The notes under the pieces: generated by a model | The model's input: only the letters and a program-made list of their open reading frames with translations | The model's database searches: none | What the model was told of the DNA's origin: nothing | Shown here: positions 1 through 64,000 of the stretch, one piece after another | How positions within the stretch are numbered: position 1 is the first letter of the stretch | Layout of the letters: every line of letters begins with the position of its first letter | Made by a program: the position numbers and the translations under genes | NCBI GenBank assembly: GCA_036172245.1 | Contig: JAYWIR010000034.1 | Location: 62,001-126,000, forward strand | DNA from: Raillietiella orientalis | Taxonomy: Eukaryota | Direction: 5' to 3' | Length of the DNA: 64,000 nucleotides

Positions 1-1085
1 CCTTTCAACTATTCCCAAGATGGAAATAACAAGCGTCTTTGACGACGTGAGGCAGAGTCTGAACACGCACGAAGAGGCGCGTGAAGTCCTTATCCTGATA
101 CGTTTATCACCCGGATATGCCGGGGCATTTATTATTCTGATTTTTTACAAAATTAGATAATAAAGTCAATATCAATATTGTTTTTCATGGAGGAACACTT
201 GGTTCTCCCACGCTGGAGGACTTGTCGTGAGCCGGTGCTGAGACCAGCGAGGTCCTCTCTCTAGGCGCATGGGAAGGGGAAACTGAAACAAAAAGAAACA
301 AAAAGAGAAATAACGGGGAAGGGAATAGTTATATGGGGGAGTGGAGGGCAGGGAGGGGATCACTGGGCGCCTGGATCGGTCCTCTGCATCCTATCCAGGA
401 TGCTGACAAGTTCTGCTTTGATGCTGGGTGGTAGACGCCACCTTGTCGCCGTCTCCTGAGACGTGGCGCGTGAAAGAAGTCCTTATCCTGAGAACGTGAG
501 GGACGAGAGGGGAGAAGTAGAGCAAGTGAATCCCCTGAAAAAATGGCTGAGTATAGCAGGGGGATTCCACTATAGGTTTCGCAGAGAGGATGCGGGCACT
601 ACTGCGGAACCATTCGGCTGCAGAAAGCTTCCGGAAAAAGGCTGTTCGGGGAAGGAGAGGCAGATGAGCCTTCTGCTAACAACCCTCCCTCGTCGCGTCG
701 TCAAGGAAAGGTGCGCTCTCGTTCCAGGCTTTCTGTGGCGTTGCTTTGCTGCAAAGGAGCGAGAAGGAACGACTGCGAGGGGGCAGAGCGCTAGCGGAGC
801 GGCGGCGCTCCTCTATCACCACCTCTCGTGTCTCCGTTGAGACAGCGGGCTGCAGAAGATCCTCTAGTCCTTGAAGACCCACATCTACGGCGCTCAGGGT
901 ACCGTTCGCGGGAAGCTGGTAGCATGAAGATCACCGGAGGAAGAATTCCGAAGTTGGCTCCAGAGGTCTGCTGCGGCGGAGCCTACGTCCGACAACGTCT
1001 CTCAAACACACGCACTGCTCTCCGTGTAAGTGGTTTGTTGCTACGGCCCTGAGTTCTGTGGAGCACAGGAAACTGCACGCGACCG
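1..1085 (-). mobile_element. GC-rich repeat fragment, homologous to ~63200-63560; probably part of a LINE
   Basis: GC/CpG-rich island; ccagaggtctgctgcggcggagcc (~960-983) matches ccagaggtcagctgcggcggagcc (~63492-63515) with weaker flanking similarity; interrupted by the 104-464 insertion. Confidence 0.5.
104..464 (-). mobile_element. 5'-truncated L1/Tx1-like LINE 3' tail with ~28-33 bp TSD
   Basis: Ends in the family terminal motif (rc AATAAATGCCCCGGCATATCCGGGTGATAA, 104-133); flanked by direct repeats ggcgcgtgaagtccttatcctgatacgt (76-103) and ggcgcgtgaaagaagtccttatcctgagaacgt (465-497); GATGCAGAGGA..GTGATCCCCTCC block shared with the 6.2 kb and 35.2 kb copies. Confidence 0.8.
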
Positions 1086-1225
1086 ATGAATCTGCTCATA
1101 GCAAAGAAAAATAGAAGCGGATTATAAATACATCATATCTGGTACTGCTTAAGATTTTCTTGTTTTAGTGGTCACTGTGTTGAGATAGAGCGATAGTGCT
1201 TTGTTTATTTACCCAAATTACTCGA

Positions 1226-1285
1226 CAGAGAGGCATCCACCATACATGCCATTAGCTAATGGCATGTATGGTGGATGCCTCTCTG
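1226..1285. repeat. Perfect 60-bp palindrome with no spacer
   Basis: cagagaggcatccaccatacatgccattag|ctaatggcatgtatggtggatgcctctctg; the arms are exact reverse complements. Confidence 0.95.
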
Positions 1286-1289
1286 GAAC

Positions 1290-2760
1290 GGAATGACAAA
1301 GACGCACTGCAAGCTGGAAGTCACATAGTGTTCAGAGTGGGAGGTAACTTGGACACAGCCAGATGTTTGACAAGTAACTACTGCAAGTCCATTCGATAGA
1401 ACAGCAGCAGTTTGGGAAGAAATTTTGGGGGAGGAGGGTCATGAAAAAATGTTTGTGAACTCAGCTGACGGTTGAAATAGCTCAGATAAAGTCAAAAATC
1501 GAAAAGGCCAGTCTTGTGGATCCATGAACTTCTGCTACTCATGTTCAGACTATTAAACTGGCAGTAGGCAGCCAGCTTAGGGCAGATGACGTATTGGATG
1601 AAGCAGCTGATTAGTGGTCCTCATTGGACTTGAAATTAGCTTTAAGCTGCATGTCTAGGAATTGGCCTGCTGCTGGACCCCATGCAACTCTTTTGGCTGT
1701 ATTCAGTGATGATACTGGTCAAGGATCCAGGGTCTCTCTTTCTAAGTCCAGTGATCCGGTTGGGGAGTCAGATATCAAAGATTGAGTCATTGGCTTCAGA
1801 AACCCAGTCAGTACATGATTTGGTATTTGCTTTAGATGCTTAGCGTTCCTATCAGTCCCTCGCTATTACACCTAGAAATCTCTGCATTTTTGCTCCGAAG
1901 CCTTTGCAGAGCATTGGAGCTCTGTTTGTTCAAGTCCCATTCCACTTGCAAGTTTACCTCGCATCTCGTTTAGAGGAATGCGTATCACAAGTGTGGGTAG
2001 CAAGTTGGAATATTAGTGGTACTGTGCTTTTCTCTGCTAGTGACGATGGAGGCATTTGTCTTTGCAAAGATAACGAAGATTAGATTTGTATCACTCGTGA
2101 AAAATTCAGGAAGTTTCTTAAGACGTGATGTGGTATTGCCAAATTGAAAGGAGTATGTGGAATAGGAACAAACGATCCTGCGGAGACCCTTTTTCTTTTG
2201 ATTAACTGGATCAATACTCACTATAACACTACTATGAGCCATCCCTCGCTTAATCCATACAGCTTAGATTAGTAAGATGTATTATGTACGGCCTTTCATG
2301 TTCACATTAACCAGTGCTTGTTTACGATAGTCTTGTTGCCATTTGAATCGAAACATGGCTAACACAGTTCCGGATAGGGAATCAAATTTCCTCTGGCTCA
2401 TGAACACAATAGGGAACTGGCTTCTCCTCTTTATTAACTGATACTGGAAACGAGCTTTCTATGAAATGGTATGTGCTTTCCACTGTTCTATGTTGTCCGC
2501 TTATAACAGTTCGTGTGCTTTGGCAGCACTGTTGGCATGTCAGCAGAGTCACTCTCGCCCGTCCATGTCAGAATGCTTCTGTTCACTGTGTTCGATGCAA
2601 ACGGAAAACATTTGTACTGAGGAATCTTGATTTCTGCCTTCATACACAAATTTTTTTTTTTTAATCTCAAAACCGATGCCTTGAATCCCTGTGCCCTCTC
2701 TAATAAAGAGTAAAGGCAAATCGTCTACTTCATTCCGTTCCCCTCTCTTTTGCTGACGCA
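1290..2760 (-). pseudogene. Highly decayed LINE ORF1-like (gag/CCHC) relic
   Basis: Fragments such as KKLPEFFTSDTNLIFVIF followed by Q-M-P and decayed Cys/His spacing resemble the Tx1/L1 ORF1 'IP..+.+.Y.GQP..C..C...H' region; many stops. Confidence 0.25.
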
Positions 2761-3795
2761 TCTCCTTTCTGTATCAAGCATTTTTTCGTTTTTCTGCTGT
2801 GTCGAACGTGGTTTTGAATGAAAACAATTTCTGGTGAAGATTTAATGTTTCATCATCAACAAAGAATCTCTTGTTTTTAGCTTACAAGTTTTTCAGCAAT
2901 ATAATCATGTCATGATAGTTGAGGAACAAAAAATAAGAAACCGACTTACCGAAAGTATGTCCAATAACCTCGATATAGTGAATGATAAAAAGCTCTGATG
3001 ACCCTACTATAGTCAAGAGTGCTTTTCAGGTGCATACATGTATCCCAAAACACACTAAGGTCAAGCTATATTTTAGATAGTCAGTGTATACAAAATACAT
3101 ATAAAACATCCTGGAGTATCAAGTACTTTTTTATCTCAACATACATCAGTTCCCTTCCACAGATATCTAAGTGAAAAGAAATGAAACATACAAATGTCCA
3201 CTACTATCCAGTACTGTTTGAGTATCCAATTCTTCCTGAGTATTTGAATATTTCACACTCCTATCCTCTTTTAAGTATTTGAGTAGCCACGAGTGACACA
3301 CTATTTGAGTTGTCAACATCAAGTATCACCAGCAAATTCTGTAGAAATATCAATGATCATCATTTTTTATTTTGTACAGAGATATGATTACTGTTTGAAA
3401 ATTACAAATGCAAGCAAACAGAAAATATAACCTAGTGCATGCACTTGCTGTGCAAGTTTCAGAATGGCACAATTACTTACTATTAAACATAAATTAGAAA
3501 GTTGGCATTTCACACAACATGTGAGAATGCAACAATATGTAATAAATATCAGTGAATATTTGTCATATATGCATATCTTTAGGTCTAAATTTCTAAAATC
3601 TATGTCTGGTCATAATCTATAAGGTTTTCTTAAACTTCAACCACCCTTTCAGAACATCCCACAAAATTTACAAAACTATATAATCATCACCAGATTATAC
3701 AATATAAAACTATATAATAATCATGTTACTGTTATAACACACAATACAGAATAGTTTCTTCTAACTTATGGAAATGATTTGTGGCATCCAATGAT

Positions 3796-4218
3796 TTACT
3801 TCCAGACCAATCCTTGTGACTTCAAATCTTCTCTTGCCAACTCTGTGAGCTGCAATAAAATAAGTATTTCAAATATGCAAATGACTTACTGTTAGCAATT
3901 CAGATGCAATTTCTGTGCTATCCTTCAACTGAAAGACCCGCCAAAGTAAAACACATATGAAAGATACCTGGAATAAGAAAATGTAATCAATTTCAATCAA
4001 TTCAAAATCAATAAATTTACAATTATAGTTTGATCTTGCAGTGAAAACATTTATAAAAAACTTACTCCACAAAAGAATATAATGTAAATTGGCAAGGGAA
4101 TGACAATTGTATCAAAATAAAATGTTGTTAGTGGGATCCATGATTTCCCAATTATGCATGTAATCCAAATACCAAATGCAGGAATGAGAAAAGTAATCCA
4201 CTCTACCATTTGTGACAT
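3796..4218 (-). CDS. DPM3: Dolichol-phosphate mannosyltransferase subunit 3 (94 aa, 3 coding exons)
   Basis: Exons 4218-4066, 3967-3890, 3849-3796 (GT-AG introns of 98 and 40 nt) give MSQMVEWITFLIPAFGIWITCIIGKSWIPLTTFYFDTIVIPLPIYIIFFCG|VSFICVLLWRVFQLKDSTEIASELLT|LTELAREDLKSQGLVWK*: two TM segments, PLP.Y, RV..D..A.EL..AR.DL..G, the DPM3 pattern and size. Confidence 0.85.
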
Positions 4219-6058
4219 GACTGTACTAGAACAGAGGAATGACTTCTGTTAATACGTGGCTTGTAATTGTTTCTGGAGCAATTACCTTACTAAGAGAGCT
4301 AGCACAATTAGTTGCAGAAACACCTATCCTTTCTGTCATTGCTTAAGTGCAACATGCTTTGCACATAATGCATGTGCAATGCATGCTTATACTGTTTACT
4401 CAAAATATAAATCTAATTTAGATAAATTTCAAAATATTTTTAAACATAAAAAGTGCATTTACGAAATACATTTTCTAAGAACTCATGAAAAATCTGATTC
4501 ACAGTAAAGAAGCTCAATTTGTAACTCACAGTTTTACCCATACGCTTTCTGCCTACTTTTTAATGAAACACAGGTCATTATAAATTACGTGAATTTTAAT
4601 GAAAGTCAAGATAACTACATTGAAGAACCATAGCAACCAAAAAAAATCTTTTTGAACTACCGTTTCGATTGAAGATAATGTAAACTGGTGAACCCTTTTA
4701 TGCTGGTCCATACTTCAGTGTGGGCCAGCAGAAAAGGATTTTGAGTTTCGAAACACTAATTTAGAAAGATAAAACACGATTAGGTTGAACTACATCACAC
4801 TAGTGAAAAAATAAATAAACAGCAGCATTATGCAAACAAGGACAAAAATAGGTGCTATGAGAAATGCATACATGCAAAGAAAACATGCAAGTGCCAAATC
4901 ACAGAAATAATCAACAATAATGAAACAATCAGCGGAATAATTTCCCAAGTATGCAATTGATTATTACAAAATCACTGTGCGATTTGAAACTGTAATGAAT
5001 TTGGCTTTTAATAGAGACAATGCTGTCTGAGACTAACCTGTATCCCTAATAAGATCTTTTTTTATTATTCACTTGATACTCGAAGCATTTAATGTTACGT
5101 AACAGCTCTCATGTAAGATCTGTAAGTGAATGACGCTTTTAAAAATAAATTCAGTAATTTACAAAAAATTTTTTGTAAATTACTGAAAAAATACGGTGGA
5201 AAACATACCGGTCAACACGCATTGACCGAACCTGTTGGGATGGTTGGTACACATACCACAATAAGCCAATAAGGAGAACTATTGTCCCATTAATGCAATG
5301 ATGATTTCTTAATGGTATAAAAATTTTCTTTAGCAAAACTTTTCTTCACACATCATTTTTTATTTTTGTGTGAACAATACACTGTAGACCACGGGTGCTT
5401 TTCGCTCATTAAAAGGTCATCATATACAAATATTGTAAGATCTCTTAGTAAATGATTTACTAATCACCTTTCAAGTAAAAGAAATAATTACTTTACATAC
5501 TTTTCACGGAAGGTCGTAAATACGATGATAGGAAAACCCTGCTAGAAAAATGCTCAATAAAAAATAAGTAAAAAAATACGTTTCGAGAGTTTCTTTTCTT
5601 TAATTCTTCTTCAATGGGTACTGTAATAACACACAAACAAAAATGTCTTTTCCTAACATTTCTGCATATTCTATGGTTTGTAAATACTATTTTTGAGATT
5701 TTTAGACTGTGTGAAACTTTAGGGGTGAGAGAATCCCTTTTGAAAATACAAGATAAAGAAAAGTGAGAAGAAAACCATAGTTCTGGAGAAGCATAATCCT
5801 AAAAAGTAGTCAAAAATAACTACATTTCATACATATATCAACAAAAAATGGAGAATATTGTAAAAATCCAAATGGTAAGGACACCTCTGACTACATATTA
5901 AGTAAAAATAACCTCACGATTTTCGAATTCAAAAGTAATAAAACTAATAAAAGGTCCTAAATACAATCGGAGCTAATTTACTTCACAATTTTGAAATGTT
6001 TAGAGAAATGGAGAGGAGCATCCTATAGATGAAGAAAAATTAACAAAAAAAGAATAGG

Positions 6059-6625
6059 TTTTCACTCGGGTGCGCTGGGGCGTTAGTTTAAAAAAAAATA
6101 GACACAGGAGTCCGTGGGACGTAACGTCCCACCGACACCGACATTCCAAGGGGGAGATAGGTCCACAACGATCACAGAGGGGAATGGGGAAATAGGAAAA
6201 AACAGCAAAGTAAAATAAAAAGGACAGTCTGTGAAAATGGGGGAGGGAGGAAGGAAGGAATCACATCCTGCGCTGTTGAGTCCTCTGCATCCTTTGCTGG
6301 ATGCCAGCGAGCTCTCTGTATTCCTGTCCAGATGGATCCACATCGAAGAGATCCACAGGAACCAGCAGGATAGGGAACACAATGGCTCTCCTGTCGTGCC
6401 TTCCTCTCTTGGCGTTGTTCCTGGAGGCGAAGGCACCGCATAGACAGCGCAGCACTGCGACTGCTGCAGCTGGCGACCAGTCACTCCTCACAAAGAGGTT
6501 CCACATTATGTCCGTGTGGTTGACCACCGGGATAAGGAGGGACCCTGAGAAACGTTTCCCGAGTCTGGAGGGCAATATACTTCACTAACAGGAGGGGAAG
6601 GTCTCTTTTTCCCGCACCTGGAACA
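6059..6625 (-). mobile_element. 5'-truncated L1/Tx1-like LINE 3' fragment
   Basis: Terminal motif rc AACTAACGCCCCAGCGCACCCGAGTGAAAA (6059-6088), shared GATGCAGAGGA..GTGATTCCTTCC block, CSRCG zinc-finger remnant at the 5' end; GC-rich island in AT-rich flanks. Confidence 0.7.
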
Positions 6626-6949
6626 GGTAAAAGAAAAAAGTAAAAGAGAGTAAATGATATTTTTTAAATGACTGTCTAAAGTTTATTCTTATTCTTATCG
6701 ATCACAATTATCGAGTCTTTGGTTCGGATCTTTTGCTTTCCATTGTATGATATTCTCATTCGCTTTGAAAATAGTTGTGAGACAGATTTTGAAAATTTTA
6801 AACTGATACCTTATTTCTGTTATATATATATATATCCTGCATTCTACGAAGAAGTAAATCTGTGATTAAAAATATTACACAGTAGTTCACGCTCTGAAAA
6901 TGGTAACATATATTAGAAACCTTAACAATATAACTTTTGCAGGCATACT

Positions 6950-8900
6950 TTCTTTAAGATCAGATGCCAGAATTTCTGATTAGTAAGTTCGTAGTAACTA
7001 AAAGTTCGTAAAAGATGTCATTTTCTTTGAATGTTTCCATTAGATGTCCTATTTGAATTATCCAGTTCTCAATACTATTCTTATTATACATGCTCAAGTG
7101 CTGCATCATGGCATGCAACACACAACTCATTGGCTCACATGCATTGGTTTTTACGACCAATTCTTTCTTCGAGTTGGCTACAAGCACTGAACGAGTACCC
7201 TCTTCAGTCATGCACACATTGTAATCACAATACATCCACATTTCGGAAACAAGTAAATAGCTGAGTTAGTTTTCAATGCTATAAAGAACCTATAGCTGCA
7301 TACTGTGTGGTTCAATCGGGTATGAACATGAAAACAAGAGTATTCAGCGGTTCCGACAGTATGTAGTCCGCTGATGAGGAACCTCCTATAGCTGCAAATC
7401 AAATTTTAAAGATGGTACAAACAGTAGTGAGTAAAAGAAATGCAAAAGTGTGCAGAAAGCGACTAACGCTGAATTTAAAAAAAAAAATTGGATGTTTTTC
7501 TGAAAATGAAGCAGATCTAAAAGGACCATTCAGAAGTTAGGTTTGCCATTCGTATTTGAAAGAAAAGTAGAAAGCGATAGAACCAGTGAACTCGAATCTT
7601 TTATTTACTACAGTGTACTAGATCGATCCCCTGTACCATGGTAACAAGGGAGATAAATAAATTACGTTTGTTTACAATGGAGCTTCGGCATACACGAAAC
7701 TTTGAGGCAAGCGCAGACTATAGGGAGATGCACAGTGTTCCCTTGGTTGCAAATTATTCTTACTGACGGTTTCTACTTGATTGTCGGCTAATGACAATTC
7801 CTGATTATTCCAATATTACCTTCTTTGGCTGCTTCGCTCAACGTATTGACTCTTGAGAACTATTTGGACTGGTGATTTAACATAGTAATGTGTAGTAAAT
7901 ATAAGGTTTTCGTTAACAGAAGGAGGATACAGCAGAACACTACATTTCATCATTCGCATGTGCTACAAAAAATCTCCACTGTAATCTATTTTCAATTGTA
8001 GATAAATGCGACATGTATCTTGACGCTTTTCGTCTGCCAGTTTTCCTCTTGATAAGAAGACATTTGGATGCAAGTTTTTTTGTAGCTCCATGGCAGTCAG
8101 CTACCTGAAAATGATTTTTCAGAGTATGCATTCCGGTAGATTTGAATCACTTGTATATAGAACCTGTCTTTGGGGTTACCAGCGGTCGTTACACGTGTTC
8201 TCAGGGAAGAATAGTCAGTCTACATTCAGATCTTAGATAAAAGTAGCTCTATGTTACGCTATATGTAGAGGACGTGCATCCTATTTCCTTTTCAAAAAGT
8301 GCAAAGGAAGAAAATATAATAATTCTATTTTTTAATTACCTTAATAAAGTGTTTTATTCTATGTTCTCCTGGTATATATACTTTCAGAGGAAATGACAGG
8401 AAACTAAAGTTTATTATCGCGATAATTTAGGATGATCAGGTGTCAAGTATGATGAGAACAGATGGTTACTTTTACACCCGGATTGCATGCAGAAGTAGTT
8501 TGTATGCTCAGTTGTCTCGTTAGGGAAGTAAACCAAACGAGAGGATTTGCCGGCCATATAAGAAACACTGCAGAGATATCACTACTAATAGAGTGAATTA
8601 ATTTCTTAAACCCCTTTTGGAGACTCTTGGAAAGTCTGGTTGCTACGATAAAGGGTTAGGTTAAAACTAAGTTTTGTTTTGCCGAATTTTTTGAGTCGTT
8701 CTTCCAAAACATTTTCTCGTATGTTGGGTGAAGGCTCAATGAGTATGCAAATCGTTTCATTTTCCTTCTCATATTGGGAATTTCTTTTAACTTCCTTTTC
8801 GCATACTTCTCTTCTGTGTATGCATGAACCATCCATTGACCTATCAACAACGTAACTGAAGACAAGAGAATTTATGGAGAAATGCATTTACAAACAAATT
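6950..8900 (-). pseudogene. Decayed AT-rich L1-like ORF1/endonuclease relics
   Basis: ICILIEPSPNIRENVLEERLKKFG (ORF1-like); PNVFL.QE, GDFF and YCDYNVCM (APE GDFN-like) fragments; disrupted. Confidence 0.3.
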
Positions 8901-9982
8901 TGAATATTATGTGTTCCAAGTGCATGAAGAGATAAAAATAGAGTATTGTGGTCTTATGTTTGTGACAGAATCCTTCAATGCAAGTTTCTGTAAACCTAGA
9001 GACTAAGATTTTGTGAAGGAGGACACTTAGAAGACTCTTGGAATGAATTCCAGTGCTTTCTTAAAACGATAGATAGAAAGCAACCATAGGAAATCATTAA
9101 GTAGCAATTAGCGACAGGATCTGACTAAAAAAATAAAAAGCTTTTTTAATTTGGTAAATGAGGCAATCACTTCTGAAGCTTTTAAATCGTTTAAATATCC
9201 CTTGGATAACGTTGAATTTCAAAAAAAGAGAGATTTCTATGGTGGAGCCTTTTGCTCAGAAGTATAAGGAATCCGTAAGAGAAGGAAACTGTCTGATCTT
9301 GACTAGATTCGCTCTTAGTGAAACAACAAAAAGTTACCCCCTGCATGTTCATTTATCCATCATTGCTGAGATTGCAAAAGTAAAGTCATTCCATAATTAA
9401 ATAATTTGCATTACTTTGAATTATGTCTATGAATTATTCATCATGTTTCTCCACCACGTTGCATTCGCCATTTACTATGGCAAATAAATGATGGAATGCC
9501 CAACATTTCGTTTTCATGTTTATGATTGTCTTTCAATATGATAATCTTTAATAATCATATGATTAAACTTTACTATACTTGACAACTAGTCTTGGCAACT
9601 ACTAGTTTTCTAAAAAGGTTTCATAATTGCAAGTTATACATCTATTATCATGAAAACTTCGGGTAGAAGCTTTATGATTCCTTCCACAAAAGCAGGGATT
9701 ATTTATGATGTTTCATATCCAAACAGATCTTCATGGTTGAAGATTCTCTATTCCAGAAAAGGGTTTTGCAGATCATCTTGAAGACCATCTTGTAGATCAT
9801 ATCAAACCTACTGCAGTCTCCCCTTCTGATGGCACTTCTGTCTGGTGGCAGATCCACCAGACAGAAGCTGCCTAATTAGGACTGCATTTAAAATCAAGTC
9901 ATTAAGAGAATGAAAATCGATGACAGAGTAAACTCTTCGCTCTGCGATTTGTCATGAACGAAAATCGAGCTAGGAAAACTCC

Positions 9983-10091
9983 TGAAAAGCACACATATCT
10001 TGAAATAACGATTGATGCAGAGATTCAGATATTCATGAAAAGCACACATATCTTGAAATAACGATTGATGCAGAGATTCAGATATTCATGA
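9983..10091. repeat. Exact tandem duplication, 53-bp unit x2
   Basis: tgaaaagcacacatatcttgaaataacgattgatgcagagattcagatattca at 9983 and 10036, followed by tga microhomology. Confidence 0.95.
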
Positions 10092-11149
10092 TTAGCCTCA
10101 TCTCCCTGGCCATTTTTGAAAACTTCTACTAACCTATGCTTGACTTTTGTGGGATTTTCAAGTTAATTGATGCCGAAAGGTCAACATGCTTCATGTAGTC
10201 ATCTACCAGAGAAGCATCAAAGGTGAGAATGTACGAACACATAATTGCAACCGATTCAACAAATGTCATTAAAAAACCATAGTCTGGAACGCGATATTTT
10301 ATTGGTGGTCGAAATATGATACCGTGTACACTATGCAAATAAAGCTGGCGTACTTATATCAAAGAATAAATTGGCTATAATAATTAGAAAATTCCCAATG
10401 TCATTCTCAAGCTCATCTTGTTATCATGACATATCACCTGTACAGAATGGAATTCTAATAGGGCATAGATGCAGTTATCTCGTGCTGAGAAGGTTGTTGA
10501 CAAATGAAGTCCAACCCCAGATCACTTTCATATTAAAATCTTCAAACCGTGCTTTGAAAAACAGGAAACTGTGCAATGAAGGGAACCACGGCATACAGAC
10601 GACATGTAATCTGTTTCAACTGCGTTTCGGATCCAATATTGTGAAAAAGCACCCAATTTAGGGATCGGTAAAGTACCAACAAGGACCAATCATGAAAACT
10701 GAAATGAACAGTCAAACGAGAATATCATCACTGAAAATTCATTTAGATATATATGTATATAGAATTATACAGAACGAATTGATTTCAGAAAGAATTTTAT
10801 TGTGTAGGGACTTTATTATGTATCATTGCTAGAAGAAATCCATTTTATAAAATACTGTTTGTCTATATTCTAGAGACAGTTCATAAACACCAGATGTCAA
10901 TCCAGCTCAGATTGCTTTGAATACCTAATTTATATTCGAAAATCTTGCATTTCTACTTTAGAGCCATCCAGACTATATATTCAGATTTCTTTTGGATTTA
11001 GATTTTCTTTTAGCTGCGTTGAAGATACACGGTACACAAGGACATATTCTTCAGTAGCTTGCAAAGATAACTCAGCAGCTTACAGTTCCCGTTTTTCCCT
11101 GAATCCTCTGAATAGGAATACCTATTGGATCACAGACCGTTAAAGCTGG

Positions 11150-11780
11150 AATGTTTTGTTTTCCAATATCCTTACTTGTGAGATTAAACATTTACCTCTG
11201 AATAAAAGAGGTCAAAACCGATATACTGGAAAAAATGAACAATCTGAACTTGGGAAAACAACATTTTCAACGGAAAAATTTAGAGATATATGGGAAAAAT
11301 TCATGAAAAGCAAAATGGCTGAAGTCAAACAAAAATTACTCAGCACTTTGACAGCAATTATTCGTGCAATAAGAAAACAGCAGACTCTAACAGATTGTCC
11401 ACAGTCCGACTGAGATGGGGTACCTTATTCAAACTCTACAAATTCAAGCAATACATAATTACATGTCAACACAAAGAAACACTGTCGTCTGAAGTCCGCT
11501 TAACAGGTTTTACACTTTTCATAGGAGGTTCATTCCATTCTGGGGGATATGATTTCTCTTGGATCCTTTGCATGTTAAGAGTCAGTTCTGTATCTCTTCT
11601 GCAGCTGCAGTTATCCCCTATTTCGTCAACGGTCCCATGAGGATTTCCACGGCTGCTATGGCTTTTCCTTATCGGCTATTCAGCCTCCTTTTCACGATCC
11701 TTAAGATGAAAGAGATGGTTATCCGCACCGAGGAGTTACGTAATGGACTTATTCCTTCCAAAAATCTACTCAGGATCTCT
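11150..11780 (+). pseudogene. Decayed L1-like RT fragment
   Basis: DIWEKF linker, KS..GFT.F.RRF (KSPG.DGF..EFY-like) and LFSLLF (PLSPLLF-like) remnants. Confidence 0.3.
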
Positions 11781-11789
11781 GTTCTACTA

Positions 11790-14015
11790 TTCTCCTGGTA
11801 GCTCGTTTCCTTCTTCAGTACTTTCCAGTCGCAGAGTAGCGTCCCAGGAGTTGTTTTCCTTCCTCCACACGTTTTGCTGAGCGCGTGCTGGGAAATCTCC
11901 TTCCTGTACTAAAGTCTCTTGCCACACAAAAGGCAGTTTGTGCGGTTTCCACAGGTTGGTGACGGCATCGAGGATTCTTTTTGTCCCCACAGTTTTTGTG
12001 GGTTTCTTCGCGCGCGCCTTCGTGTTTGCAGCCTCTGCTGGATTTCCCTCTCGCGAATTATCTTTCAAAGTGTGCTCCTCCTTGTTACAACTTTAACATT
12101 CTGTATAGAGACACCTCCTCTTGCGGTGGTCCAAACGCTGTCGCAGCTGGCACACATTTGGGTCTTGTTTGCAGACTACAGATCGATGAATTCCTCGCCG
12201 ACTTGCAACCTATGAGGTATCCCCACGGTAATGCGCACTACCGCGAAGCCGCTGGAAAGTTTCTCGTAACCAGGAGAGAGATTCGCCTTTCCCTGCAGCT
12301 CGTAAACCGTTCCAGAAACTCACAGTTCTCGCGTCATGTGGCCGTTCGTCATGCATCACTGCAGATCAATTCCATATTCTTATCTCCGCGTAACACACCT
12401 AGGGCCCTTTAAGCTCTTCCTGATTCATGCTAACCCTGCACAGCTCTTCTGAGAAGGGGCACGCAGTAGCAGGGGGACAAAGCCACTCACTTTGTAGATG
12501 AGCGATGAGCGTGGTCTTGTATCCCTTGTATCCCTGGACTCCGTCAGGGAGGCGCTGTTTTCTGCCAATGATTCCGGCATCTCTGCTGCTGCCACCTGAT
12601 CCCACAACTTGACTTGGAGACAAGTCGAAACTGTGGAGGCTGACTCCTCCAATTCCATTTCCCGGATCGGGAAGCTATCGCTCTTCTTCCCTGGGAGTCT
12701 GCTGTGGTTTTTTCAGCCACCATCGACAGGCAAACACTGCTACTCCCCTAAGACGAACCACACAAGGAACACCAGCTGGAGCTCACCACAGAGCTGCAGA
12801 AACCACGTCAGTCTGCTGTTTTAGGCAGTTTTCTCTTCCGACTGCAGCATTGTTGGCGATAATCCCAAGCGGGAGCACGGGGACGGTGTCTGGGAAGCAG
12901 GCGATGTCGTCGCTGCTTCCCAGACAGGGCGCTTATTTCTTACAACAAATATGCAAACAAAAGCAGCGGCAGGACTCCAGGTCCTACCGCGTCCAAATTC
13001 GCTCGGAAACACGCCAAGTCCGATGTTGTTGCAGAACTTGTGCTGCACTGGTTCCTGCTCCAGGAAGTCATCGTTCATTCCAGCAGGAGAGCGTGGACAG
13101 AGCGAACCTTCCTTGCTGTAGCGCTGCTCTCTCTGAAGAAGCAGACTGGCAGCAGCCTGCCAGCAAGATGGGAGATCGTTTGCGAACTGAGATGCAGAAG
13201 GAAAACGTTAGGTGCGTGGACCATGGGTCATCTGGGTGATTCTGTGGTTCCGAGTGCTCCACCTAAAGGACTTTTGTGCTGGACTGAGCTGCTAGGAATT
13301 CCCCTGGAAGGCCTCGAGTCGCTCCCAGTGCTATGGAACACTCGTACCCTCCCACTTAAGCTGCAGGAGCCAGCGATTCTTCTGGTTCTCCCACCCAGCT
13401 CCCACAGACATCACTGGACCCAGGACTGTATTCGCCCGAACTGTAGCAGCTTCAGGGAACGAGAATCCCTCTCGCGCCTGCTTGAGGATTGTGTTGCTTT
13501 TCGCTACCTATGGGAACGTTTTGCTACGACCCTGGGAACCCTCGAAAGCAATTCCAGGGACGCATTGATAACCCTCCTCGTAAGCAACGCCTTTCGGCGA
13601 GCAGCCTCGCTAGCAGCTTTCTGCTGCCTAAGAAGGACTGTGGCTGTCCGGACATGGATGCCATCCACTTTGCGGTCCGCTTCCTGAGAATGGCATCAAG
13701 ATGACCACATCCTGGAAATATGCAGCCTGAACTGCCTGACATCCTTTAAAAAATGCAGAGGATGCCCCTAAGCGGACAGCGATTTCTTCCCAAACCCTCG
13801 AGAGTGTTTTTCAAATTACTTTATTCCTTCTTTAATTTTGTTTTCTTTTTGTTTGCTTCCGTCCTCTCTGCTGTCCAGATGATCCGCTCTGGCCTGCATA
13901 CCGGCAACCCTGCAGGTCCTTTGACGGGATGGACGCGGTTGAAGAGATCGTTCTAACACTGCCTTTGCGCGTTTGTTCGCTGCAGGAAACGCACCGACGC
14001 AACCGGGTGAGATAA
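11790..14015 (+). mobile_element. Internally deleted Tx1/L1-like LINE: ORF1 with two decayed CCHC knuckles, APE, RT thumb remnant, 3' tail
   Basis: GKFLVTRREIRLSL; SEKGHAVA and RRCF..RHLC knuckle remnants; FLLQEV and HLGDS APE remnants; LLPKKDCGCPDM (PK..GGLG.P-like); family tail block at ~13750 and terminal motif AAACGCACCGACGCAACCGGGTGAGATAA at 13987-14015. Confidence 0.65.
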
Positions 14016-14300
14016 GGAATGACCCCGGAGCTTTGACCAGGGAGGTTCACCTCTGCAACAGAGGGGAGGAGAACAAAACGAAAAAGAAAGCAAAATGATA
14101 ATAAATAAGCAAAACTTCTTCAATAAATACGAAAACGTTCAGGTGGTGGTAGGGTTCCGGAAGGGGACACGGTCTGTTGGGCGGTGCTTCCTGCTCTTAA
14201 AGCAGCAGCAACCCTTGAGTCTTCCTTCGACTTTTTGTCATGGGAAGATGCTCCCTTCCTTTCCAGCTCGCTTCCCTCTTCTCGAGGCTGATCTGCTCCC
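14016..14300 (-). mobile_element. Same-family 3' tail fragment in inverted orientation
   Basis: rc acagaccgtgtccccttccggaaccct...ttttgctttctttttcgttttgttctcctcccctctgttgcag aligns with plus-strand gcggacagcgatttcttcccaaaccct...ttttgttttctttttgtttgcttccgtcctctctgctgtccag (13772-13878). Confidence 0.55.
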
Positions 14301-14329
14301 ACTCTCGAGCTTTTTTTTTTCTCCTTCTC

Positions 14330-15800
14330 TACCTTAGTTCTGGTGTCTGCTGCTTATCCTCCTATTGCTTCTTTGCCAGAAGGTTTCTCGATAGCGCAGG
14401 AGGACTCAGAGGACTTGTTCGTTCCTGAGCCTCTTTTTCTTCCCCGTATTTTCCTTCCTGGCTATCCTGGCCACTTTGGGGCACACAGAGCCTTGATGTG
14501 GGACAAAGGTGGCCCTAGGCGAAAGTGCATTATCACGAGGCACTCTCTTGCTGTGTCCCTGGACCTCAGCCTGCAGGGGCCGCGCACTTTTGCCTCCCCG
14601 ACGAACCACAGGCTTACCGAATTCCCGCCTACCTTCATCTTGTCATGGAGAGCCCCTCCTTCTCTCCTCGTGGCACTTGCCCTGCGGCCAAACTACTGAA
14701 AATCCTTTCGAAACCGCGGAATGAGTTTGGATTGGTTCCCCAGCGCGTCCACGGCTGCAGATGTGGGAATGACCTTCTGCCGGTTCATCCGGTGGACGGT
14801 TTCTGTGAAACGGATCCACTGCGATCGAGAGGTCCTGGATCACAGGGAATAGCATGCGGGCTCCTGCGGTAATGAGGTTCTCAACAGTGGGCGAGCCGCA
14901 GCTGCATCTTTGTAATTGGACTCAACGACGCCCCCCCTTCCCTTCCGATGAGGGTGGACAGCAACACATTCCTTTCGCTACACAAGCTCTGACCCCTGTA
15001 CTGCCGCATTCCCCGTTTACATCGCTTCACTCACCCGGTAAGTCAGGGTCCGCTACCAGTTTCCAAGAGACTCCTGAGGAGCTCGGTCTTTCCCATCATG
15101 CCTTCTGAGGCTGCAGACTTCCTCGCCCGCGATAGGTCCTTCGTTACTGGCAAGAGACCTCATGAGCCACCGCAGGAAACGCTGCACCACAGAAACTCGC
15201 AGAAACACGAGGTGGACCTTTTCCAGGAGTTCATGAAGAATACTTCCTCTCAGTAGCGCGACGACGGGCGCTACTGGACGAGAGGGAAAACGAGTCCAGT
15301 AACTATGCTAGGTGGGTAGGGATGGATCAACTCTCGCACCTGCTTCTGTACCGAGAGCAGTACCTTCCTAGGGGATAGGAACAAGTAGCAGCAGACCCCC
15401 TGTATCCGAAGAATCTTTCTCTCGACAGTGTCTGCAACGGCTTCATGTGTCACGAAGAATCATTGACCACCGTATTGCTGGAGGTGGTATGCCGCATCAT
15501 CCGTGCAACAGTCGTGAATCTCTACGTGATGCAGCGGCAGCATCGGAGGACGGCCAGTTGCTCACCTCCGTCCCGAAATCAAGGAAAGCGCCGTACGGAT
15601 GACAGGAAAGCTGTAAGAAACACCCAGTGACTGTCCCTTTCTTCTTCCTCCTGGATTATCCCTTGCCCCAGAAACGATCAACGTTTGCTCTTGGTGTACC
15701 CTCACACCGTGTATGTATTCATTTATTTTATCCTTCACTATCATCTTGACTTCTCCGTACTGAGAATTTTTTTCTTGGCTACCGACCTGCATGTCGGTGC
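14330..15800 (+). mobile_element. Decayed L1/Tx1-like RT to 3' end fragment
   Basis: AVSLDLS (SLD..KAFD-like), EFPPTFILSW (GFP..F..W), VHGCR (GVRQGC-like), C..C..EES zinc-finger remnant, then a T-rich tail. Confidence 0.55.
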
Positions 15801-15849
15801 TCCGCGGCTCTTGCTACTACATGTGCTTACCTGGTTTGAACAAACGTCT

Positions 15850-17453
15850 TATGGACATGACTCGGTTTAAAGCAGTCTCATGCTGCTCCTGCGGAAAGAA
15901 GCTGGAAAGTCTTCCTTCTTGCTAGATCTATAGTGCCATTCCGTGGAGCAGACGCCGGTAGGCATTAGCGCTGATAGTGCGGGATGGGTACAGTATCAGT
16001 TCCCTCCTCCAGACTCTTTTGCAGCCCTACAAAAATCTCCTTAATGTCCCCCAGTGAGGAAGCCATCCATCATCTTGCGCTGCTTCTGTTGATTCACGTC
16101 CTTGCGATGCAGTCGTGTAGGTTGTCATGTTCCACCTCGCTAAAGTTTTCTCCTTGGACGTGGTTCGTAGAATAGCACTCGAAAGTGTCCACCATACCCC
16201 CCCCCCTCCCCACGTGAGACGGATTCGGTCTCCGTATTGGATGCAGAAGTTATCGGAGACGGTGTTTCTCTTTTCCAACATCCGAATTTTTTCATTTTAC
16301 TCTAATGCATGCAAATCCACTCTAGTTCCAGTACTTCGAATAGGAGAGGTCACGGATGCTCAATCTCTCGGTACGCCTGCATTCTCAAGTTCCTGTCGAC
16401 ATACTGCATCTCAGCAGGATAGGTAGACAATGTGATTCGATGCAGTCCACGCCGTGGATGGGTCGAGTTGCTTACAGTCGCCTCGATGATTTCCCGATGG
16501 CACAGTAACCTATTGGAGATGTGGGAGTTTTTCTGCTCCATCGCGGGAAGGACGAAGCTGCTTGGTGGCCGGAAGACGCACGAGGTGGTGGATGCTGGCA
16601 CTTCTCGTGCTGTGGGGACAGGAGTCCTTCGGTGGAGTGAACCTTTGAGTGTCGCCTCCAAGGAACTTGTGGTTTCTCTCCAATGCCTGGATGCTTCTGT
16701 GTTCCCGCTCTCCTGGAAACAGGTTGTGCTGCTTTTTATTCACTAGGGATTCTACAGTGCAACGTGCTCCGGCATCCTCGTTTTCTCATGGGTGGCATTC
16801 CCGAACTGTGCCAGGCTGCCTTTGGACTGCAGTGCCTCCAGGAACTGTGGCGGAAGCTGACATCAGCACTCCTGCATCAGGACACCACCCGAGATGTGCT
16901 GCGACGGTTCTTTGCGCCGGGGGGACTATCGACGGGCGCGGTAATCGTAACTAAGAGTTGCATCCGTGCCATCGTTACGGCCCACCATGTGCTCGAGACG
17001 ACCACGCAGCTAAGAGAGGTCACCGGGATTGCAGCCACCTACATGGACGGTGGTCTCACCTGGAAGAAGAAGTGAAAAAGATCACCGGCATCCTGCGCCG
17101 GTTTTGAAAGGAAGGAACGGCGGACACCGATGATCGTTGTCCCTAGCCTCCCTTTATTTACTTCTTTTTTTTGTTGCCCACTCCCTTTCGCCCCGGACTT
17201 TTCCTAGCATTTAATACATTTCTCCCGGTGTCTGCGGAGCGAACCCAAAGACCTTCTCCAGTCTCTCCAGATTTCCTCGTTTTGGGGGTTACCCTCCATT
17301 CCCTCTCCTCCTTCCCGTTTCGGATTTTCGGATATCCCACCCTGAGTGTCGATGGACCGTCCCTCTAAAATTCTTTTGTTTCCTGTTAGGGACTGTATTT
17401 CCAACTCGTCTATTTTTTATAAAATAAATGCCCAAGCGTGACCGGGTGAAAAA
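15850..17453 (+). mobile_element. Decayed L1/Tx1-like ORF2 C-terminal part and 3' tail
   Basis: zf-RVT-like segment (QC..ELWRKLTSALL..DVLRRFF) similar to the 35.4-35.8 kb copy; ends AATAAATGCCCAAGCGTGACCGGGTGAAAAA (17423-17453). Confidence 0.7.
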
Positions 17454-17494
17454 CTTTTTGGTGGCACGGGTGTCTCCGCCCGGGTTACCTCTGG

Positions 17495-18060
17495 AGCGTT
17501 TTCCGTCCTGATGATGAACTGTAAGGGGAGACTCTAGAGAAAGGTTCGAGTATCTTGGAAATCCTGCGGGAATTATCAACATTCTCGTCGAACAGAACAC
17601 GGTCGATAGTTTCCGGCTTGCATTCAGCCATTCCAGTATGCATTCTCCACACTTCTGCCGATAGGTCCTCTCCCTTCGCCAAATATTGCGGAACCCTCAC
17701 TTATGCTGGATGTTCAGATAGCTCACGACGACGATGTTCTTCGGAGCGATCTCCGTCAGAAGAAGTCTACGCAGAGATTCCGTGCGTCGTTCCTTATTCT
17801 GATGGGCTCCATATGAATTCACCAAGAACAGGTAGATACATCGATTTTCCATCCAGATCAGGACATACTACCTCCCGTAAGGCCGCCTTTTTGATGTCTT
17901 GCTGGTTTCACATGAGGTCTTGTTGCGCCATTGATGCCACCGATTTTCCTTCCAGTTGCAATCACTATTGCTGCTTTTTGGATTCTTTTAACTTGTTCCC
18001 CAGCCCTTGGCAGAAGAAAAACCTCAGTACAGTTGACTGGTTGAGTGTATGAGCCTTTCA
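17495..18060 (+). mobile_element. LINE ORF2 APE endonuclease N-terminal relic
   Basis: SVLMMNCKG..ILEILRE..INILVEQ resembles the APE start 'S.N+.GL....K...+...L....DI+.LQET'. Confidence 0.45.
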
Positions 18061-21000
18061 CTAGAACAGACTTCGAAGCTGCCCTGGCAACTTGTACACC
18101 CTAAGGCGATTACGATGCATTAAGCAATGCTATGCCAACAGTTGTATGGTTGCAGCGTTCTTTACAGCAGTTTTGCAGCAGTTTTGAAAGAAAGGTCTTC
18201 TCAATTCATAAAGAAGTGAATGATTTTGTAAACTTTACTTTCAAGAAGTGAATCGGAATCATTGAGAAATTGATGGAACTCGATAAAGAGTTCAACAGTC
18301 ATGATCTGTCTTCTGTTTTCAATGTGCTCTCCTTGTTCACACCATCCAAATTCAAAGTGTAAGGATTTGTTCACAGACATAGAGTGTAAATTGACTTATA
18401 ATTTGAATAAATCCAAAACAAAAAAAAATACTGCAGTAAAGTGAAACAGAATACAAATGCCGTAACTCTTGAATATTTTCGCTTTCTCTTGCTAGAGAAA
18501 ATCTGATTTCCGAAATCTCTATATAATAAGGATAGATTTTGAGGGGGGGGGGGGAACTCTGAAAAGTATTAAAAATAAGAAATAAAAAATCTGACAAATT
18601 TTCAGATTGCTCAAAAGATAGGATTGATTACGTTTCTCAGACTTTTAAACTTCTTTCATTCGTGCCAACTTTAAACTGAAACCTCATAGACGAATATTAT
18701 ACATAAAACCGCAAGCACACATAGAGTTCACATTAGAAACAGTTCATTCGATGAGATTGGATTAGTTCGTTATCCTGCTCTGTGTTTTTGCAGGAACATT
18801 TCTGTGGTCATATTTTACACGAACCAAGAGACCGCCTTTGGTCTTCTGTAACATTATCAGTATTATCGATCACAGTTATGTTGCTGCATCAATCATTTTA
18901 TCGATTTGCTGCGAAACAGAGTAGTAGAATCCTAATTTTTCAACTAGCAGGTTACCCATTATTTCATCATCTACTGTGTTCTCTTCCTGTTTTTTTTTTC
19001 CCTCGGATTCTTTGTTTTAGAACATTTGAGGGCTTCGCAGTGGGCTCAGTGATTAACGCTAAGGTTTGTTTTCACGCAGCAGCGCAAATGTTATCTTGAA
19101 AACTGTGCATCTGCCTGCTCATTTTCGACCTCTACGTGATTGTACATATATGCCCCACCTGTTCCAACCTAATATCCTTGGGTTCTAAGAGTCCCCTTCC
19201 GACTTTTTTTTTTTTTTGTCTTCAGATCGAATCTTTTGTTTCTCGGACGAAAGCTGGAGGAGATCGTTTTTTGTGCTCGCTTTCGAGTTCGGTTATTGCA
19301 AGATCCATGTGACTGAATTCATATATATCACTTGAATCCATGTTTTGCTCCGGACTTCCATGAATATTGCAACTTTTACTGGGATCAGTGCAAATAGGAA
19401 ATAGGAAAGCCAAGTCCCATTCCATGAACTTGAGTTCTCATACTTCCTGGAAGTTTCAAGAACTTTTTCTTCTTTAACAATCCTGCCAGAAAGTATTTCA
19501 TTCGATTATGCTCTTTCCCCTTGGATTATACCTTTCCTTCAGGAAAGTCAGTCACCGACTCATGAATGATGGAACGCATGCTGCTTCGATATAATCCCAA
19601 GACCGTTCATACCTGGAGATTCCGAAAATTTCAGTCCTGCTCATTTCGATGATGCCAGATGTTCATTATTTTCTGTTGCACATGGCTTTTAAGTTCATGA
19701 AGTTTTGCCTCTTCCTTTTTTGTATCTCAATCAAATCAGTCTTGCATTCGATCTCTGACTTTGAGAAGTATGAAGAGTTCGTCTTTCGCTGACTAAAATG
19801 TCAATGAAAACTTTATAAAGGTGCGAATATGTATTTTGATTTTGATGTTAGTTTGTTATGGTAACTTTTCCTCTACCAGAGATTTTACCTCCACGTTTTA
19901 CCTAAACGTTGCAATCAGCAGTCCCTCGGTATTCGTGTGTAAGCTGCCAACAGATTTGTTACAGTGTCGCCAACAGAAATCAAAGTTCCATTATCGTCCT
20001 CAGTGTACAAATCAGTAAGAGGAATGATATAACTCGGCGAGATCCTACATTAACGTACTACATTAACGTCCAGAATTTCGCGATCAAATGATCGTAAACG
20101 TGAATGAGACAGAAGTAAACCTCTCTTGGCAAAAAGCAGTCGGTGCTTTACTATTTGCATCCCGTGGATTATCAGAATCTTAGAAGATCGACGCACCGCG
20201 GGTTCTATTCCGTCATGTCTGAGGGAGAAAGAAATATAATTCCACTGATTCAGGAAACGAATGATATCTTACCACGAAAGCCCGATAGGTTGAACTTTGA
20301 AGAATCATCGAGTGACTAGCCGATTTTCTTAATCTTAACTCCCTCTCTTATCCAAATTGCAAATAATTTCGGCTTGAAATGAAAATCATGGTACATGTTG
20401 AGCTAACAAAAAGCCAAGTTTCTTGATCTTTTGTTTATTTTTTTGAAACCATACAATCACAAGGTGTGACTGCGTTCTGAGCACCACTGTTATTCATCTT
20501 CAGCCTATATCCTTAAGAATATTTGAGCTTTATAATACCTTTTAGGAATATTTGAAATTTGTGAATAGTTTATAGCCTGTCTTACATTGGATGCTTCTTG
20601 AATTAATGAAGAAAACACATCATGCTCATAAAATTCAGGAAACAGAAAGAACTTCAAAGATTTTAAATACTAAATATTCTTTCTCGTGAATCCGAATGAC
20701 AGCTAAAACTTTGGGAAGGGAATTCGCCCAAAATGCTTTCCCATCATATTTTCTGCATAGATTTTTGGTGACAAATCTCATTACTAATGCACATTAAAAA
20801 GATGATTACAAGGCAGAATGCTTACGCCGATATAAATATTTATGCTTCTAGATATTCTCCTATTTTTCGGCCTTGTTATGTTTCATTAAGAAATATTGTA
20901 TGCGAATAAGCCAGTTCCTTCTTCGAATTGGGAAATGCTTTTGGGTGATCTCGAGGTTTTAAACGAATGGCCGCACTCATATGAAATCCTCGAATGTTGA

Positions 21001-21387
21001 ATGCGCCCACGCATCTTCGAACCTTTTCAGGAAAACTTCCGAACTTCTGTGTTCGACGGCAAAAATCTTCCAAATGTGTGATAAGCATTTTGACAGGATT
21101 GGCAATCGCTATGCATTCTGCGGATCACACGTCCTTGCAGATCGACGTTTCACGTGGTAACCTAGGAAGGAGGAATCCCTCCAGCCTGTTCGGGAAGAGG
21201 CGCTCCCTGTCCAAGTGGACGGGAGACGGGGAGCGATGCCTGCAATTAGTTTGTTATTGAGCGCTCGGCGCCTGCATCTGGACCAGACGGCGCTCGCGGG
21301 TGTGCGCGCAGTTGCCCGCGCGCAGCAGCTGAGGAGCGTCGCCGGAGGTGAGCCGCCGCCTGCCGCAGGGAACGAAGTCGCAGCGCA

Positions 21388-23868
21388 ATGGGTGACGAGC
21401 TGAAGGCAGCCTCGGATAAGGTCGAGGAGATCGCAGACGCCAAGAAGGAAGTAGCCATGAAGGAGGAGACCAAAAACGAGATGAGGGCGGTCGTCCTGAC
21501 AGGATTCGGAGGCGTGAAGTCCGTGAAGGTGCAGAAAAAAAACTTGCCAACCCCGAAAAAAAACGAACTGTTGATTAAGGTAAAATCATGGTGAGTGAAT
21601 CCGTAAATTCTTGCACGCATTCTGATCCACAGTGTTAAGGATGTTAAGATGCTGGTTGCTCGAGCGAATGCGGTCTCTGAAGATACCATATGGTATCTTC
21701 AGACACGCAGAGCAACCGACTTCGTGTGCACAGTTTTACCAAGAGTTTCACGTATCGGAAATGTACCACGGTAATTTTGCCCTAAACGTACCTTAATAAC
21801 TCATCTTCGAGTTTTACACAAAAAAAAAACTGTGCACACGGTTACGGAAAGTAAACTATGCATATGGCGAGAAACAAAAACCGGCAACCAGATGCAAGTC
21901 ATTAGTGTTACTGTACATACAATGTTTGTTTTGACATCGCAAAAGTGTTGACAGACTGTGCGGAGTTTTGTGTTTACAAAGTAGTTCCTGTGCAATATTG
22001 GATTTTTCATACGTCGTGGTGATGTACGTACAGCCGAAATAAAAATTGAGTGACTTACGTCAATACCAATGTACGTGATTTTGTTTAAAAAATTGTTTGC
22101 TTACAAACGGATGCACATTGGATCGTGAGTGTAATTAATAAGGAAGCCCCACAGGGAATGTCGTCGTGCATTTTTCCCGAATTTAGGTTCATTCTCAGCG
22201 TGGAAGGAGTAACAATTAATTTCTATGATGTGATTCGTCATTATTTCTTAGCCTATTGATCCTTAGTCATGTTTCCGTTTTATGATTTATTCTCAATTTT
22301 TTTTTTTCAAATCTCATTCATATTGTTTCATTGATAGTCTAATATTCGACATTTGTGGTTCAAAATATTTTTTTTTTTTTTACTTTTAGTTTTGTGTATT
22401 TGATGTTTTGTGGTCTGCATAAAAACTTATGCATGTTTTCATTAGTAGTACTATAGCTACAGAACCAAACAAATGAAAAACCAATGTTATTATTCTAATA
22501 TACATGGCAAATGGTTTTAGTTACTACGCAAATTCTCTTTGTATATAGTGGATTGAACTTTCAAGATTTAATGGTTCGTCAAGGAGCAATCGACTCTCTT
22601 CCGAAAGCTCCATTCATTATGGGATTTGAATGTTCTGGAGTAGTTGAGTCCGTTGGAAGTGAGGTTACAAATTTTCAGGTGAGCAAGCTGGCTGAGTTAC
22701 GCAATTATGTGTGCGCAGATAGGTGACCGAGTCTTTGCTCTAACTGAATATCAAGCATGGGCTGAGTATGTAGCTTGTCCTGTACTATATGTGTACAAAT
22801 TGCCTGAAAAGATGACTTTTGAAGAAGCAACTGCTCTTACTCTGTGTTATGTAGTAGCTTATATCATTTTGTTTGAATTGGGCTGTCTAAGTCCAGGAAA
22901 AGTGGTCTTGCTCCACTCTGTTGGTGGAGGAGTGGTAAGATGGTCTCAGTGGATACACCAAATCGGATTTGTAATCAGGGTCAAGCTGTAGCACAGTTAT
23001 GTAAAACAGTGCAAGATGTAATTGTAGTTGGAGTGGCTTCTAGCTGCAAGCATGATGCTATCAAAGATTCAGTGACATTGCTCGTAGATCGAAATCAAGA
23101 TTATGTAACTGAAGTTAAGAAGTATGTATACAGTAAAGCAGAGCTGTCATTGAGTGATTTTGCAGACAGTATCCTGTTGGGGTAGATATTGTTTTGGATT
23201 GTCTGTGTGGAGAAGACTGTAATCGTGGCTATAGCCTATTGCGTCCAATGGGAAAATATATTTTATATGGTAAAGTTGTGTAATTATGTGCGTTCGTAGT
23301 TCATTTATCTTCATAGGTACATCCAACATTGTAACTGGGGAGACCAAGAGTTTCTTCACTATGGCCAAAGCTGTAAGTTTGAATTTGTGCAATTTATTGA
23401 GATTGATTCTTTGGGATAGTGGTGGCAAGTGGACAAAATATCACCTCTGAGACTGTATGATGAGAATCGCAGTATCAGTGGTTTTAGCTTGCGTCATTTG
23501 TTGTACCATCAACATCAGGAAGATTACATACGTCGGATTGTGGAAAAAGTATATGGTCTGTGGGAAAATGGACAGCTTAGTCCTCATATAGACTCCATCT
23601 GGGCGTTGGAAGATGTAAGTCCTTTAACTTTACATCATTGTAGACACACCAAAAGAACAGGTACCAGAAGCCATGCAGAAGATGCATGATAGAAAGAATG
23701 TAGGAAAACTACTTCTGGATCCAGAGCGTTCACCAGCTTCCCAGCAGCCTGAGGCTAAGCAGGCTGAAAATCAAAGCAATGGAAATGGAAATGAAGCAAA
23801 AGAGACTGCATCAAACGGTACTTTGATGTTTCAATTATAGCTTATCTGGTGTCTTAGATATCAAGTAA
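21388..23868 (+). CDS. VAT1L: Synaptic vesicle membrane protein VAT-1 homolog-like (MDR/quinone oxidoreductase family), ~404 aa, 9 exons
   Basis: Exons 21388-21590, 22549-22678, 22719-22934, 22979-23121, 23166-23269, 23317-23372, 23420-23614, 23661-23817, 23858-23868, all GT-AG and in phase. Motifs EMRAVVLTGFGG, CGLNFQDLMVRQG, GFECSG, LLHSVGGGVGQAV, WWQVDKISP, EAMQKMHDRKNVGK. The last 11-nt exon is uncertain (unspliced stop at 23840). Confidence 0.93.
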
Positions 23869-24267
23869 TACCTACTGCAACATTTGTGTTGTATTTTGGA
23901 ATTGTCACATTGTCTGCTGTTGTCTGCTATTGTTTACTGCCCTGAAGGCTGTTTGGAGTTTCCAGTTTGTTCTTGCAGTCGTAACTCCATCTGGTTTGTC
24001 ACTGTTTGCATCTTATGTTCCCTGTTTCCTAGCCAGAGGAACCTAGTTCACTCCAGAAATTTATTGCAGAAGCCTGCACCCTAAAGCAGTATAGAAATGC
24101 CATTAACATATCCAGTAATGTCTTTATAGCGAATGGTGTGGTGGTTCAAAATATAAATATTCAAAAGAAATATTTATTTTTCCTATTGGGTAGCATCAGA
24201 AAAAAATAATCTTGCTTCTAACTTGTGCACAAAAAAACATCATCCATCCCTGGCTTGTATTTGAATG

Positions 24268-24273
24268 AATAAA
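24268..24273 (+). promoter_or_regulatory. Probable VAT1L polyadenylation signal
   Basis: AATAAA ~400 nt after the stop, followed by a T-rich tract. Confidence 0.45.
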
Positions 24274-27200
24274 AAATATTTTTTGCTTTTTATATCAATT
24301 GGAGAGCATTTATTTAAATATAAAAAATGGGTGGTTGTAAATATTTACTGGAATGTTCAAATGATTTGAAGTGGGATTCCTTGTGAAATATTCTTGTGAG
24401 AGTCTAGGTTCTTGTAAAAGTAAGTCTTACAGCATTTGAAAATTCGGTACACTTCGTTTAAAATATATTCTCAATTGGAATCCAAAGACACAAAAACTTA
24501 GATTCAAATACTACAGAATTTGAGGAAGAACAGTGGACGTATGTGTAGATGCTAGTTGCCCATCCTGAATTACCATCACCTTATCTGCCCACATGACACC
24601 AAGCTTTGCTAAGAAAGATAATGCAACTCTTCAACAAACCTGTTTTTGGCAATCATTTGTCAACTTGAAAGTGGGGAGACCATGCTTCACTTTGTTGTTG
24701 AGCATAGCACAGATAAGTCAAGGATATGCATAGAAAGGAATACAGAAACATCAATCAGTTTCACTATAAGCAAAGATAGTTTTCGGACTGGAAAACCTAC
24801 TGCTAGAGAAGACAAAATATGCAGGAAATCTGAGTGTACAATTGATAATTAAATTTTAGCAACAAGCCCTAACTGCATGAATGCCTATGGAAATACGAGG
24901 ATGAACCTTTAGTTGTTGGGCTATTCTTAGCAAATCCAGCCAGTGTGACAAATTCTGAAAATACTGGAATCCATGAAATCCAGCATCCAATCAGTTAACA
25001 ACACATGCAAAGGGAAAGCTTCCGGTTTAGTACCAGTATTATTATTTATAGTGAAGAAATACTGCTGGAGGAAATGTAGAAGTTGACAAGACATGGAGGA
25101 ACAGAAACAAAGGTAAACTATTTTAGAACAAGAAAAGCTGGCCACATTTCTTAATTCTGTAAGATCACCATCTGAAAAAACAGCAGATATGGATCCACAC
25201 CCAAAGCAGAGTTTACAGTTTTGCAGTTTAGAAGAAATTAGTAATTGGTCTTAGCTGGATGTTGACAAGAAACAGTTCCCTCAAAGACTGCTTGAAATTA
25301 TCAGGCTCACGATCCCCTATTACCTACATTTCAGCAGCCATTCCTTCTAGTAAACCATCTTCCACAGTGACTCATGGTATCCTACCAAACCTCTGAGAAT
25401 TCGGTGGAAGAGGCTTCTTCACTCCACAAAATGCTGTGGCAACTTGTTTCCACTGAAAACGGAATAATCTCTGATCTGATGTATCCTGACCTGCCATTCT
25501 TCACAGATAATAAGCCATGTACATCCCTTGCTGTGAGCTTTCATTACAGTAAAACAATGCTCATGTACAGCTTTGTGCTGCACCTTATTCTTGAAGTCTG
25601 TTTCCTTTAGTCCAGGAAGGTTATTAAAGAAAAGATTTTCCTTAAAAACCGGCCATTTTTAAATGTATCTAACCATTATAACTGCAGCCGGTGTGATCAA
25701 AACGAAACTTATTATGAGCTATGTTCCTATTGCTTTCCTTGATGAATGAGCACTATGAAATTATTTGTGGATTAATCACAAAAATGCAAACAATATTTAT
25801 ACAAAAATTCTATTACAAAACTTAAAACCTATTTAGACTCCAAATCGGACTGAGAAACACCCCTTGCCAGAATTCAAATTCGAGAGTTGCAACAATGCCT
25901 AAAGTACTTTTACCACAGAGGGCAAGGGTGAATGAAAGAATTGTTTTCGTGCCAAAATATACAGATAATGAATGTAAATGGAGCTATAATGGTTCTAAAC
26001 TGGGCATGAGGAATCCACGGGTCTCGGGACGCATGCAGTCTGTGGAATCCTTGTGTGATTGGGGAGGCTTTTTTGAAATTGGAATTAATGCCCTCACCAT
26101 GAGGGTAACCAATATAACGCGCTACCTTACATATTTACGCGTAATCAATGAAAATCTATGGTGAAAAACTTCCATTTATAAAACGGGGTCTCCTGATGCA
26201 CAGGATATTACTTTTTAAGTTTAAAGACATGTGTGAGAGGTGTACTTAAATTCATTTACTTAGCTTAACGAATACAGTTTAAGTTTTTGGGAGTTATAAT
26301 CTAACATTTCAAATCTGCACAAACAGTACCCTTCCAAAATATCAAATATCTATAATGAGAAAAAATGGTATTTGTGCTTTGGGCACCGGGATTTCTGTTA
26401 GGAATTTTCGTTAAAGGAGTAGGCAAAGACAGGAATATTTTTTAGAGGATTTACTTTACTTGATTCCAATTAAAGGTATTAGTACGAGAAAAAAAAAAGG
26501 CTTACTATTGGAACTGGAAATAGTTTTACTAAAACCTAACTTGCCATAAGAAAAACTTGTGAGTGCAACTAGCGATAGATCTCTGTCAATGATTGAGAAA
26601 GCAATAATCGCATAGGACGGCTGAAAATTTGTTAAAGAAAGAGAAATTCAAGTTTAGTTTCGGAAAAGTTCGGTGTTCTACAACTATATTCTACATGAAG
26701 AATATTGCAGCCAGCGCTTAATGATTACTGCAGTAATGTCGGTGCTACCTAACATGAAAATTTCAATGGAAAACAAGGTCTTGACTGTCTTCAGTTTGTG
26801 CAACCTCTATCTGAATTAGAGAAAGAATACGAGGTGTCTTCCGTATGATTCCCACATTAAGTGGCTCACAAATAACACATTATAACTTTGGGGAACCCAA
26901 AGAAGGGATTAATCTGTTTATGGATATGAAAACAACCTGGTTCATGGAATAGAAAAAAATAAATAAATAAATAAACACCAGTGGTGTGTGATATAACATC
27001 TCTTTTTCTTCTTTATAACATCTCATGATGTTTTGCTCATTAATCAAAACTGGATATCAAACTCGATTGTCTCATGCAGTTAGTCAACTGGCCTCATTTT
27101 GATATCACTCTCATTTGAAAAAAATTTTCGTTTGTGAAAAAATCTGCTTCCTAAAATGAATAAGCACATTTCTCCATGCAAGAGGATGTACTGTGGAATA

Positions 27201-28773
27201 TGGAAGCAATATCCAAAGCTTAGAGAAGAGTTTGAAAGTATGTAATGAAACTAAGATGGAATCACAATTATTTTCTTACACATTCTCAGTACAGCCAGAA
27301 ACAGCTCCTTAAAACTTTCAACTTAAGTTAATTGATTTACAAGCTGATGATTCAGTTGGGACCAAATTAAGTTCACTCCTACTAACACTAACGGAGTTTT
27401 GTAATACCTATGTTCCAATAGAAAAATATCGGCACGTCTTTATAAAGCAGCACATCTTAACAAGTAACATCTTAACTGTTCTGTTTGGAACTATTTGTCA
27501 GTGTATACATTTTTTTTGAAAGAATGACCATTGAAAGATGTTAAATAGTAACATACTCATAGATGAAATCTTTGTAACCAACCCTACACTGCTGATTCAC
27601 AATCTTGTGCTCATCTCAACAAGCTTGTACAAGAGAAAAAATATAGAAATCTCATTACAACTAATCTCTATTCACCTATAATGGTGAATGATAAATTAAT
27701 TGACATTTTATATCTTTTTGCTTAATTGTTTCTTTAATGACATCTACATTGCAAGGATGATTGATGTAAAGATATACAATAAATTTGTAAAGTTCATTTC
27801 TTATTAAATATTTTTAAAATTTGAAAAACTTGAAACATTTATAATTATTATTACAAATATTTAACCTACTTGAGAAAAACAAATTGTGAATAGCAAACCT
27901 TAATAAACCTGAAAACTTGATCCAAATGAGAAATAACTGATTATCAAGCTTTTCCTTAAATTTCTAATCTCTTGACTTCCTGCCTATAATTGTTTGGCTC
28001 CACGTTTTATGGATGTAATTGTTTTTTGACAAAGAGAGCAATCATCACAGTGTTTTATTTATTTCCTGTCAGCCCAACCTTGGCACCAAGTTGAAGGCAA
28101 CAATCCCAACATAAAGGTTGAAATGGCAGAATTAGTAAGCATTCACATAATGTGAAAACAAAAAAAAAAAAAACAGAACATAAATTTGAAATTTAAGAAA
28201 TTGGAATTCATTGTTGCTACAATTGTGACCTGTTTTATATTTTATTAACTTATGTGGCTCCCTGCAAACACAGCCTGCTGCTACAAAAAACTTTCCCAAG
28301 GGTGTTCTAAACAGTTTTGCAACATTTTTCGTTCTGGGAGGTATCTTAATTTTTACAATATTAGTGGTTTGAAATATCCTGATACGTAAAAAAACAGATT
28401 GAATAAAATATTCAATCTTGTTGCATTCTTAACCATTGGATGAAATGTCCTGTGTAATCAAATGAATCAAACAATGTTATGATGCTTTCTTTATATTTTC
28501 AAATTAAGTAGCAAGTCTAATAATGCTCTGAATCACTAAAGACCAAATACATACAAAATTGATGTAACACATAGAATTGTAACATCATAATGATAACAGT
28601 TCATAGTCTAACAGAAATAAAATACATTTCTTATTCATGAGTATTTTTGAAAATATTTACTTTCTAACTTACAACAGAAACATAGCAAATAATTCTTCTT
28701 AAGTATATAATTCTAGAGACTAATATGCTGAATTTGAACAGCTTCACACAAATAATGTAACAAATTTTGTAAT

Positions 28774-31700
28774 TCACCATAATACCGGAAGCTTAAGATT
28801 AGAAAACCCTGGATCTTCTCGTGCTTGCCAGTACAAATTTTTAAATTTCCAACATTCTTCACTATTCTCTTCCACTTTGCTAAAAAGATGAAAGTAGACC
28901 ACTGTACAGATACTATCAGATCACTTACTGAAACCACTGTGGCTCATAAACATACCCACATTCATTCATATGGGCAATTCTTTCACGTTGAAGTTGTTCC
29001 AACTTTTGTTTGACCTGTTCAGCTTCCTCCAAACTGCCTTTTTCAAGAAGTCTACAAAAATATTACTTGAAATGGACAGCTTACAACCTCTGATCAGGAC
29101 GAAGTCGAGAGTCAGTACATGGAAGCCATTTTTCCAAATCTTGAGTCAACTCATTGAGTTCAATGGCAAATTGGGTAAATCCATAATACAGGACATGATT
29201 CTCAGGAAAAGGGTATGGGCGCCAAATACATTTTGCTGACTTTGGAGCTACACCACTATACAGCCCCTCATTCCATTTTCCAAATACATTTTGTACAAGG
29301 TCTCCATTTGGTCTCATCACAGATCCATGCACTTCACCATAAGAACCTTTTAAGAATGTCAATTGACATGATAATTGATTACTACGACAATTGATAAGCA
29401 TTTTGCCATAATGGTCAATCCATGGTTGACCACCAAACAAATTGTGCACACATGTTGTTAGCTTATTCCATTCATAATCTTCGGACTGAGAATCAGATAG
29501 ACAAAGGTGAAGTTGTACCCTTCCTGAAATTTGTTTTTACATATTATGAGGACACTACTTATTACCTTGAGGAAGAAGTTCAAGAGATTTACCCCAAAAT
29601 TTCGTTTTGACAGATATTTCTTCCAAGAAATGAAAGTATGTAGATTCAGCATAGCCCACACTGATAGGTGGGTGATGACTAACTTGCTCTGCAACAAAAC
29701 GAAAGCCACGATCTTCCCTAACACATTCATATGTCTCCCCCAGAAGAGGATTGAATGGTTTTTTTCCAGATCGTGCAGCCAGTGATCCATACACAGAAAC
29801 AGCAAATGCAGCCACCACCAACATACGTTCTACTGGATCAGATAGCTTCACAGCCTGGAGCAACAATTCACTGTATTCAAGTTCCTCACAAATGCGCTGC
29901 AGCATGCTCAGTGGTTCATTCATGATCACTGGCATTGATACACGTGATAAATCACGACCAATATTTCGGGTAAGCAAAGCCCATAAATTTGGAGAAGAAT
30001 CTGTAGGTTGAAGTGCAGGCAACTGAGTGCGATGTTTTGTAGCTTTAGGTTGGGCACAAATGTCTATATCTGTATTTTAAAACACTTCATAATATTACAC
30101 TTCACCTGTGTTTTGAAGAAAAGGTGGCAGCATGCACTCACTGAGATCACTGATCTCGCTACTGTCAGTATCACTTGATGCAGAAGAAGATGCTGTGTGA
30201 TATTCAAGAGCATCAAAGTAATCTGAAGCACTAGCATAGGATATCCTGTCCAGAGAAACTGTCTTGTCAGTGTTAACCTGCAATAACTAGTACCAAATGT
30301 TCCACTAACAATGACTTACCTCCTTCCTTAAAGACATCGAAACACCTTCACTTTGCTGGTTTGCCTGCTGGAAATGCTCTTGCATCTGAATGGTTTCAGG
30401 CAATACAGAGTGTGGAGCACCTAAAACTTGTCCTGAAGGCTCCTGAACACCAGAAATTGAAGATACAGAATTCACTACATCTTGTAATTGATGAAGCACT
30501 GTATCCTATCCATTATATGCATTAAACATGATGTCTATCTACCCAGAATTGCAAGATTTATCCAATCCAGAAGACTACCATAATCCACTTGTGCTACAGC
30601 TGGCACAAATGAAGATGATGTGCCTTGCGTAACATCCACTCCTTCTTTATTGGGCTGCATAAAACATTAATGAAAGAACTGCATTGCCAGGTTATGTTGC
30701 ATGTAATAAAAAATAATTATGTATAGAATATGATATACCAAGTCTGGAGCTGCCTGGGAATCTATTTTAGGAAAGTTTTTGCTCTTCTCTTTCTTTTTAA
30801 TTTTTTTCAAGGATCTTTTTTTCAAAAATATTGACAGAACCAATAAAATGCGCAACTCACCTAAACTGCATTTCTTTAGGGATGCCATCCTTCATTTTCT
30901 GTAAAAATGAATTCAATACAATAAGATTGTTCTCAGTAAGATGCAGCTGATACTTGATTTGCTGAGATTTTTTCTGGAGAAACAATTCTGAAGGTTTTTC
31001 TAAATCTAATGCACTTGGGCCAACAATATCCAGCTTTTCTGAGCCTACCAGGCTAGATGCTATGCAATTTCCGACTTTAGGGGTTCCATGTAAAAGAAGA
31101 TTCTGTCTGAATAAGCGATGCTGTTTAAGTTGTTCTAGCCATTGACAGAATAATTCTGCAGATTTGATCTACATGGGATAGTGCCTGTTTTTTCTTAGTT
31201 TACAAACCTTGAGATGATAAATGCAGTCTTCAGCATCTATATCAATTCTCTTGCTGCTGGTCAGTGTTGAAATCACTGCTAATCCCACATCCACCAATCC
31301 ACGAGTTTTTCCTCTACTGAGATCAGAAGTACTTTTGGCATAAGTTAGAATGCCCTTCTTGATGCTAAAAAATCTCTAGAGAAAAACATTTTATTTAATG
31401 CGCATGAATTTTTTTTACTTTATGCCATCCCTTCAGAGGCCATTTGCGTTTTTTAAGAAGATAACTGCTAAAGTCATGTGGAATTATGTCGAACTTTTCC
31501 CCCTCCTGCAAGCCTTGTATAACTTCCCAACTGTCGTTTTCATTTTTTTTTTTTCTAATTTTCTTAACATCCTGTCTGGCATCTAGATATTCTGTAGTAT
31601 ATGCATTCTCGTTACTGTCTTCCTAAAATGTCATATTAGTTCTAAGCAGGCAATGAAGTGTACATAGTTTGCATATGTAAAATATCTACAAGTCTTTCTT

Positions 31701-32466
31701 AAAATGTAAACTTCTAATTAGAAAGGCTTGTAAGAAAGTAAATCATAGAAGCTAATGCAAAAACTAAAATATCTTCATATGTAGAAATTGTGATATCTTA
31801 TTTATTCGTGCAAATGATGTAAATGTCTTTCAATTTTCCGCTGAAATATTTTTTTCTTGAAAAATTTTATTTGCAATGCAAATACATACCAACGTTTACT
31901 GGCCATGCATGTACGTTTATGCTAATACTATGGATATAACAAATTAAAGGTGAAAAATGAAACTGCTTTGAAAAATCCATTTTAAAATTAAGATTACATA
32001 ATACGGTACTTAGTAATCTTGCTTGAATGTCTACAATACTGATAAAGGCCGCGAAAATCGGAATTTTACTTCAGTTTGAATGGAATGCTTAATTCTGATA
32101 TCGAAAGCACCCACTGACTTTTCTATAATTTGATTACAAACCAACAATATCTTGCTATTAGTAAAATCTGAATAAATTACAAGAACAGCACTTGAAATCA
32201 ATTTACCACTTCGCAAGCTTGCAAGCACTGTATGCAGCATTTACTGTAAACTTATGGCATCGACATTACCCCGGATCATCCGATAAAATCTAAACAAATT
32301 TGAACGTGCTGATTACACCTGAGGATTTTGACATATGATGGTATAAAAAATAAACTGGTGGGAAGTAAATAAATAACATTCTTACGGAATCAGAGTGTGT
32401 TCTTGGTTGCTCTTCAACTGTAACTGGAGATCCGGAATGTTTTTCTGTAGTTTGGTTTTCTTCCAT
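28774..32466 (-). CDS. OSBPL6: Oxysterol-binding protein-related protein, ORP3/6/7 subfamily (PH + FFAT + ORD), ~822 aa, 12 exons
   Basis: Exons 32466-32386, 31622-31419, 31375-31208, 31168-30861, 30814-30739, 30654-30543, 30498-30320, 30277-30106, 30069-29566, 29523-29088, 29051-28929, 28879-28774, in phase. PH YLLKKRKWPLKGWHKRFF, FFAT-like DYFDALE, ORD KPFNPLLGETYE and EQVSHHPP, C-terminal LPVLW*. The symbol stands for the OSBPL3/6/7 group. Confidence 0.92.
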
Positions 32467-34996
32467 CCTACAAAACTAAAAGTCCTTCCATAATCATATT
32501 TATGGCACAAGCTTTCAATCTATAATGATTCGGGTTGTCTGCTCTCCAAATGTGTAGACCTGCATGAGCAGTTTTGGGACACGAAATTGCTAGTGACAAA
32601 CCGTGTCTACCGTACCAAATAAAACGAAATACTTAACGAGCATCAAAATGATTACATCTTATCCCTCGGAACCTAAATTAATTTCCAAACTCACATCCAT
32701 TTAAAGAACAAACATCGAAAAAGAGTGGAAGTACATGGAAAACACAGTCCCTGCAGAAAGACGCTCGTACTACCCATTCGCGATATCCAAGGAGGGAACA
32801 TCCCCTTCGCGAAGCGATTCGCTCCTATAGGAATATTGCTCGTACACACACAGTGAAGACAACACGAATAACATAAATACTATTAATGAAAATACAAGAT
32901 TAGGTACCACCAAAGATTTTTTTAAAAATACTCTAAGAACAAATCGAATTCCAGACAACTAATGACTTAATCATCATTTAATCATCTGGTAGGTAAACAT
33001 GGAAATGAAAATTGAAGACTGAACTCTTATGGGAATGCCATGATTGAACAGTAGAGAGGGGGGAAGAGTACCAAAGAGTAACTACAGTAAGCTTGCAGAA
33101 GAATAGTGAAACATACTAGAGAGAGAATGAAATTAAAATTACATATTAATGGACGATCAAATTCATCGCCAACTACAAAAATGATTTATAATCAAGCGCA
33201 TGCCCATAAAAATGAAGACAATTCTAGGCGGGGGGGGGGGGGAAGCAACTGAATATATCAGAATGCAAGTTCCTTATATCCTTCAGCAAATGCAGTAAGA
33301 ATGTGCTTTCTAGGTAACTCGTGAAATTCCGAAACTTCAAACGAATAGAAAAAATTTACTGACTACTCTCAAAAAAACAAAAATTCAAAGACGTTCTTTA
33401 TTGACAAATCTTATATGCATCTTCATATAAGCATCTGCCATAAGCGTCGATAAAGAATTCATCGACAAAGATGCTTATAAAAATCGTTTTAAAAACTTGC
33501 ATTTTTCCCAATGTGTTTTTTTTTTCAAGTCTTTAAGATCAGATCTTTTAAAGCGGCTTTCGTGTGGGTTTACAATGTTTGATCTTTAAGATGCTTTCGT
33601 CCGTAAGATTGCTTGATTTGCGGGCAATGTCTCAACTAAATTAATTTTGCAAGTCTGGAATAAATATCAATTTTCTATTTTCAAGTTTTATATGTTTCAC
33701 ATAGGATCTAAACACTTGCACAATATAATTTGTACCAGGGAATGAATGAAATTTCAAAAATTTTGTTTCCTCGACTTCAGCATCAGTTGTTTCTATTTGC
33801 TTCGTGCCATTCTGCGAAGCAAAAGTCTCACATAATATCTAAAATCTAACACGAAACTTTCCGCGAGTTTCTGTGGTTTTCATACAAATAGAGAAAACTA
33901 TTTAAATACCTGAGCTACTACAAAGTAATGATTCATCACAGTTATTGGAAATATACGCTACAATAGATTGTGATGCCTAAATACATGTAGGTTATTCAAG
34001 ATAATAAGTAATATTCTCTTTCTAATGTCAGGTTTTGGAGTAGCTCAAAGTTTCAGTGTCTTCTTCCACCATATTACACATCCGTCCCAAACATTAAATA
34101 CAAGTCTTTAGTGATTTTAGTCATCTATATCCTACATTGAAGTTGCTGAAATAATGAAATGAGGATATTGTTTGGAGTGAAATAATCTGTAATTACTCAG
34201 AAGCATTAGCATTTATGCAAATTATTAAGAAGAATTTTTAACATTTTGAAAATCAAATAGGAAAAAAGGATTTTTCCAGATGCCTTTTCCTGTAACCAGA
34301 GGAAAACATGAGACCTATACGACATAGATCTTCATCATCATTATAAATTCTAATAAATTTACAGTTATCTCTAGTTATAGAAATGAAAGTTGTTGTAAAG
34401 AACATTTTAAAATTCATACCTGCATAGCTTCAGCCTGCATACTGAGATAGTATGATGAGCGAATTAATTGGTACGTAAATATGGTCTTTGAATGTTAAGT
34501 GTGAGATAAGGATTTACATTTAGGTTAAGACAGGCATGAGAATATTCAAAGGTGAGATACCAATCAAATTGGTAGATGCAGCAAACATATTAGAAATGCT
34601 AGAAATGAAAATGTGAGAAAAAATTTGCGAAACTCCGAATAGTTAACAAAATGCAAGACTTAACATTTCGGACGCATCTTTTGAGCAAGTCGAATACCCA
34701 AAATGAACTTGGATGTAAAATTAAGATTTAAATGCCTTTGAAAACAAGATTTTGGATGCATTTGTCCTAAAAAGTGGTGAACAATAAGATTCTGAGTTTA
34801 AATCAATTAGCAATCACCACAAAGGAAAATATAAAGAAATCATTGGGCGTGAACTTCCCTATCACAGTGTACAACAGAAACCGACGGCAGCGAACGAACA
34901 ACGCGTAACTTGAATTTTCCAAACAGGAAATCACATTACTATTGCAGGTTTGAGGTATTTTTTTACGAAACCACTCATTTCCCATAAATACTGTGT

Positions 34997-35794
34997 TTTC
35001 ACCCGGATATGCCGAGGCATTTATTTAATAATAAAAATACAGGAAAATTTTCTCATGGCGAGCCCATTGGCTCACCACACCAAGACAGCTTGCTTCTTGC
35101 CGGCCTGGAACGGCGAGGTCCTTCCGACGCGCTGGGGTTGGGATACAAGAAAACAAAAGAAACAAAAAGTTTAAAAGTGGGGAGGGACCCACTGTTCTGG
35201 GGATGGGAGGGCGGGGAGGGAATCACAGTGCGCGCGGAACGGTCCTCTAGATCCTGTTCAGGATCCTCACAAGCTGCGTCCTTTCTGCGCCCAAATGGCG
35301 CCACTTGCACACGCTTCGCACGAAAAGGCGAGTCCAGTGTAAGGCGTTGCCGCAGGCTTGGCGCCTTCTTCTTGTCGCGTTCCACGATCCCTCATATGCA
35401 GCAGAGAACTGCTACACAAGCGGGCAGGGACAAGGCATCACGAGAGAAGAGGCTCCTAAAAACGTCCTTAGGGGCGCCTCCGCGGATGTCCAGAATCGCC
35501 GCAAGACGATCCCAGAGAGGGCGGATGGCACTGCATTCGAGAAGAAGGTGGGGGAATGTCTCTTTTTCCCCGCGCCGGTCGCACTGGGAGTACGCAGCCC
35601 CCCACGTGCAGTGATACAGGCGTGCTTTGAAAGGTAAACCCCAATGTACCACAAGCAACGCCACCTCCTGCCATTTCAGGGGGAGGGATCCACTGTTCCA
35701 GGACGCTGGGGGCCACTTCATCTCCTCCGGAGATAGTCCGAGTAGGTCGCCCCAGCGTCGAATTCCGTTGGGCGGGACACTCGGCGTCGCAGCA
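34997..35794 (-). mobile_element. 5'-truncated Tx1/L1-like LINE (zf-RVT + 3' UTR) with 14-bp TSD
   Basis: ORF ...WNSGSLPLKWQEVALLVVHWGLP..CDRRGEKETFPHLLLECSAIRPLWDRL; terminal motif rc AATAAATGCCTCGGCATATCCGGGTGAAAA; exact TSD cataaatactgtgt at 34983-34996 and 35795-35808. Confidence 0.9.
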
Positions 35795-36299
35795 CATAAA
35801 TACTGTGTAGTCAGGCGTTCGCTAAAAAGGAGTATTGATTTTCCACATGGTATGATCAAAAAAATTAAATAAAATCTTATTCATTCTGCGAACTAATCTT
35901 ACAATTGAGCACGTGTGCAGCTTTTCATGCATTGAGTTCTGAAAAAGTCATCAGCGATAATAAACTCTTGGGATTTTAGGAATGTTTCGGATAAATTTAC
36001 GTTTCTGTGTCTCAAGAAGGATATGATATTATAATCGATGTATGAGGTAAACTGCTTGCTTCTATTTCCTAGAAAAAAAGAATTAATATGATAAAATAAA
36101 AGAGTTTAAAAGTATTGGGAATTCCATATTTGTTCTTTCTCGGTTATTTAAAATAAGTGCAAATCGACTCAACTCTGGACCTGATCGTGTTCCTCAGTCT
36201 GAAATAGTAAGTTTTCCCCAAATGTAAAAAACCTTCAACTAGAAGAACCTTCAGTTCACTACAAGTAGACGTTTTTTCATGAATTCTCTTTGATTTTAG

Positions 36300-39200
36300 T
36301 ACTCGATATAAAAAATGTTTTTGGCAACAAATCCAAGGATGATAAACGTGAAAATGAATCCCTCAGTCTCTAGTGAAGATCCATAACTTTTGATGGTTAT
36401 TTCTGAGGAAATTTCAACTTGCATTCCAGTATTCTAAACACATCGTTTGATGAATTAAATTACCAGAAAACTAGCAAAGAATCTAAGTGCCAACTGAAGC
36501 TTCTTTAGAGACCTGATAATCGTTTTCTTCAGATAAAAGAGAGAACACGGCCAAATGTACCTACTAAATCATTTTGAATGATCACTAAACGTGACTTGAA
36601 ATCATGAGACAGTGAGCCAAACTACTGCCAACAGATTCCGCTACGGAAATAATAGAAAATTTATTCAAGAACAATTTAAAGACAAAATAATATTCAACTG
36701 AACATCGGTTCTTCATCGGTTCAGGTTACTTGACAACTTTGGAATTCAGTAAAAGAATGCTTGAGAACTATGATGCTGCTCTAAAGAGAGAAATTGTAGC
36801 ATCTCAATTACAGTTCCGCGATCCAATATGAGTCGGATGTGAGATCTTTATGACAGTTCTGATTCAAACAGTTCTCAAAGAGAGTTCGTTTCTTTGTCGA
36901 ATCGTTTTCTCAAGGAAAGAATAAACGGAAGTTCTTGATTTCTATTCACGCTGCTTAAGGGATGGAAAAGGCTAAATTCCAGACCTTCTAACGAGAAGCA
37001 ATGTGTTTGCCTCGCTATCCTTCGTCTAGAGGTTTCTTCATAATTTGCTCATCTTCAGATGTGGATCGAGACAGCTTACCAGATTTGCGAGCGGACCTAT
37101 TTAGGAAGCATGCCATTTCCAGACGCTAAAGTTGCTGAAAGATTCGGTTTTCTGGATTGTTCTCTTTTTATTTAGAAAACAAACCATCTGATGTTCATTT
37201 GCACACGAAAAATTTTTTTCGCTATCCTTGAAAATTCTTCCAAGTAAAATTTCGAAGATGCCTCCTTTTGAGCTTCTGTTTGATTTTCTTTCCTACTTTC
37301 TTTCTTTTTTCAATGTTCCATGTTTGTTGCATACATACATAGTGAAAAGCTATATAAGATTTTCTATATAAAATGTTTCGATCGTATGAAATGCCACCAC
37401 AATTGCTAATGAGAATTAGTGTTTGAGTGCTTCTTTTCTATTTGATCCTCTTTGGTTGACTACCTTTTTGCTTCTCCGATGAAGACGAAGGGTTACCTTT
37501 CAGAAAGTTTGCTGGATCCTCTCAAAAGTTTCTTTCCTTCCTCGATGTGTACATCCCTTGAAGGAAATCGGTCGTTTTTTTCGTTTTTTTGCTATCATTT
37601 TGATGGACTGCGGTCGACTTCTCCCTGATCGTTTTTTTTTCCTCATTTTATTCGTACCCTGTTCATTCATTTCTTGCTGGATTGCTTGAGTGCTCTCGTA
37701 CGGAACATCCGGATCACCTAGAGCTTGAAATAGGACACTGCCGGCATTTCAACGTCCTCTTTTTTTCGACACAACCACGTTTCGACTGTTTTATTTCCCT
37801 TTCCGACAGAGCGAGAGACGTAATCTCATGACCGACCGACGATCGCTCGCCTCAGTGGGCGTTGCTTGAAGTGGAAGAGCATCGAATGCTACGGGGAAAT
37901 CTTGTAGGGAAAGACTTCTTTGAAACCCTCCTTGGGGTGGGCAAATCAGCGTCAGCTCTGCAAGAAACATAAGGCACATCAGACGCTTCGAAAATCGAAA
38001 TGATTTTCGATTCACTGCTCCTGGGTTCAGTGAAACCAGAATCCACTCGGGTCTTTGAAGAAAATTCGCGGATTTGAGAAATTTCAGAAAACTTTTGGTC
38101 TTCCTCGGCTTACCCCATGACAAGTTATACGTCTGGCACGCGTACACTGATTTCTGTGGCGACAAAAATCTCTCTTTCCAAGTGCTGAGAAACTGCCGAA
38201 TTCGATCGCAACTCTGATGGCTGGTGATCACCTAGACGCGTGTGAATATCGGCCGTAGAAAAGTACATCACGGGTGCGAAAAATGGCAAGATGAATGGAC
38301 GACTGAAGCCTTTTTCTAGAAGTCATCTAATCAAGAACTTGAAAAACAAAACAAAGCAAAATTCAGAGAGACTGCATTAGATCTCTTTAGCTTCCGCATC
38401 TACGATATAGAACCCTATGCGGGAGTCCACTGAAATGATGTTTCTAGACGAAATGGCCATGTTTCGTTAAGAAATCGAAATAATGCAGTTCCCAGAGAGG
38501 ATGATTTTTTTCAATGAATATGTAAGACAGATTTTGGGGCAGAATATCGGTCATAGTGTACGCACAAGAGTAGACTACACGCCAACCTACAGCACACTGG
38601 ATAGCATGTGTTTGTGATAGTGACCTCCACTAGTAAGAAGTCGTCTCGGAGCATGTTATTAGGGTAGCACTCACCTTCACTTGAGCTCTTCATGAGAAAG
38701 AGAAGGAGCTTTGCAGAGAATGAATGTGCCAGGAAACTCCACTGCACTTTGAATTTTCAACCCACTGCCGACTTCATCCTCAAAATTTCGCTATGCAAAA
38801 AACGGTCCAAGAATACTTTTTTCATCCTTTTGCCGTTCTGCAAATTCCGTTGAAGTCCTCTACCTGATGCTTGTAACAGGGAACATGCTAAAAAGTGATT
38901 TCTTTCTTTCTTCATTTTGGATTTGGATCTGGCAGCTTGCGCAAAGCATTTAATTCGTTGCACGTTTCTATTCTGGTGTATACATGCAGGAACGACGATT
39001 CAGTGCTGTAAAGAAACTGAAGTACTATGTGATGTCTTCTTGGAATTATTAGCAATGCTAAACGTGCAACACGCAGATGCATAGATATGAAGGCATGCGG
39101 GCTGACGTAAGTGGGCTCGTTGTAGATTGCATGACATTCTTATAGACTTTCGTCAAATTAGTTGTAATCATTAGTTAAGTATCTCATAGAGCATCGGAAT

Positions 39201-40200
39201 ATCTTAACAATTAGTCAGAGTGCCTTGAAGAGTCGAAACACAGATACATGAAAACGAATGTGCGTGAAAAAATGTATATTCGTCATCAGAATGAGTAAAG
39301 TCGTGCCATATATGTGGGAAAAAATTTGCATACAAACATAACTGTTACTTGGTCTGTCGATCCGGTTTCAGCCTCAGCATTCGAACTCTGAAGTTTATTT
39401 TACAAGCTTCTTTTTTTTTTTTGTATCAATTTCTGGTCATTTGGTATACCACTTGTCTGCTTCTGACCCTACTGATGTGTTTCACTCCAATCCTTTCTGG
39501 CTTAGATATTTCCACCAACAAGTTTCTGCCTCTATGGTCTTTCTTTCATGACTAAGTACGGATATGAAGTCATGAATTCTCATCGAAATCAACAGTTCGC
39601 AGACGAGGTGTATTATGATAAACACCCGAGCACTGGGCAGTGCGTCGACTGTACTCTAAAATTCTGCACCCATGGAATCAGAAGGACAAAATTCTGTATC
39701 CTTGAGGAGCAAGTTGAAGTTCATGCAACGGGGCAACTGGAATGGTAGAAACTTCAAGCTGTCAAATAAATTCGACAGAGTTTTTTTTTTTTTTTTTCAG
39801 GCAGACTGATCCAAATAACAGCTTCTTAAGTGGGATTTCTTTGATAACAGGAAACAGAGATCCTTCTGCAGGGTTGGCAGTAGATGAGATTTGCGAGGTT
39901 TCGATCTCATTGGAATCTAGCAGCAGTAAAATCTGGGCCCGAGTACAGTGTAAAGTTTACCCCAGCGGATGAGTGTTATCGAAAAGTGGCCTGTTGAGCT
40001 CTCAAGACGTTCCATTCATTTTCAGTTCGGCGTTTGATTCGGTCCATCTGCGAGCCACTCTTTGTGGCTCACAAGATGAGGATCACAAAAGTATTGAAAC
40101 ATGGAAAAACAAGTGTATACTGCAAAAGAAGAGAGAAGGAACTCCAAAGAGTGGGGATTTGAAATTTAAATTTCCAATCAGCGTGCAAGGTGGATTGTTT
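36300..40200 (-). pseudogene. Near-full-length, heavily decayed L1-like element (ORF1 knuckle, APE, RT)
   Basis: In order on the minus strand: QCSG/CLS*..SANC knuckle (~39620), DDFLLVEVTITNTCYP (APE), GDHQ (SDH-like, ~38230), ILSLRKRFDK (SLD.KAFD-like, ~36910), LNKFSIIS. Confidence 0.4.
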
Positions 40201-40799
40201 TTCTTGTGACAAGTTTTTCCGTGTAGGGAGAATAAAAGAATTGTTACACCTTGGAATGTGACTTCGGGCTAATGCCGTATCTCTCTGTTCGCTTCATTAT
40301 CTATGCGGATCGCAGAATTCCCAAGTGCCTGAACGCACAATCAGAAACCGGAACCACTTAAACCTTTAGGTCACATGACCGTGGGTAAATCGTGACGGTC
40401 CGGGTGCCGGTCATAGAACATGGAACAGTGGGAAGAAGTTCTTCAAGAACCCCAGACATCTGGTTGTTGCGGTGATCGAATTCCAGTTTCCGTCAAAACT
40501 TGGAAGCACATATATATAGACACACATTATTAGATATACATATGTGAAAGGTCATTAATGACATAACCATTGTATTATTTTGAACTTCTCATCACTAAAC
40601 AAAAAAAAAATCAATTTTGCTATGATGTTTTTTAAAAAAATTTTTCACTCTCACTTATTTTGCCATCGACACTGCCATGCAATCCAAAATAAAATATCTC
40701 CATTGCTAGATAAAACCAACGCGAAGGTTTTTTTTTTTTCAAAAAAAACGACTATTTTGTTTCGTCAGCATAGCTAGAAGCAGAAGCTGCAATTTAGGA

Positions 40800-41400
40800 A
40801 TGGTTATGAAACCACTTGCGCAAAACACCGGCTTGCAGCACAAGACTCCCTTTTACTGCTGCAACTGAAGAGAGTTTCTCGTCACGGGCTCGGAAGTCTC
40901 TAATCAAAAATAAGGATTCTGCACCAGACCCCTGTTCTTGCTCTTCCGCCCTACACAGCAGCGTTAGAAAGCGCCACCTTTATCAGCATGATCCCAGTTA
41001 CGGCTTTCCAGCAGCGTATCTCAAATGTTACTGATGACCCTGTTTGGACCATTAATTCCTTAAGACTGGAATGGGCTGACCTTGCATAATGATATCAGAA
41101 TTATCATACATTTTCAAACAAAGATTAATGACATTGTATCCTTTGTTACTTGAATCGCCTCGGCAGCGCCATGGATTTGCGGTTTTTCGTGCGGTTGATC
41201 CGAATTCGAACAGAGATGCGTTACCAACCTCTCTCAAGCAAGAGCGCAGTCTTCTGCGGAGATGGTTAGACGCAAAAATTCATGCAACAATCCATGGCAT
41301 GTTGAGAGTTTCTTTTGTCAACATGAAAATAGTTGGAGAAACACCTGTCTTCGTGAGCTATTTCTGTCTTGAGCTTTAAGAGAAAGCAGAAAGGAATTTT
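40800..41400 (+). pseudogene. Decayed L1-like RT fragment
   Basis: HLYQHDPSYGFPAAYLKC and EWADL resemble RT 'L..+GFP..+.W' and YADD regions. Confidence 0.3.
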
Positions 41401-44400
41401 TTTCAAGAGATTCAGGATTTTCAAGGGCAGCAGTTTCTATTTCAATTTTTCAGCCCTAATGGAAAAATAAGATCAGATGCAGTGTAATCTTATTAACTCC
41501 ACTGATAAAATTTAATGTAGCGTCGAGATAGTGTTTTGGGAACAAAACAGGCATAATAAAACTATATAACACTAATTTCCAAAATTACTCAAGAGCACTA
41601 CATCGGTACCAGGAAACAGAGATGAAGTGAAAAGTATGAAATAATGCAGTATCTAAGTGAATAACACCTCTGATATCTCTTATCAAGAGTGGACCAAACA
41701 TTTGCGTTATTTGATAGTGAGGTAAGCTGATTTGGATGTTGCCAAATGCAATGAAAAAATTAAATTTATATTGAAAATGCAGCTTAAGTAAGGGCGAAAC
41801 AATTTCTAAAAAGGACGATTTACATGCTTTCTAAGCCGTGATTCCAGCAAGCGGAGAACTGCAGATGAAAAATGCTACTCTAAAAGTTTCAGCTGTTTTT
41901 TTTTTTATTTAGGCAAGTGCTCCGTATGTCTGCTGCTTAGTCCAAATCTGAGATTGTATGAAGTGTCCATGTTGCAATAGAATAGTGTTTCAGTCCTTTG
42001 CAACGATTGCATAATTTGTGTGATACTTCCCAGTACATTTGCAAATACTGTTTGCAAATATTGCCAAATTTTGAAAAAATCCATACAAGTTTGTGCAACA
42101 AATTGATTTAGTAAGTACAGTGATGAATCGCTTTCCGACTGGAGACTTAGAATAATGCTCAAGAGCAGCTATCATTTGATGGCAGTTTTCAAGATAAATG
42201 AACTATTATATTATAAATGAACGAATCTATGCCTTTTATTATATCATATGAGTTACTGGTTTCTAAGATTAGAGCAGTAACATGAACAAAATGTTACATC
42301 ATGAAAATACAAAATGAGGCACATATAGTGAAACACCAAAACAAAAATAAATATAAAGAATTTCGAATATCAAGATTGAAGGAAGGTTTAGATAAGGATA
42401 AGAAAATGCTATTATCAGCTACAAGCATAGAAAAACTGCTTAGAGACAAAAAATTCGTCTGTAAACAACGAAACAAAGTAAATGAGCCCCTTAACGACAT
42501 TAGCTCTTGGATTAAAGCCAAAGCAATAGTGCAATACAGGCTGATCTTAATTTGTTTCTAGTCTTTAGTTCCTTTTATTTCAAATGAAAATGCTGTTTTT
42601 GCTGTTTTGTTTTCCTGATTATTTTTCTATTATATTTCATTCATTTAAATGGATTATTTAAATCACCCGCAAAATCCAATATGTTAATTTGATTAGAACG
42701 GTATTCTACTACTACCAAGCACAAAATGAATAGAAGATTCAAGATACTTTGCTATCATGAAGAAGTTTGCCATTTGGATCTCGAGAACATATGCCTTCTC
42801 TGTGGACTGAAATCCGAATTAATCTTGAAACAAAAACCTGGAAAGCAATATTCACTTTTTAAATTACAAGTGGATGTTCCATTTTTTTTTTTTTACCGAG
42901 GCATGAAATCTGTGATAAAAACTGAAATTAGAGTGATCTACTATGAGGAATTGAATATTATGAATCCAAGAAAAGAAGTTCTTGTAAGTACTTCTGGGAG
43001 TCACTGGTAAGAGAAAATGTTTGAAAATTGCCGAAGCAATCTTAAACTAATAATAATACTACAATAGCTGTGAAAGAAATTCTAAGTAATGAAAATACAA
43101 AACTTTATGAAAATCCATCGCAGTCTCGAAATGCCTAAGTAATAAGAGCCTGTAACACTCATCGCGTGATTTTCACCAGCGCTTTGCTTACTTTTACGTA
43201 CGGTTTCGTTAAAAGCGATGATTATTATGATTATTATTAACAAAATTATCCACTTTAGAGGAATATCGGCTCTTCCCTTTTAACGAAGGAAGAACATTTC
43301 TATTCGTTACAGAAAAGGAAAGCAGAAATTTAGGGGGGGAAAGGTGTAATAAATCATTGCTGTAATTACATAAATTCTAAAAGAAGCTTTGTAATTCTCA
43401 ACTATTAAAAGTATAAATTTTGAATTCATGCTAAGATTTTATTAGTGATATCATTAACAGTTGAGTTCAATCATTCGTTCCTAGAGCATGCTATTATCGT
43501 CTCATACACGTTCATTTTCTAAATGAAAGTGAGGATAAAAAAATAGATCGAAATAATGTTTTCATTAACTTGGACAAAAACGCAAACATAGCTGATAATT
43601 CAGATTCATACATCTTCGTTGAAAGGAGCATTTATTAGCTGACAATCACTTAATGTAAAAACGCTAAGTCAATACCGATATTGAAAGAATCACACCTTTT
43701 TTTATTATAGAAAAAAATATTTCCACACTACAAAGAGGGTACTATTTTTGTGGATAAAGTGAAGTCTTGGCTTCACAAATCGCACTCCGCCTATTTAGTT
43801 TATGCTCAGTTGCTTTCAACAGTCCAGTTGGAGCAGAGATTTGGAAATCAGTAAAATTGAATTTTTGATGACTTTCGAGCATCGAGAATTATTAAATTAA
43901 TAAACTTTAAAACTGCTTTCGAATAGCGAAACACTAATTAAAAAATGCCATCAGATCATGAGGAAATGGTTTAATTATACCTCAAAAATGCAGTGTTTTT
44001 AATGCCTGAAAAGTTTTTGGAAGAAAATTCTATAGTTCTTTGAATCCCCATGATCCATGGGTTTGTTAGTAAAAAATCATGGGGGGAGCATCAGTATGAA
44101 AGCATTAAAACTGAAAACTGATGCAGTTTGCTACCCATTTATTGTTTCCTCATAGGAATTTCTTGAATATGCGATATATGAATATTTCATCGCATGAATA
44201 ACCGATGAGTTCAATTTCTTTCTGGATTCTCATGAGAAAATTCGGAAAAGAAAAGACTTGATTACCGACTCCACAAAAGTAAACTTATTTGTTTGCTTAT
44301 AAGCTACAGAAAAGCTTCGTATTGCCTTCAAGGGAACCTTAAAAATCATGTACTGCATTGAAGGAATAAGTCCTTAATTATAGAAAAACAAAAATGAAGA

Positions 44401-46431
44401 CAATAAATACGAAAAGCATAGGAACGTAGAAACAAATCGAGAGAAGGTCCATGTATAATGGATCAGTGGATCTTGGAAGCAGACGTGATCCAATGAATAG
44501 TTTGTTTTGAATAAAACAATGTTTGCTACGAGAAATCGTCCTGAGACTTCACAGCAAAGTTATCAAATTATCTTCAAACTAGTTCATAATATATTCAAGA
44601 GAGGTTAAGAATGAATTTGTGAACAGTGCAAGACTTCAAAATTTTTAAAGAGTAACTACAATTTTAAAAAGACTATGTACCACATGAAATGGTAAGAACG
44701 CCTTTCAGTGCTATTTTTATTGCAATGAGAACCAGGTCTCAAGCCCTCGATTCAGGATTTTCCTAAAAGAAAACTAGTTCCAAGGGTTTGTTCTTCCAGT
44801 TCTAGAAGGCAGAACATCCAAATTTAGGTTATTTCAACATTCCTTATAATCAACGTACTTTGACTGAATTGAAAGAACTAAGGATTCCTTGCTACACTTT
44901 TCGTGAGAAGATGTCTTTGTTACAGTCTTCCTCTTTCACTTATTCTTCACATAAACCTGATAGTTACCATATTTTTTCTCTCTCTGTTGTTTACAATGAA
45001 ATTTCAACATATGGGAGTTCTTATTGTTTTAAGTATAAATATATATTGAAATATAAATAAATCGAGTTAATCATATTTGTGTTTTAAAGAACAGTTTGTG
45101 TTAACTTGTCAATAATAACTTGGGAGATGTTCCAAAATAAGTAATATCTTGAATGTAGGAAGAAATCAGAAAAACTAATCTCTACTGAAATTTGGAAACT
45201 AGTCTTGACCCACCAGCATGTTCTATTGCTAAACGAAGCACTGGATTTTTTATTCTGGACATGCTATTAGTCTATGAACCAATCAGTCCATGGGACTCTC
45301 TTGCCCTTCCCAAACTTTCATTCTTCATTTTTGAAACAGAAAATAAATTTACAGAAATTTCATGATAAATTTCCCTAATTATAACACATGAATAACGCTT
45401 AAGTTTGCATACCGCATGTTAAGGTGAAAACAAATATCATCATAGAAAAAATCAAAAGACTTATAGATCGTATGCTTATAGTCTTTATTCCTCATCAGGC
45501 GCAATTGTGATCGGATTATTTTGACTTTTAGCATAGCTCATTTTTTATACTGTGATTCCTTATATATTTCTGCAGCACTTCTCTTGCCGTATGCTCAAAT
45601 ACACGAAAATATGCTCTTAACTGTTTGGAATTTACAATATGCTCTGATTTTTACGTTATTGATACTTGCATGCACTGAAGCTATAATAGAAAGACGTCCA
45701 TATATATTTTCCACTCATGTGCTCATTTGATGTGTTATATGTAGTGCATGCTCCTAATGAATACTCTGAGACAAAATTAAGCAAAAGCATCATAAAAATC
45801 TAATTGCAATGCTGTCTTACTAATACGCAAAACTATTAATTGAATACTGAATTGCAGCTGAATCGTTATTCATTCCTAAAGTCCCTACTAAATTTATTGA
45901 CTGATTGCATTCTCTCTCTCTGTTCTAGTATAATTAAAAATGAATATGTTTAATTTACAGCGTTATTAAGAAGTATAAATACAACCTAAATTATATGAGA
46001 GCAATTTTTAAAACCTGGCAGGCATGTTTCATTAATCACGATGGAGCTGTTTTCATTTTCGTTAAGTATTGCAAACTGATTATGTTTGTAAATTTAAATA
46101 AAATTTCATTTATGATGATGTGGTCGTTCATTCCTGACGTTCCCACATTTGGTAAGTTAGTTTTGAAAATTTACTGGTTAAGAAAGAATTAAAAGTGACA
46201 TCCATTCAAAGCAGAATCTTATGGGAAGTTCACTAATTCTCATTGAAAGTTTCCCTAGTAATTGTGCAGAAATTGATCTTACATCGATTGTTTGCATATA
46301 TGTGCCCCTATTTGCAGATAAACTTTACTAAACAAAATAAAATAAAACAAAATGTAACACGATGAAATAGGTTTTGCTATGTTAAGCATTGTTATAATGC
46401 TCATCAAGTTGGTGTCACTGCTAAGTGAATA

Positions 46432-49400
46432 ATGAAAGCTGCTGCACAATTTTTGCAGTATGTATATTTAATTTCTTTGTTTCTTTTTATTGGATAATGC
46501 ATTGCTAGTTTTGCCTACTGTTTTAAAATTTTTTAATGAATACATAGACCATAATTTCAGACAAGCTGAAATTCTCAAAAATAAATTAAGTTGTTCCAAG
46601 GATATTTACAGTGATCATGAAACATGGGTCTGTCATCAAGATCTTCAGGTATTTCACATTTATGATTTTCAAATTCAGCATTATCCTTTCTTGAGATGTT
46701 TGCAATACCAATCCATGCTATTCAGGATCTCAGATTTTTGTAAAAATTCGTTAATATTTCGTTTTTGTTAAGATTTTTGTATTATTGAGTCTATCAAAAT
46801 CTGCTTAAATTGCGCACTCATTTGAGTAGGAATTGTGCTATGTATCCATTCTAATTTTATCATGCATCTGTGTTCATTAAAGGGCATTTAGAGAAATTGT
46901 GATGTTTTTTTTCATGTAGAATAATTCATTTTCTTAGATTGCAATTTACTTTATAACTATTCTGATGGGTGAATCAATTAAATATGAGAATGTATATATT
47001 TGTACTTTCCATCATACAAGTACATTTGGCAAACGTAATTGTTGATAAAAGCAAATTAACCATCTGACCAGTAACCCTGAAGCATAAAATTATTTATCAG
47101 TTTTTGTTATCAGTTAAAATTGCATGCATTTTTAAAATCTCAACTGAATGTTAAAACTTTATTTACTAAACGTTGAAGTTTTATGAAACATTTCAAATTT
47201 CTGCATTTGTTCGTCTGTCTGTAATTTATTATTGTATTAATTTATATGCATACATAACTGCTTTATTTATGAAATATGGATTTTTTGTATAGGATTTGTA
47301 TTGGCAGATTTTGTTGATGGATTTGGAGCATGCACTGGATAAGAAGATTGAGCAAGATCTGTGGAACTTTATATTTAAAAATCAAATAACTGTTTTACAG
47401 CATCAGACAAAAGAAAGGAAGGTGTGTTTTCGATACTTAAGGAATTTGAGAATGCTATTGAATTTTTGACTGACTTTTCTTTGCAAACTCTTGTTAAAAG
47501 TAAACACATTTTGAAGAATATTTATGATTGTGCCTGTTTTTCCAAGATTAGGATTCGAAGTCATTCTTTTTGGACATTAAGATATTGATGTTAGTTCTAT
47601 ACTTTAATGTTGATGTTAGGATAATATTCAGAAGTTTTGAATTATTGTTTGTTCACGTCTTGGATCATAAATGCAAAGATTTGAGAAAGTGCTCGTTTTT
47701 CTTTCATACTGTTTTGAGGATCAGTTGTTTTAGACAATTAGTTTTAGGTACAATAATTGTTATGTATTTGCTCATTTCAAAAGATCTATTTTTAAGTTGT
47801 GTTTTCTTTATATTCTGGTATCTGTTAATGTGGGAGCTTCTTTAGGCACATTCTGTAGTTTAATGTCTTTTCATGAAATTCTAAGATATGTATATAATTA
47901 ATGGCTAAACGTTTCAAAGTGATTAATTTTCAAGACTGCTTGGTTCAATTTTCATCATGTTTTATGCTTCTAATATCAATTGCAAAATTTCAGTGCTCTT
48001 AGAAGTATTCTTAGTATGCTGTTGTGACATTACACATTCAAACATCCATGTTTTATTTGAGAATGCTTTGGTTTCTGTTTTCATAATTTTGTAACAGTCT
48101 GTCCAGTTTTTTCTATTGCTGTTGTGGATTCTTAATTTATTGGGAATTAATTTTACAAAACTGGACAACAAACTCCTTCACTGTTGAGTTACAATTTGAT
48201 AATCTTTCTCATTTGTCAAATGAAAAAGACAAATCCGGAATGAATTTACTATGTTGGTTTTTGTTCCTTTTCACATTGGTCTGTTTCAGCATTGCTGCAA
48301 AACAGCTAAAAAAGTTTTTTCTTTCAAATGTATCACATCACAAGTTTGTTTTGTTGATTTTTTATTTTTTCTCATAAAATTAGGAGTTTTTAGATTGGTG
48401 TTTGAGAGTGTTTTGTATGGTTTTGCATGCTTGTAAGCATGAAATTATACTTTTGGCAGACTGGATATTCAAAAAAGGCTTTTTGGTACATTTTCAGGGT
48501 TTAGCTTTTAGTAATGAATGGTCGTTCTTTTTACTGTTGGTGTGGTGTTTTACTAATTCTTCAGTTAATCCTTCCCTATTCACATAAAACTTATGCAAGT
48601 CAAAAAATTTTCGAGTATTTCTTTTGTAATGGTAGTTAAAAATGAAATTCACTGAAATCTACTGAAGTTTGATGTTCCTTTTAAACCTTTTGGAAAATTA
48701 TCTATTAAAGTTTTGTAACTAATTTTTCTTCATGTTTGTATTTGAATTTTTTTTAAAATGACATTCCAGAAAATTGAGTGTTTACGATGAATTTATACTT
48801 TAAATAGCAATAATAAAAGGGTTAATAGAGGGTTAATCTCATAAAACTGAGACCAGAATTTGCATTATTTCTTTATTTTGGAACTTTATTTTACTATCTC
48901 ATTTTCTTAGGGCAAGGAATCTTGAAACCTTGAAATTTTAAGCTCATCCCCCCCCCCCCTCCCATACCTTTTGCCCTTTTATGATTTTTACTGATATCTC
49001 TGACAGATTAAGATAGTGTTTATAAAATACACATATTTTTTGCTAAGTATGAGATATTTTGTATTTTTTTGTTTTGAATTTTTTTTGTTTTTGATGAAGC
49101 TTTATTTTGAACTTTGCATTTTGTACTCATATCATCAAGAAGTTTTTTTCTTTTTTCGTTTTTTTTTTTTTCAAATTGGTTTTTGCAAAGATGCTTTTTT
49201 TTTGACCAAACGATAATGATAACTTAATGTAGTTTCTTACAGTTTTTACATATATTTTGTTCTTTTGCATAATTTGTTGATAAAAGAGAAAAAAACTTTG
49301 TCAAGTGTCCCTTGTCATGCTTTTGGTGCCGAAATTTGTGTTGTAATGTTTGAATAATATAAATTTTCAATCATTTTGTCATGTTTTTTCGTAATGTCTC

Positions 49401-52400
49401 TTTGTTAACTTCTGTGTAGCTTAATTACTTGAAGCATTGCTTTTAATGTAAGCATGAACAACTAGCTTGGAATCAAGGCTAATTTTTACAATGGGCTGTA
49501 AATAAAAGTGGGATATTCCACTGTGTTTTTGTTTTTAATTTTTATGTTAAAGGTTTAGAAGATGTTTTTCTGCAAGCATGGAGATTGTGAATGTTAGTAA
49601 TCAACAAAATGGGCTAGGTGAACAATAAAGGAAGGAAATTACGAAAAGTAAACGAAGATTTAGTAAAAAGAAGTGTTTCTTGCAGAGTTTTTCTCATGTG
49701 ATATGCCTACCTGTGGAAACAGCTTATGTATTAAGGGTATCTTTCTCACAATGACCTTTCACTGAGAATCTTCTTTTGTTTGTTTTAGTTTCTTATTCTA
49801 CATTCTACATGCTCCACAGCTATAGTAGGCAGTCTTGATATGCCCAGAGCTGTGTTGAATTTTTCTCTATTGCTATTTGAGATATTAGTCATTTATGTGT
49901 TCAGCAGTTTCACTGTCTTGTTTGCATTCATTATTAAATCACATAAATGTGCTTTTCTTTACATTTGCTAGAGTGTTGTTTCTCATATGCTTTCTATTGC
50001 TTTTATGTCTTACAGTGCTATGTTACATAAAAATCATATACTCATGCACTCTAGGTAATTCATTTTCTTTCTATCAAGGCAACATGGTGCCCGTCAACAA
50101 TTTTGTAATATTTTGGCATTAATGTCCAGAAGAATTGCCATAAATTTTCATTAGCTATTACCAGTCTTATTTAAATATTAAAATATCAAACTGAGAAACG
50201 TGATTCATCAGATATTATTTGGTGCAAATTCATAGAAGAAACATAGCCTCACTTCTCACCCCATATCAGGATGATTATGATACATGTTTGATTATCATAC
50301 AGGATGATGAAGTGAGACCTATGCTTCTATGATTTCTGGCAAATAACAATAGATCAAATCCCCAAGTATGTGTCGAGTTTAAGAAAAGTTTTAAAGAGGA
50401 AATTTCATCCTGTATCCTTGCACATTGAAATTTTCAGCATAGTATCTTTTTCTGTAAAATGTAAAATCGTATTGTGCATAGGTCTTATAAAGTGTTTTCT
50501 ACATGGGTGTTTTTCATAGTATATGTTCCTTTTAATGTAAAATTCAATTATAACTAAAATATTGATTAAACAAAAAGAAATGACTGATTGTCCATTATAT
50601 AAATGCTGCAAGTAAATGGGAAAATGTGCTCATAATAGGGTTTTTGAAATTTCGTAAAATAACTAGAAAGTTATTTTTCTGTTGTTCATCCTTGAAGTCT
50701 CGGTTCTATTCTTAAAGTGGGTTGATTCTGTGTTAATTTCAGGCAGCAATGTTCTCCCCCCCCTCCTCTGTAGAAAACAATTTTCTAGTTTTGGGTTATA
50801 TAATTTCCTTGTTTAGTCTCCTATTCTGTGCTTTCAAGGAAACACTTTAATTTGATTTTTTTATTATGTTTTTTAGCAGAGTGAGAGTAGTGCTGGTAAT
50901 TGAATGTTCATTTCAAAATTATTACTGTAACTAGAATTCTTGTTTTCATTTTGAGTTTAGATGTGATAAAAATAACACAGGCATCATTTTAGACCAATAA
51001 AATCGCACAAGCACAGAGTTGTTTAAATGCATTTTTGGATTTGGCCAGTGGTTTCTACTTGAGACTTTTGCAAGAAATTTGCTCAACATTTAAATTGGAT
51101 CTTCCTTTTAGACGGTGGGTTAGTATATGGCATTCACAACAAGTCTTTCCTTTTCAATAGCAATAATTCCTTGTTTGGATCGATTAGACAGTCAGAATTG
51201 CAGGAGGGATTGGTGCAGCCTAATCGAAGTTCATGCTTATATATCTGTCAATACTGTTTAGTACATCTTGGTGATGTGGCCAGATATCGGCATCAGACTA
51301 CTCAAGCAGAAGGGCTATATAGGTAGGTATTTGGTCTTACATGCATAATCCAGAATCTTTCATGTTAGGCATGCGGCTTTTTTGGTACCCAGCAGCGGCC
51401 AGCCTTATAATCAGTTAGCTTTGTTAGAGGCTGCCAAAGGAGATCGTCTGGCTGCTGTATTCTATTATGCACGTAGTATTGCTGTGTGCAATCCATTTCC
51501 TGTAGCTTCCACCAATCTTTTCAAAGTTTTGGAAAAAGTAAAAGAAGAACGGTGAGCAATTCTCAGATTTGGTTTCTAATGTAAGATTGTATGCATATAG
51601 CATTACTGTTTCAAAAAATGTGAATCTCTCTGCTAAAGAATTTGAGCAACTTTTTCTTCATCTACAAGCAGCATTACATTTGGATGTAGCTGCTAGTGAG
51701 ATAGATGGCCTGCTGTTTTCTTTGACAAATAATGTAACTCCCCTCATAGTAGTTAATAATATCAGTGCTTCGAAGTGTATTCAAGTAAGGCAAGATAAAA
51801 CAGATTGAATACTGTGTTTATTCCAGATAACTGCCATTATTCTTTACACACTTTGGCAGTTTTCTGAGAAATCAACTTCTCCCACCTCAGTATCCAAATC
51901 TGATTCGAGAAAAGAACATGTAGGTTCTGTGTGCGTTGAACTGCTTGCAAGTCTTCTTGAAGCTCTTCTCTTAGCAGCATACATCCAACCTGCTGAAGTT
52001 TCGATTTTGGAATTTCCTTTGTTGTCATCTAGTAAGGATATACTTTGAACGTTGCCATATCATTGTCATTCTTGCAGTAAAAGTTGTATTAGATTGGGTG
52101 CGTGTGGACAGTAATGTTTTACAGAAGGATGCATTTATTCAACATCCTCATATTTGGTCTGGTCTCTGCCATTTGTTGAATAGGTTACAATCTGAATTAG
52201 CTGATTCACAGATGGCAGTTTGTGAGTAACATGTTCAGCATCGTATGTAAATTTATTTGTGTGCTACTCCAGATAGCAGTACTCCTTTGCCAGAAGAACA
52301 AGAATTACAAGGTTTTCTTCCCCTGAATTCAGTGCTGTCTGCATTCAGGTAATGAAATTCTTTTCTTTGATTGAGCTATATATACTCCTTAGATTGAAAA

Positions 52401-53889
52401 ATGGTATACAGCTGTTTGATAAGAAAAGAGTTTTAGTGGTAAGAGCATTCCGCCTTATTGGATTAGGCAAATGGCTCACCAAACAACCAACTGCAGGAAC
52501 TGCATTGCTGTCTGTAGTTGACTCCAATGGGGTTCCTACCTTCACCTCTTCTGAGACTGTTCCTCCTGATCTGATCAAACAACTGAAACAAATTAGCCTG
52601 GACAAAGATTCTAAAGATGTTGCTTTGGTGCCCTTGGAAGGCGAATGTAGTTCTTCTGAAGTTGAAAATGGTATTGGTCAACCATTTTTAACGCCTAGAA
52701 AACCAGGCATTTTGAAAAATCAACCATCTCAAGAATCTTATTCAAAAGAAAAACTATATAAAGAGAAAGATACAAAGCCCAAAAGTCTATTAACATCTGC
52801 AGGCGCCAAAAAAATTCGACAGAATATTGCATTGCAGACTATTATGAAAAAAGGTAATGCTTCCAGTGTTACTGAGCAAAACAGATCACGGACTGACAGC
52901 AAACAGGCTAGTGAAAATATTCGTACACATAGAGTTGTAAACATTGCAATGCAGGTGACTTTCAAAACACCATCATCATCTCCTGTGATCCTGCCAGCAT
53001 CTCATCTTCCTAATGCATCTCTTTCATCAAATGGTACTGGCAACCGCACTTTGTGGGCAAATGTGGCTAAATGTCCTGAAAAAGCCACAAATCCTTCTGC
53101 TCTGCCACTTATTGATACATCATCAGGCAGCACTGGATTCTACACGTCTCCTGATAGCATTTTGTCTCCATTTCATTCTTCTCTTTATCACAATGCAAAT
53201 GCTGAGAATTCTTCATTGTATTTATCTTCTTTGGATCATGCTATGTCTAAACAGCAAACTAATTTTAAAAATGACTATGCTGATCAATCTAGCAGTTCCT
53301 CCCATTCTACTTGGTGGCAGAAATCTAAAGATCAGCATTATCTTCCAACTGTGTCTTCTGCATCAAAATTTCTCTCAAATAGCAATGGAGCAACTTTTGA
53401 CACAAAAAAGTCAGAATCTCTGGCTAATGGTTCTTCTATTGTATCAGCTTATAGCAGTCCATTCTGTAGTGTCTCTCATGTGCAGCCAACTTCTAGTACT
53501 GGACAGTTTGCTACATCTACTTTCGCACAGGCTGTAGGACATAACCAGGATGTAAGAGTTTCACTTTTTAATTAGATGTTAAGTCAGTTTATAGAAACCA
53601 TGGAAAGAAGATACATTCTCTAAAAAGCCTGACTCTTCTGAAAATGCTTCTAATACCTATTCCTTGTTTAACAGCCCATGTTTGATTCCCCAGCTGGGAA
53701 GTAATTTGTGGAACCCTTCAGCAACCAACACATGGTCAAATGGGGAAGCTACTCCACAGGTATATTGTAGTTTGTAAAAAAAATTCTATTCTTTTGTAGT
53801 TTTCGTTTTGGGCCGAGAATTTAGGCCCATCACCATTGGAGCGTCTTTTGCAGCAACAGAAGCAGAAAAAAGATTCTTTTCCCAGTTGA
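46432..53889 (+). CDS. SMG7: Nonsense-mediated decay factor SMG7 (EST1/14-3-3-like TPR domain), ~910 aa, 13 exons
   Basis: Exons 46432-46457, 46561-46648, 47293-47421, 50993-51114, 51161-51322, 51369-51551, 51601-51784, 51827-52031, 52078-52221, 52273-52348, 52393-53551, 53595-53759, 53800-53889, in phase. Motifs DLEHALDKKIEQDLWN.IFKNQI, CQYCLVHLGDVARYR, PSSGQPYNQLA, PLPEEQELQGFLPL, C-terminal PSPLERLLQQQKQK; no PIN domain. Confidence 0.93.
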
Positions 53890-54267
53890 AATATCATCAA
53901 ACAACAGTTGAAGAAATTCTGGAATATATAGGAAGATGGAAATGCTAATCAAGCCACCAAATTAGCCATCACCGTTGACTCTATTGAAATTTGACAGTCA
54001 CATGTTCAACTGAAGACAGGGAGGTTACAAGCCCCAACCATGAAGTGATATGCTGTTTTATCTTGATGCCTTACATTTGAATATTTGGATGCTGATGACT
54101 TGGATCCTCTTCATCGTAAAGAAACGTCACTTGTAATTTCACGAAAATTGCTATTTAGCAAGTAATGTGATTTGCTTTCTTGGAAATCTTGACTAGCTGC
54201 ATATTTTGTCGACCAAATTCTGTATCCACAAGTCTTCACTTACAAGAATACAGTCAGTGCAGCTTCA

Positions 54268-54273
54268 AATAAA
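54268..54273 (+). promoter_or_regulatory. Probable SMG7 polyadenylation signal
   Basis: AATAAA ~380 nt after the stop, followed by a long T run. Confidence 0.5.
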
Positions 54274-54899
54274 CACAATTGCTTTCCAAATGTTTTTTTT
54301 TTTTTTTTAATATCACAAATACAGTATAAACATGTTCTCTTTCATAATTTTGCGTTTTGGGAATTCAGTTATAGCAAACTGTAGCAAAATTCATATTGAA
54401 GGAATTGTGTATAAATGTTTCAAAGCGAGCGATCCATATGGTTTGAAATTCACGTTTTTCGGTTGGCGATTTCGATGTGGCACATTTTTGAACTGCAGAT
54501 TTTACTTCCAGATTTCAGTCCTTTTGATTACTTTGGTAGTCTAATAGTTTAAACTTGTTAAATCGCCAAAGCACTTGTGTTTCAAAAGACGAGCCTAGGA
54601 TACGAAAAGAACAACATTTAGCAAAAGTTTTTAATCATACGCTGAAAAGTAAAGAACAATGCTTAATGTGAGAATGGATGTATTTTTGTGGGGCAGAGTA
54701 CAGTGTGGGAGCAGACAAATGGTCAATCGAGTCCCTCAGATCATGAACAGTCTAAAGTTAATGACGACAGGAAATTGCAAAATGATTAAAATTGCTGAAT
54801 CAAATGTACACCCAGAATTAAGTTAATTTTTTGTGAAGTTTAAAAAAAAAAAATTGTATTAAGTAGTCCAACTTTTACATTAGTATTGGACTCATTTAG

Positions 54900-56500
54900 C
54901 GTAGTTTAAGTTTGACATTTAGTTTCTGGTGATCATAGACCCGAATTTTGCTGTGCTTACTCCCCATCTCTAACTACTGGTGGCGACTTTACATCAGTTT
55001 ATTCATTCACGTGCCCAAGGACATGCACAAATGAATGAGAAATGAGTGATGGAATTGACGGAAAATTACTACATTAGCGTTCAATATATGTAAAGCTATA
55101 CTTTAAATACATTTCTTCAGAAACTAGATTATTTTTCATTTGAACATTCTGAATGAATCTATGGTAAAACGCTGTTTGACACTGAAGTATTCCGTCTTGC
55201 ACTCGTATTTTTCCTGATCCTGCCACGTGTATGATCTGTCGTTTCCCACATGTTTTGCTTATTTCTAAAAATGGATGTAATATTACTCTAATGTTGTTAT
55301 TCTTGTATCTAAAACGTGCTTTTAGTGTACTCTGGCAAATTAAATCGCAATTTTTAGAACGCGCATCGACACGGCAAATCGATGGCAGCAATTTGCGATT
55401 ATGCTTTTTTACCAGCTAATTTGATTTTCACTTTTGAGCTTTACAGAATTATAGGATTTTCGCTTTTGTCTTGAACTTTTCCGGGATGATCTTCTGGTTA
55501 CAGAACTCATGTATGATGCACAAAAATCGCTTTCCTTTCATGAATGCTAATTCACTGTGCATTCGAGGTACATTTCATTATTTGTTTGTTTTAGCATTCG
55601 CATCTGAACTTTGAAACCCTGTTCCTGTTAGTTTGAGGAACTCTGTGTCCTTGATCTCAAAAGTGTGTCTTTTTCTCTCTCAATATTTTGCTTATTCAAG
55701 AGAGTGTAAATTCCCAAGTATTGCTGAACATCACTCTGCTAAGGAGGATTTTTTTTGTTTTGTTTTGTTTTCCTGTTGTGCAAAGTGATTCGAAGAGTTT
55801 GCAATGGTGTCACAAATTATTCCATTGCAATAACCACTTATGCATTTAAAATTTATCCATTACAGTTTTCAAAGTTGTGGGAGAAAAAAATCCAATTGCC
55901 ATCCTGAAGGATAGCCACCTAAACAGAGTTCAGTCAAATAGTCAAAGGTCTAAATAAAAGAGTCCAAATATTTGATTTTCGCGAGTTTTTATTAATTTCA
56001 AAGTAAATTTGGTGCACAAGCTGATGTTTCACAAGCATTAATATCAAATGGTGTATTACGGAAATATTTAAATGAGTATTGGTCGTGAATGAATGTCCTA
56101 TGCCATTCAGCAACAAGAAAAACAGAATACTGGAAGGAAGATAAGTTAAGTTACGTGACTTAATGATAGTCTCATTAGAATCATCAATATACTGAAAACT
56201 TGTGCTATTAGCTTTAGAAGATGCACAAATCTTTATGAACAAAACTTGTACGAGTGAGGAGTTTAATGCCTTGAACTTGAACACACATTTAGTGACGTAA
56301 ATATTGATCATTATCTGTTTGTGTGGATATCAGATCCTGCATTAACTATTACAATTAGTAGAAGGAATCACTGCCGTTCTGTTTTGTAAAAATAATTATG
56401 TAGCCCACTAAATTCACAGGTGAGAAACGAAAGAGCTGTCGAATGAAAAGTTTTTCAGCGAATTTTCTGTGATCCGGATGTTCGTAAGAGTAATTTACAT
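54900..56500 (-). pseudogene. Decayed AT-rich L1-like APE/linker relic
   Basis: LFIKICASSKANSTSFQYI (N+YAP..FF-like) and QTAFYHRF fragments. Confidence 0.2.
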
Positions 56501-57099
56501 GGAGATTCAAGGGGATTTAGCTTGTAATAATCAAGCTTCTTTCTTGAGCGTTTTCCATTCCTTGTTTGTCTCTTGTTTGAAAAAATCCCATTTCCGATTC
56601 TCTTAGGATAGTAAGAGCTGATCACGATTTTGTTTTTTTTTTCGCTTGGTTAAGTTTCCTTTAGTACAATAAGTGGGAGCATTTTCATGTTCATGCAGAG
56701 TTCTGGCTACAAAATGGCCAGTTCTGGCTCTGGCTCTGGTTCATGGTTCCGGCTTTTCTTTTCAAAACTGGAGAAATTGGTACATGCACACTAGTGTCAG
56801 AGGATTAAGAATAAATCCCAAGATTCCTCTGATACTCTCCAATACGTATTTTATTGACTGATATGTCTCCTTGTCAGACAAACAAAAATTGGTAGAGACT
56901 TATTCATTTTAATTAAAGATAGGCTTTTGGATCTTTCTAAAGCTGGAAGCAAATATAAATCGATGCATCTGCACTTAAACCATTTGGCTTAATTATTTTA
57001 GAAAGGGGTAAACGAGAAATGCCTTTGCAAAGTTCAGTATGAGCAAACATTTTTTTGTTTTTAATTTTGTACCTGATTATGCCGACATATTTATTTCAT

Positions 57100-60000
57100 T
57101 TCCATTCAATGTGTAAATCTTATTTTCGTTCCATCATTCCATAATCGTTCTAAACACTGTTGTTACTAGGATGACCCCGTTTGGGGCCTTGGTGACTTCC
57201 TGTTTCCCTTTTAATCATCACTTTGGTTCGCTGCAGGAGTCCCTTTGTTAGAGAGCTTTTTTCCAGAGATCGCAAGCGTACTATGTACACAACCTGGTGA
57301 AGCGGTGCAATGTGGTTTCCAGAGTTTGTAAGCTTCAAAAGTCTTGGTTTCCTGAAATTGCGCGAGTTGGTTGCATTCCAATTCTCACTCGTGAATATCT
57401 ACGCACCGTAACAAGGAAACAAAATTTGAAACTGTAAAAATAGTTGCAAAAGCCTTAGTCAGAACTCTTGCACGTCCCAGTTCAGATCCCAGCTTCACCC
57501 GGAAGCAGATATACTGTGGAAATTGTCTGGGGAAATGCTATCCGCTAAGGAAGTTGTTGAACAGCTGATTATCCAGCAAAGGGATCGAATTTGTAATGGA
57601 ATGGATGTTCTGCAAAACAATAAAATAAAATGATGTTTCGCAGATCATACACGCCAGCTTGGAGAAAACCAGCTTCTGACGACTCTTATACACGCTCTAG
57701 GCAGTCTACAGTGGCAACTGTAAACTCCAATGTTGGATATCATAAGGTTTTGAAAGTAAGAATTCCCGAGTTAAAAAAACAAGTGCAGTGTTGGGTGTAC
57801 TCGGGTGTTGCCCGGATCGATGACAGGAATGGAATCCATAAGTCTGAAGCATAGGAGGTCCTCATGGCAGCTTGTATTCGCTGCTGCGAACACCACTAGA
57901 AGGAAAGATGTGCAGCGAATGAGCTATTAGAAGCCATGAATAATAATTTTGGGCAAAATGCCAGCAGTGAAGTCCACCGACAGGAAATCTCGAAGCAGAT
58001 AGACAAATTGCAGCTGAAAGTGTTTCCTGAATAAGATGTATCGCTTCCGAGTTTACAGGGCATTGCTCTCGGAGAAGTATGTACAACACTCAATGAGCGC
58101 ATAGCTAGGCCACAACAGAAACATCAAACGGAACTGAAGACCTTGTAGTCTGAGAAAAATCATTCCACAGCTGTCATCAACCCCGGGAAACCATCACCAA
58201 CCCTGAGGAAACTTGGAATGCCGGAAACCCTTGATTCGTGCTCCAGCATGTTGTTCAACGGCTATTCAGCACCGAAAACAGCATGAAGACTAGGTTTTCA
58301 GGGAGGTGCATCCCAACCTTAACCTAACCTGCTTAGGCTTGTATCCGGAAGTAATTCTTGGGAATGTCAAGGATTGCTTATTTCATGAAGATGGGAACAG
58401 GAAAGACCAGGAGCTGAACCACGGAAGACATGAGTGTCACTGTTTCCACTTGCAAGGGCAACGCGACGAAAAAAAATGACATAGAAACAAGTTAGCTCAT
58501 CCAGCAAAAGGTACTGGTGTCGAAAGATTGCGAGAAGTGTAGACATCATGCGCCACTTTGTATTGGAATGTGGAGCACGAAAGAGTGATGTAAGAAGACA
58601 ACAGAAGGAATCAGTGCACAAATGAAAGTGTTTTGCAATGTACCAAGTGCCATTCATCTGAATGCCACAGTGTTTCACTAAAGATTCCGCATACCTTCAG
58701 AGCATAAATTTCTTGATCTAGGCATCATGACACTAGCAAGAATCAGCCTTGTATTGCTTTGGCGGTTCAGAGAAGATTTCCTCTCACTTCAGTGCGATGA
58801 AAATTCGCGGAGCCAGAAAAGTTGGCAGAGCTTCCGGTTGCTTTCTTGAATAATGTGTGTAGGTGTTTCGAAATGATTTTGAACACAAAGTAGCTCTGCT
58901 TTGTAATTTATTCGGATGAGTAGCAGGCGGGATAATTAGAAAGCTAGAGATCATCTCTCTTTCCCCTTTTGATCTGAGAAGAATTCCATCAATGCAGTTA
59001 CCAGTTAACGAAGTGAGAACTGATCTGAAATCTCAAGACTGCCAAAGTCCAGGCTAAATTTATAGTAGAATGCCGCAGTCATCAGGAAAAAGTTCCATGA
59101 ACAATAGATTTATATAAGAATGCTGATTATCCAACAAAGGTAACAGATACAGCATATGATTATGAGTAGGATGCATAGTTCTGCTTCCAATCTCGATCTC
59201 TAGGGATACCACTGTCTTGGGAGATCACTTATCTCTCAGTAGCGTAGTAATCAATGAGTCAAGTTTTATCTTCATGGTTCCCAATTAACGCTTCTTCCAT
59301 AACGCGAGACAATACTCTTTTTATGTGACCAAAGCCTACTTCAATCTGTGCGATGTAATCTACTGTTTCAACTCTTTCCATTCTTTTCTTCTTTCTGAGT
59401 TTTTCTGAAATACAGTCTCAGTATCCTGTGCTGTCTTTAGGGGCGGTTCCCAACTCAGCCTCAGTCTTTCGTAATTTCAAGGTACTCTGAAATAAAAGGA
59501 AATAAGGAAGCGTCTCAGTGTAGAGTGCTCCGAAATAGTAACTTAGAAGCTAAAGATTGATATTTTTTTTTTTTGGGGGGGGGGGAGGAACAAGATTTAG
59601 TTACTCGGACTTATTAACGACACCTTGGCTCCTTCACACAAGACATCGTAAACATCATCATCAAACATCATGCTTCAACAAAAATCTGCATCATAACATT
59701 AGCTGATAGGTGCATATTCTAAGAGAAGCACGAAATTGCCCATTTCCACCAAAACATAGATGCCATTAGGTTGTCAACGCAGCAAAAAATTTCAGTATTG
59801 CTTGGGCGAGATACATGTGAAAGCGCTCTGAATTTTTCGTATTTTCAAGCATCACTAAGGAATGAAGACTTGCATCTCGACTTTTTCCTGATAATTTCGA
59901 ACTGCTAAGGAACTTTACTCCAAGTTGGCAATCTCCGTGAGATCGTATTTGTACCAATCTGCTTTCGTTGATGAGGTGAACAAACAGATCCTCTTCACCA

Positions 60001-62620
60001 GCCAGTCATTCTCGAGCAATCTCTCTAGGGAGATGTGTCAAACATGATGATTCCTAACTGGAAAAGATGTCCTTGCCAATTGAGACTGGAGCACAGCCCA
60101 CTGAGGTAAGTTGCACATCGCTAATGGATCCCGCTGTGCATCTGGATGAAGGCAGAGACATCTCAAAAGATTGCTGCTCGTTGGTCTGCTGTGATAGTTG
60201 CAAGAGAGCCATTGTCATCTTCAGATGAGGAAAGCGTTTTCAGGGAATCTGGGGTCGACTGGGAATGGCATTTAGCAACGCAGTTTCAGAGATACACAGA
60301 AACCTCACGAATTACCTTAGAGACTGGAATAGAAGCAGAGTGACTTCTCTGCTTCTATTCCAATTCTAATACATTCGGTGACTTCTCCACCTCGAATCCC
60401 TCGAACCTTTCGATCCTTTCTTTGGAATCCATCCTTTGGATAATCGGTTAAAATCGAGATCTTGTGGCCGGAGCCCCGCATCTCAAACTGTTTCTACAAG
60501 GCAGCGCATAAGCATAAGGGATGTTTCCCAGTGGACGTCATGGTATGGTGCTTTCTTTTTTCCCTTGGGAGATAATCATGGCTAATCGATCTCCACTTTG
60601 CATGGATTTGCAAAGTGAACGCCTTCCTTTTCCTGTTTTTTTTTCTGGTACTGCAGATCATTAAAAGAACGAGAGTTCAGTGAGAGATTGCAGCAGCGTG
60701 CCTTCTGAGCAGTAATGCAGCCCAGCGATGCACATGTGAGAAAACTTGACGGATTCTCCGAGCGCATCATCTGATCACGAAAGGAAACAGGAGGAAGTGG
60801 GCAGAATTGTTGAGCCTAGTGCACCACTCCTCATGAAGCAGCTTTGACCTGGTCTCCAGGCCATCTTAAAGAGAAAGCCTGTCACACTTTCGAAGTTATG
60901 GATTTACAGAGCAGACTTCGACATCAGCGCCATCACGCTTGCGGATTCCTCTGAAGATCCTTTCTGACATCACATTTGCTGCTGCTGTCGCTACCGCTGC
61001 TGCCGTGATTGCATGCTCACAATTTACCCCAGGAGCAGCGATCATTTTTATTCTCCTTTCCCGTAAGATCCCCTTCAAAAGAACTCGCTTCGGTTGAGAG
61101 TTAACTTACAGCATCCGTCTTCCGAAGGCAAGCGGAGCGTTCTTTGGAACGTGACATTTCGTTGTCTCTTTGACAAAGCGCTGCCCAGCGTCGTCCTAGA
61201 AGGGGAAAGAATTTTGACCCTGATCCGGAGGGCGAGAGCGGCATTCGGGCAGCTGTTCTCTTTTCCCTTGCTCCGTGGTGCAGGGAGGCAGGAAATGAAG
61301 GGAGGGTGTTCATGCTGCACCTACGGCGGCTCGCGCTTCGCACCACCGTCGCCACTCCACTAGGCGGCTCCGGGTCGGTGGTCCCAACTTCATTACTGGT
61401 CTTCACGGTGCGTGCTGATGATGCTAGAGGGAGGGGGGAAAGGAATCCTTCGCCACCATCCACACGGTTCGGTTATCTGCTCTATCCTACCCATCTGCTC
61501 CTCAGAAAGAGACTGTAGGTTGCCAATCACGGCTGTGGCCAACCGACGCTCCCGTCACACGCATCACGAGAGGTTGGACCTTGGATAGCCAGCTCCTTTT
61601 CGCAGAAGTCCCGCCGTTCATTGGCCCCCCCGAGCTCTGAGACATCCTGCGACGAGCTGTTTGTGCTCCTCTGCAGGGGTAACAGAGAGCCACTCCTCGA
61701 CGGCTGCCCTCCTTGCGCTGCTTGGAATCTTCCGCAGCTGTTGGCAAGCTCTTAGAGAGACAGGACGCGATCGACAGCTGACTCGCCCCTATCCCTGGAA
61801 CAGCAGATCAGGTCGGACCTCCAAGTCCGCTCGGCTGAAGGACTCCAACTCCTGGTGTTTCTAGAAAGTCCTCTTGATACTGGGCCACCATGAGAGGTCA
61901 TGCTTGCAGCTGATGAGACCGGATTTGTTGATGACTGAGGGTGCGCCAGCAGGACTCTTCCCTCTCCGTGTATTTCCCGAGCTTCGATCTACGGCATTCC
62001 CGGAAGAGGAGACGCTCTCGAGGTCGGGGCGTCGATCAGCGCGCAGAGGATGCCGAAGGTCCACATGAGACCTGATGAACGAACTGCCTCCGGCACTCTT
62101 CGTTTCCGGAGGAATTCCTGTGTTTCTCGACCCTCCCTCCCTCCTCCTCCTCCCCCCTTCGACCCATGCGCGAACAGAAACATCGTCTCTCGGCCTGAGA
62201 CCTGGTCGAGGACGCTGAGGAGTCCTTCTTGCTTGGGCGCGCACACGTTCCTCGACCGGGATTTCCCGAGTCGCCGGAACCTCCTCGGATCCAAGCGGGA
62301 GGACGACGGCTTGTTCGTTCGGACCCAACGGAAGAACCGCTGGGATGCTCACATCCGCACACCTTTATTGGAATCGATGCTGAGGCTCCTGAGCCTCGGG
62401 TCTTGCCCTCCACCTCCACTCCTGAGGGATTCCTCGAACTTCTCCAGTGCCAGGTTCTCGCTGCAGAATTCTCCCAGGGTCTCGCTTCCATCTTCGCCCA
62501 GGTCAGGCTGGTATGCTGCGTTGCCGTAGTCTTGGTATTCGTACGCGTATCTGGCCATCAAGGCGAAAACAAATATGTCCACCACGATCAGACCCCCGAA
62601 GAAGAAGAACTCAAAAGACT
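57100..62620 (-). mobile_element. Decayed Tx1/L1-like LINE: ORF1 (~62560-60650) then APE/RT (~58800-57100)
   Basis: KGILRERRIKM, PGQSCF..GALG..CP and FLTCASLGCI knuckle remnants; DTHVFRG (APE), DYKVFS, FAQNYYSW, FPSSGVRS (GVRQG-like). May be more than one element. Confidence 0.5.
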
Positions 62621-64000
62621 GCAAGAGAAATAGAAAAACACGCAAAAAAAAAAAAGAGAGAAAGAGAGAGAGGGAGGGAGGTGATGGCGGGTGAGTTAGC
62701 CGTCATCCTTGCAAACAACGAAGTTTCCCATTTCCGTCGTCCCCCGCCCTCCCCGCGACCCTGAGACAAGCCGCGTACGGTTGCGCGCGGCCTCCTCGAT
62801 GACGACGACGACCGCTCAGGATGCGTACTGTGCGCGCGCGACGCCTTCCCTGGCGGCGAAATCCCTGGCGAGTTCACGCGGTGCTCGTTCTCCCGGTCCA
62901 TACGCGCGCAAACACTCTCTCTCACCATTCCCGCGAGAACCACAACCACCCAGGCTGCCCCTTCCTCGAGTCCCTTTCCTCCTCGTTCGTCTCGACTTTC
63001 CGACGCGCGGACCGAGCGGCGGCGGCCTTGGAGTTCCCAAGCCGAAGTCTTCCTCCCTCTCTTGTAGAGTGGGGCCTTCCTGTTGTCCGGAAGGGCCCGG
63101 GCTTGCACCCGGCGGGTTGCTTTCTCAGCGGGCGGGAGGAAGCAGGTTCGTCGAGACGCCGGATACGTGCTTTCAGAAGAGCCTTCCGAAGGGTCGGTCT
63201 GCTGCAGGTGCCTCTTCAGGTTCCGCATGGAAGTGGCGCCGTAGGGCCGCCGACGTTCGATTGCCTCGGGCTTCTTGCGGAAAGGAGGCGCGGCGAGCGG
63301 GACGCAGTTGCCGCCGCTCCCGCGCGACGTTTGACGCGTGTCGCGTACGAAACGAGGAGCAAATCGCTCCGAGGAGCAGCCTGGGGCGGTTCACCACATC
63401 CCTCTCGACTCTCATTGACGACATTCAGTCCGGGACTAGTGGTGGAGCTCGAAGCGTGCCGAGCAGCGGCGCGGAAGGGGGGAGGGGGGCGCCAGAGGTC
63501 AGCTGCGGCGGAGCCCACTTTCGTTGGTGTCTTCCAGGTACTCGCGCTTGTTCTCTCAGGGGAACAGCAGCAAAAGGGAGGGACCGTGACAGTGACGTCC
63601 TACGGGAAACACCCCAAAAGATAGGGAAGACATGGATGAGCTGAGCTTTTCGCGGCCCGTCGAAGAAGGCTGCGAACTGGAGCGCCAGGGGGGTTAGAAT
63701 GCTGAAAGACGCTCCCTTCCGTGTCCTCCCTGGTAACCCGGCAGCAGCATCCACGAAGACACCACCTTTGGACGGGCAAAACGACGGCATGGATCTCCGC
63801 GAGTGCGCTTGCGGAAGATGTACGTGCGTGCAAGTGGGACGGGATTTCGTACGGTACTTTTGCGAGTGAACGGGAGGCGGGAGAGCAATGCAAGGGAGAC
63901 GCGATGCCAGCCGGCTCTGCTCTCTCGGGATGAAGATGCTGACACGTTCGGCGCCAGTGCTGTGCCAGGAAAAAAGAAAAAAAGGGGGAGAGGAGTTGGG
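62621..64000 (-). mobile_element. GC/CpG-rich repeat region upstream of the ORF1-like sequence (possible LINE 5' leader)
   Basis: Clearly GC-rich and CpG-rich; shares a block with 500-1085; has strong pY-CAG acceptors at 62619-62620 and 63960-63961. Confidence 0.4.

Follow-up and report, generated by a model that had tools for sequence, protein, structure and literature searches.

Introns of rhabditid nematodes such as C. elegans end in a TTTCAG acceptor, and in flukes a short intron mode is not tied to small genomes. Modal lengths below 50 nt are also on record in arthropods: Tribolium castaneum, at 47.55 nt, is the lowest of the 106 arthropod rows tabulated by Gotoh 2018 (PMC6157073), which also gives Leptinotarsa (51.63), Onthophagus (52.94), Drosophila (58.65), the salmon louse Lepeophtheirus (59.43) and Daphnia (64.18), and the nematodes C. 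elegans (45.87), Strongyloides (43–44) and Steinernema (44). A 40-nt peak presumed for Tetranychus was not borne out, the tabulated mode being 68.26 nt (PMC6157073) and the median in the genome paper 96. In flies, introns of 40–50 nt have a half-life of 2.7 min versus 1.7 min, ultra-short introns carry a branch-like motif near −14, and minima are put at ~35 plus 10–15 nt (Pai et al. 2017, PMC5762160); the human estimate is ~52 nt from the 5′ splice site to the branch point (PMC6692369). Short modes in parasites include 32–39 nt in flukes, 32/58 nt in Gyrodactylus and 22–27 nt in myxozoans (PMC4040987, PMC13644364, PMC6157073). In the honeybee, introns of low-CpG housekeeping genes are far shorter than those of the high-CpG class (Zeng and Yi 2010, PMC2975444), a polarity reversed in humans, where small introns lie in GC-rich genes (PMC6883713).

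The window, a 64,000-nt stretch of DNA, contains the four genes listed below, for which the original prediction described an ultra-short intron regime. Our four gene models, all with open frames and with the ORP and SMG7 5′ exons left out, hold 30 introns; the three extra introns of the original count (33 versus 30) probably fall in those 5′ exons. Introns of 36–51 nt make up 26 of the 30, and the remaining four measure 84, 98, 958 and 3571 nt.

3796..4218 (−): gene presumed to be DPM3-like, a label taken from the original prediction; 3 exons, 94 aa, open frame; exon 1 without a Pfam match
3850..3889 (−): DPM3-like intron, 40 nt; frame and GT..AG only
3968..4065 (−): DPM3-like intron, 98 nt; open-frame gene model
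21388..23868 (+): zinc-type alcohol dehydrogenase-family gene, VAT1L-like; 9 exons, 404 aa; introns from gene model plus homology-only alignment unless stated
21591..22548 (+): VAT1L-like intron, 958 nt
22679..22718 (+): VAT1L-like intron, 40 nt
22935..22978 (+): VAT1L-like intron, 44 nt
23122..23165 (+): VAT1L-like intron, 44 nt; gene model, with the homology-only intron of equal length slid by 4 nt
23270..23316 (+): VAT1L-like intron, 47 nt
23373..23419 (+): VAT1L-like intron, 47 nt
23615..23660 (+): VAT1L-like intron, 46 nt
23818..23857 (+): VAT1L-like last intron, 40 nt; gene model, beyond the aligned region and least secure
28774..31622 (−): OSBPL3/6/7-type oxysterol-binding protein (ORP) gene; 11 exons modelled, without the 5′ end; introns from gene model plus homology-only alignment unless stated
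28880..28928 (−): ORP intron, 49 nt
29052..29087 (−): ORP intron, 36 nt; junction gap-free in 115/116 covering homologs
29524..29565 (−): ORP intron, 42 nt
30070..30105 (−): ORP intron, 36 nt; alternative of 42 nt via the next in-frame AG, at 30064
30278..30319 (−): ORP intron, 42 nt
30499..30542 (−): ORP intron, 44 nt
30655..30738 (−): ORP intron, 84 nt
30815..30860 (−): ORP intron, 46 nt, AAG acceptor
31169..31207 (−): ORP intron, 39 nt; junction gap-free in 101/103 covering homologs
31376..31418 (−): ORP intron, 43 nt; junction gap-free in 101/101 covering homologs
47293..53889 (+): SMG7-like (EST1-family) gene; 11 exons modelled, without the 5′ end; introns from gene model unless stated
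47422..50992 (+): SMG7-like intron, 3571 nt
51115..51160 (+): SMG7-like intron, 46 nt
51323..51368 (+): SMG7-like intron, 46 nt; separates the EST1 and EST1_DNA_bind matches
51552..51600 (+): SMG7-like intron, 49 nt
51785..51826 (+): SMG7-like intron, 42 nt, in-frame stop
52032..52077 (+): SMG7-like intron, 46 nt
52222..52272 (+): SMG7-like intron, 51 nt, in-frame stop
52349..52392 (+): SMG7-like intron, 44 nt
53552..53594 (+): SMG7-like intron, 43 nt; low-complexity region, frame evidence only
53760..53799 (+): SMG7-like intron, 40 nt; low-complexity region, frame evidence only

All 26 short lengths are identical to those first reported, and an alignment guided by homology alone (GT..AG introns only, flat penalty, minimum 15 nt) agrees where homologs exist. 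For the VAT1L-like gene, it returned the same length for 7/7 covered introns, one of them shifted by 4 nt, and the spliced protein is 56% identical to an Owenia protein over 367 aa, with a single gap lying away from the junctions. Nine of the ten ORP introns were reproduced exactly; at 30070–30105, in a poorly conserved stretch, the alignment gave 42 rather than 36 nt. The SMG7 lengths, like the 40 nt of DPM3, come from open-frame models, and the SMG7-like introns are less secure, the evidence for them being the gene model together with Pfam EST1 and EST1_DNA_bind matches on two of the four exons tested. GT..AG ends bound 30/30 modelled introns, including all 26 short ones, where the aligners were restricted to GT..AG and other ends are invisible to them. 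The lengths of 19 of the 26 short introns shift the frame, and each of the seven with a length of 3n contains an in-frame stop. Intron removal restores frame and homology in the window models, the kinase loci described below and the Pfam profiles. On this frame and homology evidence, the very short introns are real.

The short regime extends beyond the window. Across 79 evenly spaced 10-kb stretches of the genome, a gene model with a flat 20–120-nt length prior called 196 introns in 25 genes, with a mode of 43.7 nt (bootstrap 42.4–45.0) by a fit of one Fréchet plus a flat term on 20–120 nt, which is not Gotoh's two-component fit. In kinase genes the mode is 43.8 nt; homology alone, applied to 30 kinase loci, placed 54 introns, spread over 23 loci and 16 contigs, with 38 at 36–56 nt, one below 36 nt and one at 57–70 nt. 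A set of 431 introns has 267 at 36–56 nt and 29 at 57–70 nt, so distributed that no fly-style minority class below a 60–70-nt mode is seen in it, and its lower edge is steep (118 at 42–46 nt versus 20 at 36–39 nt), the minimal-intron class ending at ~36–38 nt. Nor does the class resemble the introns of myxozoans or dicyemids (median below 30 nt, reduced signals): a single one of the 54 homology-placed introns is below 36 nt, and the modelled short introns have the full donor consensus.

Several controls bear on these calls. Reversed sequence yielded six introns from the gene model, length shifts of +21 nt or −15 nt displaced the peak accordingly, and Pfam profile positions are continuous across intron calls of 50, 44, 49, 46 and 46 nt. 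The model recovers 21 of the 30 window introns and 15 of 19 clean kinase introns, though these seeded its training. Some of its calls below 36 nt are false; Pfam or homology speaks against one of 25 nt in RPB2, and against another, of 43 nt, in a GC-rich kinase. The genome, at 210 Mb, is not miniaturised. As a partial check of the TE-rich label given to the intergenic DNA, window bases matching the 79 sampled stretches number 1,574, while 7.4% of sampled bases (a floor) match another sampled stretch, and none of three long window ORFs had a Pfam match.

By their signals, the short introns are ordinary U2-type introns. The 267 have a MAG/GTRAGT donor and a YAG acceptor, with profiles similar to those of 110 long introns, and a truncated pyrimidine tract, being U-rich only at −10 to −5 (a 6-nt stretch). 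TTTCAG acceptors number 19/267, in keeping with the earlier statement that there is no such consensus. Short-class acceptors are 0.2–0.7 bit weaker (5.6–5.95 versus 6.1–6.3 bits), and enrichment of AAG acceptors was not seen by the gene model (22/267 versus 8/110 long) or by homology (3/38 versus 0/14). Branch-like motifs show a modest enrichment between −11 and −25 (126/4005 versus 50/2403 positions, p 0.011), in three of five patterns and not in the other two; weak peaks lie at −11 to −15 in 44–47-nt introns and at −16 to −20 in longer ones, with none in 36–43-nt introns, and the overall signal is weak. A long invariant donor motif marks U12-type introns, and it occurs in 0/30 window donors and 0/12 of the commonest donors. 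Stop codons are present in 71/83 3n introns versus 131/184, an excess we did not use because stop-free 3n introns are under-called. A TGCAT-like word from motif finding beat mononucleotide shuffles; it had no positional preference and was rejected as a by-product of CpG decay.

The splicing machinery looks conventional as far as it was surveyed. U2AF65, SF1, RED, a PUF60-like gene and a U12 snRNA gene are present and ordinary-looking, with no loss or evident divergence among these, and the genome has 15 G-patch loci. No intact U2 gene was found among 47 scored of 5,640 candidates; the four best matches lack their first 38–39 nt because they are positioned behind retrotransposon-like ends. A U2 snRNA with an altered branch-recognition segment was rejected, as the canonical segment is present in a fragment.

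The description of the animal as arthropod-like was upheld, and the short-intron genome is probably that of a pentastomid (tongue worm), a group of parasitic crustaceans. Its mitochondrial COI best matches Armillifer (77 and 76%) and Linguatula (75%), with others at 71–74%, in a set without Branchiura, Raillietiella or other crustacean rows. A 20-row COI tree, which carries a long-branch warning, places it with pentastomids (100/100), outside Armillifer plus Linguatula, and of 96 rare residues it shares 34–38 with each pentastomid and no more than 13 with any one of the 117 others. Nuclear contigs C50 and C33, both carrying short-intron genes, hold copies with 93.5% and 79.6% identity, which ties the mitochondrial lineage to the nuclear genome; the copy on the contig that holds the window is too old for such a link (34–43% aa to all). 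An ORP exon shows 53–70% identity to insects, mites, crustaceans, molluscs and echinoderms without favouring any of these groups, and no pentastomid protein is among the 120 matches listed. In literature coverage that mostly excludes subscription papers, we found no intron description for pentastomids or branchiurans.

The ~44-nt mode is restricted to AT-rich, CpG-depleted (housekeeping) genes. Introns of 36–54 nt account for 96/196 in the AT class (GC3 <0.55, CpG o/e 0.3–0.6) and 0/63 in the GC class (GC3 ≥0.55, CpG o/e ~0.9; 14 genes from the even sampling and 18 overall), which also includes one homology-supported 52-nt intron. The per-gene median is 48 nt (59 genes) versus 77 nt (13 genes), p 1e-5. 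Against a flat expectation of 22%, 0/24 GC-class introns of 36–120 nt lie at 36–54 nt (p ~0.002), and GC-class introns cut artificially to 42–46 nt were re-found by the gene model in 32/39 cases. GC-rich genes thus seem to avoid introns below ~55 nt. A GC-model gene that is a reverse-transcriptase element (L046) was dropped from the class comparison and kept in the trimming test.

GC-class introns differ from AT-class introns in pyrimidine fraction (0.74 versus 0.57), longest pyrimidine run (10.3 versus 5.3 nt), GGG per intron (1.68 versus 0.15) and intron/exon GC (0.62/0.60 versus 0.35/0.42). Within the AT class, intron length is not correlated with the GC content of the intron (rho −0.09, p 0.10). 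This contrast does not separate the effects of GC content, methylation and gene function; the genome has two DNA-methylase loci. An explanation of the greater length of GC-class introns by RNA folding was rejected, with no excess over shuffles (z −0.34 ± 0.21).

We favour, at a probability of roughly 0.6, a minimal-intron class (mode ~44 nt) of a probable pentastomid that is bound to AT-rich genes, with a higher floor in GC-rich genes under the same machinery and a quantitative spliceosome tolerance. Through quantitative change, the spliceosome of this lineage would work with a 5′ site-to-branch distance below that tolerated in flies, and GC-rich genes, without exon–intron contrast and with long C/U tracts and G-runs, would bottom out near 52–60 nt, introns of both classes being handled by one splicing machinery. 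Artefacts of annotation or assembly (frameshifted pseudogenes, wrong acceptors, assembly deletions) are very improbable: the junctions are predicted from sequence alone and some model calls are false, as noted, but homology is gap-free across junctions, GT..AG ends come with full donor consensus, and three methods give one mode on many contigs with the shift controls passed. A derived spliceosome change is possible; as a lineage-wide change (B-complex geometry, U2/U6 helices, SMU1-RED or SPF45 use) with an optimum of ~44 nt and GC-rich genes not yet compacted, we think it unlikely. The sharp length peak, a mode 15–20 nt below Drosophila, Daphnia and Lepeophtheirus, and homology-supported 36- and 39-nt introns, below fly minima (PMC5762160) and far below the human 5′ site-to-branch estimate (PMC6692369), speak for it, whereas the ordinary factors and canonical signals do not, and the missing 36–54-nt introns of the GC class point to sequence context.

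Flies splice 40–50-nt introns too, if slowly (PMC5762160), and an unchanged spliceosome in a parasite that drifted into this slow class, by a bias towards deletion and weakened selection for fast splicing, would fit the slightly weaker short-class acceptors and the recurrence of short modes in flukes, Gyrodactylus and myxozoans. We nevertheless regard such drift as quite unlikely, as the narrow mode and steep lower edge resemble an optimum, comparable modes occur in Tribolium and Caenorhabditis, which are free-living, and 36–39-nt introns lie under the fly minima in the sources cited. An extension of the AT-bound reading is tentative and itself rather doubtful: tongue worms would have the shortest arthropod mode measured and two floors under one spliceosome, ~36–44 nt in AT-rich, putatively methylated islands and ~55–60 nt in GC-rich, putatively unmethylated domains. 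If so, minimal size would be set by tract length, G-runs and exon–intron contrast atop a derived, tighter B-complex geometry, and a gene that spans two compartments would change floor partway along, offering a natural test of what limits intron size.

The original inference of a shifted spliceosome minimum unexplained by compaction holds in part. The mode is real, widespread, below that of flies, without a TTTCAG consensus and found in a 210-Mb genome; uniformity of the shift fails on the GC-rich genes of the same nuclei, so that gene-class compaction and base composition matter, and whole-genome compaction does not. A uniform, compaction-independent shift is only partly supported, the low steric floor probably being reached only given local compaction and AT-richness. 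This genome bears on what determines the species-specific minimal intron size: a mode of nematode length has arisen independently in an arthropod, with neither the nematode acceptor nor a small genome. If the GC- and AT-rich floors truly differ, the spliceosome by itself does not set the limit; the within-genome contrast is more useful than a 4-nt record. In practice, such genes will be wrongly annotated by gene finders that assume fly-like intron lengths.

Sub-50-nt intron modes are of an already known kind, with one on record in an arthropod, Tribolium (PMC6157073), which leaves an extension of the known range by ~4 nt. The tongue-worm introns share with Tribolium a sharp sub-50-nt first mode that takes in about half of introns beside a long tail, and differ in a mode of 43.7–43.9 nt, ~4 nt lower by a differing fit, in the crustacean lineage and in the AT-rich-gene class. 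That mode is slightly below all 106 arthropod rows of the Gotoh table; the three-component tables and the 51-genome table of PMC13644364 may hold lower ones. Modal length, within the 42–48 nt that marks C. elegans-type short introns, equals that of rhabditid nematodes, without their acceptor. Drosophila ultra-short introns are alike in length and short pyrimidine tract, and their branch-like motif near −14 may have a counterpart in the weak peak at −11 to −15, but they form a slow minority under a 60–70-nt mode, where the tongue worm has its mode itself, down to 36 nt. Flatworms, myxozoans and dicyemids are also parasitic lineages with short modes and retained spliceosome parts (PMC4040987, PMC13644364); theirs lie at 22–39 nt, with signals reduced in myxozoans and Dicyema, as against full signals and rare introns below 36 nt here. 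Human SPF45- and SMU1/RED-dependent introns resemble these in truncated pyrimidine tract and, putatively, short 5′ site-to-branch distance (PMC8363638, PMC6692369) and are a small subset, whereas the tongue-worm introns are a bulk class. The link to AT-rich, CpG-depleted genes is new, searches on arthropod short modes and composition-dependent minimal intron size having returned no prior description within the same coverage. Its nearest parallel is the honeybee, with short introns in low-CpG genes as in the tongue worm; overall lengths are reported there, whereas in the tongue worm the two gene classes differ in where the short introns set in, at ~36–44 versus 52–60 nt.

Rebuilding the VAT1L-like, ORP (an OSBPL3/6/7-type oxysterol-binding protein), SMG7-like (EST1-family) and DPM3-like genes from their coordinates gave open frames in all four and 30 introns, of which 26 are 36–51 nt long and the others 84, 98, 958 and 3571 nt; the short ones are identical to those listed in the original prediction. 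They cannot be coding, because 19 of the 26 shift the frame and all seven whose length is a multiple of three carry a stop. The VAT1L-like protein is 56% identical to an Owenia protein over 367 aa, with one gap, away from the junctions. Within the conserved domains of ORP, the junctions of the 43-, 39- and 36-nt introns are gap-free in 101/101, 101/103 and 115/116 covering homologs, respectively; ORP junctions within variable regions are so in about half. A spliced aligner (GT..AG ends only, flat penalty, minimum 15 nt) recovered the seven VAT1L-like introns that were covered, placing one of them 4 nt away, and nine of the ten in ORP, with one 36-nt intron called as 42 nt. The SMG7-like and DPM3-like introns are predicted mainly from frame and splice signals. 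Other features seen in the window are:

21161–21590: VAT1L-like first exon and upstream DNA, GC- and CpG-rich
13269–13942, 16621–17173 and 35381–35794: dispersed repeats, each with up to 3–7 hits in 79 sampled stretches

Gene bodies downstream of 21161–21590 are CpG-depleted (o/e 0.25–0.55), and this pattern of CpG-rich start and depleted body in the VAT1L-like gene is the one expected of gene-body methylation.

Genome-wide, a homology-only set (the best 30 of 145 kinase matches, each aligned with a profile built from unrelated kinases) yielded 54 introns from 23 loci, spread over 16 contigs, of which 38 are at 36–56 nt, one is below 36 nt and one at 57–70 nt. Applied to 79 stretches of 10 kb at even spacing, a self-trained ab initio gene model with a flat 20–120-nt length prior called 196 introns in 25 genes with at least two introns, and six introns in reversed sequence. 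In the +21-nt control 108 of 193 calls moved to 60–79 nt, and in the −15-nt control 77 of 189 moved to 25–34 nt. Even among the introns that had seeded its training, the model recovered 21 of 30 in the window and 15 of the 19 clean ones in kinases; Pfam confirmed five calls of 44–50 nt and contradicted one of 25 nt. The fitted mode is 43.7 nt (42.4–45.0) in the even sample, 43.8 nt (41.8–45.5) in the kinase introns, 43.9 nt (43.3–44.5) across all 431 introns and 41.6 nt in the window, and the 5th percentile of the 30–60-nt class is ∼37 nt.

Donors follow the consensus MAG/GTRAGT, and acceptors consist of YAG preceded by a stretch rich in U between −10 and −5. Profiles of short (267) and long (110) introns are similar; 19 of the 267 short ones terminate in TTTCAG, in agreement with the predicted lack of a consensus of this kind. 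Between −11 and −25, three of five branch-like patterns show modest enrichment (p 0.002–0.02). Their peak lies at −11 to −15 in introns of 44–47 nt and at −16 to −20 where the intron is longer; introns of 36–43 nt have no clear one. These positions imply a putative donor-to-branch distance of ∼30–34 nt in modal introns; the fly minimum is given as ∼35 nt (PMC5762160), and the estimate for the B complex in humans is ∼52 nt (PMC6692369). Loss of U2AF or SF1/BBP, raised in the original prediction, is not seen, as U2AF65 and SF1 genes were found; of SMU1/RED, RED was found, and all three genes themselves contain short introns. The same holds for a gene we take from its domain order to be PUF60-like, and there are 15 G-patch loci as candidates for SPF45. 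A second, degenerate-looking SF1 copy lies at L138 (C19:3516129–3519296), the intact one being on contig C50. The U2AF65 gene model (L128) keeps ∼40 extra residues in the second RRM, between 376-nt and 46-nt introns, which a wrong call or an alternative 3′ splice site would explain. A full-length U12 snRNA (L135:1501–1661, 98.7 bits) was also seen, and the minor spliceosome seems to be retained in this parasite.

The four best U2 snRNA matches (L123:1501–2489, L124, L125 and L126; contigs C3, C34, C30 and C389 of assembly G000) all begin at nt ∼39–40, just past the branch-recognition segment, and no intact U2 gene was seen among the 46 matches listed. DNA upstream of the L123 match, which has no Pfam match, presumably encodes a restriction-like endonuclease-type C-terminus, judged by motif. 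The arrangement fits Utopia-type retrotransposons, which target U2 genes (PMC4640811).

Base composition is strongly mosaic: mean GC content of the sampled genome is 51%, there are AT-rich islands, and the 10-kb stretches (L013–L031, L033–L052 and L083–L122) span 33–66% GC. Housekeeping genes dense in introns occupy the AT-rich stretches, which are depleted in CpG, and genes for receptors and development, whose GC3 reaches 0.87, occupy the GC-rich ones. The first model detects AT-type genes alone, so a second was trained on GC-rich, Pfam-confirmed ORFs. In the even sample, 96 of 196 introns of the AT class (GC3 <0.55, CpG o/e 0.3–0.6) fall at 36–54 nt, whereas none of 63 do in the GC class (14 genes, including homeobox, GPCR, cadherin and PAN-domain genes, CpG o/e ∼0.9), where 24 are 55–120 nt and 37 longer. 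The per-gene median intron is 48 nt (AT, 59 genes) versus 77 nt (GC, 13 genes; p 1e-5). Model blindness does not explain the missing short introns, since 32 of 39 GC-class introns trimmed to 42–46 nt were found again. One 52-nt intron with homology support in a GC-rich kinase locus is an exception; a 43-nt call in such a locus was corrected to 73 nt by Pfam and homology. GC-class introns have a longest pyrimidine run of 10.3 nt (AT class, 5.3 nt) and 1.68 GGG per intron (AT class, 0.15), lack GC contrast to their exons and fold no better than their shuffles. A class-specific floor on intron size is suggested by 14–18 predicted genes. Two DNA-methylase loci are present, and CpG depletion points to methylation of AT-class genes.

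We favour, with a probability of about 0.6, a reading that builds on the observed lengths, signals, class contrast and presence of splicing factors. Introns would be spliced by intron definition with an ordinary set of components, the steric floor lying near 36–38 nt and the optimum near 44 nt. Housekeeping genes in methylated AT islands would have been trimmed by deletion down to this floor, while GC-rich genes would stop near 52–60 nt, their auxiliary signals needing room, with a possible role for the pyrimidine tract and G-runs. That a derived spliceosome set a single new optimum is unlikely, and somewhat less likely still is drift into the fly's slow intron class with unchanged machinery; both are compatible with the favoured reading. 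That the short introns are an artefact is highly improbable: the mode of ∼44 nt is repeated in kinase loci and the even sample outside the window. The short introns are real and widespread, and the original prediction described them correctly.

The genome comprises 491 contigs (210 Mb). A homolog search with the ORP exon returned no close relative among the 120 proteins listed. COI from a small mitochondrial contig, compared with a set without Branchiura and other crustaceans, is 77 and 76% identical to Armillifer and 75% to Linguatula, nearly all insects being lower (71–74%), and in the tree it joins the pentastomids at 100/100, outside Armillifer and Linguatula, at a node where long branches meet. 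Of its 96 rare residues, 34–38 are common to each pentastomid and at most 13 to any of 117 others; for a long-branch mite, 8 of 95 are common to all three pentastomids. On the mitochondrial contig trnD directly follows cox2, and the lack of trnK between them would agree with a pentastomid or a fish louse. Copies of this mitochondrial DNA (93.5% and 79.6%) lie on the nuclear contigs C50 and C33, together with short-intron genes. The animal is probably a pentastomid, most likely one outside Porocephalida; less probably it is a branchiuran. The mitochondrial order seen is trnY, trnW, cox1, cox2, trnD, with ∼550 nt between cox1 and cox2 (L006:1692–2313) holding a 108-nt segment twice (copies 78% identical). 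The 54 COX1 matches in the genome lie on many contigs (L032, C34:2039718–2040903, among them), and nuclear copies are of all ages, from 93.5% identity down to a relic 34–43% alike to any COI.

A literature search covering few subscription papers found no description of pentastomid or branchiuran intron sizes and no composition-dependent intron floor in arthropods. In the Gotoh arthropod table of two-component fits (106 rows, one a tardigrade; PMC6157073 supplement), Tribolium has the lowest first mode of all (47.55) and Leptinotarsa the next (51.63), with Drosophila melanogaster at 58.65, Lepeophtheirus 59.43, Daphnia 64.18 and Tetranychus 68.26. The mode here is ∼4 nt shorter than that of Tribolium, by a different fitting method, and would narrowly be the shortest among the arthropods of that table; the parasitic clade it comes from is unstudied. 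Worms reach 45.87 (C. elegans), 43–44 (Strongyloides), 34.57 (Fasciola) and 32–33 (Schistosoma) in the same source, Gyrodactylus is reported with modes of 32 and 58 (PMC4040987), and myxozoans and Dicyema with introns below 30 nt and reduced signals (PMC13644364); a short mode therefore appears to be a recurring state. The honeybee, as reported, shares the polarity found here, its low-CpG genes having shorter introns (PMC2975444), whereas humans show the opposite (PMC6883713). Against these sources, short modes are known to recur, and what appears new is a slightly lower arthropod mode and a probable class-specific floor, suggested by 14–18 predicted genes.
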